Program-made: the position numbers and the translations under genes | DNA from: Amphiscolops sp. MND2022 | Lineage: Eukaryota | Length of the DNA stretch: 64,000 nucleotides | NCBI GenBank assembly: GCA_964187785.1 | Contig: OZ076409.1 | Span: forward strand, 6,264,001 to 6,328,000 | Direction of reading: 5' to 3' | Notes under the pieces: generated by a model | What the model saw: only the letters and a program-made list of their open reading frames with translations | Told to the model about the DNA's origin: nothing | The model's database searches: none | Shown here: piece by piece, positions 1 to 64,000 of the stretch | How the letters are laid out: every line of letters starts with the position of its first letter | How positions within the stretch are numbered: position 1 is the first letter of the stretch

Positions 1-141
1 CCGAAAACTAATCTTACACAAATGTTCCGAATGACGTCTGACTATTGTTTGCCTTGCTTTTATAGCATCTTGATATATATTCAATTTTAGCCCGTATTTT
101 GTATTCCGTATGAAAAAGGTGTCACTCAACGGTTTAATTAA

Positions 142-908
142 CCTCGTCAGTGCACCGAGAAGTCTAAAAATTGACAAAAAAAACTGGCAACATTTTTTAA
201 TGCTTAATTTCTCTACGAATAATAGTCACAGCTCAAATCGGTTTTCTGCTCCTGAAAACCCTTTACCTAAGCTTTCAGATGCACACTAATAAGGTCGCGA
301 GTTGGCGCCACTTGTTGGGGTGAGAGCGCCACCCCGGCTGCGCCTGGCCTTTCGAATATTGGTTGAACTCATAACTGAAGCTTCATTGAAAAAACTCCTA
401 TATGCGTTTTCAGTGGTGGCAAACTGTGTTACTAGAGTGGGACAGTAACTTAGCAAACGGTTGATCAGTTATTGAAAAAACGGTATTTCTGAAATTTACT
501 TTTTTTTGCAATTTTTCACTTTTTTCAGTTACTTTTTTGCCAGTGGCTCGGAAAAGAATCTATATTGACACAAATAACAATTCACACCAGATTCTACGTA
601 GTTCCGTCCTCTGTCTCAGAGGCTGAAGAGCGACACGCCGCCAACAAGCAATCGTAGAGTCATCTATCAGTGCCATAGTTCACGAGGGAGGGCTGTCATA
701 ACTCTGACAATCCCTCGGGTGCTCCTCGCAAAACCAAGTAATAATTTTTGACGATCAATAAAGTTTGAGATTCACACCAGATAGTCCAATAGATTGTCGA
801 TAAGAAATACAATTTTTTGGTTTCCTCTATGCTTTTTGCGTGTCGTAATTTATTATTGATTGCGAAAAAAATCGCTGTCCTCATTTGAGGACGAAATCAC
901 TGTCGAGG
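142..908. mobile_element. piggyBac-type non-autonomous element (short TIRs)
   Basis: TTAA|CCTCGTCAGTG at left and CACTGTCGAGG|TTAT at right (1 mismatch in the TIR, degenerate right TTAA). Confidence 0.5.
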
Positions 909-1256
909 TTATTCCGTAAATAGAAACTTGAATCACTTCAAACTTTGACATTAAAGCTTCCAGCGAATCAACGAGAATATAGGGTTCTCCGGTTGTGCTA
1001 TTTTGCTGATAGCTTCGTAATTAGGTAATCCCGAGTTCTGAATCATTGTTAGACTGATTAACTTCGTGTTTCCCCGAACATTACGACGCCAACCGGGAAA
1101 AACTGACCGCAACAAATCTGTTGTAGTGTTATGTGGATTCTCCAACTGCATCATAATACATGTGTTTTCAAGAATGGAGAACAGTGGAATGAGACACTTT
1201 CCTGGATTCTTGCACTAATACCTGTGCGATAACTTGTGAAGAATCGCTTTGGAGTA

Positions 1257-1662
1257 GGCTCTGCAGAAATTCACGTTGAAGGACCATCAAAATCGACGCT
1301 CTCGTGTCACGCTAATTCCGCTCCAACTTCACGCATTTTTCTGTCCAAAATAAAATTTCTTTGGCATTCATATACAAAAAGAACTGTTTCTTCTGAGTTT
1401 TAAAATCTGTATTTTCGCGCTCAGTTGTTAGAGTTTTCATTGGGTGCAAAAATTTTACTGTTTCGTTGTTAATTAGGAAACGACAAAAATAGATTCTCCT
1501 GTTGAAATTGATGTTTTTGCATTTTTTATTCAATTCCACGCCATATTAACCCAATTTTCGAGGAAAACGGAGTTAATTCACGCTTTTATCTTCGGTGACA
1601 CGCTGAAATTTGTTGGAGCAATAATTCACATGATTTCACGCCGCGTGAAATTCTGCGGAGCC
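1257..1662. mobile_element. MITE with ~20-bp TIRs
   Basis: TA|GGCTCTGCAGAAATTCACG ... CGTGAAATTCTGCGGAGCC|TA; internal TTCACG repeats. Confidence 0.7.
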
Positions 1663-2529
1663 TATGATAAACTTATTCCCTCTATAAAAACGTAAATCAC
1701 CTCAAACTTTGATTTTGAATCTTTGTTAGACCTACTCTGTGTTTCCCTGAAGTGTTCATGGCCATTCCACCTATCAAAACATTCACGTTCTTCAAGTTTT
1801 GGTACTGAGTGATTTAGTTTTTGCTTGATTTCGAATTCACAGGATTAGGCCAACGTCAGCGCCAAACAAATCAGCAATGTTTACATTCTGAATGTGAACT
1901 GAAACTTCTTCTGAAACACACGGTTTATATTGTTGCGTAATTAAGTCGCCGCTTTGAAGTTGAATCATAAAACTACCACCCTCCCACGTTTAATGCAACC
2001 TAATTTCGCGTAGCAGGAAATTGAGTTGTAGTCTTGTGACACCGTCTAGAGTTAAACATTGGGAACTTACAAGCAGAAGATCTTCAATATGAAGTAATCA
2101 GCAAATTTTCAGAAGGCTTTCTTTGCCTTTTTTTTGTTCACAATGGAAAAAACATTATTTCCTACTAAAATTTGTACAAAAAGTGCATTTCTATTTCAAG
2201 AGGCAGTGTGTACAAAATAAGTGAATTAAAACGTAATTGAAGGGTAAGGGTAAAAGGGGGTGATTTTGTACTCGAATGTTTCAGAAGGACTGAAAAAGAT
2301 GGTTCTTTTCTTGTTTCCCCACCACCAATTTTTTATTGGAAAATCAGTGAAAATATTAGTACAAAAAGACTTGAAACCCAACCAAAAACTTGAAACCCAA
2401 CAAAAAAAGCCAGATACAAACTTTGTTCACGCTAGTTTTCCTTATGAAGTCACGCATTCTTGTTGAAAACTCAACAACTTCCTGTTTTGAATCATAAAAA
2501 AAACAATTTCTAGTCTGCGCATTTTAACA

Positions 2530-2901
2530 AAATGAGCCCGACTATTACACTGGCAGTCAGATAACAAAATATATGCGTTGTGGACACTTTTTACGGAACT
2601 ACTGAACTATTGGAACGGCCAGCGGCAACTCATCTAAGTTACTGCAAAGGGTCTTCCCTTTCATGCACTCAATTTTTAACGTAAAATACAAAAACGGACT
2701 ACAGGGTCCCCCCTTTGAATTTTTTTCGGCACTCTGTGACTTTTTTTCGAATTTTTTTTGTTGCTAAAGGGTCCCCCTTCAATTTTTTCGATATTTTGCA
2801 ACAGACTGGATTTTCAAAAAGCCTCACTTTTTTTCGATTTTAAAAACTGCGCTCTTTTGAGCCTTAGATATAGCGCCGACTTTAGACGTTCCCGTCTTGT
2901 T
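2530..2901 (+). mobile_element. DINE-1/Helentron-associated (HINE-like) non-autonomous element, family A, partial
   Basis: Ends GCGCCGACTTTAGACGTTCCCGTCTTGTT (subTIR + GACG-ttcc-CGTC hairpin + TTGTT); GGGTCCCCC core repeats shared with other copies in the window. Confidence 0.6.
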
Positions 2902-3917
2902 CAACCTAATCACAGTCAAAATGTGTGAAAAATGTTTTGTTCAAACAAAAGCCGTGCTAACTGAGGTTAATTTCCTGTTATGGAAAAATTTGCTTTTAAT
3001 TGAGCCAAAGTCTGAGGCTTTTTGGATGTTTTCTCGGTAAACTTTTAATGGTGGGGGGGATGGTTGCAAAAAAAAGAGCCAAAAAACATTATACGTGTCA
3101 TGCTTGTAGAATGAATGAATGATTTTTAAATAAGTACATGCATAGTAAGAGATTAACTATATGTGTCATGCCTGTAGGATGATCGCTCGTACAGTATATT
3201 CATCGTTCGGCACTTTTTATATTAGACGCACTTTTTAATTACTGAAAAAGGCCGATTCCACAAATATCTTGATTAATTTTTATTGCCTTATCGTATTTCA
3301 AACTATTTCTTTGATTATTTGAATTCTCCTCACTTGGTATGAGGTCGGGTATCCTTGGTATAAAGAAGCCATTTCTGTAAATCCTTGTTCTTACAAATAC
3401 CGCCTTACTTTGTAATCTTATTCGAATCAGTTTAAATGGAGTGTTTAATGAAAATCTAACCACCGGAATCATATCTGAATAATAATTACAATTCTTGACA
3501 GTGAAAGTCTGGTAACTAAGAGTGGTTTATAGAATTAATCAAGATTTCAGTAGATTCTTTGAGACTTCTAGGGTCTCAATTCTAACATTTAAATACTTTC
3601 TAAAGACTTTGGACCTAAATTCTCTAGACATCAAATTTATTGGACGTCCAATAAAATTGAATTTCAACCCTAGATCGTAAATTAACAATTTGCTCCAGAC
3701 CCTATTTGTTTCATCTCACTATGGCATGCATTTTGGCTCTTTTCTGTTACCCTCCACCGTCAATTTTCTCGTAGAAAATTAGTGAAAATGCTATAGTAAA
3801 AAAATAAAAAACCGCACCAAAAATCTTTAATTATAAATTTAAAGGTGGCAGTTTAGGATTCAAATACAAATTTTGTCTATGTATAAATACACTTTTTCCC
3901 TATGAAGTCACTCATTA

Positions 3918-4074
3918 CACTCAACTCCGTTTATAACGATATTCTGGTTATAGCGATAGTTCCACGGTCCCGTCCACGATGCTAGTATATAACGATTTTC
4001 GCCTATAACGATATTCGGATATAACGATTAAAAAAACGCTGGTCCCGGGCAATCGTTATAAGCGGAGTTGAGTG
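3918..4074. mobile_element. Tc1/mariner-type MITE (157 bp)
   Basis: TA|CACTCAACTCCGTTTATAACGAT ... ATCGTTATAAGCGGAGTTGAGTG|TA; internal TATAACGAT repeats. Confidence 0.8.
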
Positions 4075-4823
4075 TATTTAAATCAACATCTTCAGTTTTT
4101 GAGTCACAAAAAACGAGTTAACTTTCCAGGGTCGAATTATTTAGGATCAAAAATTGCAACTGACATTTTTTGGGTCGAATTAATTAGGATCGAACTTACA
4201 GGTTACTATAGCAATGGTATAATATCAATGAAATTTTCACCTCTTTCGATCCTAGATGAAATCAAGTCACAATTCGATCCTAGATAACTTTGCATATTTT
4301 TCAATCCTTAATAATTCGACTCTGCACAACAATCCCCAAAAAACGGGTTAATTCGAACACAGTCACCGCCAAAATGTGTGAAAAATGTTCAAACCAAAAA
4401 CTCTACCAACAGAAAATAACTTCCTCTTTTGGCAGAAAATTTCGCATCTATTTGGCCCATTTTAAATGTTTTACAAATTTTCCTCAAAAATTTTGATGTT
4501 GGGGGAACAAAAAAGAACCTTTATTTAAAAAATTTTTGCCGAATTTTGTAAATTGTATTACGCAAATAGTTGGCTAATATTCCATGGTCTGAATAAAACG
4601 GCCCGTAAAGTTCTATTCGTCAATCAACTGTTCAGCATCAAAGTCAAAACCCATGTGAACAAAGTCAAACAAGATGGAAAAAATCAAAATTTTGGGGAAA
4701 GAAGTTTGTGAGCTCGAATTAATGAGTCATCAACAGAGTCAATTTCAATTTTTTTGTTGATTCATACTTGGTTCGAAGATTTACTGCTTTGCCAGGTGAA
4801 GTTCGCAATTGACGCGTTACACT

Positions 4824-7800
4824 ATGTCATTCTGCAACCGGTTTTCGTTCATGTTTAGATTCTTATTCTGTGCAGTTATGCTGATGGTTTTCGTGATCAT
4901 CTGTATTGTTCACTCTCTCCGGGCTGAAGATAGCACGGAAGACGCTTATCCCAAGTTCTTCCACAGTTACGCGAAACCCCTGTTAGTCCCTAGGCCTCCT
5001 GGGTCCGAAAACTCTGCCAAAATTGTCAAGTTCTTGGACGATACTTTGTCTTCTATGGGCTATGACGTTCACCGACAATCTTTCGTGGTAAGTAAAAATT
5101 TCTGGCTACGGTTATTGAACATTTTCGGCTCTTTTCTGGTCCCCCACTACCAAATACTTTTGGAAAGTTTGTGAAAATTTTATTTGAAAAGACTTGAAGA
5201 CAAACCAGAAACCTTCAATTTTAATTCATTTCCACAGTGTGACAATTTGGAATTGAGATATAAGATTTGTTCACACTATTTTTGCGTATGAAGTCACTCA
5301 ATTTTGATAAGAAAATTACCTGCTTCCAGTTTTGAGTCACAAAAAACAGTGAATACGATCAAAATTATAGTCAAAATGTGTGAAAAATGTTTTGTTCAAA
5401 CAAAAAACTTCCAATGGACATCAAGTTCCTGTTATGAAAGAAGGTTTTACTTTTAATTAGGCTAGTCTGAATTTTTGAAGGAAATTTACTTTCAAAAATT
5501 TTTGGGAAACAATAGAGCCACATTTTTATCTTTCTATTTTTTATCTGTCAATTTTTGCTCATGAAAAAACGACGCTAGAGGAGATAGAATTGGACGATGA
5601 AATTTAGCGAATTTAAGGTTCTTTTCAGTTCCCCTCCTCCACCAATTTTTTTAAATGAGCGAAAATATTAGCATAAAAAGACTTTAAAAAAACAAGACAC
5701 CCGCTAAGCACCGAAATATTTTCCGTCTTCTCCTTCAACTGAGCCATAGCTATTTTTGGGGGGATGATTCAATGTTAAGATCTAAAATTTAGTGATTTTA
5801 GAGCTTATTCCCTTTAGATATTATTCCCTACCTTAAATTTTAGATCTTATTCCATTTAGATTTTATTCCCATTTTCGACTAAATATTATTCCCCCCTCGA
5901 GCTGTTTTAGTTACTTGACTATTTTGGTTACTAGTAGCTAAAGTATTCCAGTAACTATAGGTGAGGTCGATGAAACTGGGAGATTTGGCAGAATGTGGAG
6001 AAAAACGCAACACATATTATGATTTTCCTCCCCCGTTATATGTGGGCGGAAAATAGTAAAATCAGAATACTTTTGTATGAAATTTATTCTCAAGGTGACA
6101 GTTTACGATCCAAACTTTGTTCACACTATTTTTCCTTGGAACGGAAGAAGGTTTCACTTTCACTTCAACTGTAAAAACCTTTTAAAAGTTCACTTCAAGA
6201 ATTTTGATGGTGGGAAAAACAGAAGCGCTAAGAACTTCTCATCAACAAATATGTAAGTAAGTTAATTTATTTGGATGGAATGATAGAGAGATACAAAATA
6301 ATGATGCATAGCATACAAAGAATTATCAATCTAAAACATCCAAAAAGGATAAGGAATGAGCATGCATGCTCTTCGAGTCCTTGCCTCGAGAACCAATTAT
6401 GACGTATTGAATAGTTTTTACTTTGATGCTTAGAAAAAAATTGAGTAGTGGTGTTTATCAACATTATATAAATCAGTGAGATTTTTTGTATATTTTCGCA
6501 GTTGAACTTTACTGAAAGACTCAATATTTTCCGGGAGTAAGTCCATCCGTTTCCGCCAATTGAATGCTCCTCACAAAGTGTTTCCAATGATTTCTTCTTC
6601 ACTACAGTTCTGCAAAAGGTTGAACAAAAGAGTCCTTTTTGGCTCTAGTGGGTTGTCGGCTTGTTCTTTTCTGCAATTTTCTCATGGAAAAACTTTTGTG
6701 GTGTCTCATTTCATAGTTGTTTGAACAACTCCTTGACAATCTCTTACATGTAAAGTTCAACAAGCCGGGAACTGCAGAAGTCGGCGCCATATCTAAGGCT
6801 CAAAAATAGCAAAAGGACATGAAAGTGTCAAAAAACTCAAAGTATCAAACAAACTGAAAATTATCAAACTCACGAAAAACCCTAACAACGGAGCGGACGC
6901 GCCATGTGCCCGCTAACTCGGGCCCCTGGCGCGCTAAAAGGGATCCTTCTGCATTTTTTAGCATCCATTGTTGCAAAACATCAAAAATTTGAAGGGTGAA
7001 AAAATTGGTGAAAAAAATTGCGAAACAGTCACAATGCCAAAGAAACTGAAAGGGAGCATTTAGTCTCTCCCGGTATGATATGTTACGCGGAAAAAGAGGA
7101 AAAACCTTTTTGGTTCAGTTCGCTAGGCCAGATGAGTCAATTTGGGACCATAAAATTGTGTAGAACTTTTAGGAACTATTTTGGTCAGTTCGTGTGGGTT
7201 GAAAAAAGTTACTATAATAGTCGCGTTTCATTTCTTGAAGCGCCGACTAAAAACTGTCACCACTTTGTTCTCTAATAACAAGTTTGCAATGGATTCAAAT
7301 TCCTTTTTTTTTTTAAAAAAATAGCTCGGATAATTCTTCGCTGTGCGTTTTCAATTTTTTTTTCAAATTCGTTTTAACTGCTGAGCCATGCACTAAGATT
7401 CCGTAGGAAATGATAGACCTGGCAAATGAATTATCGAACATTTTCTAGGATACAAGTCTCTGATACGGTAAAGTAAAACAAAAAATTTATTGGGTTTCTT
7501 CACAACGTAATTTATGCGTTCCCTGAACCTGAGACATCCATATATGAAGAAATTGGTGACGAAATTTATCAGAGGCGCATATCTTCCAAAAGAACGTCTT
7601 GGGTAAAAAAAGAACCTGTAGTTTTTGTTACTTTGGGTAACTAGCAATTTCGGGTGATTTTCAGGACCGCGACCCAACCAAAACAGAATACAACTTCACA
7701 AATGTCTGGACCGAAACGAACTCCAAACTGCCCAAACTAGTTTTCGCGTGTCACCACGACTCAAAGGTCATTCCCCAAGGGTCACAAAAGGGCAGAAGTG

Positions 7801-10658
7801 AGTTTGTTGGGGCCATTGACTCTTCAATACCCTGTGCCATCCTGCTGCAACTAGCCCAAGTAGTTTCCTCGGCTTCGGGAAACGAGTGCGGGGGAATCGC
7901 CGAGACGAAGAAGCAGTTCAGCTTCGTGTTTCTCTTCTTCGACGGCGAGGAAGCCTTCTACGAGTGGACAGACACAGATTCGCTTTACGGTTCCAGGTCA
8001 GTTCAATAAACTTGATATGCTAAGCACTAGTCTTTACTCCAACTTGAGTTCAAGGTTCAACTTCAAGGTTGTTAATTGTTTTTTTTCACGAAAAATGTTT
8101 TGAACAGGTTTTTAGTAGTCGGAAAAAATTTCTACTACTTATTTGTTTTCTTTTTTTTTCCTTTTGGGAAAACTACCGTGGAAAACAATGTGTTATGCAC
8201 AACGCTTTTTCATTTGTTGTCAAATAGTACAAAGGAATATGAAGCGTGAAAGTCTTTCAATTCATTAAATTTTTCCAATTATCTTTTACATGAGATTTTT
8301 TGATGATCTGAAAAAGATAAAAAGTGCCAAACAAATTGAACAGTCAGAAACTAGACCATACTGAAGAGTCTGAAAAAACAGGAAAAAACTTTTAAAAAAT
8401 GTTTAATTTGTTTTTTTTTGTGCTTTATTCATGGATAAAACACCTGAACAACCTTGAGTTTCTTTTTCATTTTCCGCCCACATATAATGGGGGAAGAAAA
8501 TCATAATCTGTGTTGCGTTTTTTCTTCCAAATTCTGCCAAATTTCCACGATTTCCATGCACTACTTGACTATTTTAGTTGATAGCCAAGTAACTAAACTA
8601 GCTATAGCTGAGCACCGTGGCCATATATGGCTCAGTTGAAGCGGAAAATATCCCGGTGCTCAGCGGGCGTCTTGTTAAGCTTCAACTCTGTAGTTACTCC
8701 TTGAAGTTCGCCATTTTTCGACATTGTACGACTTGATTGAACTTTTTTGGACCAATTAGTCCCTCCCGAGACGAGAGATTGTGTCAGGCCAGTTTCGAAC
8801 TTTTTTTAAACTAAAAAAACGATTTGCCGTTTTCTAATGTAACTCAAATAACGAAGAAAATTGCAGTGTATCCGATTTATGGACATTAAATCAGGTATTG
8901 TCAAAAGAAACCGGTAAAAATGCTGATCTTTATTTTGTCATTTTGTAAGATTATTCCGTTACGTTTTGTTTATTTATAATTGAGGTTTGAAAAATTTAGA
9001 TTTTCCGAAAGGCCTCTTGTGAAAAATCATTTTCAAGCCTAATGGTTCCTCTTTGGGTTTTTTCCGGCTCTGTGCTTTTTTTGGAAAAACTTCCATTTCA
9101 TTAAATGGTTCTCCTTTGGTTCTTCCATGTTTCTGGTGATAAAACAAGACAAAAACTTTGACTTTTTGTATTTCTGGTGATGAAACAATCCATTTTGGAC
9201 CCGAAGAGCCCCATTTCAGTTTTTTCGGTACTCTGAGACTGAGAGTTTTTCCGAAAAAGATTCCTTTACGCTTTGAAGTACTTTTGCTGTTGAGGTTTAG
9301 GCGGGTCCCTGGCTTGTTAGCAGTAACTTTCAGCTGGTATCGTAGAATCCAATTTTAACCTTAACTGGACCAATGTGCTATTATATATGGCACAGTGCGA
9401 AAGTTAACGATTACGTCATTTCTGTTTCATGTTCCAATGCAATAGGCATCTATGCATCAAAAAAGGCTCAAACTGTTTTCAAGACTCCCACTATGCCTGA
9501 AAACAGCTATTAAATGCTCATTTCTTCATTCTGCTTATCAAATCGAAAGTTGATCATATTTTGCAATTCATTTTCGAGTCTATTTTTTTTCAATTTCGAC
9601 CAGAGTAGACCAGCGTCCCGAATATGGCACATCTGTAGAAAATGAACTAATGAAAAAATAATCAATAAATGTTAAGGAGTAATGTTTTTTGATATGTTTC
9701 AGTGCCATATATCTTGAAAAACTGAAAAAAGAAGCACCATTTTTTGTTTGGCCCAGTTAAGGTTAAAAGTGTCAGCAAGGTTGTTAAGGTGTATTATTCA
9801 TGAATGAAACAGGAAAACAATATGAACAAAACAATAAAAAACACTTGTTTTTTTCAGACACTTCTTTTCAGTTGTTTATAGTCTAGTTTCTGGCTGTTCA
9901 ATTTATTTGGTACTTTTTGTTCACAGATCAAAACGCTTCGTGTGAATAATATCTGGAAAAATTAAATGAAGTGAATAACTTTCATGCTTTATATTCTTTT
10001 ATAATTTTTTTACAATGAAATATTTGGCAACAAATGAAAAACCGTTGTGCATAACACATTGTTTTCCACGGTAGTTTTCCCAAGAAAAAAATAAAATACA
10101 AAAAACAGTATGATTCATTGAAAAACCCGCCTAAAACATTTTTCGTGAAAAAACTGTATAATTAACAACCTTGAGTATCAGCCAATTGTACATCATTTCA
10201 GATACTTCGCGTCACATATCGACAAAACCCAGCCTGGCTTCATTCGCAAAATCAAAATGTTCACACTTCTGGACCTGCTGGGTGCGCAAAGTCCGACTTT
10301 CAGACAGACGGCCGATTCCGGAAGCGACGAGTGTTACCGACGTCTGATGGGAATAGAGATGGACTTGCGAGAAAATAACCAGCCCAAAAATGCTCCGTGC
10401 TACGATAATAAGTTCGAGTTCAATGCTGGGGATAAGAAGTATTTCACAAGCTATTTGATGGGCACCGTTAGTGACGACCATTTGCCCTTTCTCAAACAGA
10501 AGGTGCCAGTGTTGCACCTGATTCCAGTGCCTTTTCCCAAAGTGTGGCATACCATGCAAGACAACGAACAGTCGCTACATCATCCGACAATTGAAAATAT
10601 TTTATCAATTTTAATACAATTCATAAATAATGGTCTTTTATCCTGTGTCAATAATTAG
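4824..10658 (+). CDS. QPCT: Glutaminyl-peptide cyclotransferase (QPCT/QPCTL family, M28-like Zn fold); join(4824..5087,7665..7996,10202..10658), ~350 aa
   Basis: Exons join in frame across GT-AG introns (GTG|gtaagt; tttcag|GAC; AG|gtcagt; tttcag|A). Motifs: N-terminal hydrophobic signal/anchor, PRPPGS, LVFACHHDSK, FVGAIDSSIPCA, FFDGEEAF..W...DSLYGSR, LLDLLG, DDHLPF, VPVLHLI..PFP.VWHT..DNE. Zn ligands D/E/H retained. AATAAA at ~10738. Confidence 0.93.
5691..6060 (-). mobile_element. DINE-1/HINE-like element, family B (intron 1 of QPCT)
   Basis: AACAAGACACCCGCTAAGCACCG...CAACTGAGCCATA and TATATGTGGGCGGAAAA are reverse complements of segments at 8470-8676. Confidence 0.55.
6759..7253 (-). mobile_element. 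HINE-like element family A
   Basis: AACAAGCCGGGAAC..GTCGGCGCCATATCTAAGGCTCAAAA ... GCGCCGACTAAAAA; subterminal inverted GTCGGCGC/GCGCCGAC; highly similar to 11113-11572. Confidence 0.7.
8063..8458. mobile_element. ~400-bp MITE, copy 1
   Basis: TIR CAAGGTTGTT...AACAACCTTG; core GGGAAAACTACCGTGGAAAACAATGTGTTATGCACAACG is inverted at ~10043-10081. Confidence 0.65.
8470..8676 (+). mobile_element. DINE-1/HINE-like element, family B (intron 2 of QPCT), inverted relative to 5691-6060
   Basis: TTTTCCGCCCACATATAA...TATGGCTCAGTTG...CGGTGCTCAGCGGGCGTCTTGTT. Confidence 0.55.
9359..9762. mobile_element. piggyBac-type MITE
   Basis: TTAA|CCTTAACTGG ... CCAGTTAAGG|TTAA with TTAA target duplication. Confidence 0.8.
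9776..10174. mobile_element. ~400-bp MITE, copy 2 (inverted relative to 8063-8458)
   Basis: CAAGGTTGTTAA...TTAACAACCTTGAG; internal sequence is the reverse complement of copy 1. Confidence 0.65.
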
Positions 10659-11112
10659 TTGTAAATTGCCGAATTGTTTTACATCAAATCTATTCACAAA
10701 TGAAGGTTTACAAATTTATATACAAATGATTGGTTGTAATAAAACTCAGATGGTTTGTTTTGATTACAAAGATTAAGTGATAGGGGACCAATTTTTGAAA
10801 TGCAGAAGTGCATTTGTTCAGTTCATCGGCCTGCTAGCTGTTGGATTTTTAGATTTTGGCGATCTTATGAAAATCCATGGTTTCCTACGCCAACGCTCGC
10901 TCGCTTTTCAAGTCGGTTGTTTTCACTTTTTCTGGGATGCGGCAACTCAGTGAGAAAGCTGAAAACGATGTTTGGAACCCACACTTTTGGAACCCCACAC
11001 ATTTCTAGATCAAATTGTTTTAGCCATTAATAAGTGCTCTCAATTGAGTTTCAGCTCACTTCCGGTTTTATTCAGCTCACTTTCGGCAAAATTGTATGTT
11101 AGCGTGAACGAA

Positions 11113-11572
11113 AACAAGCCGGGAACGGCATAAGTCGGCGCCATATCTGAGGCTCAAAAATAGCAAAAGAACATCAAAGTGTAAAAAAAACTCAAAAGTC
11201 AAAATAACAAAGAGTATCAAACTCACGAAAAACCCAAACGACGGAGCTGGCGCGCTTAAAGGGGGATCCTTTTGCATTTTTTAACATCCATTGTTGCAAA
11301 ACAAAAAAAATGAAGGCTGATAAAAAATTGCCGAAAGTCTCACAATGCCGAAAAAAACTGAAAGGGGGACCCTTTAGTCTCTACCGGTATTGTATGTTAC
11401 GCGGAAAAAGAGGAAAAACCTTTTTGGTTCAGTTCGCTAGGCCAAATGAGTCAATTTGGGACCATAAAATTGTGTAGAACTTTTAACTATTTTGGTCAGT
11501 TCGTGTGGATTGAAAAAAAGAAAAAAGTCACTATAATAGTCGCGTTTCACTTCATGAAGCGCCGACTGAAAA
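11113..11572 (-). mobile_element. HINE-like element family A
   Basis: Same termini as 6759-7253; flanks rejoin to match an empty-site paralog at ~61320-61570. Confidence 0.75.
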
Positions 11573-13597
11573 TGAAGCTGTCAAATTTCTTCAGGATCGT
11601 TATCTTATATTTAAAATTCGAAATTGTTTCCACTCTAAGACTGAAATTACTCTTTACCTTGAAAAAGAAAACCGGTTTAGGTGCACCAATAGGAACGATA
11701 TAGCCAAATATAATCTTATGTTGAATTTTTTTAAAGGCGTGGGGAAAAGCAAAAAAACCGATGTTTTCTATTGCTTAGATGGCAGACATGGTGTTCGCAA
11801 AGTAGACAAGACTTCTGACCGCTTCAATCATGAATTACAAGTTGACGTATTTTCTTTGCTCGAAATTTCAGGACAGAGTCGATCTCAAGCGTGTCTGTTT
11901 TGGGGAAAAGCTTCGCCACCTGAAAGCCTGATTTAGACTTTAGTTAAAGCCGCCATTTAGGTTTTCTCCAAGACGGGTAACCACAGAGACATGAAACTTG
12001 GCACATATGTACATCAGAACATGGAGCTCAAGTCTCTAAATCAAGAGTGAAAATGAGATTTAAACTGACAGGAAAGTATTTCCCACGTGCTGAAAACATC
12101 GGCAACTGCATAACTGAAGATCATTAAACAATCACGACTTTTTCAGAAATATCTTGAATGGCACGAATGGTCAAAGAACGTGAACTTTTGTTGACTCAAA
12201 GAAAGATTCATTAATCAGAGTAGAGAATAATCGAAGCCAAGTTTTTTTAAGGGCTTGTTATTTAAGATAGGTGAAAATTAAAAGCAAATACTCCGAGGCT
12301 TTCACAACTACGTAATGATAGCAAGAACATGGCTCTGTTTTATCCTCGGATTTAGAAACTTTTTTTTGGGTGTAAATATTTTTGGAGAAAATATATTTCG
12401 TTCTAATCCGCTCGTTATATTTCGGGATTCGATGGTTAAATACCAAGCGGAACAGGCTCGTAATAGTTTGGGATTTCGTCAATTCCACTCATTAGCTATC
12501 CTCAAAATCATTCGAATGCTTTTCACAAAATATAGGTTGCTTCAACAACTTGAAAAATGCTTCAAAAAGAGCAGAAAATTGATGGAAGACTACTTCAATT
12601 GAACTAACCCAATTGATCTCTGAATCTACAAAAACGCGTTTGTGCATTAATTTTCAGGAGTCGGAAAAAATTTCGACTACTTATGCAATCGGGACTTTTT
12701 TCCGACCTTTCAAAGAAAACTTCAAATTTCTCAAAAACTGTCCATACGATTTCCATAAAATTTTGCACAGTATTATACAAAGGTGCCATCGTACCAAAGG
12801 TGCTACTGCGTGCAAAACGGCATCAAAATCATATGACTCGGATGTGAGAAACATGGCCGAAATTAGCCCAAAAAATGATCGAGAAAAAATACATTTTTGA
12901 AATTTTTTCGATTTTCTCAAAAACGGTCCATATGATTCAAACGAAATTTTCTACAGTCATTTTACACCATACTAGGGTCCTATATGTGGAGTTTCATCAA
13001 ACTCGTATGACTGGGATTCGAGCGAGTCAGAAAGAAAAAGACTCAAGCCGACTCCTTTAACGCACATGCGGCTCTGGTTTTTCTTCTCTCACGTTTCAAT
13101 TCAAATTTCTGAAACTTGTAATGTTTCGGAACTGACAAGTGATATCGTAATGAGAAAGATATACCGAACCACAAACTTCTTGGTTTTGGAAAGCTTGGAA
13201 CGTCCTATTAGAGTAGCAGGATGAAAGGAGAACCTTTGTCAGAATAATCCTTATTATGTACCAGTTGAACAAAAAATGGAACGTATGAAACATTTCGTCT
13301 TCAACAACGTAATATTTGTGAACAATATATTCAAATTCTTTCAATTTTTCTGTCAGTGGTTCAAGATAAAGTTCTTGTTACAAAATTATATCATCAACAA
13401 AATATTCGAAAGTCTAGACGTTTTCTCTGATCATTTTGATGAAAGTAAGTTCTTTCGATCTTAAGAAAAGATTCTGGGTTAAATAATTGACAAAAGTCGT
13501 TTCGAAACGTTTGTTGACAATTATTTGAAACTTTGAGGTCTCGAAAATTTTTATGCCTTCCTTTTTTGGTTGATCTAGTAGTACCAGGTGAACCATA

Positions 13598-14090
13598 AAC
13601 AAGACGGGAACGTCTAAAGTCGGCGCTATATCTAAGGCTCAAAATGCGCAAAAGACTTTTTTAAAAAAAGTTGAAATTTGTTGATTTTTTTCTTTCAGAA
13701 AATGTCGCATAGTGCCGAAAAATGTAAAAGGGGGGACCCTTTGGGCTTTATTAACATATATTCTGTTGCAAAATATCAAAAAACTCGAAAGGGGGACTCT
13801 TTTGAGGCTTTAAAAAATTTTCGAAAAAAATCGCACAATGCAGAAAAAAATCGGACCTTTTAGTCTCGTCCGGTTTTGTAGGTTACGGTAAAAAAGTAAA
13901 AAATGAAAGGGGGGACCCTTTTGCACTAATTTCCGCTGATCAGACTTGGTCTTATGCTAGTAGTTTTAGTAGTTTCGATTGTAAGAAAAGTGGCCCAATC
14001 AGAGTGAGATTGTAGTCTGACGAAAAAAAGAAAAAAAAACTAGCCACTATAAGAGTCGGGCACTTCCCTTACAAAAGCGCCGACTAAAAA
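13598..14090 (-). mobile_element. HINE-like element family A
   Basis: AACAAGACGGGAACGTCTAAAGTCGGCGC ... GCGCCGACTAAAAA; GGGGGACCCTTT core repeats. Confidence 0.7.
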
Positions 14091-14432
14091 CGGAACACTC
14101 TTTTGAAAATGCTTGAGCTCTCAAAGTGTCAACGAACGCTTTGAAACAACTCTGAACATTGCAATTCAGCTGGTCAGTCATTGAACTTGACTTTTTTTCA
14201 TCGAAGCCACTTCGTGTTATATTCGGTTAATTCCGGCTCCCTGATCTCTACCGAGTTTCGGTTCAAGGACTGTCTACGTACGAGGAGTTGCTACTAAACA
14301 TACTTAAAGTACATTTAAATGAGATGCTGCATTATACACTTTGATACTTTTGAAGTATAGTCGCTCAAAACTGAGGATAACTTTCTAAACATTATTCTTT
14401 TCTCTTAGTAACTAGTTTAGCAGAATAGAAAA

Positions 14433-15460
14433 TGGCGCAGTTAGCAAATTTTTAAACAATTGAATTGAACTTCTTGTCAAAAAACCTAAAATGGCAGACA
14501 AAAACATATTTCCTAGCGTCGAAGCAAAAGCCACAAACGGGAATCCGGTATTTACACCGAGACAGTGGATTGAGAGATTCCGGCAGTTTTATAAACGGGA
14601 ACACAAAGTAGACATTGTACCGCTTTTGAAAGGGGAAGGAGTAACAGAGAACGGATGGACCGGAAAAGAGCAAGCAATAAAAGAAGACCTCATATGGGGA
14701 GTGGGACCGACCGGAAGCACTCTATCAGATAACCAGCGCCGAATATAAAACGGAACCCGATAGCATAAATGTTAAAGATTTATTCCGGTTAGGCACCGAA
14801 TTCTACATGCCGAAAACAAGCGCTTACCACAAGCGAGGAGACTTCTTCTGGGCAAAACAGACCGAAGTTGAAACGCCGGAGGAGTTTCGAAGACGGTTAT
14901 TCGAAATTCAAAAAGGATGTAACATTAACCACAATTCCGGCTGCAGAACTGTTGATATCAAAGTAAAGGACAGCAATCACCAATAGAAAAGTATGGGACA
15001 AAAAATGAAATGCAGAATATTGGAACTGAAGAAAATAGTTTATTTTTTCAAGCAGAAAACATATGAGAATAACAGAAAGAACACAATAACTGAAGCTTTG
15101 ATATCAACAAAAGAAAAGCACATTATAAAAGAAGAACCGATACAAAGAGTGGAACGATTCGGAACAAGACCGAAAAACAGAACCTTCGGTATCCGACATA
15201 GCACATTTTGCAATGCTCCAAACTGCACACCAATGCACAAGTGTCCATCATTAGAAGTTAACTAAAAGAAATGCGGTAGAAACGGACACTATTCGAAAGC
15301 ATACAGATAGGAATTAAACAACAATCAAACAGTAAAAAGAAGAATCGAAGAAAACAAACAGATCGAGCTAATCAAGAAGCGAGTCGGACCAAGTATCCGC
15401 CACATAAAAAGCTAACAAAATTCAAGAAGCCAAGAAACATTTCACCGCGAAAGCAAAAAT
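14433..15460 (+). pseudogene. gag: Degenerate LTR-retrotransposon gag region with putative PBS
   Basis: TGGCGCAGTTAGCA (PBS-like) at 14433, then frameshifted gag-like ORFs (TPRQWIERFRQF..., FFWAKQ...ETPEEF, CxxC/H remnants near 15200-15290). Confidence 0.55.
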
Positions 15461-15626
15461 CAATCTACCGACAACAATGGGACACCCTACAAGACGTTTA
15501 CACTAAACATAAAATTTTCACTGTATACGAAATGTTCATCGTCGAAGTTGTGAAAAGGGTTTTCAAACAGTTACGACTCGAGTCACCCAGGCTATACCTT
15601 GATACAGGTTTAGCCGGTCATGACTA

Positions 15627-18600
15627 GTTCCTGGCATCGGGCTTATCAGTCTTTCAAAGTCATATGGTTGTGGTAAAAACTGTCATGTTACTTCGGTTAA
15701 GTCCTGAAACAAAGCATGTTTTTGTGTTTGTTACCTTCAAAAATTTTTGGTATACGGCACTCCCCCGTATCTATTCGGTCGTTTACATTCTCGATTTGAT
15801 TTTCTAACAATTGTATTTCTTTTGAATCTTTTTTTTTCATTCTCACCGATAGGTATCTTACCGTCAGTATGCAGGTTCAATTCGTCTTCATGATTTGTGC
15901 TGCTTGGCTTATACCCGTTCTTTTTGGATGTATCAAGATTCTTCTTTTCGAAATCATTTTCGTCGTCTATTTCGCCATCTTCGCTCTGATTCCGATTCGG
16001 ATTTTAGCGTCCGATTCTGTATGATTTTTAGCGTTCCATTCAGTATATCTCGGAGTATCTCATTCCACAGAATGTATTATCCGTCTTCCCCTTGAAGAAA
16101 ATGTGGACTCTTCGGGATGATTCTGTCCCGGATTTGCGATGCTCGTTTTTTCTTTTTTTTTTCGTCCTGGAAAACAATCGCTCCCGAAATATGTTCTCGG
16201 GAGTTTCGTGTTCTGCTTTCGGTAGTTACGGTATGTTCAGTTTCGCTGACCGCGGTTTGCCATTTTAAAAAAAATTTCTCTCGCGATATTTTTATTGTAG
16301 TTTTTTCCTACAAGTTTTAGAGGATACTCACTAACCGTATTTCATTTTCGGCTGTTTTTTCACTGTTTTTCATCAGCTCGGTTTTTGTCAACACGAGGTA
16401 GATCGTAATGTCTCCTTCTCCATCCCTTGACACGCAGATGGTCTTTTTGCCTTTTTCATAGCTGAAACAGACAGTGCGGACCAATCAAAAGGGTACAATA
16501 AACCGTCTTCAACCAGATTGGATAATTCGTTTCGTGGTTTTTTACAGCGATGTATTTCAAAGAATGTTAATTTCAATTCCGTGAAAAGTTCAATTCGCAT
16601 TACGTTTAATGCTCTATTACTATACTCGGCCAGTCTTAAACTATCATCTGAATTGGCCATCATCAGGTTCTTCATAGTTTGTATTGCGCGTTCTGCTACA
16701 CCCATACCGGTATGTTTTCTTGGTGCGCAAAGGTTTTTTTCAAATTTCTTTGACTTTTAAAACTCGATAATTTCTTTCGAAATTAATGTTCAGCCCTAAT
16801 CGGAATCAATTTTTTCGGTATTCAGTATAAAGATGAACAGAAGGAAACTTATCACCTTCCTTGGTTTCAGAAATAATTACAACTGTACAATTGCAATGAC
16901 TGAAGTAACTGAAGATTTGAGACAAGAAATTGATAAACGAAATCGAGGTTATGTTTTGCTCATTGATTTGAAAAAAGCATCTGACACTAAAGATCGTGAA
17001 CTCATGGTGGCAAAACTGGAAGTGTACGGATTCCGTGGACCCATTTTCCATCTTATTCAAAACTGTTCAAAGAATTGCACTCAGTATGTCTTTCATCAGG
17101 GTAAAATTAATCAATATCCTAAGTAAAAACCGGTGTGTCGCAGGGGTTTATTCTAGCCTTTTTTCTTTTCATACTGTACATCAATGATTCACCAGACTGT
17201 TTTCCAAAAAGTCGAATTGCATTGTGTGCTTACGATACCTCCCTGTACAACTTCGGAGCTAAAGCAAAGTACGAAATTTGCAACGATGCTAAGACAGCAA
17301 GAAGCTGGTTCAATGACAAAAAATTGATCTTCAACACCTTTAAATGTGAATCATTAAGCTTTGGGACTCGTGAACTTTTCAGCTCGAGCTGTTCGGTGCA
17401 GAAATTCGTTTGCAGACGCTTTGCAAAGACTTTGGTGTTTATCTGGACGGTAAACTCACTTTTGAAAAACAGATAGAGCACGCACTAAACAAACTGAATA
17501 CTTTTTGTCGAATAGTATATAGTATCCGTGACCGTTTCCCGCAAAAAAGTTTTGTTTTTTTATTACGTCTAAGGTCAATCAGTATTTACGTATGGTCTCA
17601 TCAACTATCGATCTACTTAAAAAACGAACATTGAGCCTATCAATAAAGCTCAGCGAAGAAATTTCTGGGCTATTTTCTACCGACGACAATGGGACACCCT
17701 ACAAGACGTTTACACTAAACATAAATTTTTCAATGTCTACGAAATGTTCATCGTCGAAGTGGCGAAAAAGGTTTTCTAACAATTTTGACTCGAGTCACCC
17801 AGGGTGTACCTTGATACAGGTTTAGCCGGTCATGACTACAACACTAGAAGAAAAAAAAGGTCTGCTACCGTCTACATATAACAGCTTGGTTCTAAAACAG
17901 CGAAGTTTAACAAATGTACTCCGAAAAGCCTACCATTGGCTAAATTTACTCAATATAAATTCTACGGCACTGAGGAACATTACTGCGGAGCAAGTCTTTG
18001 AAATTGTAAGAAACATAATTGGAGTCTACGTAAATGATAACAAGGATCTATTCAAACTCTTTTTTTTCTACCACGACTCGGAAGACTTATTGGAAAGTTT
18101 GTACACAGCAAGTTGGTTCTCACGGTCAAAAGCTCGACTAGCTGAAAAGCTCTTCTTTTTTCTTTTTCTAAAAGATATCTTTAACGTTTAGTTTCGTTGT
18201 GTAACTTTTGGAATAATTAAACAATTCTATTCTATTTATTTTGAATATTTTACAAATTTTTACGATTGGCCTTTTTCTAAATGTCTATATTGCTATTAAC
18301 AATTGGCTTTCGCCATTCCATTTTCAACTGTTCAATTTGTCGATTAAATCAATTGAACTTTCTGTCCCTGTTCGGTAATTGTTTCTACTTATCCGCTTTC
18401 AGGTTTAGGTATTTGATATTTGAAATTCTTACCGGACGCTAAACAGGCATTGCAGTTTTTGACTTTATCTTCTATGACTCTTCTGGCCACCTGAAAAGTT
18501 TTGCATCAGCAGCCATCTCCGTGGTTCTGCATGACCAAAGTGTAGAGTATCCAATAGCTTCTTGCGAAGTTGGGCCGGTGATACAATTTTGTCGTAAAGG

Positions 18601-18890
18601 AATGTTGTTCCCCGGGTCTGGCTATCTCCCATCGTCTTTCCATTAATCTTCTTGTCTCCGGATTATTCTCACGTCGTGGAAAACTCTCCCTTGTTTCTGC
18701 AAACGCCCCAGTGGAAACATGCTCGATTCATTTTTTGCCCAAAAAGGTGATAATGGTAACGTTTAACAATTATGAAATGGAAACGTTTCCAGCGTTTGAG
18801 TTTTTGTGAACTGCTAAGTGGACTAAGTTCCGCTTGTTCGTTTATTTTGTTAACGTCTCAGTTTTTCTCAAATTTTCCTGTCATTTTCCG
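15627..18890 (-). pseudogene. Degenerate Ty3/Gypsy integrase/3' internal region (second tandem copy), interrupted by a LINE
   Basis: Colinear paralog of 19320-20880 and 40290-40560; integrase motif G.AERAIQT.KN (16388-16705) and HHCC remnant near 18430-18560. Confidence 0.7.
16824..18235 (+). pseudogene. 5'-truncated non-LTR (CR1/L2-like) retrotransposon RT fragment
   Basis: IDLKKA.DT, GV.QG.IL...LF.LYIND, degenerate YADD (CAYDT), GVYLD..L.F..I motifs across frameshifts; TTCTA-repeat 3' tail. A 160-bp piece is duplicated at ~15465-15625. Confidence 0.8.
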
Positions 18891-21588
18891 TTCGGAATGG
18901 TTGTCAGGGAAAAAAAACGACAGAAAATAAAGATTCAAACTGTTTTTAACAGACACTCAAAACAAAACTGAAGTACTTTCACATAATTATGTAAATGATT
19001 CGTTAAAATAAAGGTAACAGGAAGCATATTGCATGTTTTGCCACTTGGTTGGATAAAAATTAGTTTTGAAATTGATGATCTCTTACTATGCCAAACTATA
19101 CTTATCAAACATACTACAGCAACGGCTCCGTAGCAAAACTAATCCAATGTACATATGTTTTTAACTATGTATCAACAAAAGGAGGAACGATTCTAGTTTG
19201 TTGATGAATGTTCTTTTTCAGTTTGATTGGCACTTCATTTTAGTGAACCGAATTTTTTCAGACGCGGTTTTACACCGTATTACATTCCCCTCTCGGGCTC
19301 TTTCCTCAATTTGGAAGTTGCTGGCATCGAGCTCATCAGTCTTTCAAAGTCCAAAGTCATATAGTCGTGGTAAATACTGTCTTGTTATTTCGGTTATGTC
19401 TTGAAACAAAGCATGTATTTGAGTTTGTTACCTTCAAAAGTTTTTGATATACGGCACTCCCCCGTACCTATTCGGCCGTTTACATTCTCGATTTGATCTT
19501 CTAACAAATTGTTTTATTTTGAATTTTATTTTTCACTCTCACCGATAGGTATCTCATCATTAGAATGCAGGGTTTATTCTTCTTCGGGATTTGTGCTGCT
19601 TGGCTTAGACCCGTTCTTTTCGGATGTATCTGGATTTTTCTTTTCGCAATCTTTTCTTCGTCTATTTTGACTTCATCGCTCTGATTGTCCGATTCTGTAT
19701 GATTTTCAGCTTCCCATTCAGTATATCTCGGAGTATCTCATTCCTCAGAATGTAATATCCGTCTTCCCCTTGAAGAAAAAGTGGACTTTTCGGGATGATT
19801 CTGTCTCCGATTTGCGATGCCCGGATTTGTTTTTTTTTCGTTCGGAAATACCATCGGTCCCGAAATTGTTTTCGGTAGTTACGGTATGTTCAGTTTCGCT
19901 GACCGCGGTTTGCAATGTTTTGGAGTTTTCTTTCGGGATATTTTTATCTGATGTTTTTTTTCCACAAATTTCAAAGTATAACCATTAACCGTATTTTTCT
20001 TTTTCGGTTGACTTTTCTGTTTTTCTTCGGCTTGGTTTTTGTTATCACGAGGTAGTTTGTGATGTCTCCGTCTCCGTCCCTTGATACGTAGATGGTCTTT
20101 TTGGCTTTTTCATAGCTGAAACAGACAGTGCGGACCAATCAGAAGGGTACAATTTACCGTCTTTAACCAGATTGAATACTTCGTTTCGTCGTTTTTCACA
20201 GCTATGTAATCCAAAGAATGTTAATTTTAATCCCGTTAAATTGTAAATTCTCTTTACGTTTATTGCTCAATAACCGAATTCGGTCAGGCTTAAGGTATCT
20301 TCTAAATTGGCCATCATCAGGTTCTTCATGTTTTGATTGCCCGTTCTGCTACTCCCAAACCGGTATGCATTCTTGGTGTGCAAAATTCGTTTTCAATTTT
20401 TTTTGACCATCAAAGCTCAATTAGTTCTTTCCAACCAACAATTCAGCCTTTATCCGAACCAAATCTTTCCGGTGTGCTGTATAATATTGTGCATAAGGTA
20501 AATTAGCACGTTCTTCGTCTCGTATATTTTACAAAATTCTACGGTTGGCTTTTTGCTAAATGTATCTTTCGCTAATAGTAATCAGCTTTCTCCATTGAGT
20601 TTTCAGATGTGTACTTTGTCTGTGAAATCAAATTGAATTTTTTGTTGCGGTTCGATAATTGTTTCAACTCTTCCGCTTTCGGCATTTGATACTTGAAGTT
20701 CTTACAGGACGCTAAGCAGGCTTTGCATTTTTTGACTTTATCTTTTATGTATTTGCTGATGTTTGGCCCCTGGAAAAGTTTTATCTCGGCAGCCATCTTG
20801 GTGGATCCGCAAGACCAATGTGTAGAGAGTGCAATAGTTTCTTCCGAAGTTCGGTCGGAACTACAATTTTGTCCTCATTTCATTGACAGTTTTTCGAAAT
20901 GTTGTCTCATTACAGTGGGGTAACCGGCAAGGCCTTCCAAAACTCGGAAAATGTTGGGCAAAAACTCGGGAATGCATGGGCGAGTTTTGTTGTTCATAAC
21001 TGAAAATCTCGGAAACGCATGGGCGAAGTCAACTAATTGTTGAACATAATCTGTCCATTCGTTTCCCACCAAGTGTGGCCTTTCAATTTGATAGAAACTT
21101 TGAATACATATCAAAAAATGTCCGAGATATACCTAATCAACTAAAGATAAGGATTTGCCGATTATCAGAATTTTAGTAAACCCTTCCCAGGTACTTTTTT
21201 TCGAAATAAATTTGAATAATGATTATCAAGCTTTCATGCTTCTCATCATTCCACCTTAAATCGAACAACTCTCATTTAATATAATTGAATAAGCTTAAAC
21301 TCATACTATATATCAATCAATAGGAAGATTAGGAGATTACAAGAAGATTAGATTGGTATCATAAGATCTTTCCGGGGGCTTGTCTTTTTGAACAATTTAA
21401 TCCTCATTACTTTTTGTTTGACTCAATTGTTTAATGTTATTGTTGTCAATTATTACAATGTCGCTCCACTACTGTTCTTTTGCCCCAAATCGAAAACAAA
21501 ATGATTCACAAGAGACTGATTCAATTAAGAAACATAATGGAAAAGATATCACAATTGTTATGGCAATGGATACAAAAAATGAATAAAT

Positions 21589-23156
21589 TTAAAAACTAAA
21601 CTGACTTCTGCAATTATTGGCTGCGGAACGACGATATTCGTCATCGCCATTTAAATTGTCCTGGAAACAATCGATAGATACTCGCACAGTTTTCAGCAGA
21701 AAATCGTTGTTAATTGAAAATTTTAGGCTTTTGATAATGTGGCAGAAAGTTTTAGGGAAGATTGGTGGGAGCATATCCCATTGTCGGCCTAGGGTACTGT
21801 CCCATTCTGCATTTTTGTGGAACTTTTCTGAGTCAGGATCTATATGAAATTTGACTTGGTGTCCAGAACCCATTAAAAAGATATTCTTGGAAATTTCGTC
21901 AACCAAGCAAATGTCCTGATTCATCATTGTGCGTTTGGACTGGGATATCCCGACCAAACGTTTCAGCGCTGACAGGTAATGAAAAGCTCTATTCACAGGT
22001 GAACAAGCTGCGGACAAGTCCAGAGCTTTCTGCTTCATGTAGTTTGCTTCTGTCAACACTAGCTTTACAGCTGGGTAAGTGATGGAGTAGCATCTGTCTT
22101 CTTCATCGACCAGTTTCGCCATGGCCTTCTTCATCTCCACGTCGAACCATATCTTCTCCAATTTCATCGTGAAGACCGTGCTCCTAATGTTTATCGTAAC
22201 GTGGTCACCTGATAACAGAATGCGAATATTCAGTTTCATTTAGTAATAATAATTTATTAACCACTTGAGAAAGATTTATGCGACAAAGTTTCTATAAGCA
22301 TGTAAATTTTTCGAGAGGACGCTCGTGGCAAAAAACTTGGTTTCAGTTTTTTTGTTTGATTTTTTTAGTACCGTAGAAGTTAGACTAGTAATAATCAAAT
22401 TGATCATTTACCTGCTGATGCAATACCATTTTCGCAGGGTACAATGTCCAGAAGTTCGTCTTTCTCGGCAAGACTCGCAATATATGCGGCAATATCAATT
22501 TTCTGTCTGGGAGTGGTTATAGTGGGTTCTGGTTCTGCATCTGTTTCTACTACTCTCTTTTTTTGCCGCGATGGTTGGACATCTTCGGGCTCCGAATCAA
22601 ACTCTGAAGGCTGCCTCGTGTCAGGATGAGTCCAGTTCTTCGGACGAATTTGTTCATAGTCGATGAACTGGATGTCCTTTGTGCGCCCGTCGAAGGAAAC
22701 AGCCATATTTTGCTGGAATGGGTCATTCATGACAACATAACCCGAGTTCAGCAGCTTCGACTCCTCGGCATCTTTTCTAACCTCTTCCAAACTAGGAATG
22801 TCCGCTGGTGATTTCCGTGATGTCCCAGTGAAAAAGATTCTGTCCCCTAGTTGGCGCTTTCTTGGGTCGGGGATGTCAAAAACGGTTTCTGCTGGCTTCT
22901 TGGATTTCCGGCGACCGCGGACATCTTGTAATACTATACATTTTCTAACCGGCCAGCAATTTTGGGGTGTGTTGGGGGACACTTCAATTCTGTCTGATCC
23001 GAATCGCTTCACAAGTTTATCGGGCCAATTGAGGTATTTCACTCGGATTCCAAATGATCCTTCAAACCCAATGATGCGAGCATCTTCCCAAATTTTTGTT
23101 GCAGGATCCAAAACTTGAACTTGCTCTTTCATATCAAAAACACTGATGAAATCCAT
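21589..23156 (-). CDS. Tudor/chromo-barrel-like protein; join complement(22412..23156,21589..22208), ~454 aa
   Basis: In-frame phase-1 intron (GCAG|gtaaat ... ttatcag|GT). N-terminus FDMKEQVQVLD...WEDARII...IRVKYLNW fits the PHF20-Tudor/MRG15 chromo-barrel pattern; possible second barrel (LGDRIFF...GYVV...MAVSFDG...FIDYEQIRP). C-terminal exon not recognised. Confidence 0.6.
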
Positions 23157-23431
23157 TTCAATTAATGAAATTAGTGCTTTATTTTTCAAGAAATTTAATT
23201 TCGTAAACGAGTATTTTCAGTATTGCATTTGCCACTAATGTTTATCAAGCAAGTTTGAGCAAATAAAATCGTTATCGGGACAAATGATTATCAAGTGAGT
23301 TTGATCGACTCAAATCGTTACATACGCATAAGATGAATTTTAAATGTCAGACGCATATTAATTAATTGTCAGACGCATTTTAAATGACAATAAACCCCCA
23401 GACACTTTTGCACGGAACATCCAAAACGTAG

Positions 23432-23760
23432 CACGATAAATTTATAATTTTTTGTCAAACGCTTTTCGATCAAGCAGACGCATTTCAAAATCCACGTGAG
23501 TGTGAGCACGCTAAAACTACAATTACTCGATTTATTTCCGATATAATCAATAACATCAATAACGTAATACGATAATTTTATAATATTTTGTCAAACGCTT
23601 TTCGATCAAGCAGACGCATTTCAAAATCCACGTGAGTGTGAACACGCTAAAACTACAATTACTCGATTTATTTCCGATATAATCAATAACATCAATAACG
23701 TAATACGATAATTTTATAATTTTTTGTCAAACGCTTTGCGAACCAGCAGACGCATTTCAA
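23432..23760. repeat. ~137-bp tandem repeat (about 2.4 copies) in the divergent promoter
   Basis: ACGATAA..TTTTGTCAAACGCTTT..GCAGACGCATTTCAA unit starts at ~23432, ~23569 and ~23705. Confidence 0.85.
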
Positions 23761-23865
23761 GAATGGAAACGCTAGTGTGGAAACGATAAAGTGTCAATAC
23801 GCTTTTGAAAAAACAACAACTACTAGAATAACTTCCAATATAACTTTCGACGTACGACAATCAGG

Positions 23866-26800
23866 ATGACAATACACCCCGAGAAGCTTCTGCACGATTA
23901 CACTGAAACAATTGATGGAAAAAGTTTTGTGGATGCTAAAATTTTGGATGTTTTTGCTGGGCATATTATAAGAGAAAAATCTCGAAAACTGAAAAGCGCG
24001 ATCGAAATAGTAATTGAAGGAACTGAATTAAAACTCGAAGATTGTGTAAAAAACAAAAAAAAACTTGCTTTGTTGCAATTGGAATATTGCAAATAATAAT
24101 TGTTCGTGGTTTACAAAGTGGGTTTCCATGGACACAATTACGAAGAAGATACGTGTCCTATTTTTTCCCAAATACGCCGCAGCTAATTCCCGACTCACAA
24201 CCTTTTGTCAATCCACTTCCAATGCCAACAATCCCAGTGGAGCAGTTTTCTAAACCTGAATCAGGTTTCAGTCAGAAGATGCATACAATTCTCGCAACAT
24301 TAGCAGCTACAGAACAAAAGCGGATTCATACTAAGGCCCAGAAGACCTCTCTGCATCAATTTGAAGCCAAGGCTCTGGTTAAGGGTGTTTTTTCAAACTA
24401 TTTATCGTACGAAAAGCTGAAGTCAGACATATTTATCTGTACTAAAACTGGTAGTTGGATAAATATGATCAACACGCTGAAAAAAACTTTCCATGTCGAT
24501 GGACTGGGTCAAAAACAACTAATTCCTGGTTATACGGCGATCAAAGAGATGTCAAAACCGATGATTTCAAAGTTTATATCCCTATTCAAACCAAAAAACA
24601 CTTTCTCGGGATTCAGAATTGATCTTGTACGTGCTATCAAAGTCATGACATTCATTCTGTTCAAAGGAAGAACTGATTTGCAAGGTCTGAAAGTTGATAT
24701 TTGGGGAGATGGTGTTCAAATAGGGAAAAAGGATCAAACTCGAATGGCCTTCCGTTTTCTCGAAGGAACATCTATCAGCAATCAGTCATCAGATGCACTC
24801 TTCTCTTTTGCTGTTTTCCAAGGTATGTTCTGCTATTTTGTCCTGCTGAATCTTTAAATATAATTTAGCTCTAGGTTAGCTTCGCACACTTTACAATACG
24901 TGTTTACAGGTCACGACGGTCGTTGGTTGCTAGAGCAAAATGTCGGGTACCTGGAACTAGGTGAGCAAGATTCCTCTTGGCTTTACCAGCAGACGAAACA
25001 ACTCCATGACGCCGGAGTCCTTTTAACATACAGTGGAGATCAACCATTCCTAAATCGCCTTCTCATTGGAACCTCTGTTGATCACATGGAGAGTGAAGAA
25101 AATCCATCAAAATTGCAGATGTATCTTGGGAATGACGATTCAGTTAAACCAGAAACCGTGCACGAAAAAAGTGGACATCGAGGTGATGTTCGCCTACCAT
25201 TTCGAACCACCATTCCTCATGAAAGTTTGACGTTTTTGCCAGACATCAGATGCGTTTGTCCCGACGGCACTCATGCAATAACAAGGTGTGTCGAGGGAGA
25301 CATTAGAAAGTTCATGGAGTTGAAAATTCTCCAATCTGAAGATGACTCAGCTACAGTTGATTATATTAGGGAAAATTTTCAGCGCAATTTGACCGAGAGA
25401 GGTTGGAAAGAGCCTGGCTTCGAATTTGACATTGACAAACGCAACAAAAAATGTGCTCCCATTTCCCTTAGTGGCAGAGAAGCTATCACTGGCATTGCTG
25501 ATATGTACGAACTTGCTGAGGCTGGTGTTCAGCATGAACTGTTCGAAGGAGTTTTTTCCGAGAACAAGACTGTTGGAGCCTTGTCGGGTACAAAAAGTGC
25601 AAGCATGAATGTGTTGAAAAATCTTCATCCCAATTCATTCGAAAATATCGAAAGCCCATGTCAAATGAAACTTTTGGTTGCAGCTGAACTCTGGAGAAAG
25701 TCACTAAATCAGCTTACCGTGCTGATGAGGACGAGGAAGAAATTCGAAGAACAGGACTTTTCCGACTATAAATACTGGTCAGAAATCCACTATCACATTT
25801 CGATTGTACTGTTCGATGTAAAACTAGGTTTGACACCGTACAGACTGAAACTGTGCCTGATTCCCCAGCTGTTAGAAGGAGGCTACATTGAATCACCCTT
25901 TAACCACCTGTGCGAAGGCCCCGAAAAATCAAATCATCATGTCCATAGAGACTTTCAGCAAAAGACCATGCGAGGGGGAGGGACAGTTCGACACGCCGAC
26001 CCCATGTTTCTCGAAATGTTTTTCACTTTCTGTTCTGGTCTCCGGTTTTCGACTTTGGAAGGCACAATCGACGAACAGCTCTCACTTTGCCATCAACGGC
26101 TTTTCAATGAACCCATAGAGGTGAACCTATCTTTTTTAGACTCCCTGGGACCAACTGAGAAAGCCATCATTCCCGTTGGAAAAGTTCGAGAGAAGTCCCG
26201 CCTTTTCTTGGGTAAGGATTTTTTTTGTACCTATATGCCCACGTCCAACTTTTTTAGTTATGAAACCTAAGTGGTATAAATTTAGCGAAATTTAGTTGGA
26301 TAAACCAACAATATAGTGTGAATTTTGCTTTTCTTGCGACTCCGAAATAAATGTAGTGGATCGTTGAACAAATGTTTGACTTGAGTTTTGCTGAATATTT
26401 GTATTGCACCGCAACACGTTGACAAATATTAGTCCTAAGTTACTCGGATGAAATACTTCCTCAAAACAGCAACAGATTCCAAGTACCACTGGCGTAGTGG
26501 TTACTTCGTGCGACGTTCCGTCGTTCCGCCGCTCGTTCGCTCTTGGTATACAGGTTCGCTTCTCTGCGCCGCTGTTGGTGCAGCCTTCGGTAACCAGTGG
26601 CTGGTATTGTGTCTGGTATTGTGTGTGGTAGCCATTGGCTGGTATTACTTGCCATAGATGTCGATTGCCGGTGACGACCGCGCATTCAACAACTGTGGCA
26701 ATTAGTGAGTAGATTGAGATTGGAATTCTCTCTGGCGGAAAGAGAAATCCAATCTCAATCTACTTATTTTTATGTTTTCAACTTATTATTTGCAATTAGT

Positions 26801-27833
26801 TCTTCGCTTAACAGTGAGTTTTGAATGATGCAATTACATACCTGTTCAGAACGATCGTAGCAAAGAAAATAGAATACAGTAGTGATATTATTAAAAGCAA
26901 CAAAAGGCAAATTTTAGAATCAAATATCTATCAAAAAGCATTTGACTGAAGGACTTGATATGTTTTGATTGAGAAATTATATTAAAGTCTCAATGAAACC
27001 ACGCTGTAAAAATAGGCGTTTTCGAAAATACTAAGTTTTTAATAATCTCACTACTGTACATGCAAAACCGTCTTAGAATTATACGGCAATAAGCACGTTC
27101 GGCAATGGAAGGACCACCTTAGAAACCTGTTGTTACATATTCGAAGTTCGGTATATAACCAATTGTTTTCACAGAACTAAACAATATTCCGTTTGCTCCA
27201 GGATCGAGATTCTTTCTGCACGGGAAATTCAATAAAGAGCAACGAATTCAACATGAAAACCAAGATGGAAAAACTCTTGGACCCGCTGAGTGTCTCAAAA
27301 AAGTTATCAAAAAAGCGGGAGGGAAAGTTCTAGAACGAGCAGCATTGAATACTCTCCTCTCCAGACACTCCAAGTTGCCACACATTTACGTGGTTCTCCA
27401 AAATGACACAGATCTTATTAGTGCAACAACGTCGTGTGATTCTTTGCCACAAGTGACAGAATTTATGGCCAAAGGAAAATGCAAAAAAAGGAAACTAAAT
27501 GAACCAAGTCGAACCAGTTACGTTTTACGACACTTGGCCAGTCGTGGACTTACGTTTCTATCCGTTGACTATATTTTGAAAAGTATCGAAACTTCAACAA
27601 TTTTGGATGTGGAGTCTTTTGCGTTCAAACCAGGGCCAGACATCCCATCAACTTCTGTTCGTGATCATCGCAAAATTTTCCTTCTTCAGAGGAATCCCGA
27701 ACTACAAAACACAACTTCAGCTATAACATCGGTACTTCGTAAACGACGAGAAATGCTGAAGAAGCGCGAACAAGAAAAAATGAATGACGCTCAGAAAGAA
27801 CACGATGAATCATCCTCAGACTCATCAGACTGA
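23866..27833 (+). CDS. RAG1/Transib/Chapaev-like DDE transposase with C-terminal BRCT-like domain; 23866..~24054, -1 frameshift, ..24822, 24910..26211, 27202..27833 (~960 aa)
   Basis: In-frame GT-AG introns 24823-24909 and 26212-27201. Ordered motifs KVDIWGDG, NQS..ALFSFAVFQGHD, YSGDQPFL, CPDGTHAITR, TPY, EGPEKSNH parallel the RAG1-core SCDG / YDEK / DALH / TNY / EGNESGNK blocks. Exon 2/3 junction LFLGSRFFLHG...LKKVIKKAGGKV...YVV...LSVDYILKSI fits BRCT. Confidence 0.72.
26877..27056. mobile_element. MITE in transposase intron 2
   Basis: TA|CAGTAGTGATATTATT ... AATAATCTCACTACTG|TA. Confidence 0.75.
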
Positions 27834-28235
27834 GAATCATTTGATAATCATAATTGATAAATCGTGAAAACTTTGATTCGAACAATAATAAATTATTTTT
27901 ACCTGTTTTTATTGTCAAAATTTAATTGAATCATTCGAATTGTTTTAAACAAATTCAAAATAGAAACGTACCAAAAAGTAGCAGCGCAAAATACTAAGTA
28001 AAAACCGAAAAGAAAGAATAAAACCAAATCTTTCAAAGACCAAGAACTGGAATTCAAAATTCTAAAGTATTACTACAGTAAACTGCGAAATTGCATCAAG
28101 TGCTGAAATACTTCGCTGAAAACAAGTTTCGAGATTTAATAATAATATATATCAATACAATGAAATAAAATAATAAAGGTTAAGAATATGTAAAACAAAA
28201 AAATTTTATCTCGAAAATGGTTTTCAACGAACTAA

Positions 28236-31200
28236 TCAATCAAGAGACCAAAAAGTGTTTCGACCGAGTTTTTTGTCAACAATTTGAAATAGGTGAGTTA
28301 ATGATATGTTCCTGTTTGGGAAATTGAGAGACATGTACCGGTTGATAGTTTGCACAAATTTTCGTCGATTGCTCTTGGATCGGCTGTCATTTTTGGAATT
28401 GAAGCTGAGGACATGTAGTGCTTTGGCCAGAAGCTCCCATTTCATTAGCCTACAGTTCCCAATGGCACTCTCTAGAATAACTTTCGTCATTAACGATAAG
28501 AAATGTGGGAAACATTTCTCAAGAGGTTCATCATTGTCCCGTTCCCTCTGGTAAACAGTCAAAGTCGTGTCTAAAAACATATATGCACAAGCATTAGTAA
28601 AACTGCCTCGAACCCATAGAAGAAGTAAAACCCGAATTTTTTTGAGAAATTAACTTAATCCGATTTTAATTTTAAAAATGAAGATTTTTTCGATTTTTTT
28701 GCTTTTTACCTTTTATCTCTTCTAACAAACAACTGAGAAACAATTATATGAAAACTGAATTTCAAAATTACCTAGATCACAGATGGTGAGAAAATTGAAT
28801 CCCACGGCCACGCTGTCCGCACAGGTTCTGACCATATGTATCATGCCTGCTGGCATGATCATTGACTCGCCGCCTGTTATCGTCACTTTAAACACTTGAC
28901 TTTGGAGGTGGGTGTCACTTGGTAGGAAAACATTTTGTTTTGTTGCCTCAATGCACCAATTCTCGAGAATTTCTTGGTTTCGAACTGTTCCAGGAATCAT
29001 GAAAAACTCTTTTTTACCGTGAAGAAGATGGTAAAAGACGCTGGTATTCGTGTAGTCAACATGCCAAGGTGTAATGGAACCTTTTTGACTGAGAAGAATA
29101 TAGCAATTTTGCTCCAGCTCAAAATTGAATAAATGAGACACTGAAAGTTCTTTAACTGCCGTTGGTACATCGAAATGCAAGTTCTTTGTGAGACTGGAGC
29201 TAAGATCAAGGACATTCATTGGGCCGCTCATAGCTCCAAACTCAATGGCATTTACAAAATCTTTTCCTGAGAGTGTCAAACACAGGAGTTTTTGCAGCTG
29301 AAATAGACATGTGTTGTATATGAAAAAAGAATACACTTCGAAGATCTACAATTTTGGTTTTAAAATATAAAAACCCTAATATTTTTTAAATGTTCGGTTT
29401 TCATTGGTGAAGTTAAAAAGACGAAGCCAAAAACGAACACTGACAGGTTTGTACATTCGGACAGATAATTGTACATCTTCTGCGTGTAGACAGTCTTCGA
29501 AGATGTTTCTTCGCGCTCCAAAGTTGATGTTGGGCAATTTCATACCATCCATATGTCCTCGAACAATACAGGCTCTTTTCCGCTGCAGCTCCTCCTCTAT
29601 TTCGCTGCTGGTAACATTGGTGCAGCAAACTCGCATCTCGGACCCGGAAGATTCTCTGATTACATCCAGCAGCTCATGATGCTCTGCTTCATCCACAAAT
29701 GCAACCAGAGAAACTTCTTCATCTTCTGCTTGAACCTGTTCGTAGCTGTTGGAATCTGAAACGAAAATTGTCAATATCATAATAAAGTTTTTTAAATGAT
29801 TGGTAGATGTTTTTCGAATACTTTTGATGAGTATCAGTGGATTCGTTTGGCAAGTAGTAAAATTGGTATGTAGAAATTTTGATATAGGTAAAACAATAGG
29901 ATTTTATTGTACCTTGGGGATTGTGTGTGGCTACTTCTTCACTTTCGTCTTCCTCACGGTTCTCTTCCTGGAGGGATTCTTCATTGCTGTCAGAATCTGA
30001 AACAAACATCGTCAAAATCAATTTAACGTTATTGAGATGATTGGTTGTTTGTCGAATATTTTCGATACGTAATATTGATATAGGTAAACAAGTCGAAGTC
30101 GTGTCTAAAAACACATATGCACAAGTATTAGTAAAACTGCCTTGAACACATGGATGGAACAAAATCCGATTTTTTTAAAAATTAACTCAATCCGATTTTA
30201 ATTTTAAAAGTAAAGATTTTTTGATTTTTTTTGCTTTTTACCTTTCATCTCTTTTAACAAATAACTGAGAAACAATATTTTATGAAAACTGAATTTTATT
30301 GTACCTTGGCGAACGTGTGTGGCTACTTCTTCTTCACTTTCGTCTTCCTCACAGGTCTCTTCCTGAAGGGCTTCATTGCTGTCGGAATCTGAAACAAAAA
30401 TCGTCAAAATCATTATAAAATTATTGAGATTTGTGGATGTTTTTCGAATATTCTCGATAAGTATCAGTGGAATCGTTTGACAAGTAGGCAAATTGGTGTA
30501 GAAAAATTGATATAAGTAAAACGATAGGATTTTATTGTACCTTGGCGAACGTGTGTGGCTACTTCTTCTTCACTTTCGTCTTCCTCACAGGTCTCTTCCT
30601 GGAGGGCTTCTTCATCGTTGTCAGAATCTGAAACAAAAATCGTCAAAATCATAATAAAGTTAGAGAAGATTGGATGTTTTTCGGATATTTTCGATAAGTA
30701 TCAGTGGAATCGTTTGACAAGTAGTCAAATTGGTGTAGAAAAAATGATATAGGTAAAACAATAGGATTTTATTGTACCTTGGCGAACGTGTGTGGCTACT
30801 TCTTTTTCACTTTCGTCTTCCTCACAGATCTCTTCCTGGAGGGCTTCTTCATCGTTGTCAGAATCTGAAACAAAAGTCGTCAAAATCATAATAAAGTTAG
30901 AGAAGATTGGATGTTTTTCGGATATTTTCGATAAGTATCAGTGGAATCGTTTGACAAGTAGTCAAATTGGTGTAGAAAAAATGATATAGGTAAAACAATA
31001 GGATTTTATTGTACCTTGGCGAACGTGTGTGGCTACTTTTTCACTTTCATCTTCTTGACGGTTCTCTTCTTGGAGGGCTTCATTGCTGTCGGAATCTGAA
31101 ACAAAAATCGTCAAAATCATAATAAAGTTAGAGAAGATTGGATGTTTTTCGGATATTTTCGATAAGTATCAGTGGAATCGTTTGACAAGTAGTCAAATTG

Positions 31201-33847
31201 GTGTAGAAAAATTGATATAGGTAAAACAATAGGATTTTATTGTACCTTGGCGAACGTGTGTGGCTACTTTTTCACTTTCATCTTCTTGACGGTTCTCTTC
31301 TTGGAGAGCTTCATTGCTGTCGGAATCTGAAACAAAAATCGTCAAAATCATTATAATGTTAGAGAAGATTGGATGTTTTTCGGATATTTTCGATAAGTAT
31401 CAGTGGAATCGTTTGACAAGTAGTTCACAAATTGGTGTAGAAAAATTGATATAGGAAAAACAATAGGATTTTATTATACCTTGGCGAACGTGTGTGGCTA
31501 CTTTTTCACTTGCATCTTCTTGACGGTTCTCTTCTTGGAGGGCTTCTCCATTGCTGTCAGAATCTGAAACAAAAATCGTCAAAATCATTATAAAGTTATT
31601 GAGAAGATTGGATGTTTTTCGGATATTTTCGATAAGTATCAGTGGAATCGTTTGACAAGTAGTTCACAAATTGGTGTAGAAAAATTGATATAGGAAAAAC
31701 AATAGGATTTTATTGTACCTTGGCGAACGTGTGTGGCTACTTTTTCACTTTCATCTTCTTGACGGTTCTCTTCTTGGAGAGCTTCATTGCTGTCGGAATC
31801 TGAAACAAAAATCGTCAAAATCATTATAATGTTAGAGAAGATTGGATGTTTTTCGGATATTTTCGATAAGTATCAGTGGAATCGTTTGACAAGTAGTTCA
31901 CAAATTGGTGTAGAAAAATTGATATAGGAAAAACAATAGGATTTTATTATACCTTGGCGAACGTGTGTGGCTACTTTTTCACTTGCATCTTCTTGACGGT
32001 TCTCTTCTTGGAGGGCTTCTCCATTGCTGTCGGAATCTGAAACAAAAATCGTCAAAATCATTATAAAATTATTGAGAAGATTTGTGGATGTTTTTCGAAT
32101 ATTTTCGATAAGTATCAGTGAAATCGTTTGGCAAGTAGTCAAACTGGTATGTCGAAAAATTGATATAAGTAAAACGATAGGATTTTATTGTACCTTGGCG
32201 AACGTGTGTGGCTACTTCTTCTTCACTTTCGTCTTCTTGACGGTTCTCTTCTTGGGGAAAGTGTGTGACTACTTCTTCTTCACTTTCGTCTTCCTCATAG
32301 GTCTCCTCCTGGAGGGCTTCATTGCTGTCGGAATCTGAAACAAAAATCGTCAAAATCATCATAAAGTTATTGAGAAGATTTGTGGATGTTTTTCGAATAT
32401 TTTCGATAAGTATCAGTGGAATCGTTTGGCAATTAGTCAAACTGGTATGTCGAAAAATTGATATGAGTAAAACGATAGGATTTTATTGTACCTTGGCGAA
32501 CGTGTGTGGCTACTTCTTCTTCACTTTCGTCTTCTTGACGGTTCTCTTCTTGGGGAAAGTGTGTGACTACTTCTTCTTCACTTTCGTCTTCCTCATAGGT
32601 CTCCTCCTGGAGGGCTTCATTGCTGTCGGAATCTGAAACAAAAATCGTCAAAATCATTAAAAAGTTATTGAGAAGATTTGTGGATGTTTTTCGAATATTT
32701 TCGATAAGTATCAGTGGAATCGTTTGGCAAGTAGTCAAACTGGTATGTCGAAAAATTGATATGAGTAAAACGATAGGATTTTATTGTACCTTGGCGAACG
32801 TGTGTGGCTACTTCTTCTTCACTTTCGTCTTCTTGACGGTTCTCTTCTTGGGGAAAGTGTGTGACTACTTCTTCTTCACTTTCGTCTTCCTCATAGGTCT
32901 CCTCCTGGAGGGCTTCATTGCTGTCGGAATCTGAAACAAAAATCGTCAAAATCATCATAAAGTTATTGAGAAGATTTGTGGATGTTTTTCGAATATTTTC
33001 GATAAGTATCAGTGGAATCGTTTGGCAAGTAGTCAAACTGGTATGTCGAAAAATTGATATAAGTAAAACGATAGGATTTTATTGTACCTTGGCGAACGTG
33101 TGTGGCTACTTCTTCTTCACTTTCGTCTTCCTCACAGGTCTCTTCCTGGAGGGCTTCTTCATCGCTGTCAGAATCTGGTTCGATGTGAACTCGACGGTAC
33201 CGACGTGACGTCCTTCTCTGTTCTCTTCTTCTTCTCGAATCCATCCTCGCTTGCCATCGTGGGTGTTCGATCTTCTTCTTTGGGGTCCCTTTGATTTTAA
33301 TCAGGTCTTTGATTCGATGGGAATAACCTTTCCCCTCCCGCCGTCTTTTTTCCGACCAGCTGTACTCTCCTGGCACATTGCCTTTGGGCTTTTTTTTAAG
33401 AACAGCGGATTCCCCTTTAAGATAAAACGATTTGTATTTTTGCTTCAGGCAATCGTAAGCAGAACTTTCCTTGCACAATTCCTCGATGTTTTCTGGTGTT
33501 GGTTCCAACAAATTTCCTGGGTACCATTCCTCCCTTTGCAACTCAAACACTTTCAGGGTGCAAGTTCTTCCGAGGGAGTGTTGAGCGGTCCTGTGATAGC
33601 TAAAGAACGGTCCTCCGTCTTTCTCGCCGCATCCACAAAAGCGACAAATAAAATTTGCCCGACTCTAAATTTTTTGTGCAATGCAGGTGAACTCCAGCTG
33701 GTGTTCTTCAACAGGTCTCTTCCTTGGTGCCCAGTCTTTGTACATGTGCCTCTGGCACGCAACTTTTTCGCTGAATTTTCTCCGGCATTCTGAAACACAT
33801 ATTCCGATTAGTATTGGTGAAAAACATGTTTGAAAAAAAATCGACAT
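28236..33847 (-). CDS. Zn-finger + acidic-repeat + JmjC histone demethylase (KDM2/KDM7-PHF8 type). Exons: ~33089-33847 (start uncertain; in-frame TAG at 33665-33667), 12 repeat exons, 29445-~29755, 28772-29297, 28236-28570
   Basis: MNVLDL, CYILLSQKGSITPWHVDYTNTSVFYHLLHGKKEF, GESMIMPAGMIHMVRT..DSVAVGFNFL and the downstream VYQRE....KCFPHF match the KDM2/7 JmjC and JHD helix. Fe ligands HxD...H and 2-OG residues T/Y/K/N are present. Splice phases are consistent. Confidence 0.82.
29755..33180 (-). repeat. Tandem array of intron+exon units (~230-240 bp and 298 bp) encoding DSDSNEALQEE..EEDESEEEVATHVRQ
   Basis: Each unit has a tttgtttcag|AT acceptor and a CAAG|gta(c/t)aat donor; the units I translated are phase 1-1 and frame-preserving. 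12 repeat exons, plus one copy at the end of the large upstream exon. Confidence 0.9.
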
Positions 33848-34404
33848 TTTAAATTCTATTTCAGATATCCGAACAGATCATCAAAATGATAATGCCATTT
33901 AAGACTTGGAAACGCATGGGCAATTTGAAACGCAGAAATACATGGCTTTTTCATTGCTTTTCATCACTCGGAAACGGATGGGCGAAAGTTCAATTCATTT
34001 TATGCCAATTAGCTTACGTTATTTCATACTTCGGTTTTTATCCCCTATTTTGAAACGATAATTGAAGGTTCGCACGTCATCAGGTAATTATCACCACAGT
34101 TGATTTGAAAAGCGTCCTTAAATGAGCTCATCTTCATGCAAATCTAAATAGCACATCCGCAAAGCTATTACCAACGGTATGTACTACTTTTTTCAATAAT
34201 TAAATAATTCATTATCAGAAATGAATAATTATCATATATGTACTATTTAATACGAAGATCACCATTTTTCTTTAATTATAATATACCACAGTTGATTGAC
34301 GAAGCGTCTTTGAATTAGTTCGAATTTGGATCGCTCAAGGAAAGGATTGAGCACTCACCATTCAATCCAAACAGTAGCTAGAAAACAGTCTCTTTTACAT
34401 AACG

Positions 34405-36820
34405 ATGAACCCTCCTCAACATGAGAAATCTCTCTCTTACACTGTCTTGGGGACTAGCCCGGCTGTGACAAATTCTGTTGCTCCAAACGAAACATTTGAA
34501 AGATTTTCGACTCCATTTAAACCGAATGAAAGCAACTTTGCATACTACATGAGTACTCCCTTGGATCAATCTAGTTCGACACAACAGTTGTATGGATCAC
34601 CCAGTGTGTCATCTAAAAGCTGGCCAAGTTTCACCCAAGTTGAACAAAGGATATTTTCACAAATCTCTAATATAGAAGGTGTGAATTATGAAGATAGCCC
34701 TTCGGACGTCTCGATAATGGTACAAGCTCAACTTGCTGCAAATCAAATGACACCTCTGTTAATCAACACTGCAAATCAACTGAACCACACTCCGAATGAC
34801 AGTACGACGAATCAACTGAGCCACACTCCAAGTGACAGTACGACGAATCAACTGAGCCACACACCGAGTGACAGTACGACGAATCAACGGAGCCACACCC
34901 CAAGTGACAGTACGAGCCACACTCCGAGTGACATCATGGCAAGCCAACTGAGCCGTTCTTCAAGTGATATCGCGGCAAGTCAGCTGAGCCAAACTCCGAG
35001 TGATATCATGGCAAGTCAGCTGAGCCGTTCTTGCAACGACACCTTGGCAAACATGGAAAGATGCCAACAGGAGATAGCGAACAAGCGGAAACTTAACCAT
35101 TATGATGAGGAAAACCATGGCCCAAAAAGTAAACGATGTGTTCCCAAAAACTATGAGAAAAATTTGCGAGAAATTACCCCAGTGCACCTAACATTATGCA
35201 CAACTGTTGAAGCGCGACTCTTGTCAGACCTTTATGACATAATGAAGCAATTCAAATTCGCAAAATCTCTAACCAGCATTGACAAAACCAATTTGTTTGG
35301 GGACCTCATTGCTTATTTGCTGGAATTTTCTATTCCAAAGTGTAGAGATCGCAAAATTTTGAGCATTACAACTCATGCCGTTTTACAAATGGTCCCTCAA
35401 ATTCAGCACAATAGAAGTTCTAACTCAAGTGACTTGTTAGTCTTGCAAATTGAAGATGAAGCTGGGTACTTGGACAGCTTCAGAATTCCTCACATTGTTG
35501 GAGAAGCAATGTTAATATATTTTGAAGCTGTACGACCGTACTTCATAAAACCTGAAGGTATCGACCAGAAAAAAAGGTTCATGCAGTCACCCAGTCAAGG
35601 GATACCACCATATTACGTCATGACGGAGCCATTCTTTGTCAACAGCTGGGGAAAAACACAATTCAAAGTGCGGAACATAAGAAATCGGATTGAACAGGTA
35701 ACTAATCAAATACTGTTTGATAAGAATTACTTGACTCAGTTTGATTTGTATTAGTCGATAGTAACCATAAGACATAATCACAAGTTGGAATATCAAAAAC
35801 ATCTTCCTTTTGCAGTTTTCGCTTATTTCAATAACTATCTGCGTGTTCTAGTTTTCCGACTTGACAAGAAACCCAGCCGAACGTGAAATGGACAGATTGG
35901 AAAGAACTGTCAAACTGATGACACTTTCAAAATGTTCAGCAGAAGAAGAATTTTGGTCTGAATCTTACCTGATGATGGAAGTCAAAAAACATTTGAGGCC
36001 CAGCGGACATTACGATGACAGAACGGTCATGAAAGTAGTCGAAAAAAGAATTCAAGCACTTAGGCATCAAAGAGCAGATATTAGGGCGGCCGAATACAAG
36101 AGCCACTACCCTACATCACTAGCTGACCCTGCGAAAGAAAGAGAGAGAATAATCGATTTTGCAAACTTGGTCAACTGGCCCCACTTCACAGATGTAAAGA
36201 GAGTCATGGATGCTTCTTCTAGAATGTCTGGGGTATCAAGATCTCGACAAAGTTCGCGCAAAAAAGCATTCAATCCAAATCTAGAATGGAGACTTTGCAA
36301 TACCCCTTACTTCCAAGATGACTTGAAAGATAGATGCGAAAACCAATTCTGGCCAGGCGTCTGCGATGTTGTCTATCCTACAATGGGTCGAGGAATAATC
36401 GCGACCAAACCATTTAACAAGGATGACGTTATTTTTGACTACCACGGACATGTAGAAGAAAACACGAACAACGTCGACTACTACTGCAGTCTGGACCCAG
36501 AGAACCGCAAGCCAGAATACTGCATCGAGGTTAAAACAAGGCCGGGAAGAATTATTGATGCAACCTCGGAAATATGCCCCATCCACAACGATGGCAGAAG
36601 GTGCCTTGCTCGATTGTGCAATTACTCAAGTACCTTTGATGGTGGAAAGACCAACCCAGCTTGTAACATGAAACTGGTCGAATTGAAATGTACATACTTG
36701 AAAAATAATCCGCGTTACGTGCTACTTATTGCAAAGCGGAAAATTGAACCCCTGGAGCAGCTGATGTTTGATTACATGGACCCCGAAGCCAATAGAATTT
36801 TCGGCGGTAATGCCGAGTAA
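34405..36820 (+). CDS. SETD8/PR-Set7 (KMT5A)-like SET-domain protein; join(34405..35697,35852..36820), ~753 aa
   Basis: Phase-0 intron (GAACAG|gtaact ... ttctag|TTT). C-terminal GRGIIATKPF.KDDVIFDYHG, IDAT, LARLCNYS, LLIAKRKI...EQLMFDY match SETD8 (GRGVIATKQF..GDFVVEYHG...RLINHS...EELLYDY). N-terminal Ser/Thr-rich 12-aa repeats. Confidence 0.85.
34775..35040 (+). repeat. 36-bp coding minisatellite (NQLSHTPSDSTT-like, ~7 copies)
   Basis: Repeated CAACTGAGCCACAC.CC.AGTGAC units inside ORF 34405. Confidence 0.85.
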
Positions 36821-36909
36821 AACCATTGATAAACTCGAACTTTGTTTTTAACTTATCAGTTTTTATATAATTTTTGTTGGAATATTAGTCATTGTCATCT
36901 AGTCAAATA

Positions 36910-37146
36910 CAGTGGTGATATTTTTAAAAGCAACAAAGCCGCTTCAAAGTCTGCGGCAGGTGAAAAAAAAACTTCAAAGTCATCCCAAAACATGTATTTT
37001 CGAAAAAATCTTCAAACAAACATATTTGTAAACTAGATAAAAATCTAGAATACGTTTATTTTTATAAGTTTTCATAAACCACTGCCGTTTTAGAGATATT
37101 CGATTTTGAGATTTGCCTTTTGATGCTCTCAATAATATCACTACTG
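36910..37146. mobile_element. MITE, same family as 26877-27056
   Basis: TA|CAGTGGTGATATT ... TTTGCCTTTTGATGCTCTCAATAATATCACTACTG|TA. Confidence 0.75.
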
Positions 37147-37653
37147 TATATTATCTTCGGGTTTTGTTTTCTTTGTCAATTTTGAATTCAAAATATGCCA
37201 ATGGATATTCCAAAAAGCAGATATCGATTAACACTCTCAAGGAATCATATAAAAGAACTAACTGGGGCAGACGGTCGGATCGTTGAGGAGGCTGATTTGA
37301 TCCCTATCAGTCAAAATGTGCTCCTGGAGAGTGACTTGTTCATCATCGGTCTCAACTTCCTCGTTTCCTGCAGCAACGTAGTCAAACGTGAAACATTCGG
37401 ATTTAGTTTTCCTATTATTCATGTGTTCAAATAGTGGTTGATGAACTGCGGGCATTAGTCAAAACATAGACACATGTAAGATTTCAAAAAGTTCATGTTA
37501 AAAACTAACTCTGACAGACGGTTGGCTCATCTCTGTCAGTCGAAACGCCGCGGTGTTCTTGAAGAACTGCTTCGGTACTGGCTTCTCTATCATGATGAAG
37601 GCTTGGCCTAAATTTGGGCTGAAAAAAACAACAAATTTGCCAAATTTACATTA

Positions 37654-37700
37654 AAGTGGGGTAACCGACAAGGCCTTCCAAAACTCGGGAATCCATGGGC
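37654..37700 (+). repeat. Internal direct copy of the transposon left end
   Basis: catta-AAGTGGGGTAACCGACAAGGCCTTCCAAAACTCGG versus catta-CAGTGGGGTAACCGGCAAGGCCTTCCAAAACTCGG at 20908-20947. Confidence 0.9.
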
Positions 37701-40700
37701 ACGTTTTGATATCCGTAACCGAATTTCTGGCAACCAAATGAGCAAAACTTTTGAGATTAGAATAACAGTGTATTTCTATATAAGCATTATATTTAATTTT
37801 TTTTGACTAAGAAATATCGGTGAATTCCCAAATAACATAAGAGCAAATAACATAAAAACAAAATTAGTTTCAAATAACATTAAAATGAAATGGGTTTCAC
37901 TAAACATAAAAATAAAATTGTTAATGAGAAAATATCAGTGGTCAAAAGCATACACAATTCAAAAGATTCACTGAAAAAAGTGTGGAAATTACAGATAAAA
38001 TTTTCTGAGTTCGATCGTTTTACCGGGTATTCGGTTTTATTTTTATGTTCTTTGACACTAATTTTGTTTTTATGTTATTTGCATTCATTTGTATGTTTAG
38101 TGAAACTCATTTCAATTTTGTGTTTTGAAATTAATTTTATTTTTGTTGTTTGTTCTTATGTTATTTAGGAAATCACCAACGTTTATCAAGAAAAAATATT
38201 GAAAGCAATTATTAAAACCAAAGTATTAAAAAGCCAACCCTGAAAGTTAATAAATCAACTGATTAACTCTAACCTGTTTCAAATGGTCCGGTAAGTCGTC
38301 TAGTTCAATGTCCAGCTTCCGGATCCGTAAAAGTAACGTTTTTAACATGGCAATGACAATTGAAAACAAATGACTAACTTTTACACGCACAGTATCAATA
38401 TGACCTCATCGGAATATGCGATGAAAGAATTTCGTCCAATCAGAAGCGAGTATTCGGTTTCGTTCATCAAGATTACATGTAGTTTGATCAACAGAAAAAC
38501 AAATAAACTTTTGCTCCCGTATTACAACAATCTTACTGATTTACTTGTGCACTTAAATCACTAAAATGGAAGTGAAATTACTTTGAACATTTAGTAACAT
38601 TCCACTTCTTGGAGCGTTGACTTTAACAACTGATAAGAACGTTCACACTTTGAAAAAATGGTGAATATCAGAACAATCATTTGATCAATTCTCAATAAAT
38701 AAATCAATGACGTTTCACAGGATACCAACTCAATTAATAAATATGAAAAAATCAATTGTTTTGTTATGATTGAAAAAACCTAAACTCATTTTATATATCA
38801 ACTATACTGTTCTTTTGCCCAAAACAAAGAATCCTGATTTTTGATGATTAGATTAATTGTCAATAAATAAATCAATGACGATTCACAGGATACCAATTAA
38901 ATTAATAAATATCAAACAACCATATATATCAATCAAGGTGAATAGTTGAATAAAGTTGTTTCTGTAGTAAGTGTACAACTATCAAACAATTTTTTGTTAT
39001 GATTGAAAAAACTTAAACTCGTATTATATATCAACTATACTGTTCTTTTGCCCCAAAACAAAAACGATTCACAGAATACTGATTTAATAAGTTCCAAAAA
39101 AATGAAATACATCAAAATTACATACTAACACATCATAATATACCTACACATCATAATACATCAAAATATTTGTAATTATCATAATTGCCCGATCATAATT
39201 GCCATTATATACAAAAGAAAAGAATAGTTAAGTATTAAACAGTATTAAAATAAAGTAAACTAAAATTTATCACGATAATAATCTTGCAGTGATTGGCCGG
39301 AACGAAAAAAGTATTAGGGTTATATTCCTGCAGATATCGGCTTCGGAACGAAGATTTTCGTCATTGCCAATTTTATTTGTCCCGCCTAAAATACTGGGAA
39401 AATAATAGTTGAGCTGATATTTCTTAGTCAAAAAAAATTAAGAATTTAATTTGATAACTAAATTAATTTTAGCTGAATTAATTTGATAAACCAAAAACTG
39501 AACACTGAAAATCTGCATGTGTAGATAAATATTGAGACACTTCCATGTCAAAGCAGTGTATTGAATTGGCCGAAGCGAGTGGCAGATCTATCTAAATCTT
39601 GAAATTCTTTGAGCAAGCGATGGAATTACTTGCCCAATTTACTCTCATCAACGAGTATGCATGGGCAATTAAAGCCATCGCTCCTGCAAAGAAACTCAAT
39701 ACGTAGCTTGTGCTTCCTCGGAAATCAATAGGCAACAGTTTTGGCTGCGAAACGAATGGGCATTTTTGGCCCATACATTCATTCATGTCCATCATTTTCC
39801 GAGCCGCACAACGAGTAAAATCTGCATTTTCGTTGCCGGTTACCCCACTGTAATGCTGTATGCTCTGCTGCTATGGTGCTGTCTTCTCTATTCAAAGCTT
39901 TTTTCACCCGGATCATTTCGGATTCCAATGTTGATTTCGCTATCTTGCTTTTTAGGTCTAGCATGAAATACGTTTCCGCCATTTTGATTGCCTCTAGGGG
40001 GATTTTTTTTCATTTCGGTGACTGAGTCGAAGATTTGGTTGATTTGCACGAGATAAGTTTTTTCCTTTCTCTTCTTTTTCTGGGTCGTCCATTTGATTTT
40101 CCGGGACTTATTACTCCGGTTGTATTTCTTCCGGTTCGTTTTTAGTTGCTTCAAAAGGCTGATAGCCTCCCCCAGTCGATTGGTGCGCGGCTGAAGCTCT
40201 CAGCCAATTTCAGCATTTTCCTCTCTGCTTCTTATAGTCGGTCGCGACGCGACACATATTATCCTTTGCGCATTTTGGTTGCAGCTTCGTCTCATTGTAC
40301 CGGGTATGTTTATCTCCCATCGTCTTTCCACTAATCTTCCTGTCTCCGGACTCTACTCACGTCGTGGAATATTCTCCTTCGTTTCTGCAAACGCCCCCTG
40401 TGGAAATAATCTCGATCCATTTCTTACCCAAAAGATGATAATGATACCGTTTGACAATTCTGTAATTGTAAGCGTTTTCAGCGTTTTATTTTAAGTGAAC
40501 TGCTAAGTGGACTAGTTTCCGCTTGTTCGTTTATTTTGTTCACGTCTCAGTTTCTCTCGAATCTGCCAGTCTTTTCTGATTGGTTACTTGTTTTGGGTTC
40601 GTTTTTTTTGTTCGTTACGTTCTGATATTAGCTCGTGATATATCGTCCATATTTTAATTACAACTCGGTTTGCTTGGTGGGAAAATTTATCACGTATTGT

Positions 40701-43434
40701 TCAAAATACATGTTTTTGGTCTTGGCGGCGTCTAAAGGATTTCGGCTGAGGAAATCTGCAAACTTCAAATTACCTTCGGCTGTTTGTTGTAACTCATTAT
40801 CAAATTATGCTAAGCCATCTAACCATCTAGTTAGTCCAGTGCTGTATTGTTTATTGTATCTGTTCTGTTCAATTAAAGGTTTTGAAACTTCGTGGTCAGA
40901 ATATAGTATTACCTTTTTTCGTTTAGATTTCTAGAGATTTTTAACTCCCATAGGATTGCTGATAATTTATTTTTTTTTTGACGAAGTAATTCTTTCGCTG
41001 TCATTTAGGAATCTACTTCCGAACACTATCGGTTTTGATTTTCCGTTTGCTTCTTTCTGCCATAATGTTATTCCGAGACCTTATCTGCTTGCATCGGTTG
41101 TCACGATGTTGTCTTTTGCTTTGGGTAGTGTGTACTAAACCTTGTTCTGTGGTGTTTTTCTTCAGTAATCTTCGTAGTCTATCAGTGCGTTCCAATGTTA
41201 TAATGCAAATTTTGCCAAATATTTTATCGCTCGAGGAACGATTTCAATTGCCTCTGGTTTTCTGCTGTTTCCAATACATTATCGCTTTCACTTGTCCTTT
41301 GCTCTCATTCTCGTCCATTTCGTGTCCCAGCTATGTTGTTTTGTTTTGAAAAAAATCAGTATGTCTATCAATGGCTCTATTTACGGCTTTTTTTCAGTTT
41401 TTAGAGTATTTAGATAAATTTGTATTTCTAATCCTTTTGATCTCCTTGCTTTTTACTATAATATCGTCCAGGCACGCGCATTATTTCGGTACTCGGTGAA
41501 TTTTCTCCGAAAGCAGTGTGAGTGTGTTGGCTGTTCGTAAAATACTGTTTTGAATCGGTAGTAGCTGCTGAAATTGTTTCCGGTTATGTCAAATACACCT
41601 TATCTGCTTGCTTCTTCCGATAACTCCTTTTTGCCATACGCGTAATTGAGATCGATCTTCGATATCATTGATTCTTTCGTTCGGTCTTCTGTTGTTTCCA
41701 CCGAAAGTTGGTTCAACAATTCTTCCATTGTCGACATGTTTGGATGGACATTAAAACACCTGTCAAATTGTTTTGGTGAGTGCAAAGCTGCTTTTACCGT
41801 TTTGATCCTGTTTAGCAATATTACCACTGGTGATACAAAACAAGCTTCAACCACATGTTTCACTCTCTCCAAGTGTCAAGATTTCGTAAGGTTTTCTAGT
41901 TTTTCACCGACTGCTTCTTGATGATGGAGGGGTATCGGTCTTGTTTTTTGCTGTACTTGATACTGTCTCGGTTTCAATTGAATTTGATTTCCGCGTCGTT
42001 TATAAACGTATTGTTTTTGGATAGCTCCAGGAGCTGCTTCACACATTGACTTCTCTCTAATTGGCTGTCTTCGTCCAATCGGAGGTTTCAGTTTGTTTGT
42101 TTGAATCTTCAGCCAGCAACCAGTCCACTCCGAGTAGCGGTGTTATATCATTCCGTTCGGTAATTCTGTTTCTTTTCAACTTCAATATTACTGGTAAATT
42201 CTACAAATTTTACTTCATTTTTGTACACATCTTGGTACCAGTGTTTCACTTTTCGACATTCTGTTTCTTCTATCATTTAGTTGTCTACTGGCATTATCTA
42301 CATTGGTGATGCGGTGTATGATAGAAGGTTTTTGTGTGTCCTGTTAATTTTTAGTATCGTTGGCAAATTTTTGTTTTGTCCACGATTCTAAGTATTATTT
42401 CAATTCTTTAGATGCTCGATTCTGATTCGTCGGTGTCTACTCCAATCGTTGTGTTCTCAGTGTCGGTTAAATTCCTTCTTTGCATTTGAAACTTTTTTAT
42501 CTGCATTTCCGTGCAAAATGATTTTCCTCAGATGTTGCTTGTATGGTCAAATACCGGATAATTATGTGTCGGGTTCCAATTCGGTGCATTACGAAAACTG
42601 CATTGTATGTTGTTATTGATTTTGTTTTTCAACCTTGTGATGAACACATTCATCCACTGTATCGGTTCTTCAAGTTTGTTCCCGATTTGATATCAATGCT
42701 ACCGCTATTGTGGTTTTGTTGTTTTTTTCTTTTCATATGTGTTCTGTTTACTTATTTCCATCGATTGCTACATTCCGAGTTTTTTTCACTAATTGCTCTC
42801 GGAGTTTCTTGTCCGTCATTGCCGTCATGAAATCTGAAAGTAGTACTTCTTCTACATTTATGCTTTCGGAAATGCATTCTCCAACTTCTACCAACCTTCG
42901 CCAGAAATCTTTCAGTATCGCGGATTCAAACTGTATGGTCCAAAACACGGTGTTAATACCTTCTTTCCGTCGGTTGTTGCTTCGAGTTTCAGTACTTCGA
43001 TTTGTATTGCTGTTGGTGTCATCTTCTTTGTTTCGGTAAAATCAGTATAAAAATTGTAAACTCGACTGCTGACTGCGTCATGTTCTATTTCCACTGGGTA
43101 GGATGAAAACTACTTTCTTTACTGATCACCTTTCATTGCCAAACTATAGTTTATCAAAAAGAATGGAACAATGGTTCCGTAGCAAAACTAACCAACTGTA
43201 CATATGTGTTTAAACAAGTATCAACAGAAGGAGGAACGATTATAGATTGCGGATGAAAGTTCTCTATTAGTTCGATTAGCACTTGAATTTGGTGTACAAA
43301 ATAATTTCGGCTGAATTTTACAAGATTCCATCAACATACCTGGTAGCGAACTTTGTGTCAAAGGCTTGGTCAACCATACCGTTGACTCAACATTTCCAGT
43401 GAAAAAGTTTTTCCTTTTTGGTGCTCTATCTGTT

Positions 43435-44426
43435 TTTTAGTTGGCGCTTTTCCATTGAAGGAAAAATGCCCGACTATAACAGTGACTGTTTTTTTTCTTC
43501 AGGCTACAATCCTCACACTGATCGGTCCACTTTTCTTACAATTCTTACAATCTTAAATTCTTACAATTCCTACTTAGCAAATTCAAATAACTGGCGCAAA
43601 AGCTTGCGAAGTTGTATTTTTACATCATCTAAGAAACTCAAAGGGACCACATGGTACTCCCTTAGAGTATTTTCGGCCCTGTGAGACTTTTTTTTCGAAA
43701 GACAAATTTCCCCAAAGGGTCCCCCCTATCAATTTGTTTGAGTTTTCCGACAGAACGGATGTTGAAAAATCCCAAAGGGTCCCCCTTTCAGTTTTTTTGG
43801 CATTGTTAGACTTTTTTTCAAAAAAAAATTTCACCAAAAGTGCCCCTCCTCCATTTTTTGATGATTTGCCACAGAATGGATGAAAAATCTCAAAGTGTCC
43901 CCTCTGGTGCGCCAATTCGGTTCAACTTTTGGGTTTTTCCGGTACCGTAGAAGAGAATACTTTGACACTCTGAAGTCCTTTTGCTGTTTTTGAGCCTTAG
44001 ATATGGCGCCGACTTGGGCCGTTCCCGGCTTGTTTTTTCGTCAGACTACAATCCTCACACTGATCGGTCCACTTTTTAGAAACAATCCTGAAACCACCTA
44101 AGGCACCCAGTCCGGCAAAGGGGCCAAGGCAAACTTAGTGCAAAGGGTCCCGCCTTTCATTTTTTACTTTTTCAAGGTAACCTACAGAACCGGACGGGAC
44201 TAAAGGGTCCCCCTTTTTGATTTTTTCGGCACTGTGCGACTTTTTTCGCAAATTTTTTAATGTCCCCAAAGGGTCCCCCCTTTGAGTTTTTTGTTATTTT
44301 GCAACATAATGCATGTTTATAAATCAAAAAGACGTTTTTCGACACTGTGTGACATTTTCCGAAAGAAAAACTTTTTCGAATTTTTCGAGTTTTTTTCTTT
44401 AGAACTTTAGACGTTCCCGTCTTGTT
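43435..44426 (+). mobile_element. Two tandem HINE-like family A elements (~43435-44034 and ~44035-44426)
   Basis: 3' ends GCGCCGACTTGGGCCGTTCCCGGCTTGTT and TTTAGACGTTCCCGTCTTGTT; AAAGGGTCCCCC cores. Confidence 0.65.
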
Positions 44427-47099
44427 TTTTCAAGCCGTCAGTCAACTAAAAGTTGGCAATCGAGACCAGAAGGTGAACATTAGGTTTCGCATTTTTAACA
44501 ACAAAATGTGCAGGTTTACTATTTTAGTATCTTGAATGAATGGAAGAACACCTGTGCAGCATACGCAAATTTGTTGACTTAGTAGCGGCCCAAGTCCCAG
44601 TACAAGTTACAATGAACTAATCTATCTAGTAGAATGTGAAGAACTTCAGAGTCAACAAAATGAAATATTTGAGAATAAAGTACCACAGAGAAAAGTCAAG
44701 CTCATCAACAACTATTCGAAATCAGCTTGATTCAGACAACTTCTTATGTAGGTTATAACGTTGTTCTTCCGAGGTGTACATTTGGAAGAGGTGACTGCCC
44801 GACTGCTTTTTTCAATCAACACCTTCAAATTTTGGGATCTAAAAGTTTCCAACGATTCGTGATCTAGACGGCCGTTTTCATCTGCCGATATAAACAGCAT
44901 TTGGTTTTTCGGCCAAGAGATTCGTAAGCTGACTTTGCCAACATGCGAAAAGCGCTCTCTTTTGGGTTGAGGAAGGGGAATATACAAGAAAGCGTTTTGT
45001 TGGTAAAGCTCTGTTCGGTGAAAAATCTTCGATACTTCCATGTCTTGGCGCGTTGTCGAATATCAAGTAAGCATGGCCACGGTATTTGGCCCAACTTCTG
45101 CAATCAAATTTCTGCTAACTTCTAGACGAAAATCTCGAATGGTTTGTTTAGTCATGCCACCACTTATCACGCAAAAATCGATGATATTATGTAACGGCAC
45201 CCTGTGATTAACCAAATTTTCGAAGTTTTGACAACTTTCTGAAAAATTCGTTCAAAAGTGACGTGGCCCTCAAACATGAGTTCACGAGGTACCAGTCCCG
45301 CAAAAATCATAAAGAGACAGCGCAAGCAGACCCCGCGAGGCGGAAAAAAGAAGCGAAATGTCGAAAAGGTGTGTGAAACGTCACAGAACCGAAAAACTGT
45401 AGCCTATGCGCTAATTTCCACGGTGCCCATCATAGTTAGCGCGAAACCAGTATGTCGGAGTGATCGCAATATCCAGACCCAGGGTTGTGCCAAACCCGAG
45501 TGCCAGTGCCATGCCACCTAGACCCAATTCGCCAAACTGGATTTTAACTCTTCTTTGATGTGTTTACTGATTTGTTTGATGAATTCTTGATCCGAGAGCT
45601 ACCCTTGTTAATGTTGATGTCATTTACGTTAGATTCCCATCTGGATCGTTTATATTAGTTCTATGCAACTTAACCTCTTTTTTACAGGCTATTATGCAGT
45701 GGATACGAAGAAAAAGCGCATTTCATGTGACTAATAGCAGTAACAGACCGGAACAGGTCAGGAGGCATCCTTAGAGACGGTTCTCCCTTCTCGGGACCGG
45801 CATTCCTTGGGAGGACAAAATGGACTGGAGTTATGGTGATTAGTCCCGAATCTTAATCCATGGCATCAGTTCCTCCACCCTGTGTAGCGAACAAACTCTA
45901 AGCGCTTTTCATTACACTAATTTCAAGGGTCTATTTCGATACAGCTATATTTTGCTACAATATGTCGATGCTTTTCAATGTGACTGTTGTCCTCTCTGTG
46001 CTCTCTCAATTTTTTTTCTGGATGATACACCAAACTTCCTCGGTGAATACTTTCAAGGCGCTTTTAGAACTCTCACACTTGAATACCATTCAATATTCTC
46101 TCTTCTCGCATCTTTTGTTTTGATCTTGTTTCGGTCAACGGGTGTATGTTGACTGAATGTTAAAATGAAAGCAAGGCCATCTATTAAATTAGACAGCGTT
46201 TTGTCAATCGCGGTTCGGTGGGGACTATTCAATTCGTCCAACATTCAATTCGTCGAACACGTATTAATTTAGCGAGCATGGTATGACGTAATGGAATGAA
46301 TTGATTTCGGCCAATCAAATTCGACCAATCAAAATTACCATAACGTAGTCAGCTCCCATGTTGAGTTTTCCTTGAGAATCTGTAAAGATCTGTGAGCCAA
46401 TTTTCCTTGAGGATCTGTAAAGATCGTGCCACTGCTACGTAAGGACAACTGCAGATCTGCAAGGATCTTTACAGAAGTTCAAAGATTTTCTGTACAGATT
46501 TCTCAGGAAATTTTTTCCGGAACTTTTAGTGAAACTATGCATTTCATTTTTTAGCTTCTTCGGTAGATATTTTTGCTGACCAAGGCTCAGTCAGTTGAAA
46601 CTCTCCATCACTCAAAATTCTTGAGCAGGAAATGTTGTCCCCATCACGGTAATATTGGTGTCTGGGGAATGTTCGGTGTTGGTTATACACTGTAATTTAT
46701 CCATTTCACTTGAACTTTCCAGTAGTGGTTTTTCAACTTTGTGAGGCTCGTTTGCCATATTGACTTCATTTTGACGGATGAGATTTGACATGTGACAACC
46801 TTCTGGGTTGGTAGAGGTGTTGATAGAGTGCTTTGGTTGTAATATTTCGGGAACATGGTTTGCTGGAGTGGTTTTAGTAATTGCTGGAAACTCGGAATAC
46901 ATTATAGTAATTTATTGGTATGGTTAATTTTCAACAAATCCTGGAATATCTGCAAGGATCTGTACAGATCTGTACAGATTCGCACAGAAACTTTTTTAAA
47001 ACTTCAAATAAAAGGCGTGTTTTTTTTCGTAGAGCACTTTTTAACCAACTAATTTCTTTTTCGAAAACTGAATTTATGACTATTCAATTTTCGAACAAT

Positions 47100-47980
47100 C
47101 GAAGAAGAATTTATTTATTTGGAAACTCATACCAAATGTCAAGGAACAAATTAGTATGTATTCCAAAAAGGACAGGAAAAGAGCTTTTCAGCTCATCTAG
47201 TCCCTGCCCTATCAAAAACAATTCTTTCGTTTCCAGCTGATCTCATCATTTCCTAGCAATTAGAAAAACAGTTCGAAAAGATCCTTGTTGTCTGCCACGT
47301 AGAGTGTACCTAACTTCCTAACGTAGTTTTTCGTTTGCTCATCTGATTGTTTCATCAAATTTGAGGGTATCAAATCATTCGCTTTCAACCAATTGTAACA
47401 TTTATTAAGAGCATTTTTCAAACTTTTTTCCTGCATTACTGTCCGGTGGGTGGTTGCTGGTAGAAGGCCTTTTGCTTTTCTCCTCGTGTTGTAATCATAG
47501 TTATTGTTTGTGGATAAGTAAGCACATGGTGAGTTTGATTTCAATTGCTTAAAAACTTCGTTAACAACTTCTATTATATACAATTCATAGATATTAAAAA
47601 TGGTGTACTTCGTTAAGATTTCGCACAAGGAATTTTGTGGTTTTTTGAAGAAAATTGCTCGAATGATTCGGCGCTGAACTTTATAGATATTTTCCAAATG
47701 TGTTTTTCTTGTACTGCCATAATTTAGAAGGCCATATTTTATCACTGATGTCACATACGCATAGTAAAATTGAAGTAAAAATTTACGTTGATACATGTGC
47801 CTTATTTTGTAAATAAGTCCACAGAACTTATTTAGTTTTTTTGTCAAATAATTTGCATGCTCACGAAGTGTTAAATTTTTGTCCAAATGAATACCCAAAT
47901 ACTTGGCAGATTTTCTGTTTGGAATTTCTTCGCCAAATGCCTTTTCCAATTTTGGTACACTTTTTGATCCAAACGTAATC
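47100..47980 (-). pseudogene. 3' fragment of a non-LTR retrotransposon ORF2 (CR1/L2-like)
   Basis: KYLGIHLDKNL, YYAYV.S.IKYG, QRRIIRAI, YNTR motifs; homologous to 17410-18191. Confidence 0.8.
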
Positions 47981-48607
47981 CTGGAATATCTGTCAGGATC
48001 TGTGCAGATCTGTACAGATTCGCACGGAGTGCTCAACATGGGCTATGTTCACATACTCCTAGTGCCCTAAATGCAGGGGCGAAGCGGAGCGACGTGCCAA
48101 ATGGCCATATCTCAATATTGCTACTCGGCGAAGGGAGCGAAGCGACCGAGCCATACACCAAATATGCTAACCGCCACAAAATATAACCAAATGAAAATAA
48201 TCGCTGATATGGAATTCTTTCGACGCATTGAATAGCTTTTCATTTTTCGACAATTTGAATTGAAGTTCGACGAATTGAAGTTGCGCCGTTTGTTATAGAT
48301 GGAACAACCTCAACCACGGGCTGCAGTGAAAAAGAACCATCAATACGTCATCCCAATTTCCTCTCGGGCTCTGATTCCTCCTCGATAAAGACACCATAAG
48401 TGGATTTTCAACTCCGCTTCTTACAACAAAGAAGCTTCTGCAAATACAGCTTATCAAGGAACATTTCATGTCGAAAGGGAACAATAAAAGATGAAGAAGA
48501 AAAAGCATACCCAAGAAGAAGAAATAAAACATGTCATCAAATCAGCGATCCTCAAGTTGTACCAAATAAAATCGACCTCTGAGAATCAAATATTGAAACA
48601 CCAAAAC

Positions 48608-49071
48608 CAGAGGTGTTGAAATTTATATTGTGTTGCAATATATTGCAATTAAATACAATTAATATATTTATTTATTTGGAGCAAAAATACAATAGATTTA
48701 TTGAAATAAGGCAAATATTGTTAGAGCTCTACAATATATTGCGCAAAAAAATTATTGCAGAATAGAAATAAAATTTCATTTAATATACATTTTAAACGGA
48801 CTATAGAAGTGAAAGCCTATTAAGGGAGAAATTGACTCAGCTTTTCGCTTCCTAATAATTTCGAGAAGATAGTCTTTCTTTAAACAAATAAACAACATTG
48901 GAATGTTTGCCGTGTAAATGAATGTTTCTCTGCCCAATAAAATATTTCACAATCTATTGTTTTTTCCAAAATATTGCAGGACAATGAATACAATATATTT
49001 TTTGCTGAAATTGACTCAAACAATATATTTTTTTGAAAAATTATTTTTAAATATTATATTTCACACCCCTG
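48608..49071. mobile_element. hAT-type MITE
   Basis: CAGAGGTG..GAAAT / ATTTCACACCCCTG termini with a perfect 8-bp TSD ACCAAAAC (48600-48607, 49072-49079); CAATA(T) subterminal repeats. Confidence 0.85.
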
Positions 49072-49548
49072 ACCAAAACTGCCACATGCTCTTCATCGAC
49101 TAGATAGCACTAACTTAGATGCGTTTCTGGTTGCCGGTCCAGTAGTTTAGTAGTTCTGTAGAAAAAGTGTCCACTACGCATTCATTCTGTTATCTGACGA
49201 AAAAAAACTTGCCACTGTAATAGTCGGGATTCTTTCCTTTAAAGGAAAATGCGCCGACTAAAAAGGCTCAATTTGATTTAACGTCGGTGAGAACTCAAAT
49301 TTTCAACTACTGTTCAGCAAGCAATTTTTTCTACTAACACCCGATAAGTAAGAGGAAAAACTTCGAATCGATTTCACAGAAAGTTTGATTCAAAAAACCT
49401 AAGGAAACCAAACTCATGCAGAGACGACACCAGCGGTGAAACTGCCAATAGCTTTTCAGAATACTACATCTACGTATAAGGAAAAGCGTACTGGAATTGA
49501 ATAAATCAAACTCGCTAGCGTTTTGATGAATTAATACTACACAAATTA

Positions 49549-50039
49549 CAGTAGCGTTCTAAAATATGGCAACCTCATTGCTTAAAATGGCAAAATTCGA
49601 AACCAAATATCTCGTAAACTGTCACGAATACAACAATTTGCCAGCTACAAAAGTTTCTTAGAATTTTATCTAGTTTACAAAAATGTTTGTTTGAAATTTC
49701 TACGACCCATACTGAAAGTTAGAAAATGCAAATTTTAGGAAATTTTAATTGAAATTTGAGTTTTTTTTCGAAAATTAAATAGCTTAGAATTAAAATTTTT
49801 TGGATTTTTTTCTCATTCTGAGAGTCCTTATAATCTCCCGAACCTACTGAATTGTTTTAATCCAGAATTTTTGTAATTTTTGTTGCAGAAACTTCAAACA
49901 AACATTTTTATGAACTAGATAAAATTCTAAAAAACTTTTGTAGCTGACGATGTTTTGTATTTTTGACAATTTTTAAGGTATTTGGATTTGAAAATCGCAA
50001 TTTTAAGCAATGGAGTTTCGATATTTTAGAAGGCTACTG
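49549..50039. mobile_element. Foldback-like MITE with ~150-bp imperfect TIRs
   Basis: TA|CAGTAGCGTTCTAAAATAT ... ATATTTTAGAAGGCTACTG|TA; arms are inverted for about 150 bp. Confidence 0.8.
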
Positions 50040-50166
50040 TACTCCAACCAAAACAACATTGAAATCAAACTACAGTACCACAAATTCACCCTTCAAGTGC
50101 AGTGTGGTCGAGGGAAGGGAATTCAATTCAATGGGATTCTCTGAGCCGCGCACAGCAAAGACAAAA

Positions 50167-53075
50167 TCACGGACCGCATCGCTGGTACTGGTATATGCGC
50201 ATCAAATACGTTTCAATCTCATCGGGTGAACTCTCGTCTTTATTGGCTATGGTGAGTTCTTGCTGAATTTCGACCGGTAGCTTGCCGAATAAGAGCATCT
50301 TGATCACATTGTCGGCTTCGTTTCTAAAAACTTGTTTCGCGGTCTTTTTCAGGCTTTTGAGGCAATAACTGAATGTTTCTGTGGTGGGATCGTAGCGAGC
50401 CTGATCCCACTTGTAACGGGCCACTTCGTTGAGGCCTTCTTTTGCAAACTCCTTTCGAAACAGGTCCAGTACATCCTTGAGAGTCGTCAATGGTGTGATC
50501 TGGATCGATTGCCGGTATTCAATGGCTTCGTCTCGTAGGAGGCTTTGGAAGAAGTGGAATTTGTTCTCCTCTGTTATCTTGTTAGCCAGCGGACTCAGGT
50601 CTTTGAGGAGAAGGTGTTCAAACTCTACAAATTTGTTCTTTTGTCCTCTGAAGTTCGGAACGTGTGTTTGTAATAATTTGGTGTTGGTGGTCGAGCTCTT
50701 GATGCGGTGGGGAGTCGTCTCAATGGCATTCAAGAGTCTTTCTTCATGGCTTCGTGGTGTTGATTCGCCTTCTTCGTCGGTGTCATCGTCTTGGTATCTT
50801 TTGAGGTTTGATGTGAAGATGGATGTCGGGCGGATGGAGTGGGTGTCTGTTACTCCTGTCATCATGTCTCGCCCCAATTGGGGCTGCTTCGAAGGGCCTT
50901 GTGTACTTGTTGATGGGCTATCGCTTTTCGTTTTGTTAATAACTGCCATCATCAGGTCCTTCAGTTGGCAAAACTCCGATTGGAGCTCGTTGATTTTACG
51001 CTCTTAGTTTTCCTTCCTTTCAGAAAACTGGGAGGAAATGTCGGAGCTTTCATTCGTGTCGGAGTCATTAGAATTTGGTTCTGTCATGGCTAAATTCTTT
51101 AGCGTATTCTCTTCGGACGAGGGATCAATTATTTTGCCGTTTTTGAGCCTTGTACCTTGTTCGAGACTCATGCGAATTTTTAAAACGGAATGTGAGCGAA
51201 GAATGGATTGTTGAGATTTTTTTGGATGTATTTTCAAGTTTATGTCAATTGTAGAATATCTCAAATTCACTTGTTTGAACAGAGATGTCTTTGCGATGAA
51301 AGACTACAGTAAATCCGAGTAATTAGTATGTAGTGGAAACTAAAGCAATACGAGAGGAAGTCATCTAAACTTCATCACAATGAAGAATACTAAAGATGAT
51401 CGTTCAGTGTTTTTGCGAGTTGTTTTCTTGAGATGAGTTTCGGATGAATTTCTGAATAATTTTTTCATGAACTTACCAACCGTACGATAGTCGGTCGCAA
51501 TCTCTCACTGAGAAATCAATATGGTGGCTCAAACTACAGCAGTGCGCGTCTTTTTTCTGATTGGTAAGACGCAAATCTCTTACCAACCTTCGTTTCTATT
51601 AGTTGTTCCCAGCTGTTGCTAATTGGTAAGTCACGTGACCAGTGTTGCGAGCTGCCGTAGGATGGCTACATACCATGGTAAATCTACATATTTGCAAATA
51701 GTATTGAATCATCAGCTTTACAGTGTTGTAATTGCCTGCACGTTAACAATGGTTGCTATGGGCATTGAAACCAGATGAAAGCACTCACTTTTGCATCAAT
51801 TTCAAGCCAAATTAAGATGAAACACATCTAGCGATGAGAAAACGATGTTTTCTACACAATAACAGCAATACCTGATAGCATTTGTATACAGGGATGAAGT
51901 ATTGATGAAGATGTTAAAATATTCACTGTTTCCAAGCTCTAATTTAGCACATGATGAAACTGCGATGAAATCTCAGTTAGCTTTGTCCAAAATTGGCACG
52001 AATTAAAATTGTGATGAAAAAGAGATGGACTTCCTTCCTTATTTGCTATTTCCAACACGAAATCAAATTGGCGATGAATTAGGGGTGTATTTTCCAACAA
52101 ACAAGTAAACCAGCACTGTCACTCTTTTATGGATGAGTTAAGGAAGTACTTTCTCCTTTCTCTCTCTTTCTAGTTACGCGATGAATGAATGATGAGTTTC
52201 CTGTCTTAAGAAATGAGAAGCACATTCGAAACTACTAAAACATTCTACCGATAAATTCATGATGAGTTAGTGAAATTAAAGTCCCATGAAATCCTCTGAT
52301 GGATTAGTAATGAGATAAATTAAAATGGTCCCATATTTAGTTCACTCACAACTCTGAGGATGAGTATGTGATGAACTCTGGTAGAAATGGTTATTAAAAC
52401 TCTTTAGCAAATCCGCTGATGGATTTAGGATGAATTACTACAAATCGCAATTGAATTGAAATCACTGGCTAATTCACTGATGGATTAGCGATGAATTTTA
52501 CAGTAGCACCAGTTTATGCATGAAAAGTAGTCAATGATTTTAGTGGATGAGGAAAAGGTGAAGTTTCCTCTAGTATGGTTGCATGAACTAATACTGGGTC
52601 ACATCGAAGTAAACGAATTGTCACTGTCGTCACTCTGAGCCGGGGAGCATATCGAAGCAACAATTTTCATCATTTTTCTATCCTTCGGTCCAGTTTGACC
52701 GGAAAACTTTTCTCCCTTGTCGTGACAAGCCNNNNNNNNNNNNNNNNNNNNNNNNNNNNNNNNNNNNNNNNNNNNNNNNNNNNNNNNNNNNNNNNNNNNN
52801 NNNNNNNNNNNNNNNNNNNNNNNNNNNNNNNNNNNNNNNNNNNNNNNNNNNNNNNNNNNNNNNNNNNNNNNNNNNNNNNNNNNNNNNNNNNNNNNNNNNN
52901 NNNNNNNNNNNNNNNNNNNNNNNNNNNNNNNAAAAGGGAGGAGGGAATTAAGTACAAGTAACGTAGGCTTGCTCACAACCATGGCATCATATTGCCCCTA
53001 TCTAAGTACATGAGACATAGTATTTACATTATAGATATTTAGTAGACTATATTTCCACCATGCTGGCATGACACT
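50167..53075 (-). mobile_element. gag: LTR + leader + truncated gag (tandem copy 1 of an LTR retrotransposon)
   Basis: High-identity direct repeat of ~58150-60950; gag ORF 50167-50952 is truncated before the zinc knuckles; the LTR spans the N gap. Confidence 0.85.
52732..52931. other. Assembly gap (200 N)
   Basis: Run of N. Confidence 1.
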
Positions 53076-54139
53076 CCCGGTTGGAGGGATTTGGGATGAC
53101 AGTGCAGGGGCCAAATGTGCAGAGGATGGTTGTCTCAGCGTGGGCTTCGACTAATTCCTTCGTTCGGTTGGGGAAAAAATCCTTCGCTGGTACTGAATTA
53201 ATAGATCCTTCGTTAGTAATGTCCCGTGTGGATCTTCTCTGAGATGGAGACATCGACAATCGTTTCTCGTCTGGCATTATCCTTAGTAATTTCGGTTAAA
53301 ATAGGACGCGGCAACTCTATTTCTTGGCCCATCGGAGGATGTCCGCTGATCTGCATTTTTTTGGTTGTCATACTTTTGTCAGGAGCTGACTGGCTGATTG
53401 TCTCGGTGAAACTTTGCTTTTTTGCTGGCGAGTTCCCCTCCAATTCGCCTACGCTAAGTAGATACTCAGCGAAGCATCAGTGTTGATTTAGCAGCAGGAT
53501 GGTGCCGCTAATTTTTGTTTTCTGGAAACTCGGCGGTGAAAAACAGATGGACTGTTGCTATAGCAACTGTCGCTCGCTCTGATTGGCTGAGACTGATTTT
53601 TATAATCGGAAAACCACAACTGATTGTCAACAACACATTCTTCGTGAACCACTCTCCGTAAAGTCGATTGAAAATCGCCACGATTTCCGTTGAGCATTTC
53701 CGCTCACCTTCGCACGTAGTTGCTCTGAGACTGGCAGCTGTCATCAAAATCAAATACTTGAAGTGTTTTGTAGTAGTAGTCAAATTTCAGAGAGTACTGG
53801 TCCATTTCAGAGAGTATTGAGGCGAGTCGTATTTTTGAAAGATAAAGTGAGGGCTGTCCTGAAATCGAAGAATTTTCATCGTTTTCTCGTCCGTTGAATT
53901 CAAGTATTTGGTTTACCTCTGCGGTCGGGCTGCATTCTCGCTCTTTGAAAACTTGGTCGTGAATTTGTATGATCGTAATCATGGTTGATCAGGCCATTTA
54001 ATTACTGATCAAACTCATGTCCTAACTTCTTCGACTTCTTTCCTCTCTTCACTTTCTTTCGTTCTTTTCAGATTCTTGGTTGAATTTCTCATCTCTCTTT
54101 TCAAAATGTCAGATGAAGTGCACTCCGTTCACTATTTAC

Positions 54140-55270
54140 CAGAGACCGAAGTCCCAGAAAGTAAGTGTAGACATTTTTTTCTTCACATGTAAGTGAGACG
54201 GTAAGAAACATCAGGCGTCTCCTGTTTTAGCCGATTCCATCCGTTCAGTCGCTATTGTGTCTGAATTAACTACATTGGAGACCGTTCCTCCCATACAAGT
54301 CCCAGAAAATCAAGCTGGAACTTCTGAGGCTCAGTTTGACCCTGGCTACTCCGTAGGCCAATCCAATGTAAATGTCCCTTACCTCCCGCAGTGTAAGTAT
54401 CGTTTCCAGTTCTCCAATCTAGCCTCAAGTCATCGATTCTTCATCGCCTTACGACCAGATTTTGATTCCTTTCCATTCCGTGTTTCAGATCATTTACCGT
54501 GGTATGCTTCCCTTGGAAGTATTACTTTTGGGTGATACGACCGGTACCTGAGGGACATGCTGCGCGAGAGTGTACAGCAATACAGTGAGTGTAAAATTTC
54601 CCCGTATTTCTTCATTAAGGTATCGTCCGAACATCACGATGTAATTCCGATGTTTCCATCTCATCTTCATGTAATGTTCTTTGCGGTCGATCCGCCATAG
54701 GTTTCTTCTAAGATGAGTGTAAGATGAGTTATTGAAATTCTCGCCTTGATTCTGCCCGTCTTCTCGCCAATCGATATACTGGTGGGCGAGCAATGAGTTG
54801 CTCTTCTATTCCAGGTCCGACTCCGATCCAAGCTCCGAGGCCTCGTCCAATCACTTAATCGATTGGAATAGGGACCAGTGACTATGGTGCCACCAGTGTT
54901 GATGCCAGTACGCTAGTGTAAGTATCGTTTACAGTTCTCCAATCTAGCCGCAAGTCATCTATTTTTCTTCGCCTTACGACGAGACATTGATTTCTTTCCT
55001 ATCCGTGTTTCAGATCATTACCAGTGACCGAAGTCCCAGAGAGTAGGTTGAGACTTTTCTTTTCTTCACATGTAAGTGAGACGGTAAGAAACATCAGGCG
55101 TCTCCTGTTTTAGCCGATTCCGTCCATTCAGTCGCTTTTGTGTCTGAATTAACTACATTGGAGACCTTTCTTCCCATGCAAATCCCTGAAAATCAAGCTG
55201 GAACTTCTGAGGCTCAGTTTGACCCTGGCTACTCCGTAGGCCAATCCAATGTAAATGTCCCTTACCCCCA
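54140..55270 (+). repeat. Local duplications (54143-54390 / 55027-55270; 54390-54495 / 54916-55020)
   Basis: Near-identical blocks, e.g. GTAAGTGAGACGGTAAGAAACATCAGGCG and GTGTAAGTATCGTTT..GTTTCAGATCATT. Confidence 0.8.
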
Positions 55271-56280
55271 CCATTGGAGCTCTCATCCTTTTTGCAGGAT
55301 CTCTCTCTGAACGCTGTCAGCTCTACGGTCTCGCGAGCCCCAGTTTCGGTGTTGTCTCCGAATTTCCAGCGTTACTTAGGAAATTGGGTCCTCTGCTAGG
55401 AGTCCTCCTCCTCCACGTGTGACTCTCTGTCGTGGCACTTCCCCCAGGGACGAGGTGGAATACGCAGACGTGGCTGTTGATGCTGTTTGCGATCATGAGG
55501 ACAAGGCGGTGTTGGCTGTGGTGGAGTCCTGTAACGCTGGTACCTCGTACGATCCACCTCTCGAGGTTGATCCTGTTGTGCTTCCTCCTGTACGCGATGA
55601 TGTTGAGGCAGCAGAAACTGACTTCGCTCCTCCTGGTTATCTCTCTCCTGCCAGTTCTGATGCCACCATTGATCCGCCGGATGACTTCACAGTCGATGGT
55701 TCATTGGCTGCGCAATCTGTTCCGAGACGGATGCCTCTGTGGCTGACGCTGGCCCAGAAAAGACCTCTCATATGGGGCCCAGTCTCATTGATTCGGATGA
55801 TGAACTGATTGCTTCACGTTTGCCAGGTAACCCAAACTGCTTTTAAAAACTTGTGAAGTATCGGTTTGGCAAGGTTATGTACTCATTTACTTTCTTTTTA
55901 AATTTTCTTTTTCTTTTCTACTTTTAATCTTTTCGTTTCTCATTGAACACGGTAATTTTCTCTGTGTTTTTGATCTATCATTTATTTTCATAATTTTTGT
56001 GATTTTTCATTTCACTCGTTTTTCTTTTATCTACAAGTTTTCGTTTTGTTCACCGTTTTTTCATCACTTCAAGGTTTTTCAGACGGGACACCCTTCTTTT
56101 CAATCTTCTAGTCATTTTCGTATTTCTCATCGCCTTTCCAATTTTACAATTTTTCTTTCGGTTTCACATTACTTTTCGTTTTTTAAGGCTTTTTTTCGAC
56201 TTTACATCTCATTCTCATTGTTCAGTTGTTTTGTCTCAATTTATTTTACTTTTCGTTTTATCGGTTCGCAGAAACATCTC

Positions 56281-56769
56281 TTTTTAGTCGGCGCTTTTCT
56301 AAAGAAAAGAGCCCGACTATTACAGTCACTCGTTTTTTTTTTAATTTAAGACAGACTCGAAGCAACGAACGTTAAAATTAACGTTCAACTACTAAATACA
56401 GTACTACTTAAATACTGGCAGCGCATTTGAGATAGTGCAAAGGGTCCCCCCTTTCAGTAAGTCCATTTTTATCGTAAGATACAAAACAGGACGGGACTAT
56501 AGGGTCCCCCCTTTGAGATTTTTCGGCACTGTGCGACTTTTTTTCGAAATTTTTTTTAATCCCCAAAGGGTCCCCCCTTCGAGTTTTTTGATATTTTGCA
56601 ACGGAATGTATGTTAATAAATCCAGAAGGATCCCCTTTTACATTTTTCGGCACTATGCGATTTTTTTTGAAAGAAAAAATTTTTTCAAAAATTTCAATTT
56701 TTTTCCAATTTTTTTTTGCGCTTTTTGAGCCTCAGATATGGCGCCGACTTTAGACGTTCCCGTCTTGTT
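56281..56769 (+). mobile_element. HINE-like element family A (complete)
   Basis: TTTTAGTCGGCGC ... GCGCCGACTTTAGACGTTCCCGTCTTGTT. Confidence 0.75.
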
Positions 56770-56845
56770 TATCTTATCCATTTTCTTGGTTGTGTGTAGT
56801 GTGGTCTGTTGTTAGTCGAGTGTCGCGCGTGTTTGTTTTACATTA

Positions 56846-57609
56846 GAGTGCACAGGCAAGCCTTATTTGCTCAAAGCGCAACATTGTGCTTTCAATATCT
56901 CGGATTCCACGACCATACCTTTAACCGTGCAAAATTGGCAAATTACGTCATTTGTCCCGGATTCCACGGATTTAGTCATGGATTCCAGTAACAAATGCTT
57001 AGCTGTACGAACTGTCGGCATGCAGCGGTGTCCCGGATTCCACAAAAACGTAAGATTTGCGAAATGAGCCAATCAGATTGCAGAAATCATAAATTTCCTG
57101 GATTCCACGACTTTATGCTTGAGGCGATACGCGGCATCTCTTCTTGAATTAAATTCAAGTGGAAGACTGAACAAACATAATATTATGCACTACTTTTCGT
57201 ATATTAATTCAAAATGATTCAGACAATCACACCAATATCACACAAAATTTTTAGATTTTTCAGTTTAGTACCAGTTTTGAACAAACTGCCAGATCATTAC
57301 AATCTGCCATTTTTTAATGACATGCTTCATTCGTACTTCTTGGATTTTTCGTGCCGATCAAAACAGTTTCCTTTAATATAAAATTGAATTAATTTAAAAT
57401 GAATACTCAAAATCAGCGGACCAATCAGAGAGCAGCGGCAAGAGTGTCATTATAGCAGCAGTATTGGCGTGGAATCCAGGACAAGCATTGTCGTGGAATC
57501 CAAGACACGCTTAACATCAAAGAGAAATTTTGTCTTGGATTCCGCGACTTTTCTCAATTTTCGTGTCCCGGATTCCACGAAAACAGCAAAATAGCTTGCC
57601 TGTGCACTG
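56846..57609. mobile_element. Non-autonomous TIR element (764 bp) with CAGTG-type ends and GGATTCCA subterminal repeats
   Basis: catTA|GAGTGCACAGGCAAGC ... GCTTGCCTGTGCACTG|TAatg; about 9 GGATTCC(A)/TGGAATCC motifs inside. Confidence 0.8.
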
Positions 57610-57638
57610 TAATGTGGCGGGCCGAAATTGTGGTTGTC

Positions 57639-59139
57639 CTAAAAACCCTGATTGATGTCTTCATCAGAGTAACTGGTCTGTTCATCTTCTTCTGTTACTG
57701 CTTGCATCTGGTTCATTGGTTGTTATTGCCGTTTAAGTTCTTTTCGTCGTGACTTGTTATCGTCTTGAGAGTTTGTGGCATATGGTATTTTGCCATAAGC
57801 TGAACTGCTTTCTTTCGGGACTCTTCTTCGGCAGTCTCTCGCTGAGTGGCTTGTGTAGCCACATATTTGACAAACCAGTTTGGGGTTGTACTTAGGTTTG
57901 TACGAGTCGGCTGGTTTCTTCATAGGGATGGCGTCTTCCTTCTTGATTCCATTGGCTTCATCACGTTGTCGGGCGCGGCATTCAGTCTTCCGGTGGCCGG
58001 TCTTGCCACAGTAGAAGCACTGTCCTTCGGAGCGTTTTCGTTCCGGTTGCACCGTTGTGGTTGCTGGGTTGGTCGTTGTATTCGTTGTCGGGTTGGAGGA
58101 GGTGACCGCGTTAAATGGTTGAATAGTAGTTTGAGGCGACGTGTACTGCTGGTACTGGTATTTGCGCATCAAATACGTTTTGATCTCATCGGGTGAACTC
58201 TCGTCTTTATTGGCTATGGTGAGTTCTTGCTGAATTTCGACCGGTAGCTTGCCGAATAAGAGCATCTTGATCACTTTGTCGGCTTCGTTTCCAAAAGCTT
58301 GTTTCGCGGTCTTTTTCAGGCTTTTGAGGCAATCACTGAATGTTTCTGTGGTGGGATCGTAGCGAGCCTGATCCCATCTGTAACGGGCCACTTCGTTGAG
58401 GCCTTCTTTCGCAAACTCCTTTCGAAACAGGTCCAGTACATCCTTGAGAGTCGTCAAAGGTGTGATCTGGATCGATTGCCGGTATTCAATGGCTTCGTCT
58501 CGTAGGAGGCTTTGGAAGAAGTGGAATTTGTTCTCCTCTGTTATCTTGTTAGCCAGCGGACTCAGGTCTTTGAGGAGAAGGTGTTCAAACTCTACAAATT
58601 TGTTCTTTTGTCCTCTGAAGTTCGGAACGTGTGTTTGTAATAATTTGGTGTTGGTGGTCGAGCTCTTGATGCGGTGGGGAGTCGTCCCAATGGCATTCAA
58701 GAGTCTTTCTTCATAGCTTCGTGGTGTTGATTCGCCTTCTTCGTCGGTGTCATTGTCTTGGTATCTTTTGAGGTTTGATGTGAAGATGGATGTCGGGCGG
58801 ATGGAGTGGGTGTCTGTTACTCCTGTCACCATGTCTCGCCCCAATTGGGGCTGCTTCGAAGGGCCTTGTGTACTAGCTGATGGGCTATCGCTTTTCGTTT
58901 TGTTAATAACTGCCATCATCAGGTCCTTCAGTTGGCAAAACTCCGATTGGAGCTCGTTGATTTTACGCTCTTAGTTTTCCTTCCTTTCAGAAAACTGGGA
59001 AGAAATGTCGGAGCTTTCATTCGTGGCGGAGTCATTAGAATTTGGTTCTGCCATGGCTAAATTCTCGGGCGTATCCTCTTCGGACGAGGGATCAATTGTT
59101 TTGCCGTTTCTGAGCATTGTACCTTGTTCTAGACTCATG
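57639..59139 (-). pseudogene. gag: Ty3/Gypsy-like gag with two CCHC zinc knuckles (in-frame stops at ~58972 and 57723)
   Basis: ORF 57723-58919 with CFYCGKTGHRKTEC and CQICGYTSHSARDC; the frame continues past TAA to ...EDINQGF*. Confidence 0.88.
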
Positions 59140-60694
59140 CGAATGTTTAAAACGGAGTGTGAGCGAACACTGGATTGTTGAGATTTTTTTGGATGTATTT
59201 TTTAGTTTATGTCAATTGTAGAATTCACTTGTTTGAACAGAGATGTCTTTGCGACGAAAGACTACAGTAAATCCGAGTATTTAGTATGTAGTAGAAATTA
59301 AAGCAATACAGGAGGAAGTCATCTAAATTTCATCACAATGAAGAATTACTAAAGATGATCGTTCAGTGTTTTTGCGAGTTGTTTTCTTGAGATGAGTTTC
59401 GGATGAATTTCTGGATAAGTTTTTCATGAATTTACCAACTGTACGATAGTCGGTCGCAATCTCTCACTGAGTAATCATTATGGTGGCTTAAACTACAGCA
59501 GTGCGCGACACTTTTCTGGTTGGTAAGACGCAAATCTCTTACCAACCTTCGTTTTTATTGGTTGTCTTCAGCTGGTGCTAACTGGTAAGTCACGTGACCA
59601 GTGTTGTGAACTGCCGTAGGATGGCTACGTACCATGGTAAATCTACATATATGCAAATAGTATAGAATCATCAGCTTTACAGTGTTGTAATTGCCTGCAC
59701 GTTAACAATGGTTGCTATGGGGATTGAAACAAGATGAAAGCACTCACTATTGCATCAATTTCAAGCCAAATTAAGATGAAACACGTCTAGTGATGAGAAA
59801 ACGATGTCTTCTACACGATAACAGCAGTGCCTGATAGCATTTGTATACAGGGATGAAGTATTGATGAACACGTTAAAATATTCACAGTTTCCAAGCTCTA
59901 ATCTATCACAGGAAGAAACTGCGATGAAATCTCAATTATTTCTGTCTAAAATTGGCACGAATTAAATTTGTGATGAAAAACAGATGGACTTCCTTTCTCA
60001 TTTGCTGTTTCCAACAAGAAATCAAATTGGCGATGAATTAGGGATGTATTTTCCAAAAACAAGTAAACCAGCACAGTCACTCTTTTATGGATGAGTTAAG
60101 GATGTACTTTCTCATTTCTCTCTCTTTCTAGTTACGCGATGAATAAATGATGAGTTTCCTGTCTTAAGAAATGAGAAGCACATTCGAAATTACTCTAGCA
60201 TATTCTACCGATGAATTCATGATGAGTTAGTGAAATTGAAGTCCCATGAAATCCGCTGATGGATTAGTGATGAAATAAATTAAAATGGTCCCATATTTAG
60301 TTCACTCACAACTCTGAGGATGAGTTTGTGATGAACTCTGGTAGAAATGGTTCTAAAAGCTCTTTAGCAAATCCGCTGATGGATTTAGTATGAATTACTA
60401 CAAATCGCAATTGAATTGAAATCACTGGCTAATCCACTGATGGATTAGCGATGAATTTTACAGTAGCACCAGTTTATGCATGAGAAGTAGTCAATGATTT
60501 TAGTGGATGAGGAATAGATGAAGTTTCCTCTAGTATGGTTGCAAAAACTAATACTGGGTCACATCGAAGTAAACGAATTGTCACTGTCGTCACTCTTAGG
60601 CGGGGAGCATATCGAAGCCACAATTTTCATCATTTTTCTATCCTTCGGTCCAGTTTGACCTGAACACTTCTCTCCCTTGTCGTGACAAGCCAAT

Positions 60695-60951
60695 ATTTCA
60701 AAGATTATAGCACATTATGGCTATAGGCAAGATCATTTATGCGGAACACCGGAACTAGAGCGCTCCGTATTAAGTAGATATATATAGCTTACACTCAAAA
60801 GGGGGGAGGGAATTAAGTAGAAGTAACGTAGGGTTGCTCACAACCATGGCTCTTATTATATGACATCATAATACTCATATCTAAGTGCATAAGACATAGT
60901 ATTTACATTACAGATATTTAGTAGACTATATTTCCATCATGCTGACATGAC
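60695..60951 (-). repeat. 5' LTR of the gag-bearing element, followed by a TGG PBS-like site
   Basis: Begins TGTCATGTCAGC on the minus strand and matches 52932-53072; TGGCTTGTCACGAC lies just inside. Confidence 0.7.
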
Positions 60952-63900
60952 ACCGGGTTTTATCTTCATCCACATAAAAAACTGCCTGCTACAGTTAATA
61001 AACACAAATTCAACCACCTTTTTACCTTGTTTGAAAAGAATTCACCCGATAACATTTACAAAACGAATTCACCCGATAGCATCTAAAAACCGCAGCATCG
61101 GGCATGGAACACCTCGCAAGAACGAATAAAAACAAATAATTGCAGCGGAGGTTAATATCAGACCCGGTAAAGTCTTTTAAAAAGTTTGTTCAGCTCACAA
61201 AAGAAGAAACTGGATGACCATTGGAAGAATAATCAATTCAGACTGTGTTATACAGAAACGGAAAAACCCTTTAACTAGAGGAGATGGCGATATGCCAGTA
61301 CAACTCAACTCAAATCAACTCACTTCCGGTTTTATTCTGATTCACAAAAACGAATTTCGCAAAATTGTATGTTGTCGTGAACAAAAAAAACGAAGCTGTC
61401 AAATTTCTGCAGCATCGTTATCTTTTATTCAAAACTCGGAATTTGTTTTGGATACAACGAAACAAAGGAAAAGATTTATTTGATGAAATATTAAACGATA
61501 GAGCCAAATAGAATCCTTTATGTTGAATTTTTTTTTCTTTGAAGGTGTTTGAAGGAAAAAGCCAAAAACTCACCATTTTCGAATTGCCATTATGATGATC
61601 TACTTGAACCTCATGATATCGAAGAATAACTAACAGAAGGAATTCGCAAATCTTATCTTCATTTACTGGATAATTGGTAGCTCTTCTTTCACCCCATTTG
61701 TCAGCCGTTTCTTCTGCCAAGAAAGGAGAAAGGTCATTGTTCGAAAACAGCTGTGATTTCAGACCTCAAGACATTTGTTCTCAATGGAAAGTCATTCTGT
61801 CTGACAATCAAAATGTTTCATGATTCACATTTTGTGACGAATAATGAATGAGTCATAATGTTACTATAATTGTTATGAATGGAATGGTGGCACATGAAGA
61901 ATATTGTGGAATCACTTGTAATTGTTGAATTATTTGCCGAATAACAGCTTCTACAAGTTTTACTCACACCAGATGACATTCAATGATTTGATTGGATGAT
62001 TGGTGGTCTCAATCAACGTGTGTAAAAAAAGGACAACAAACAAAAAACTAAACAACACATATCATGTCATCCAATGATGTCATCATCTCAGCAGCACAAG
62101 AAGAACAAACACGCTTCCACGAATTCAAACATCTCAACAGCAGCAGGCATTACCCTTACAGGCTCTTTTCTGAACCCCCTCCCCCCACCATAAAAAATTT
62201 TAGTATGAATTGCATGCAACTTTTTCGAACTTTGACTAAATTGAAACTCAATTTTTTTCAGTAAGAAAAAATTAATTTCTCCTGGAATATTTTTTGTATG
62301 AACAGAACATTTTCCACGCATTTTGACTGTGATTATGCTGAAAATTAAGCGTTTTTTCATGACTCAAGACCGGAAGCTGGTGATTTCCTCATTCACAATG
62401 CGTAACTTCATCAAAAATAGTGTGAACAAACTTCATATCTGGATCCTAAATTGACATCTTGAAATCAAAATCCGAAATTGGTTTGGCATCCTGTTTTTGT
62501 TGTAATAGTATTTTTACTGATTTTTCAAAAAAAAATTGGTGTTGGGGAGAAAATTGCATTGCTTTTACAGGCTCTTTTCCATTTTCTTACCTACCATCAA
62601 CATTTTTTGATGGTAATTTACAGAAAAATTTTCAAACTGGTTGATTTCGAAGTGAAGTTTTCCCATAACAGGAAGTTAACTTCTATTGAAATAGTATTTC
62701 GTTTGAACGAAACATTTTTCAAACATTTTGTTTGTGAACAATTCACGCTTGTTTTGGCAATCCAATGAAAAGTGTTTTCTGCAAAAACTGTTGGAAAATT
62801 GTACTTTTTTTGAAAACTTGAACAGATTTTTTGGTCATGCTTGCTCTAAACACTCTAAACAGCCGGTGCATCCGAGTCTTCTTCCTGCTTATCAACTTCT
62901 CTTCCGTCTCTGCAACCCTCCACTTCACAAACCAGGATAGTGTTCGTCCCCAAAATCAAGTTTTCCCTCGGCCCTATCACTATCATATTGCTCCTTGTTG
63001 AATTGTTCCTTGAGCTCTAGAATTTCTTGAGAGAAGATAAGTTTTTGTTTCTTTGAAATGAGCAAAACTGAAAATATCACCCTACAATGAGAATAACAAA
63101 AAAACACTGTATTATACCTTTTAAAAGTTCACATAATTAAAATAAAACGAAGTAAAAATTATTGTTATTGTAACTTTATAAAAGGGACAGTGTAATTCAA
63201 TTGATGCAAGTTTAAAAAAGTAATAAGAGTAATAAGAAAAATAATAAACAACATAAGAGCAACTGACATGTTGATGCGTTGCTCCATTGAGAAAAGTGTA
63301 GCGAGTGCCAAAAAAAATCAACCAGAATATTGAAGATACAAGGAACTTTTATACGTTCCTTTTCTGATTCTGCAAGTCTAAAGTGTCGGAAAAACGGATG
63401 GAATTTTGTTCTGAGCTTTTAATCCCACCGTACTCCGAAAACTGAACCTTTCCCAGTTCTGCACAGAAAAACGACTCGAAGTGCTGACGCGATAACTCAA
63501 GGACTCCCAAGACTGCCAAGGGAAACTCCAGTTTTCGAAAATTCTCGTGTTTTTATCAGATTTGGCCCAGCCCTTGGCAGTCAGGGCCACAATTTGCTTC
63601 ATATGACCGCGTTTTGGTAAAATGAATCAAAATTCACTGCCATCTGGTGAAACAAGAACTCGAAAGAAAAGAAGTAAAAAAGTAATTTCATTGGATGATT
63701 CGAAACAACGCATAACATTACATATGGCATTAGACTTTTACCAACCAAAATGGACCACGAAGGGGCATAACTGCTCTTCGAGTCTTTGCCTCTAGAAGCA
63801 AGTTTGAATCAACTTTTTACCGAACAACTTATGAGAAAAATGAAAACAGGATTTGATATTTACAGTATACAAATGAAGAAGTTTTGCTAGATTGGTACCC

Positions 63901-64000
63901 GGATCGAACTAAATCTTTCCAAGTTTTCAGCAATTAAAAACATCTATTTCAACCAATTAAACGCTCTACTAAACAAGATTTCGAGAGGTGTTGTCTTAGT

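Follow-up and report, generated by a model that had tools for sequence, protein, structure and literature searches.

In a 64,000-nucleotide stretch of the genome of the metazoan Amphiscolops sp. MND2022 (contig OZ076409.1, positions 6,264,001 to 6,328,000; hereafter the window, whose coordinates are used throughout), we found a giant DNA transposon of 18,948 bp (20908-39855) that is present in many copies and has moved recently. Next to its transposase gene lie genes for a SET protein, a JmjC protein and a candidate reader of methylated lysine. The reading we favor, with a probability of roughly 0.6, is that this is a giant cut-and-paste transposon of the CMCT kind carrying an ancestral module that would write, erase and read lysine methylation.

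Termini, copy number and mobility of the element

An exact 18-mer, CAGTGGGGTAACCGGCAA, is present at 20913-20930 (+) and, inverted, at 39833-39850 (-), where shuffled sequences are expected to give none. The initial annotation took this 18-mer as the complete terminal inverted repeat (TIR), bounded by a TA duplication. The 18-mer is indeed perfect at both ends; however, among 30 genomic ends inspected, 26 have CATTA directly on its outer side (the other four have TATTA, GATTA, CACTA and unrelated flank, one each). The TIR is therefore 23 bp, reaching 5 bp further out, and the element spans 20908-39855 with inverted termini CATTA...TAATG. The left TIR, CATTACAGTGGGGTAACCGGCAA, occupies 20908-20930 (+) and pairs with the right TIR at 39833-39855 (-). 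The presumed TA duplication is thus the last two bases of the TIR itself, while the dinucleotide that is truly duplicated varies from copy to copy and is CT here (20906-20907 and 39856-39857). Its two copies agree in 10 of the 11 end pairs compared (CT, TT, TA, AC, AT, AA and AG in family A, to which the window copy belongs; AT, AC and TC in the sister families B, C and D), and the sole mismatch was a 359-bp derivative. One pair of ends 28 kb apart (L021/L022) was left out of this count because L021 lacks the CATTA extension.

Genome-wide, the 18-mer (up to two mismatches) occurs at 165 + 155 places, compared with 3 + 6 for a reversed control pattern, i.e., ~320 terminus copies in a 1.07-Gb genome. 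Among the first 100 of these 320 places listed, 20 plus/minus pairs are spaced 16.4-18.9 kb apart. In at least 15 other copies, near-identity to the window copy extends over all 8.8 kb of the element's left part (bit scores 15,746-15,798, versus 15,858 for the self match; 16 scored of 1,399 candidates). The 359-bp derivative (L027) is a deletion product that joins the left 131 bp of the element (97.7% identical) to its right 232 bp. Furthermore, at six loci of an older repeat, homologs of the element's two flanks directly adjoin with no insert between them (i.e., paralogous empty sites). Every copy links the SET, JmjC and reader-like genes to these termini, and near-identical matches recur at many loci (18-28 per gene, no stops). 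The initial annotation's proposal of a dispersed transposon with linked cargo is thereby confirmed, and these are multi-copy, TIR-linked genes rather than single-copy, syntenic host genes.

Outside the genes, a left subterminal region (20931-21040, +) contains two CTCGGRAAW motifs, an enrichment that is weak (8 matches in the window versus 2.6 expected). The 3-kb non-coding right arm (36821-39832) holds many short direct and inverted repeats, including a perfect 26-nt inverted pair (37793-37818 and 39416-39441) and an imperfect third copy of the left end (37649-37671).

Four genes in two divergent pairs

The element contains a reader-like gene (-) facing away from the transposase gene (+), and a JmjC gene (-) facing away from a SET gene (+). 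This arrangement had been proposed at the outset and is seen in both the open reading frames and the family homologs; gene models and splice sites were deduced from splice consensus and homology. The intergenic region of the first pair (23157-23866) is presumed from gene orientation to be a bidirectional promoter, and that of the second lies at 33665-34404 (with the JmjC 5' end approximate).

The transposase gene (23867-27833, +; ATG at 23867) has two putative introns (24823-24909 and 26212-27174) followed by an exon encoding a BRCT domain (27175-27833). A frame at 27159-27833 was considered as a separate gene and rejected; it is this last, BRCT-encoding exon. In Foldseek searches with the predicted fold, the listed matches to rank 40 were all RAG1, BbRAGL or Transib (E 1.8e-6 to 1.5e-3), and VIA superposition gave Z 10.5-11.5 with ~400 residues aligned (model residues 221-746 versus RAG1 459-1008). 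The motifs DIWGDG, SGDxPF and HxCEGxEKSNH are invariant in the family alignment, and the 468-aa exon is found at at least 18 loci with 99-100% identity and no stops. The C-terminal domain passes the Pfam BRCT_2 cut-off (27.6 bits versus 27.3), superposes on the BRCTs of MDC1, 53BP1 and BRCA1 (VIA Z 11.8, rmsd 2.0-2.2 over 93 residues) and recurs in 8 of 25 divergent members of the transposase family at E <= 0.01. The predicted fold thus fits the original transposase call, but a Pfam profile search recovered no transposase family in this protein. Together, these data point to a RAG1/Transib-like DDE enzyme with a C-terminal BRCT.

The SET gene (34405-36820, +) is present at 28 loci, full length, at least 98% identical and without stops. 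It has a probable ~100-nt intron near 35754-35852, and its SET domain lies within 35852-36820 (Pfam SET, 34.7 bits; cut-off 22.4). Its N-terminal region contains serine/threonine-rich repeats of 36 nt, together with a conserved domain not assigned to a family. All 14 PDB sequence matches were to KMT5A/SETD8, in line with the SETD8-type assignment made initially. Motifs DYHG and FDY are invariant across families, while NYS in the window family stands in place of the NHS found in families B-D and in the aligned KMT5A chains, a substitution that could weaken cofactor binding. The dN/dS of this gene is 0.20-0.74.

The JmjC gene (28236-33664, -; start approximate) has a 5' exon at ~33664-33088, a catalytic exon within 28722-29345 and a 3' exon within 28236-28649. 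Its product matches Pfam JmjC (39.2 bits; cut-off 24), and its PDB sequence matches were KDM2A (5), PHF8 (4), KDM7 (3) and PHF2 (2), which upholds its placement as a KDM2/7-type enzyme. The HxD...H iron site and the 2OG-binding lysine are kept in all four families, and dN/dS by exon is 0.19-0.69. Within the gene, a scan for repeats and open exons revealed a tandem array (29738-33212, -) of 231-298-bp units; the number of units, and with it the length of the array, differs between element copies. Each unit contains a putative phase-1/phase-1 acidic mini-exon of 81-141 nt (peptide DSDSNEALQEE..EDESEEEVATHVRQ). Open mini-exons with a length divisible by three were found in 10 of 12 units, the donor pattern having missed the other two, and the units may be coding as spliced mini-exons that give the protein an acidic repeat tail.

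The reader-candidate gene (21589-23156, -) starts with an ATG at 23156 and consists of two exons (~23156-22410 and ~22200-21589) separated by a probable ~200-nt intron; its family C homolog is a single open reading frame spanning both. It is found at 24 loci with 99-100% identity and no stops, and its dN/dS is ~0.2. The predicted folds gave Foldseek matches to Agenet domains and to the Tudor domains of SETDB1, 53BP1 and UHRF1 (E ~1e-3), with the 53BP1 tandem Tudor among the best (probability 1.00, E 2e-3), and the single barrels superposed on Tudor, Agenet and BAH-like domains at Z 6-7, all below 8. With moderate confidence, we interpret the protein as three Royal-family (Tudor/Agenet/BAH-like) barrels. 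Thus, the Tudor-like label first given to it holds at the level of a moderate fold resemblance, but not at the level of Pfam profiles, which recovered no domain in this protein, Tudor included.

Conservation of the cargo and competing explanations

All four genes recur in the three diverged sister families B, C and D, whose transposases are 37-42% identical, whose gene order is rearranged in C and D, and whose termini diverge beyond the first 8 bases. Comparing the window copy with two ~94-95% identical subfamily copies gave dN/dS of 0.41 and 0.31 (dS 0.076-0.077), with non-coding divergence of 0.05-0.09 and few indels in coding regions. The presence of the cargo in all four families, together with dN/dS of 0.3-0.4, therefore argues that it has long belonged to the lineage and has been kept by selection, and on these sequence comparisons we regard the SET, JmjC and reader genes as an ancestral selected module and not as passengers. 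DNA transposons often capture genes, and KMT5A, KDM2/7 and Tudor proteins are indeed found among host genes. Nevertheless, recent capture of host genes with no role for the element is very improbable, given that all three genes occur in families this divergent, with catalytic residues conserved and gene order rearranged, that dN/dS is 0.2-0.7 per gene, and that every listed genomic match to the cargo proteins belongs to a multi-copy family. We give practically no credence to the view that an ordinary gene cluster happens to be enclosed by two unrelated short repeats, or by a solo end and a 2.2-kb unit at 37649-39855. The internal left-end-like copy at 37649 can be paired with the right end, but many loci carry the complete 18.9-kb unit, bounded by these outer ends and by a 2-bp duplication particular to the locus, and the empty sites lack all of it.

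We hypothesize that the SET/JmjC/reader module writes, erases and reads nucleosomal lysine methylation on copies of the element itself or where it transposes. Such control would allow the element to go on being transcribed and transposed (i.e., counter-silencing), and the module may also, or instead, mark donor and target chromatin. A different function, which we consider unlikely, would be in the DNA-break side of transposition: the RAG1-like transposase would leave double-strand breaks; the KMT5A-like SET protein, 53BP1-like Tudor and BRCT tail would build or read a local signal of the H4K20me or phospho-H2AX type, thereby bringing in end-joining factors; and resetting that signal would fall to the JmjC enzyme. 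KMT5A, H4K20me and 53BP1 act together in break repair, and the exclusive match of the SET protein to KMT5A/SETD8, the 53BP1 match of the reader and the recurrent MDC1/53BP1/BRCA1-like BRCT are all consistent with this idea. The SET domain of SETMAR/Metnase has also been linked to end joining (PMC2847698). However, the reader folds match SETDB1, Agenet and BAH domains (readers of silencing marks) equally well, and KDM2/7 enzymes have several substrates. A separate question is whether the young window family can still move itself. Its transposase frame is broken at an A6-C-A9 run (24050-24065, +), 1 nt short relative to the older C13 subfamily copy, in which the frame is continuous. The break is present in all nine young copies examined (the window and 8/8 others), with a second A-run of 9 in the window and 6/8 others and of 8 in 2/8. 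If this is a true frameshift, the family would now be non-autonomous, its burst having relied either on an intact relative acting in trans or on slippage at the A-run. Sister families with intact long transposase frames do share the genome, and the 359-bp derivative indicates that trans-mobilization occurs. We nonetheless find this possibility doubtful, as a run of 8 or 9 among otherwise ~99.8% identical copies looks like homopolymer miscalling in the assembly, the rest of the transposase frame is intact in at least 18 copies, and the sister-family termini differ past the first 8 bases.

Relationship to known transposons

Like CMC/CMCT elements (EnSpm/CACTA, Mirage, Chapaev, Transib and Plavaka, among others), the element has 5'-CA...TG-3' termini, with a CACTA-like CATTA start that is CACTA in one copy, and its transposase is predicted to fold like RAG1/Transib. 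Its 2-bp duplication falls inside the 2-5 bp CMCT range, and animal CACTA elements with 2-bp duplications exist, e.g., ENS1_Cis of Ciona (PMC12730594 and PMC6004678). In contrast to CMCT elements, its transposase ends in a BRCT, and the canonical C(2)C and H(3-4)H motifs were not seen in the transposase alignment, where conserved C-x4-H-x4-C and H-x9-H(H) stand in their place. With neither these motifs nor a Pfam family match, we place the element within CMCT by its termini, the length of its duplication and the predicted fold.

Conceptually, giant red-algal Plavaka elements appear to be the closest precedent. As described in a preprint (bioRxiv 10.1101/2025.02.11.637652), they are 17-19 kb and carry a transposase with three accessory genes, PAG1-3 (a SET protein, a 2OG-dependent oxygenase and one gene with no assigned function), in a long-conserved cassette with tandem repeats adjoining the oxygenase gene. 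On that description, the two share size class, broad clade and a transposase with three accessory genes including SET and 2OG oxygenase. Here, however, the host is a metazoan, with Wnt genes in its genome, the SET protein lacks an N6-adenine methylase domain (by Pfam), and the oxygenase, which lacks a ParB domain (also by Pfam), is a genuine JmjC enzyme of the KDM2/7 type. In addition, the repeat units resemble coding mini-exons, Royal-family folds are predicted for the product of the third accessory gene, and the transposase carries a BRCT.

Our element is not the first transposon described with a SET gene: HarbingerS, Phytophthora MuDR and some Helitrons also carry one (PMC12730594; Bostrychia preprint, available sections). 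These share a histone-methyltransferase-type SET accessory gene with our element, but belong to other transposase superfamilies in non-animal hosts, and the same sections report neither JmjC nor reader genes. TET/JBP dioxygenase genes are carried by fungal Kyakuja/Dileera/Zisupton, Plavaka, EnSpm, Harbinger, hAT and Helitron elements (PMC12730594, available sections). There too, a 2OG/Fe dioxygenase able to erase an epigenetic methyl mark rides on DNA transposons, CMCT included, but its target in that account is DNA 5mC, whereas ours is of the histone-lysine demethylase type and is accompanied by a writer and a reader. Our literature searches found no animal transposon with an equivalent cargo set, as the initial annotation had supposed.

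In Arabidopsis, VANDAL (MuDR) elements encode VANC, an anti-silencing factor that alters the epigenetic state of their own copies. VANC may serve as a functional model for counter-silencing here, although it is a sequence-specific DNA-binding protein of a plant MuDR element and not an enzyme set. In RAG1-RAG2, a RAG1-type nuclease is paired with the PHD finger of RAG2, which reads histone methylation, and SETMAR joins a SET domain to a transposase. Both are domesticated host genes, whereas ours is a mobile element, and its reader would consist of Royal-family barrels rather than a PHD finger. If the methylation module functions as we propose, this element would carry its own tools for setting the chromatin state of its copies or of its transposition sites.

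Termini, gene layout and mobility of the element

The window holds an exact 18-mer, CAGTGGGGTAACCGGCAA, at 20913-20930 (plus strand) and 39833-39850 (minus strand), with no match in dinucleotide shuffles of the window, and a third, imperfect copy with 2 mismatches at 37654 (plus strand). Alignment of the three copies placed CATTA directly outside the 18-mer in all of them. The same five bases precede the 18-mer in 26 of the 30 genomic ends we fetched (the other four read TATTA, GATTA, CACTA and unrelated flank), so the terminal inverted repeat (TIR) is 23 bp rather than 18 bp, CATTACAGTGGGGTAACCGGCAA, and the element occupies 20908-39855 (18,948 bp). The initial annotation had described 18-bp TIRs flanked by a TA duplication; this TA proved to be the last two bases of the conserved 23-bp TIR. 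The true target-site duplication is 2 bp and variable: CT at the window copy, TT, TA, AC, AT and AA in five other full-length pairs of the same family (family A), and AG in a diverged copy. This variation, together with the position of TA inside the TIR, rules out a Tc1/mariner reading (TA duplication, CAGTG start). Sister families included, the 2-bp duplication agrees in 10 of 11 evaluated end pairs, the mismatch being a 359-bp derivative; one 28-kb end pair was omitted from this count because one of its ends lacks CATTA.

Between the termini lie four genes in two divergent pairs, as first annotated; this layout follows from stop-to-stop frames and homology to intron-poor relatives, with predicted splice sites. 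A reader-like gene of two exons runs on the minus strand (21589-23156), opposite a plus-strand transposase gene whose start codon is at 23867; two introns are predicted in it, 24823-24909 and 26212-27174, and its last exon is 27175-27833. The second pair comprises a JmjC gene on the minus strand (about 28236-33664) and a SET gene with one short intron on the plus strand (34405-36820). The remaining right arm (36821-39832; 3 kb) is non-coding and contains many short repeats. Within it, an internal imperfect left end, CATTAAAGTGGGGTAACCGACAA (37649-37671), and the right TIR delimit 2,207 bp (37649-39855) that contain a perfect 26-nt inverted pair (37793-37818 and 39416-39441); a short relative of the element, nested or fused, may have given rise to the arm. 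The subterminal motif CTCGGRAAW has 8 matches in the window against 2.6 expected, a count reached in 2 of 100 shuffles and too weak for a claim. An Rfam search of the window gave no match.

With up to 2 mismatches allowed, the 18-mer matches the 1.07-Gb assembly 165 times in forward and 155 times in reverse orientation, while a reversed control pattern scores 3 and 6 matches, and among the first 100 of these 320 places are 20 plus/minus end pairs 16.4-18.9 kb apart. At least 15 other copies cover the entire repeat-free left 8.8-kb query in a DNA search, a lower bound, since scoring covered only 16 of 1,399 candidates. These copies reach 15,746-15,798 bits against 15,858 for the self match; the printed identity is 100%, and the score deficit corresponds to an estimated ~99.8-99.9%. 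The window's family has thus spread very recently, with copies ~0.1-0.2% apart as estimated from bit scores. Protein searches of the genome likewise bore out the dispersal that the initial annotation had proposed to look for, with tens of near-identical copies per gene at unchanged spacing; the SET exon has 28 loci that are at least 98-99% identical and free of stops, the JmjC exon 27, the reader exon 24 and the transposase exon at least 18. Locus L027 carries the 359-bp derivative, composed of the left 131 bp (97.7% identity) and right 232 bp (94%) of the full element, and is a typical deletion derivative, mobilised in trans.

Both flanks of the window copy are part of an older dispersed repeat. 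Six loci carry homologs of both flanks, collinear and adjacent, without the 18.9-kb insert, and the two junctions that were aligned to the flanks are continuous across the insertion point. These six loci are paralogous empty sites; an empty site searched for inside the window was not found. The repeat that serves as insertion target (20508-20907 and 39856-40155) has at least 40 genomic copies at ~70-77% identity, and its left flank includes a Cys-rich minus-strand frame (20572-20874) with an integrase-zinc-finger-like look.

Elsewhere in the window, direct repeats of 85-92% identity spaced 2.2-3.7 kb apart (15464-16662 and 17676-20316) adjoin the element's left side as a local tandem or nested repeat structure. 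Two direct segments (50181-52534 and 58148-60494), 93-97% identical and ~7.96 kb apart, are probably a duplicated retroelement-like unit; a 415-aa minus-strand frame (57723-58970) with a CCHC zinc knuckle lies in the same region. A short dispersed repeat (CCCCCTTTGA...TTTCGGCACTGTG...) occurs at least seven times in both orientations (2677-2988, 6753-6832, 9047-9260, 11111-11417, 13595-13921, 43625-44331 and 56433-56775) and is likely a MITE or SINE. An exon-like plus-strand frame at 10149-10658 matches Peptidase_M28 at 43.7 bits and probably belongs to a host gene. The genome also contains exons of the Wnt family, a metazoan gene family (7 matches, the best at 163 bits; none in 14 control genomes), and the host is therefore an animal.

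The transposase and its class

None of 15 transposase-family members searched at E <= 10, and none of 25 others searched at E <= 0.01, matched a Pfam transposase family, and PDB searches with a single transposase and with a 15-sequence profile returned chance-level matches only, without reaching RAG1 or Transib. In a set of 5.8 billion proteins we found 25 relatives, all without a name and without a Pfam domain. The 15-sequence profile searched against 1.84 billion proteins recovered 584 cluster representatives at E <= 1e-3, 396 at 1e-10 and 194 at 1e-30. The sole domain found among 25 long or divergent members was BRCT, present in 8 of them at E <= 0.01. The motifs DIWGDG, SGDxPF, CPDxTHxxTRCVExD and HxCEGxEKSNH are invariant in the 15-sequence alignment and may correspond to both aspartates and the glutamate-bearing region of a DDE enzyme.

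Structure prediction pointed to RAG1. An AlphaFold model of the transposase of family D, one of three diverged sister families (B, C and D), has a mean pLDDT of 60, with values of 70-94 over most of residues 270-410 and 470-680. Foldseek against the PDB placed RAG1, amphioxus RAG1-like (BbRAGL) or Transib in every row to rank 40 (E 1.8e-6 to 1.5e-3), followed by ISCth4, Hermes and P-element transposases at E >= 0.05. VIA-align superposed model residues 221-746 on RAG1 459-1008 (~400 residues aligned, Z 10.5-11.5, rmsd ~7 Å) and the C-terminal domain on the BRCT domains of MDC1, 53BP1 and BRCA1 (Z 11.8, rmsd 2.0-2.2 Å over 93 residues). ESM Atlas gave weak leads (0.77-0.82) from the transposase to RAG1_RNase_H clusters. 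The window's last transposase exon has a BRCT_2 Pfam match of 27.6 bits against a cut-off of 27.3. In families B and D a single uninterrupted transposase ORF (1017 aa in D) includes this frame, which makes BRCT a domain of the transposase and not a fifth gene.

EnSpm/CACTA, Mirage, Chapaev, Transib, Plavaka and relatives form the CMCT clade, which PMC12730594 characterizes by RAG1 similarity, by termini of the form CA...TG and by duplications of 2-5 bp; PMC6004678 describes a CACTA element from an animal that duplicates 2 bp. The present element resembles this clade in its CATTA...TAATG termini (CATTA at 26 of the 30 ends and CACTA at one; CATTACA likewise opens families B, C and D), in a variable 2-bp duplication within the 2-5 bp range of the clade, and in a predicted DDE transposase related to Transib/RAG1 at the fold level only. 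The clade's CxxC and Hx3-4H motifs (C(2)C, H(3-4)H) were not seen as invariant features in the 15-sequence alignment, which was made without reference CMC sequences; conserved in their place are CPDxTHxxTRC and DHxCEGxEKSNH(H), in a register of our own reading. Because termini and predicted fold fit while the C(2)C/H(3-4)H motifs were unseen, we class the element as CMCT-like and name no branch within the clade.

In the window copy the transposase frame breaks 65 codons in, inside an A6-C-A9 run (24050-24065). An older subfamily copy is in frame at this run, and the window copy is one nucleotide short compared with it. Eight other near-identical young copies (L049-L056) have runs of 9 (six copies) or 8 (two copies), and none is in frame. 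The break may be a true frameshift common to the young copies, whose burst would in that case have depended on driving in trans, or the run may be a slippage site; homopolymer miscalling in the assembly is also possible and fits the variation in run length among otherwise near-identical copies. A few bases upstream of the run, the window copy alone reads A where the eight other young copies and both older copies read T. Some 4 kb beyond the family-B copy, on its right side, is a further same-family transposase, 41% identical (loci L033/L034, G000:C6:107311-108621 in the host assembly), which belongs to yet another element.

Cargo genes and their conservation

The initial annotation had described the cargo as a histone-methylation writer, eraser and reader, and the two enzymes were recovered by profile. 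The SET domain scores 34.7 bits in Pfam against a cut-off of 22.4, and its 14 PDB sequence matches are all KMT5A/SETD8 (best E 6.3e-5), in agreement with the SETD8-like assignment made originally. The motifs GRG, DYHG and FDY are invariant across all families, A to D; the NHS motif is kept by B, C and D and reads NYS in the window's family. The SET domain has Phe where wild-type KMT5A in the alignment has Tyr, a position that influences the number of methyl groups added; the best-matching KMT5A chain, a Tyr-to-Phe variant, also has Phe. Only three SET homologs, all without a name, were found among the 5.8 billion proteins, and the N-terminal half of the SET protein gave no usable match in ESM Atlas. 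The corresponding part of the gene contains seven 36-nt tandem repeat units (34738-35047, plus strand) whose translation is a NQLSHTPSDSTT-type repeat rich in serine and threonine; within this exon the subfamily copies have 48-84 additional nucleotides.

The JmjC domain scores 39.2 bits in Pfam against a cut-off of 24, with PDB matches to KDM2A (3.4e-18), PHF8 (2.1e-17), KDM7 and PHF2. The HxD...H iron ligands (WHVD...H) and the Lys aligned with the 2OG-binding Lys of KDM2A are kept in all four families. PHD, CXXC and F-box domains, sought by Pfam in the other frames of the gene, were not found. A 3.5-kb tandem array precedes the catalytic exons, and each of its units carries, on the coding strand, an acceptor (...tttcag/AT) and a donor (CAAG/gta). 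Ten of 12 units yielded putative open mini-exons, each 81-141 nt long with a length that is a multiple of three, which encode DSDSNEALQEE..EDESEEEVATHVRQ; the remaining two were missed by the donor pattern used. Array length varies between copies; if spliced as inferred, the gene would encode a demethylase with a long, variable acidic tail. At its 5' end, a single in-frame stop (33665-33667, minus strand) separates open frames 33665-33877 and 32963-33664, the latter having no Met before 33244, yet a dN/dS of ~0.2. Many other multi-copy open frames, roughly 400-640 aa long, are 33-42% identical to the JmjC exon (for example G000:C12:43890555-43891031, C6:37140177-37140653 and C6:73954561-73954902), and additional repeat families of this genome thus seem to carry JmjC-like genes.

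The third cargo protein has no Pfam family at E <= 0.1 and no PDB sequence match at E <= 1. A model of its family-C homolog consists of three beta-barrels (pLDDT 77-90), and the best Foldseek matches are the Arabidopsis AGDP3 Agenet domain, the SETDB1 triple Tudor and the tandem Tudors of 53BP1, UHRF1 and FMRP (E 7.5e-4 to 1e-2, probability 0.9-1.0), with Spt5 KOW domains interspersed among them. In a Foldseek-independent VIA search the second barrel matched Polycomb-like, MTF2 and PHF19 Tudors (Z 6.2-6.3) and the third a BAH domain (Z 7.2), all scores lying under the value of 8 below which the tool advises caution. The protein has conserved W/F/Y and NDPF residues. Of the original Tudor-like call, tandem SH3-like barrels thus stand at the fold level, with moderate support, and a profile match does not; we regard the protein as a Royal-family reader candidate with moderate confidence. 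A complex prediction of transposase residues 221-975 with reader residues 30-259, both from family D, scored 0.00 and speaks neither for nor against a contact between them.

The same genes recur in the sister families, each represented by one fetched copy. The family B copy measures 19,369 bp, has the terminus CATTACAAGACAC... and is flanked by an AT duplication; for C the corresponding values are 16,483 bp, CATTAC[T/A]GTGCC... and AC, and for D 17,832 bp, CATTACAGTGCATC... and TC. Their transposases are 37-42% identical to that of the window, and homologs of the reader, JmjC and SET proteins are present in all three at 25-42% identity. All four genes of the module therefore recur, in the same order in B and rearranged in C and D. 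Comparing the window copy with two subfamily copies of roughly 94-95% identity gave summed dN/dS values of 0.41 and 0.31, at a dS of 0.076-0.077 and a non-coding divergence of 0.05-0.09. By gene, dN/dS was ~0.2 for the reader, 0.74 and 0.20 for the SET domain, ~0.4 for the JmjC exon and 0.34-0.77 for the transposase exons; constraint is underestimated because some of the divergence arose after insertion. Indels are few in coding parts and common elsewhere. Conservation across four families and these dN/dS values are at odds with the cargo being mere passenger genes, and indicate that it is ancestral and selected. Together, these data show a mobile CMCT-like element whose lineage has kept methyl-lysine writer-, eraser- and reader-type genes under selection.

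Possible roles, precedents and significance

We propose that the three cargo proteins would act on nucleosomes to the element's benefit. As their target we favour the element's own chromatin, through counter-silencing or marking; this matches the role proposed for VANC and TET/JBP in PMC12730594 and for red-algal PAG genes in bioRxiv 10.1101/2025.02.11.637652. A serious rival is that the cargo handles the double-strand breaks of RAG1-type transposition, for which the KMT5A-like SET domain, the 53BP1-like Tudor matches of the reader candidate and the BRCT tail of the transposase all speak. In a bolder reading the element would license its RAG1-like nuclease through chromatin of its own making: the Royal-family protein would serve as a RAG2-like cofactor that couples transposase binding or cleavage to a histone-methyl mark written by the element's own SET and erased by its own JmjC protein, and the transposase would be linked through its BRCT tail to phosphorylated chromatin where breaks occur. 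We think this unlikely, giving it roughly one chance in eight; if true, it would mean a mobile and complete writer-eraser-reader-nuclease circuit in an animal, and an independent parallel to, or a window on, the dependence of RAG1 on a histone-reading partner.

Transposon-borne SET genes are known from HarbingerS, Phytophthora MuDR and some Helitrons, as cited in PMC12730594 and bioRxiv 10.1101/2025.02.11.637652. The closest precedent, described in the latter, is the giant red-algal Plavaka elements of 17.4-19.1 kb, in which PAG2 combines an N6-adenine methylase with SET, PAG3 combines ParB with a 2OG oxygenase adjoining tandem repeats, and a third gene is of unknown nature. The architecture is alike in outline, with SET and a 2OG oxygenase (JmjC in our case). 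The present element differs in its animal host, in having no methylase or ParB domain by Pfam, in its true KDM2/7-type JmjC domain, in its Royal-family-like third gene and in the BRCT tail of its transposase; the missing methylase and ParB domains and the metazoan host rule out identity with the red-algal elements. The initial annotation knew of no described animal transposon with this cargo, and our literature search, with subscription journals, Repbase Reports and preprint supplements outside its scope, agreed in finding none with SET and JmjC genes, nor any BRCT-bearing transposase. The main text of a 2021 DDE survey mentions none of JmjC, BRCT, Tudor or histone.

Transposons with their own epigenetic enzymes are rare: PMC12730594 and bioRxiv 10.1101/2025.02.11.637652 describe examples in fungi, oomycetes, plants and red algae, and the search yielded none in animals. 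Here, one metazoan genome contains at least four families of 16-19-kb cut-and-paste elements, each with a histone methyltransferase, a histone demethylase, a reader-like protein and a RAG1-like, BRCT-tailed transposase, as typed by sequence or predicted fold. These elements make it possible to ask, in testable form, whether a transposon can rewrite the chromatin that silences it, whether a RAG1-type nuclease is coupled to histone marks outside the immune system, and how a DNA transposon moves ~12 kb of cargo. Transposon classification gains as well: the transposase family, which has 584 cluster representatives in public data and no annotation, fills a gap there.

Follow-up and report, generated by a model that had tools for sequence, protein, structure and literature searches.

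The window (the whole stretch of DNA that was analysed, 64,000 nucleotides) contains an 18.9-kb DNA transposon that was amplified recently. We hold it probable that this element, whose ends read CATTAC and whose target site duplication (TSD) is 2 bp long and variable, encodes an enzyme in which a predicted zinc-free RAG1/Transib-type fold is joined to a BRCT domain, and that its SET, JmjC and orphan genes likely edit the chromatin of the element itself, which would counter silencing and preserve mobility. The ends, the 2-bp duplication, the number and youth of the copies, the gene set, purifying selection acting on the cargo in one family pair and the loss of the zinc motifs were demonstrated; all folds are predictions.

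The whole transposon (18,948 bp) occupies positions 20908..39855 on the + strand and is flanked by a CT target duplication at 20906-20907 and 39856-39857. The left terminal inverted repeat (23 bp, 20908..20930, +) starts CATTACAGTG and is matched by a perfect right repeat (23 bp, 39833..39855, -), the termini being CATTACAGTGGGG...CCCCACTGTAATG. The original prediction of CAGTG ends with a TA TSD was rejected: the five bases beyond CAGTG were nearly constant, each column agreeing in 28-29 of 29 insertions, and are therefore part of the element, so that TA sits inside the repeat. The real duplication consists of the 2 bp just outside these, which matched in all 29 copies; 3-bp flanks matched in a single one. 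Its sequence varied (AA in 6; AC, AT, TA and GT in 4 each; TT in 3; CT, TC, AG and TG in 1 each), and no target-site preference beyond A/T richness was found among these insertions. In three sister families a 2-bp TSD was present in 11 of 13 copies with both ends read, giving 40 of 42 over four families. Two family-D copies carry no matching TSD, and each adjoins an (AATC)n repeat.

A 17-bp subterminal motif was matched nine times in the window (0.28 expected), always within the element: three copies at 20943..21024 (+) and six more at 33905, 33967, 37684, 39717, 39745 and 39787. They likely serve as binding sites for the transposase. The divergent orphan and transposase genes are separated by a 136-bp tandem repeat (2.5 copies, 23416..23760). 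MITE-like insertions with TA duplications were located at 26877..27056, within transposase intron 2 (CAGTAGTG ends), and at 36910..37146 (CAGTGGTG/CAGTAGTG ends). A diverged internal copy of the left end (37649..37700, +) likely remains from a related element that inserted within this one.

Near-identical copies of the 19-kb element number in the dozens. Another full-length copy aligned end to end with the window element at 99.8%, two more matched it at 99.2-99.7% in large blocks, and 21 young copies showed 99.5-100% identity over 4.3 kb. Four families of the genome have CATTAC..GTAATG termini and one cargo set in common, with a transposase identity of about 40% between families.

The three-exon transposase gene proposed at 23866-27833 (+) was borne out, with GT-AG introns at 24823-24909 (87 nt) and 26212-27174 (963 nt) called from splice sites, reading frame and intronless sister families. 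Exon 1 (23866..24822, +) encodes the N-terminal domain and the first catalytic Asp (WGDG, codon 24708); exon 2 (24910..26211, +) contains SGD (25038), DxxH (DGTH, 25263-25274, Asp and His codons at 25263 and 25272), TPY, HxxExxExSNH (25914-25925, with the EGPE codons at 25914 and 25923) and MRGGG; and exon 3 (27175..27833, +) encodes a single BRCT domain and a basic/acidic tail. The window copy is frameshifted in exon 1 at an A9 run (24055-24063). This run measured 8, 9 or 10 among the young copies, 19 of 21 being out of frame there, and the spliced frame stayed open up to the end of the extracted locus in two (L008 and L020). By comparison, A7 runs were stable in 21/21 copies and a T8 run in 19/21. 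The variation may reflect real slippage or assembly error; unless it is the latter, the window copy likely moved with enzyme supplied by in-frame copies. Since intronless, open transposase copies exist, such as the 1012-aa protein of family B, biochemistry is within reach.

The predicted D-D-E layout with DxxH and TPY is present in the sequence, and WGD, GD, DxxH and HxxExxE were near-invariant across homologs (family-B numbering: D315 58/59, D395 63/65, D465 57/59, H468 58/59, E687 51/53, E690 52/53). In the structural model, strand 309-319 contains D315, D395 comes just past strand 389-394, and E690 belongs to helix 687-703; the metal triad would be formed by the WGD and GD aspartates together with the second glutamate in ExxE. 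The lack of a CxxC after the second Asp and of a His after TPY, already suspected from the window copy, extends to the homologs: CxxC occurred in 1 of 56 (incidental, adjoining DxxH) and in none of 19 in a set of mostly distant members, and the His in none of 51. EnSpm transposases of the same genome, examined as a control, keep CxxC in 11/12 and H(3-4)H in 10/12 cases.

The fold was modelled on a sister-family protein 42-45% identical to window exon 2 (pLDDT 85.7). The RAG1/Transib-type assignment was upheld by structure search of this model: every Foldseek match listed at E<=0.001 was RAG1, BbRAGL or HzTransib, and structural comparison (VIA) gave Z 19.2 to RAG1 (rmsd 3.5, 381 aligned, 10-12% identity), 17.2 to HzTransib and 11.4 to the P element. 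Language-model neighbours at 0.93-0.95 included RAG1 and DUF1280 clusters; the DUF1280 cluster (0.93) offers only a lead toward the Chapaev / Mirage / Lanisha question. The lineage comprises 211 clusters at E<=1e-30, none of those whose names were checked being called a transposase. Pfam transposase families were matched by neither the window exons nor 44 alignment members and 16 distant members, and the Pfam searches gave no match to RAG1. Sequence and profile searches of the PDB returned no RAG1 or Transib match at E<=10 and nothing below E 0.56. A PF12940 search of the genome gave no candidates, its control being equally silent. No relatives were confirmed in viral and prokaryote genome contigs, and a viral or Polinton-type origin is unsupported. 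The lineage was not found described in the literature searched, a body that most subscription papers and Repbase Reports lie outside. The view that it is unclassified thus holds as far as the Pfam, PDB and literature searches reach; Repbase entries stood outside the comparison.

The BRCT fusion was confirmed: exon 3 matches Pfam BRCT_2 at E 3.7e-6, just over the cut-off, and the corresponding range of the sister-family model (821-966) gave a structural Z of 11.6. Its suggested role as a reader of phosphopeptides or phospho-histones is unsupported. Tandem-BRCT readers such as BRCA1 and MDC1 have two repeats and a Ser/Thr-Gly/Lys pocket, whereas there is one BRCT here, in which neither the Ser/Thr that precedes the strand-1 Gly nor the Lys of helix 2 is conserved (positions 835 and 926-930, which we take to be the phosphate-pocket positions after the BRCA1/MDC1 pattern, are variable). 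The lone domain would more likely dock onto proteins or DNA ends and thereby bring in end-joining or gap repair.

One cargo gene encodes, at 34405..35754 (+), a low-complexity N-terminus and then the N-half of a catalytic fold like that of tyrosine recombinases, which was predicted with a family-C relative; the gene continues into a SETD8/KMT5A-like SET domain (35852..36820, +; Pfam E 2.5e-8, structural Z 13.1 to hSET8 for the sister-family model); both parts form one ORF in family C. The window family has NY in the SET domain where the sister families and SETD8 have NH, a substitution that may weaken it. The recombinase-like model, made on a sister-family protein about 32% identical to the window exon, gave a middling match to four Xer entries (XerH, XerD and XerA among them) at Z 7.5-8.1 over residues 1-166 only, and Pfam integrase was not matched. 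The tyrosine-recombinase catalytic set is R..K..HxxR..Y; the alignment of this part has no such conserved columns, and the one presumed to hold the catalytic Arg is not conserved. Mobility driven by a recombinase was rejected, as the element makes TSDs and these residues are missing. Crypton-type elements and DUF3504 proteins represent the tyrosine-recombinase-like fold in eukaryotes, and a DUF3504 cluster turned up in the comparisons. The likeness to Cryptons lies in such a fold, predicted here, within a eukaryotic mobile element; unlike there, the domain is partial, likely non-catalytic and fused to SET, in a TSD-making element with a DDE enzyme.

The JmjC gene lies on the - strand. Its catalytic exon (28722..29345) is open and KDM2/PHF8-like (Pfam JmjC E 1.1e-9; KDM2A E 3.4e-18; PHF8 2.1e-17), with intact metal ligands; it retains HVD, K and H. 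Two more open frames (28236-28649 and 29376-29903, -) are likely further exons, and a tandem array of exon-intron units (29913..33212, -), with ten matched exons of 81-141 nt that are all multiples of 3, open and acidic, is likely part of the gene. A Cys/His and basic exon (32963..33664, -) is likely its 5' part; family B has C2H2 fingers at this position (E 4.4e-7), and none were detected in the window exon. The orphan gene (21589..23216, -) consists of two open frames in the window copy; in the sister families it is a single ORF of about 430 aa. Its protein has no Pfam or PDB match, and its N-terminus has a putative Tudor/chromo-barrel-like pattern. Among 20 short metagenome loci (contigs of 1.1-7.4 kb) it adjoined the transposase in five and SET and JmjC did so in none, making it the only cargo gene found next to the transposase outside this genome.

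Cargo and transposase occurred together in 5/5 regions of families C and D and in family B, with gene order and orientation differing between families; where regions were selected solely for the recombinase-like gene, all seven contained both. For one family pair, each of the eight cargo segments and the BRCT part gave a pN within 0.13-0.22 against a pS within 0.52-0.83, and the cargo is under purifying selection there. According to the mechanism that we propose, the transposase would bind the terminal and subterminal repeats, excise the element in RAG/Transib style, likely with hairpins on the flanks, and insert it by cuts staggered by 2 nt, with little preference for particular targets. Of the cargo proteins, the zinc-finger-JmjC one would erase repressive methylation at H3K9/K27, and the recombinase-fold-SET one would deposit a mark like H4K20me1; in both cases a putative DNA-binding part of the protein would direct it to element DNA. 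The status of H4K20me1 as an activating mark is not clear-cut.

The cargo might instead serve integration or excision, with the orphan and BRCT reading chromatin or damage, and SET (H4K20me1-like) and JmjC shaping donor or target for a gap-filling that restores the donor. SETD8-like SET and BRCT both belong to DNA-damage pathways, matches to both are present in the element, and the orphan is the partner met outside this genome. We nevertheless think this role unlikely: target sites show no preference beyond A/T richness, the lone BRCT has no conserved phosphate pocket, and the predicted DNA-binding parts of both enzymes fit self-targeting. That SET, JmjC and orphan are passive host fragments (Pack-type), or a second, nested element that owes its mobility to the recombinase-like protein, would agree with the shuffled gene order and orientation and with the nested insertions inside the element. 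This reading is largely refuted by the recurrence of the cargo with the transposase and by the strong purifying selection, and we regard it as highly improbable; one gene set is kept across families about 40% identical in transposase, the recombinase-like gene led to this transposase in every region, the presumed catalytic Arg column is not conserved, and neither internal ends nor empty sites turned up.

A further question is whether the element is a divergent member of a Repbase-catalogued group (Transib, Chapaev/EnSpm or PlavakaB-like), whose zinc motifs disappeared secondarily and which may already be deposited there under such a label. According to the available part of PMC12730594, the CMCT clade comprises EnSpm/CACTA, Mirage, Chapaev, Plavaka, ESTA, Lanisha and Transib; CA..TG ends with a 2-bp TSD fit its range, and the closest termini are those of PlavakaB (CATCA..TGATG, 2-3 bp TSD), one base off from CATTA. 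The earlier argument that the ends themselves are odd consequently falls, and novelty rests on protein and cargo. TSD and terminal repeats are also labile within Transib, a TA case included (bioRxiv 10.64898/2026.08.26.747230, in the portion available), so that the mismatch to Transib weighs less than the protein, and the predicted fold is nearest RAG1/Transib. Membership is somewhat unlikely in our estimation, given the absence of any Pfam transposase match or PDB sequence match to RAG1/Transib in the searches above, the 10-12% structural identity to RAG1, and the loss of CxxC in all 19 mostly distant members beside its retention in same-genome EnSpm. EnSpm membership was rejected (HHalign probability 0.4% to the core profile, zinc motifs absent); the 19 genome matches to PF02992 (Transposase_21) include no listed copy of this element. 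More tentatively, and with somewhat less than even confidence, we propose a so far unrecognised branch of the RAG1/Transib clan at superfamily level. Its transposases, in hundreds of unnamed clusters, would be free of zinc motifs and fused to BRCT, and its giant elements, still on the move, would carry a complete self-targeted writer-eraser-reader kit for histones (recombinase-fold-SET, zinc-finger-JmjC, Tudor-like).

If this is true, the clan from which RAG1 arose gains a large, recently active branch. A branch that functions despite lacking a zinc module described as clan-wide provides a natural test of that module's role, as well as a test case for what sets target-site spacing (2 bp vs 5 bp). 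One transposon would combine a candidate histone methyltransferase with a candidate demethylase, both under selection, and anti-silencing by transposon-encoded proteins could be tested in an apparent animal genome. The element is also of interest for large-cargo delivery, as its 23-bp ends enclose about 12-15 kb besides the transposase sequence and it has little target preference.

Compared with Transib and RAG1/RAGL (structures PDB 6xnx, 6pqx and 6b40), the enzyme resembles them in predicted catalytic-core fold (Z 17-19), D-D-E layout, DxxH, TPY-like and ExxExxN blocks and CA..TG ends (PMC1131882, available sections). It differs in lacking CxxC, H(3-4)H and, in the PDB and Pfam searches, any sequence-level match, and in its C-terminal BRCT. 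By the same sections of PMC1131882, a 2-bp TSD stands against 5 bp in Transib, CATTAC against the CAC-heptamer, and 15-20 kb with chromatin cargo against 3-4 kb or a RAG2-like partner. As far as the accessible text of PMC12730594 goes, the element has the CMCT features of a predicted RAG1/Transib-type RNase H fold with D-D-E, CA..TG ends and a TSD within 2-5 bp; it lacks the C(2)C between second D and last E and the H(3-4)H before last E, both said there to be common to all members, and has a BRCT fusion that the clade does not. Plavaka is set apart by description and motifs, zinc motifs and Pfam match being absent here. ESTA has a fixed TA TSD, whereas TA is used here in 4/29 copies, and some CMCT members carry epigenetic cargo (TET/JBP) (PMC12730594, in the same part). 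That text also provides precedent in transposon-borne SET, VANC and TET anti-silencing genes: HarbingerS and oomycete MuDR SET elements, plant VANDAL and TET+ fungal transposons are cut-and-paste elements with their own chromatin- or DNA-modifying enzyme and a proposed anti-silencing role. Their transposases are unrelated, and the present element differs in combining a candidate writer, a candidate eraser and a third conserved gene (PMC12730594).

The 18,948-bp segment at window positions 20908-39855 is almost certainly a transposon. It is bounded by perfect 23-bp inverted repeats (start 20908, end 39855). The genome (1.07 Gb) was searched with each end, 40 matches being scored in each case (of 194 and 143 candidates), and the ends of the window copy were compared with those of 28 others that had been paired by position and fetched at both ends. 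Because the five bases outside CAGTG are almost invariant across these copies, the ends of the element were placed at CATTACAGTG...CACTGTAATG. The next two bases outside are duplicated in 29/29 copies; ten different dinucleotides occur there, with TA in four copies. The CAGTG ends and TA target-site duplication (TSD) of the original prediction were thus replaced, its TA being part of the inverted repeat and the true 2-bp duplication being variable. Two small MITE-like insertions within the element have CAG ends and TA duplications.

Young copies are 99.5-100% identical across 4.3 kb, and one other copy can be aligned with the window element from end to end (99.8%); a recent burst is therefore indicated. 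An internally deleted derivative of roughly 0.9 kb (G000:C7:54612565-54613641) retains both ends and an AC duplication, and at another locus (G000:C4:78200300-78202079) the right end and its flank are duplicated 1.6 kb downstream. A diverged internal copy of the left end lies in the same orientation at 37649-37700, 2.2 kb from the right end. An AT-rich fold-back repeat is common to 37792-38204 and a family-B locus (L088, about 4800-5000); insertion of a host MITE at each site is the probable origin.

When the genome was searched with transposase exon 2, 97 of 1021 candidates were scored and gave at least 98 matches, among them additional groups showing 41-45% identity. The element measures about 17.8 kb in family B, 15.2 kb in C and 19.9 kb in D, with CATTAC at the start in all three sister families. 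The 2-bp duplication matches in 5/5, 2/2 and 4/6 of their copies, respectively, counting only copies with both ends read and leaving out those with one end in view. Matching TSDs are missing from two family-D insertions (contigs C12 and C13; loci L114-L116 and L118-L120), which adjoin (AATC)n on opposite sides; recombination or misassembly may be the cause. A family-D end is located inside a family-C copy on contig C4. Elsewhere in the window, exons of a host gene, presumably a glutaminyl cyclase/M28 peptidase as judged from its translation, occupy 4800-10658, and an 8-kb tandem duplication at 50167-60500 contains gag-like open frames with CCHC knuckles, which we take to be LTR-retrotransposon remnants.

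The transposase gene (23866-27833, forward strand) consists of three exons separated by introns at 24823-24909 and 26212-27174, both with GT-AG boundaries and with phases that fit. A near-perfect 24-bp hairpin lies in intron 2 (26708-26764). Homologs in the sister families are without these introns (e.g., L087, with a 1017-codon open frame). The predicted in-frame length is, by arithmetic, ~972 aa. In the window copy an A-run (24055-24063) leads to a stop in exon 1 after 76 codons; among 21 young copies the run length is 9 in 12, 8 in seven and 10 in one, the remaining copy having a different in-frame variant, and in two (L008, L020) the spliced frame is stop-free for as far as the fetched sequence extends. 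Of nine older copies fetched, eight carry a C within the run where the site is visible and three have exon 1 open throughout. The length variation may reflect slippage or assembly error.

The window exons and homologs matched no transposase family in Pfam, and the transposase matched no PDB sequence. An AlphaFold model of the family-B transposase (84 sequences, pLDDT 85.7) matched RAG1, BbRAGL and HzTransib in Foldseek (best E 1e-6) and, with VIA, RAG1 (Z 19.2, rmsd 3.5, 381 residues), HzTransib (Z 17.2) and the P element (Z 11.4); language-model neighbours agree. The RAG1/Transib-type fold proposed originally is very probably correct. Near-invariant residues (family-B numbering) are D315, D395, D465/H468, H684, E687, E690 and H694. 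We take the RAG1 ExxExxN block to be the counterpart of the Glu block, the second Glu of which would, by analogy, be catalytic.

The transposase profile retrieved 615 clusters (50% identity) at E<=0.001 and 211 at E<=1e-30; some weaker ones may share the BRCT alone. None of 20 cluster names checked was that of a transposase, and no relatives in viral or prokaryote contigs were confirmed. The BRCT itself, which had been predicted, is supported by a Pfam match and structural comparison, is represented in 40 of the 53 alignment members that include the last Glu (many being fragments), occurs in distant lineage members and is under purifying selection (pN 0.15, pS 0.52). The phospho-histone reading attached to it fared less well: the BRCT is single, superposes on the repeats of MDC1/BRCA1 as well as it does on the lone BRCT of Rev1 (Z 11.2-11.6), and phosphate-pocket residues are not conserved in the aligned BRCTs. 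It is more likely to be a dock for repair proteins or DNA ends.

A recombinase-like + SET gene (34405-36820, forward strand) encodes a SET domain closest to SETD8/KMT5A (structural Z 13.1), with NY in place of the usual NH in the window family. In a family-C model the preceding domain gave an alignment of middling score (Z 7.5-8.1, four entries) to the catalytic domain of Xer recombinases, over the first half of the latter; neighbours of the preceding domain include one DUF3504 and one weak integrase, and the recombinase catalytic columns are not conserved in the alignment. The JmjC gene region (28236-33664, reverse strand) encodes a KDM2/PHF8-like JmjC with the iron ligands kept, and its ten matched acidic mini-exons account for the 3.3-kb tandem array at 29913-33212. 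The array is built of duplicated 237/298-bp exon-intron units, each with one acidic, frame-preserving mini-exon; 9, 9 and 10 units were matched in three other copies. The region also holds a Cys/His exon, at the position of which family B has C2H2 fingers; JmjC, mini-exons and Cys/His exon would form one transcript. The orphan gene (21589-23216, reverse strand; about 430 aa) encodes a protein with no match in Pfam or PDB. The cargo set is present in all families examined, in differing order, the recombinase-like part and orphan N-terminus of family D being below the tblastn threshold and recognised by eye. In a comparison of family B with a family 70% identical to it, the eight cargo segments all fell at pN 0.13-0.22 and pS 0.64-0.83 (some saturated). 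Among 20 short metagenome loci, five have the orphan gene beside the transposase (four by profile, one by tblastn) and none has SET or JmjC, most contigs being too short to reach them.

The element is thus a mobile unit with a 2-bp stagger, weak target preference and conserved cargo. Transposition would proceed by RAG/Transib-type excision and then strand transfer. A subterminal 17-mer with nine matches in the window, all within the element (0.28 expected), may represent transposase binding sites. The BRCT would serve in repair, and SET and JmjC would edit chromatin on their own element; an anti-silencing role of the cargo is plausible.

The comparison with known systems drew on PMC12730594, bioRxiv 10.64898/2026.08.26.747230, PMC1131882, PMC12477816, PMC4455052 and bioRxiv 10.1101/2021.09.26.461848. 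Literature searches, judged by their listings, turned up no paper on a BRCT-fused RAG-like transposase or on a transposon with SET plus JmjC; entries of either kind may exist in Repbase, Repbase Reports, Dfam or the supplements of bioRxiv papers, outside the range of these searches. An undescribed transposase lineage appears likely. Size alone is not new, since EnSpm and KDZ elements >10 kb are already known (PMC12477816). In its cut-and-paste working the element would resemble those of the Transib/RAG type. Ends and TSD range are common to the CMCT clade (EnSpm/CACTA, Mirage, Chapaev, Plavaka, ESTA, Lanisha, Transib), PlavakaB being nearest in termini, whereas two defining protein features are missing: the C(2)C and H(3-4)H motifs, common to all CMCT members according to PMC12730594, are absent from the aligned transposase homologs, distant members included, as the original prediction had suspected. 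EnSpm transposases of the same genome have both motifs and do not match the transposase profile; canonical open ones (L214-L225) include identical copies. The element was therefore filed in no named CMCT member, and the unclassified lineage proposed originally is, its termini apart, probably borne out. Its chief interest lies in the RAG fold without zinc motifs combined with a conserved chromatin-editing cargo.

Follow-up and report, generated by a model that had tools for sequence, protein, structure and literature searches.

The window, i.e. the whole stretch of 64,000 nucleotides analysed here, contains a JmjC gene that is almost certainly the cargo of a DNA transposon. By all indications the gene is real and its catalytic set is conserved across lineages. 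The copy present in the window is damaged, and we infer the function of its product from the sequence. An earlier note on this DNA had described a transposon-borne JmjC domain with a complete set of catalytic residues; its observation is confirmed, and its interpretation is supported in part.

Structure and boundaries of the element

The element and its ends are located as follows (positions are those of the window):

20908..39855: whole DNA transposon of 18,948 bp, with perfect inverted ends of 23 bp and CT flanks, splitting an LTR remnant
20908..20930, plus strand: left terminal inverted repeat, which begins with CATTA
39833..39855, minus strand: right terminal inverted repeat
37649..37700, plus strand: internal diverged copy of the left end, which starts with CATTA

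The dinucleotide CT on both outer sides of 20908-39855 is a probable 2-bp target duplication, whose length is seen at one locus only. Alternatively, the boundary could be an 18-bp repeat from 20913 with a TA duplication. The reading with 23-bp ends is preferred because the internal left-end copy at 37649 also begins with CATTA. The sequences flanking the element correspond to a paralogous LTR-element remnant, 20524-20873 to its part at 18245-18593 and 40300-40575 to that at 18612-18886. As these are consecutive parts of one remnant, the two flanks were once one sequence. Their Pfam matches, both weak and below the cut-off, are RNase H on the right (E 1.4e-4) and integrase zinc-binding on the left (E 0.027). 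Inverted ends, target duplication, a DDE transposase and multiple copies are what defines a cut-and-paste DDE element, and all of these are found here. Together with an estimated dozens of copies and genes that travel together (see below), they bear out the transposon-borne position proposed for the JmjC domain.

Several other repeats were observed. Left-end sequence (20908-20950 and 21470-21525) recurs in diverged form in the right arm, at 37649-37691 and 39038-39088, possibly as a non-autonomous derivative. The second intron of the transposase (26877-27056) and the region after the SET gene (36910-37146) each contain a small MITE; the two are related, have CAGT(A/G)G ends and are flanked by TA. 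The inverted pair 26865-26940 / 37083-37158 was considered as the element ends and rejected, as it corresponds to two copies of a small TA-flanked MITE. The 1.65-kb stretch 37793-39441, with a 26-bp exact inverted repeat at its ends and a palindromic part at 37819-38177, is probably a foldback element nested in the right arm. A 136-bp tandem repeat (2.5 copies, 23416-23760) lies between an ORF of 250 aa and the transposase, which are divergently arranged. Outside the element, a 2.5-kb segment containing gag-like ORFs (zinc knuckle; weak DUF1759) is directly duplicated at 50181-52731 and 58148-60691 (95% identity), next to a 200-base gap at 52732-52931.

Copy number and linkage of the element genes

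Exact look-ups found the ORF proteins of the element on many contigs: the JmjC exon on 13+6, the exon linking it to the rest of its gene on 27, SET on 16, an integrase-like exon on 8, the N-part of the transposase on 16, the 250-aa ORF on 18 and a 216-aa ORF on 22. Six other sequences from the window gave no exact match in the same look-ups. The ORF clusters comprise 8 to 59 variants (43 for the JmjC exon, 31-59 for six ORFs). With contig size used as a fingerprint to tell contigs apart, element genes are present on at least 61 contigs of distinct size among the rows listed (up to 15 per cluster). Among the 15 JmjC rows listed, 14 share a contig size with a non-JmjC gene of the element: the 216-aa ORF in 6/15, SET in 5/15, the 250-aa ORF and the transposase in 4/15 each and the integrase-like exon in 1/15. 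As haplotypes or more than one assembly may be represented among the contigs, the figure of dozens of loci for this recently expanded element is an estimate.

The JmjC domain and its catalytic residues

The gene model derived from splice signals has 16 exons from 33789 to 28236 on the minus strand, for 1,016 codons, and the introns in the window are of the eukaryotic GT-AG type. The exon order is finger exon, twelve tandem acidic exons, linking exon, JmjC exon and last exon:

33088..33789, minus strand: finger exon, coding for an incomplete C2H2-like unit, a further Cys/His cluster and a run of basic residues
29913..32930, minus strand: twelve tandem phase-1 exons encoding an acidic linker (exon lengths, stop-free frames)
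29445..29755, minus strand: linking exon before the JmjC core (splice model; same ORF protein on 27 contigs)
28772..29297, minus strand: JmjC core exon with all catalytic residues (Pfam, PDB, residue mapping)
28236..28570, minus strand: last exon, with a JHD-like first helix (splice model, custom profile)

The exon 29297-28772 matches PF02373 in Pfam with 39.2 bits versus a cut-off of 24 (E 1.1e-9). All 14 PDB sequence matches at E<=0.001 are KDM2A, PHF8, KDM7A, a KDM7 homolog or PHF2, the best one with an E-value of 5.2e-18. On the minus strand, the codons for the iron triad have their first base at 29063 (His), 29057 (Asp) and 28838 (His), and the H-V-D...H Fe(II) triad described previously is thereby verified. 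The other active-site codons start at 29072 (Thr), 29033 (Tyr), 29012 (Lys) and 28796 (Asn). The equivalents in KDM2A according to the PDB alignment are, in order, T209, H212, D214, Y222, K229, H284 and N298. Judged by these alignments, the exon encodes a JmjC domain of the KDM2/KDM7 type in which the H-D-H triad is accompanied by Thr, Tyr, Lys and Asn.

T209 and K229 of KDM2A are 2-oxoglutarate ligands. A second Asn of the domain, within MNVLDL, is invariant in the 7/7 rows of alignment A6, and presumably has a 2-oxoglutarate role. The earlier note had placed Thr, Tyr, Lys and Asn together at the 2-oxoglutarate positions. All four align with KDM2A, but N298 is a residue of the methyl-lysine pocket and not a 2-oxoglutarate ligand (PMC4197961). 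This pocket is lined by Y199, L201, F215, D214 and N298 in KDM2A (PMC4197961). Y199, L201, D214 and N298 are identical in the element protein and F215 is replaced by Tyr, and the predicted pocket suits mono- or dimethyl-lysine. Histone demethylase activity at the family level is a likely property of the element JmjC domain. YTN takes the place of the FGG loop of KDM2A, and the flap that follows the domain appears unconserved, so that the sequence does not point to a particular substrate.

A JHD-like helix downstream of the JmjC domain had also been proposed. The first 30 residues of the last exon score 14.9 bits against a profile of the post-JmjC helix region built from 108 cellular hits. In a control with 500 shuffles the maximum was 5.6 bits, and 0/500 reached 14.9 bits. 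The custom profile thus suggests a JHD-like helix, and the last exon has no Pfam or PDB match. For the detected exons, the lack of PHD, CxxC and F-box domains holds as well. No PHD or CxxC pattern is present in the three minus-strand frames of 28236-34400, and Pfam gave no match to PHD, CxxC or F-box on the four open exon ORFs or on the sister protein P0194, a scan that leaves out the undetected first exon.

Among 19 listed JmjC rows of the same family, 11/11 that span all seven residues keep them; the other 8 are incomplete, truncated or frameshifted, and Val replaces Asp in one. Such damage is the decay expected of transposon copies.

Acidic linker, finger exon and a stop codon in this copy

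The first exon and the start codon of the JmjC gene were not located, the search yielding one weak candidate. The acidic linker spans 380 aa with 37% Asp+Glu. Its tandem exons all have lengths that are multiples of 3 (12/12; 81, 84, 87 or 141 nt) and are free of stops, versus 5/12 multiples of 3 for the introns between them. This would fit selection on the reading frame, bearing in mind that the exon copies are not independent. A segment of JmjC-gene intron is duplicated (28550-28762 and 30083-30296, 87% identity).

The finger region is 59-63% identical between this lineage and a second JmjC lineage, versus 48% for the JmjC domain. Its first unit reads C-x3-F...H-x3-D in both lineages, and the first Cys would fall in the undetected exon. 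The second Cys/His block is kept in 31/32 rows of these matching finger exons. The module matches no known family in Pfam or PDB, DNA-binding families included, and the best PDB finger match has an E-value of 5.4. The splice phases suggest that the finger module and the JmjC domain are joined in one protein. The Cys/His strings that the earlier note had put at the N-terminus do exist; they are located at 33789-33550, about 4.2 kb upstream and outside the interval to which they had been assigned. Two points need amending: the Cys of CQRH varies between the lineages (it is Arg in the second one), and in this copy an in-frame TAG separates the two clusters.

This TAG, at 33667-33665, is the single one in frame in the gene model. 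Its site encodes Tyr in 26/26 spanning rows among 36 sister copies listed. Compared with P0194, which is found on 12 contigs, the finger ORF of the window differs at 2/294 positions, namely the stop and one residue that is probably intronic. Neither read-through of the stop nor a tiny intron at 33667 was accepted as an explanation, given the Tyr of the sister copies in an otherwise identical ORF. The TAG of this copy would then be a nonsense mutation or a sequencing error. The full catalytic set announced for this gene is supported for the family. In the present copy, the modelled frame ends at codon 42 and the catalytic His would follow only some 765 codons later; this locus therefore probably makes no finger-linked enzyme. 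Downstream Met codons could still allow a fingerless product. This copy is a damaged member of its family, for which intact copies could serve in trans. Neither the stop codon between the fingers nor the frameshift in the transposase described below is mentioned in the earlier note.

A transposase with a RAG1/Transib-like fold and a BRCT domain

The transposase gene is the following:

23866..27833, plus strand: DDE transposase with a C-terminal BRCT domain (exons 23866-24822, 24910-26211 and 27202-27833)

Its candidate catalytic residues (D 24708, D 25038 and E 25923) are invariant in all rows covering them, and the BRCT_2 domain of Pfam is matched with 27.6 bits. No significant match to a Pfam transposase or to a PDB sequence was found. 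The fold was assigned with a model of the relative P0003 (mean pLDDT 66; 36-37% identical to the window protein), a first structure model with a pLDDT of 39.8 having been set aside. The P0003 model best matches Transib and RAG1 in Foldseek. VIA-align gave a Z of 12.8 for RAG1 (rmsd 5.4, 371 aligned), 11.6 for HzTransib, 7.5 for the P element and 11.4 for BRCT. According to this model, the transposase would have a RAG1/Transib fold.

Transib has a CAC terminus and a 5-bp duplication, unlike the present element. The CMCT clade is defined by C(2)C and H(3-4)H motifs, 5'-CA..TG-3' termini and a duplication of 2-5 bp (PMC12730594). The ends of the element agree with this definition (CA..TG, 2-bp duplication), and CATTA resembles the CATCA of PlavakaB. 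In contrast to the transposases of the CMCT clade, neither C(2)C nor H(3-4)H is conserved (among 9 rows covering most of the interval, C(2)C occurs in 1 and H..H in 2, with no shared position), and a C-terminal BRCT is present. With a RAG1/Transib fold and unconserved CMCT motifs, the enzyme would work like a Transib/RAG1 transposase and is not filed in that family.

Among longer proteins, three relatives of the transposase show 37-49% identity. Nine metagenome loci of 1.2-5.9 kb also encode relatives; they are too short to show neighbours, and 0/9 has a JmjC, SET or finger match. The BRCT-fused RAG1-fold transposase devoid of C(2)C/H(3-4)H has relatives in several other datasets (P0002 cluster; L001-L009). 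The P0002 cluster contains 21 variants, and those listed come from contigs of 23-451 kb. On viral contigs, neither the transposase nor the JmjC exon had a relative.

In this copy the transposase frame breaks in an A-run near 24046-24063. Eight of the 15 listed sister N-terminal ORFs read through this A-run. The ORF downstream of the break is identical on 16 contigs, which means that the most numerous subfamily may share the break. It may thus be non-autonomous and yet have an intact JmjC exon; the start choice of the gene caller is the other explanation.

The SET gene, other ORFs and a motif in the shared promoter

The remaining features of the element are the following:

34405..36820, plus strand: SET gene, with 36-bp repeats, then an integrase-like part and a SET domain resembling that of KMT5A/SETD8; an intron is probable at 35698-35851
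33790..34404: divergent promoter region of the JmjC and SET genes, with two copies of a 14-bp motif (33908, 33970) also found near both element ends
21589..22239, minus strand: 216-aa ORF (same protein on 22 contigs, cluster of 40)
22404..23156, minus strand: 250-aa ORF (same protein on 18 contigs, cluster of 57)

The SET domain, which the earlier note omits and which affects the mechanism, scores 34.7 bits in Pfam, above the cut-off. All its PDB matches (14/14) are SETD8/KMT5A, with a best E-value of 5.8e-5, and its NHS motif reads NYS (Tyr for His). Splicing out 35698-35851 leaves an open frame. The N-terminal part of the gene contains in-frame 36-bp repeats (34774-35050). The region before SET has feature matches of 0.91-0.93 to integrase-like clusters, with only 114-142 shared features. 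It has no Pfam match, and the R-K-H-R-H/W-Y residues of a tyrosine recombinase (Crypton-like) were not identified in it; "integrase-like" is used here as a lead only. The search for longer SET relatives found none. The 216-aa ORF matches no Pfam family above the cut-off, and the 250-aa ORF has no Pfam or PDB match. The N-terminus of the latter may resemble a Tudor/chromo-barrel domain.

The 14-bp motif is identical at 21011 and 33908. A degenerate pattern, chosen after seeing the sites, has 9 matches versus 0.56 expected. Of the 8 inside the element, 7 lie close to an end, to the internal end copy or to the JmjC/SET promoter. The hexamer ATGGGC by itself shows no enrichment (18 versus 13.8 expected). 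The 14-bp motif could also be a site for the transposase.

A second lineage and the origin of the JmjC gene

The second JmjC lineage forms a cluster of 78 that is 48% identical to the first one, and the seven residues are kept in 15/15 listed rows. The borders of its JmjC and finger exons are the same, and both exon sets likely come from one element, a transposon. In a tree of 142 rows (quick search, midpoint root; 13 rows dropped as too short or unmatched), the window protein and the second lineage group together (SH-aLRT 87) within a long-branch clade of 18 rows (SH-aLRT 100). This clade stands apart from 124 cellular-type KDM2/7 rows, and thus the element JmjC does not branch within cellular KDM2/7, which argues against a recent capture; with a quick tree and long branches, the clade may be partly due to long-branch attraction. 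Short divergent JmjC proteins of the same clade (P0010, P0012, P0016, P0018, P0034, P0038, P0056, P0097, P0100, P0106, P0114 and P0140) may mark further mobile elements.

Possible role of the JmjC protein

Our best reading, to which we give an even chance, is that the gene encodes a mono/dimethyl-lysine demethylase that keeps the chromatin of the element open. The transposon, a large cut-and-paste element that has expanded recently, would have carried the JmjC gene for a long time. Intact copies would encode a protein of about 1,000 residues, in which an extended acidic linker joins the conserved Cys/His module to a Fe(II)/2-oxoglutarate domain of the KDM2/7 type. The most likely activity of this domain would be demethylation of a mono- or dimethylated histone lysine. 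The Cys/His module may stand in for the PHD/CxxC readers of host enzymes and probably brings the enzyme to element DNA, with the 14-bp motif at the ends and in the JmjC/SET promoter as candidate docking site. Erasure there of repressive marks (H3K9me1/2, H3K27me1/2 or H4K20me1) would keep ends and promoters accessible. Among the host enzymes, PHF8 (KDM7B) removes the repressive H3K9me2 and H4K20me1 marks, guided by its PHD, and KDM2 removes H3K36me1/2, guided by its CxxC (PMC4687429). The CpG observed/expected ratio is 0.94-1.04 across the window, i.e. there is no depletion, which fits host silencing by histone marks rather than by CpG methylation, as far as can be inferred from 64 kb. Against an anti-silencing role counts that H3K36me1/2, the mark erased by KDM2, is not a silencing mark. 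Against a purely anti-silencing role counts that the same element carries a KMT5A-like putative writer of H4K20me1, the very mark that PHF8 erases, which this reading leaves unexplained. Self-directed anti-silencing by the JmjC protein could therefore go either way in our estimate.

The main rival is suggested by the KMT5A-like SET and the BRCT. SET and JmjC would form a writer/eraser pair that acts on the same residue, either H4K20me1 or a lysine in the transposase or in a repair protein. Together with the BRCT, they would set the timing or the site of transposition with respect to replication and repair, instead of opposing silencing. The nearest structures of SET are all KMT5A/SETD8, PHF8, which is structurally close to the JmjC domain, acts as an eraser of H4K20me1 during the cell cycle, the two genes diverge around a shared motif, and the transposase has a BRCT. 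However, the SET match is weak (E 5.8e-5) with Tyr for His in NHS, and the JmjC domain is equally close to KDM2A; we consider this pairing rather unlikely. It is improbable that the protein is an active but untargeted JmjC oxygenase, working in trans or on a non-histone substrate, with a Cys/His module that binds protein or RNA. The very long branch separating it from cellular KDM2/7, the changed substrate loops and a finger module without family match would agree with such an enzyme, whereas the methyl-lysine pocket residues are kept and SET and BRCT are on the same element.

Two further explanations concern the gene as cargo. JmjC and integrase-like/SET could be a mobile cassette of their own inserted within the DDE element, in which case the observed right end would belong to a small non-autonomous element starting at 37649. 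The internal left-end copy at 37649, the integrase-like features upstream of SET and the co-occurrence of only 1/15 listed JmjC rows with the integrase-like exon could be explained in this way. Such nesting is nonetheless very unlikely: the outer ends with matching CT flanks split one LTR remnant, JmjC rows co-occur with left-arm genes and SET among the rows listed, and the cluster sizes are similar (31-59 for six ORFs). Finally, the lesions in this copy and in others could mean that JmjC is a passively captured, functionless fragment of a host gene that looks intact through the youth of its copies. This is likewise very unlikely, considering that the gene is not nested among cellular KDM2/7 rows, that seven residues are kept across 52% divergence, that the linker exons keep their frame and that the finger block is highly conserved.

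Relation to known systems and significance

Like KDM2A (JHDM1A), KDM7A and PHF8, the element protein has the iron triad, equivalents of T209, Y222, K229 and N298, Y199 and L201, and a putative JHD-like helix. Unlike them, it has no PHD or CxxC but a Cys/His module and an acidic exon array, YTN for FGG, and a separate long-branch clade of multicopy genes inside a transposon. Transposon-borne chromatin modifiers are already known. The giant Plavaka elements of the red alga Bostrychia are DDE elements of 17-19 kb with several accessory genes, including SET and a putative 2-oxoglutarate oxygenase (bioRxiv 10.1101/2025.02.11.637652). They differ in host and transposase lineage; the oxygenase is ParB-fused and not described as JmjC, and SET is fused to an adenine methylase. 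TET/JBP in fungal transposons and SET in HarbingerS and MuDR have been proposed to counter silencing, which has been reported for VANDAL/VANC (PMC12730594). That paper presents no JmjC histone demethylase among these modifiers, and "jmjc" occurs 0 times in PMC12730594. Intron-containing, divergent KDM4-like JmjC genes lacking host reader domains are present on endogenized giant viruses in Amoebidium (PMC11244446). These are also borne by mobile elements but are of KDM4 type, with a viral carrier. PMC9406493 treats JmjC as a host eraser. Our search of the open-access literature, with Repbase outside its scope, revealed no published case of a DDE transposon carrying a JmjC gene.

The element bears on the question whether transposons actively erase the histone silencing marks of their host. 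The young multicopy family described here combines a putative enzyme whose active site is intact, a module that may target it, a candidate DNA motif, and naturally occurring copies both intact and broken, so that the idea can be put to a direct test. A RAG1-fold relative devoid of the usual zinc motifs and carrying a BRCT also bears on RAG/Transib evolution. Possibly, although we hold this only tentatively, the element represents an undescribed lineage of giant RAG1/Transib-fold BRCT transposons with a self-targeted chromatin-editing kit composed of a sequence-specific JmjC demethylase, a KMT5A-like methyltransferase and perhaps a methyl-lysine reader. If true, this kit would be a histone-level counterpart, probably in an animal, of the plant VANC anti-silencing system, and the recent expansion of the element would depend on it.

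Follow-up and report, generated by a model that had tools for sequence, protein, structure and literature searches.

Tandem array of intron+exon units predicted to encode an acidic spacer in the KDM2/7-like gene of a putative DNA transposon

Results

Gene content of the locus

The window (the whole stretch of 64,000 nucleotides that was analysed) contains on its minus strand a gene with a JmjC exon, in which exon A and exon B are separated by a tandem array of intron+exon units (Table 1). Exon B, the JmjC exon and the last exon continue in frame after the array. The JmjC exon matches the Pfam JmjC family (E 1e-9) as well as structures of KDM2A, PHF8 and KDM7 (E 6e-18 to 1e-9, the JmjC core alone being covered); the gene is KDM2/7-like and encodes a predicted histone demethylase. 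PHD, CXXC or F-box domains are companion domains of KDM2/KDM7 demethylases. The gene shares with KDM2A, PHF8 and KDM7 a JmjC core with aligned metal ligands; in contrast to them, it has no Pfam match to PHD, CXXC or F-box in exon A, exon B or the last exon, an unclassified Cys/His-rich N-terminus and a long acidic spacer before the core. Of the zinc fingers proposed for exon A in the initial annotation of this DNA, the Cys/His spacing stands, and this pattern is partly conserved in a 52%-identical homolog (which has an unrelated D/T repeat at the spacer position), but the region has no Pfam or Atlas match. No convincing upstream exon or start was found when GT donors were screened at 33800-34400. 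Acidic histone chaperones of the nucleoplasmin/NAP type possess a core fold beside their acidic tract; no Pfam family of such a chaperone core was detected in the exons flanking the array, and the spacer has composition alone in common with these proteins.

The gene lies within an 18.9-kb stretch enclosed by perfect 23-nt inverted repeats, the match of the 2-nt CT flanks being weak evidence on its own. The 18-nt core of the terminal repeat has three matches, as compared with none in 100 shuffles. A reading of the element ends as 18-nt repeats flanked by TA was dropped in favour of the 23-nt repeats with CT, since a third copy, internal to the element, begins at this same base. The enclosed stretch also carries an ORF for a RAG1-like putative DDE transposase, an ORF with a BRCT domain, a probable two-exon gene with a SET domain at its end, and a further gene on the minus strand. 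The RAG1-like ORF has an Atlas recognition score of 2183 (under the mark of 2300) and a pLDDT of 30 in a single-sequence model, with no PDB sequence match and no phage match. The C(2)C motif is absent from this 468-aa ORF, in which there is no C..C and a single H-x4-H at residue 100. Diverged copies of the multi-gene cassette are present on other contigs, and contigs of a second copy family (family 2, the window's copy belonging to family 1) carry the same cassette genes; these copies could be paralogs or alleles. The element may be mobile and families 1 and 2 may be paralogous, and we regard the 18.9-kb element as a putative DNA transposon.

Table 1. Features of the locus, with positions in the window
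Feature	Position	Strand	Remarks
Left terminal inverted repeat	20908..20930	plus	23 nt; starts with CA, CT before
Two-ORF gene	21589..23156	minus	N-terminus Tudor/chromo-like by eye only; no Pfam match
RAG1-like putative DDE transposase, two exons	24027..26270	plus	Atlas features 0.92-0.94; 8/10 best family matches share family/clan with the best (RAG1)
BRCT-domain ORF	27159..27833	plus	E 3.7e-6
Last exon of the JmjC gene	28236..28570	minus	
JmjC exon	28772..29297	minus	KDM2A/PHF8/KDM7 type; H-x-D...H and 2-oxoglutarate Lys aligned to KDM2A
Exon B	29445..29755	minus	begins with a short repeat common to unit starts
Unit 12	29756..29996	minus	exon 29996-29913 (84 nt) and 157-nt intron, the most diverged intron of the array
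Intron 11	29997..30304	minus	308 nt; carries a copy of the gene's last intron and first bases of the last exon
Units 9-11	30305..30864	minus	exons 30864-30778 (87), 30627-30541 (87), 30388-30305 (84); 150-152-nt introns
Units 4-8	30865..32036	minus	231-237-nt units; exons 32036-31953 (84), 31799-31719 (81), 31563-31480 (84), 31326-31246 (81), 31095-31015 (81); units 4+5 like 6+7
Units 1-3	32037..32930	minus	three 298-nt units, each of 141-nt exon (internal 57-nt duplication) and 157-nt intron; exons 32930-32790, 32632-32492, 32334-32194, identical
Unit 0 (tail of exon A)	33174-33088	minus	13th exon-type copy
Exon A	33088..33789	minus	Cys/His-rich N-terminal region (likely Zn-binding), basic tract, unit-0 acidic tail
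Two ORFs, probably one two-exon gene	34405..36820	plus	ends in SET domain, E 2.5e-8
Right terminal inverted repeat	39833..39855	minus	23 nt; CT after (likely 2-bp target-site duplication)

Structure of the array

The array contains 12 internal exons (32930-29913), all of which have lengths divisible by 3, are of phase 1-1 and free of stops, and possess a T-rich TTTCAG acceptor and an AG/GTA donor. Nine of them are 81-87 nt and three 141 nt long, and the unit exons differ in GC content from the introns (0.46-0.52 vs 0.27-0.30). Translated together, the 13 copies would yield a stretch of 421 residues, of which 168 are D/E (40%) and 27 are K/R; it adjoins a basic tract with 28 K/R in 75 residues. 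The initial annotation had read the array as a tandem amplification of whole intron+exon units with stepwise subfamilies, and as symmetric phase-1 exons that keep the frame and encode an acidic tract upstream of JmjC; both readings agree with what was found, as does its count of 12 exons, but its exon size of 80-130 nt does not. Tandem Repeats Finder (TRF) gave scores of 3096 (237-nt period) and 2171 (298-nt period), and the successive periods are 242, 298 (three times), 237, 236, 237, 231, 231, 237, 239, 392 and 241 nt. The three 298-bp units are as annotated, whereas the supposed alternation of ~236 and ~239 bp is in reality one two-unit duplication, introns 4 and 6 being identical. The short unit exons look like mosaics of two 57-nt sub-repeats.

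The introns of the array are 150-157 nt long except for intron 11, which owes its length to a 216-nt copy of the last intron of the JmjC gene (87% identical, with short matches at both joins), suggesting a templated insertion. A possible second acceptor is present within intron 11 at 30104; its use would add 108 nt in frame. Retention of an intron would introduce a stop in all 13 cases. The intron of the last unit has diverged by 13-16% from the other introns of the array, so that the very recent expansion considered in the initial annotation fits the middle of the array but not this unit. An intron tree was mostly without resolution (0/8 branches strongly supported).

Copies of the array on public contigs

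Read-through ORFs identical to units of the window were found on 28, 26, 30, 25 and 23 public contigs, and exon B on 27; the unit peptides were matched by eye, and the contigs may come from few separate samples. An assembly artefact, the objection raised in the initial annotation, is extremely improbable, because the same unit peptides recur on 23-30 contigs each. Although the scaffold is gapped (200 N at 52732-52931) and two codons of the window are unlike those of the commonest public copy, the units differ among themselves in ordered ways, and one gene call (P0190) reads five units in nearly the order of the window. One unit is apparently missing in P0190, and P0014 also appears one unit shorter than the window. 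This variation in unit number among copies, which the initial annotation had proposed to look for, may reflect real copy-number variants or assembly collapse.

Unit types are specific to the copy family and match the exon-A tail of that family (ATHVRQ in the family of the window, DRHVPQ in family 2), and no fewer than three copy families possess arrays of several units, which might mean that length is favoured. Family 2 retains the array, with at least six internal-unit ORFs whose longest contigs are all of one length, and the acidic share is about equal in both families; however, none of the listed family-2 exon-A proteins is in frame to the acidic tail, to which systematic homopolymer error may contribute. 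Two other candidates were dropped as chance matches, i.e., a trypanosomatid repeat protein (P0006, 41% identity over 31 residues) and the sole locus of a metagenome scan (L001, GC-rich and unrelated).

Exon A of the window contains an in-frame TAG at 33667-33665, overlooked in the initial annotation. A public protein present on 12 contigs (P0007) is otherwise identical to the window over 294 codons, save one codon in the upstream intron. Among 20 public proteins covering the TAG codon, 19 have Tyr and one has Cys at this position (note that broken copies cannot show the codon, and that 8 of the 23 members of the cluster behind the comparison lie outside the proteins listed); exon A is open with Tyr in 10 family-1 proteins, with 23 contig counts. 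As matching public copies have Tyr or Cys there and the exact truncated ORF is absent from the public protein collection, the TAG is probably a sequence error or a rare null allele.

Tests for selection

Differences between families 1 and 2 were counted with translated introns as the neutral yardstick; the counts are small, the segments were chosen by the analyst, and the 61 family-2 unit ORFs comprise listed cluster members only. The domain exons differ at 17/427 positions and the translated introns at 14/105 (p=0.0008), and the domain exons of the JmjC gene are under purifying selection. The unit exons have changed at 7/29, 5/28, 8/29 and 6/27 positions. They differ significantly from the domain exons (p=0.0003 for unit 0, p=0.008 for unit 12), whereas unit 0 compared with the translated introns gave p=0.16. 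Selection thus appears to conserve the domains and not the spacer sequence, since the domain exons change less than introns and the unit exons at an intron-like rate. The comparison of exon and intron divergence between units, suggested in the initial annotation, points in the same direction: within the array, exons have diverged by 10.4% and introns by 6.5%, although the exon excess is partly an effect of the mosaic structure. No sequence constraint is apparent in the unit exons, which change at least as fast as the introns.

About 24 exon changes were counted by hand, seven of them synonymous (p=0.13), and the absence of stops in the unit exons has a chance probability of 0.28. Splice-site retention, taken in the initial annotation as a sign of selection, lies within chance as well (0.35 for invariant bases at 4 sites, 0.12 for 8). 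The public read-through peptides fit an intact acceptor in 157/158 cases and an intact donor in 132/134, but they are mostly repeat assemblies of few loci and therefore not independent. Indel types divisible by 3 make up 3/3 in exons vs 3/5 in introns. Frame-preserving exon indels and a stable acidic share are also expected under mild selection on frame and charge.

Discussion

Origin and growth of the array

Short CAGATTC and ACAGC blocks are common to the interior of exon A and the intron/exon-B junction and stand there in the same frame, and in the distant copies P0071 and P0072 exon B opens with a longer unit-like stretch. The array may have begun when such a short direct repeat in exon A mispaired with its like at the junction, duplicating the exon-A tail together with the next intron. 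Because the two seed repeats share one reading frame, the new exon would have possessed a functional acceptor and donor as well as 1-1 phase from the outset. The phase symmetry of the units then needs no selection, as the seed repeat accounts for it, and its adaptive interpretation is without support in the sequences. The seed repeat might itself be a product of the array. Further unequal exchanges would have multiplied and homogenised the units separately in each element copy; the pattern is observed, and it is consistent with one two-unit duplication, one templated insertion that copied the last intron, and recombination between the 57-nt sub-repeats. Short introns with the gene's own necessary splice sites would be spliced by default, so that most units would be included, and selection, as the protein-level comparisons indicate, would preserve the domains and not the spacer sequence. 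On balance, the units would be spliced into a longer acidic, presumably disordered spacer, in an array that probably arose by unequal crossing-over and whose length is probably tolerated rather than selected.

Selection could instead act on the spacer: its length or charge, adjusted through copy number or exon skipping, would aid the engagement of the demethylase with histones. This would agree with the abundance of D/E beside a basic tract, with arrays in at least three copy families, with the nearly complete set of intact acceptors and donors in the (non-independent) read-through peptides, and with the lack of any frame-breaking exon indel in the window. Nevertheless, we consider it unlikely: the unit exons evolve at intron-like rates, splice-site retention and the absence of stops are within chance, the spacer of the distant homolog has a different composition, and the phase symmetry can be explained without selection. 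Alternatively, most units may have arisen in a gene that had already fallen silent or died, or the units may be skipped in splicing, the array being a minisatellite that merely preserves exon-like sequence. The TAG in exon A of the window, the frameshifted exon A of family 2 and the failure to find an upstream exon or start all fit such a history, as does, as weak evidence, the lack of longer JmjC relatives among 564 annotated proteins (306-2000 aa, E<=1e-10). However, this reading is quite improbable: exon A is open in the 10 family-1 proteins, the truncated ORF is absent from the collection, the domain exons are under purifying selection, and every unit carries the donor on which the gene depends in any case, together with an acceptor of equal quality.

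Comparison with known systems

Iterated intron-exon arrays are already known from spider silks; what is more novel about the locus is its carrier element. In Argiope, the MaSp2 and flagelliform spidroin genes (PMC9779670) consist of repetitive, homogenised intron-exon units, alternating ones included. The array resembles them in its iterated exon+intron units, in introns homogenised within the gene and differing between paralogs, in the two-unit alternation and in the proposed unequal crossing-over; in the spidroins, however, the repeat makes up the working bulk of a structural protein, whereas here it is a spacer between the domains of a nuclear enzyme encoded by a mobile element, without signs of sequence constraint. 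Many disordered proteins, such as calpastatin, MAP2 and the acidic SIBLING/enamel proteins, are composed of symmetric exons in tandem (PMC3632108), and have in common with the array symmetric exons, disordered and often acidic modules and internal tandem duplication. Their genes are old genes of the host whose introns have diverged, whereas the introns of the array are still 84-100% alike and show turnover between element copies. The array offers a clear example of a symmetric exon whose birth is traceable to a short in-frame seed repeat, and the several element copies provide replicate histories of its turnover; it is also a warning that coding exons can hide in satellite-like DNA.

Of greater importance, perhaps, is the carrier. 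If a transposon possesses both a histone demethylase and a SET gene, animals would have their counterpart to the TET-carrying transposons of fungi, and anti-silencing encoded by transposons could be tested in an animal. In listings of open-access literature, we found no description of a RAG1-like element that combines JmjC with SET, or of such an array in one. It is conceivable, though rather unlikely, that the element represents an undescribed animal DNA transposon family with a histone-methylation kit (JmjC eraser, SET writer, BRCT and a possible Tudor-like reader), in which the expandable, alternatively spliceable acidic arm of the demethylase is retuned per copy as an anti-silencing device in an arms race against host chromatin. 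In Amoebidium, KDM4-like JmjC genes occur in endogenous giant viruses (PMC11244446); they are likewise intron-containing and carried by a genomic parasite, but they belong to giant-virus insertions and to the KDM4 class, whereas here the carrier is a terminal-repeat element and the gene of the KDM2/7 class. Transposons with chromatin dioxygenases as cargo are described from fungi (PMC12730594). Those of the CMCT clade, with CA..TG termini, a target-site duplication of 2-5 bp and a RAG1/EnSpm-related DDE transposase, share with our element the termini, a 2-bp flanking repeat, a transposase that is here putative and RAG1-like, and an anti-silencing-type dioxygenase as cargo; their cargo is TET/JBP, whereas here the host is probably an animal, as judged by the neighbouring genes and the Atlas taxa, the cargo comprises a histone JmjC gene, SET and BRCT, and the C(2)C motif is lacking. 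The termini of the element resemble those given for PlavakaB (CATCA..TGATG) in the same source.

Organization of the element and its flanks

The 18.9-kb element, which is bounded by 23-nt inverted ends and carries RAG1-like, BRCT, JmjC and SET genes as well as one unclassified gene, possibly represents an undescribed transposon family with chromatin-modifying cargo. Its left end recurs inside the element as a third, partial copy with 93% identity across 43 nt; this copy may be a relative that is nested or truncated. Furthermore, a short motif is common to the left subterminal and JmjC-SET intergenic regions, and an inverted pair lies on either side of the BRCT-JmjC-SET block. Tandem repeats are found both within and between element genes.

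Features of the element and its surroundings (window positions)
Feature	Position	Remarks
Element	20908-39855	
Partial left end	37649-37691	
Short motif	21024, 33921, 33983 (minus strand)	
Inverted pair	26865-26940 / 37083-37158	76 nt
Repeat, SET first exon	34774-35050	36-nt; Ser/Thr/Gln-rich
Intergenic repeat	23416-23790	136-nt, ~2.5 copies
JmjC last intron, copied segment	28550-28762	
Its copy, intron 11	30083-30296	
Second acceptor (possible)	30104	in-frame
gag-like ORFs	50167-51003, 57723-58970	
N gap	52732-52931	
Peptidase M28 gene	4800-10658	multi-exon, host

Intron 11 of the JmjC gene contains an inserted copy of the last intron of the same gene, which may create a second acceptor. In P0058, a public protein/ORF match, a unit intron of the sister copy family (family 2) continues into sequence of exon A, the JmjC-gene exon for the N-terminal region; this join reflects either rearrangement of the copy or a chimera produced in assembly.

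Outside the element, a direct duplication of ~8 kb extends across the N gap and contains two gag-like ORFs, of which one has zinc knuckles. The peptidase M28 gene resembles glutaminyl-cyclase by eye.
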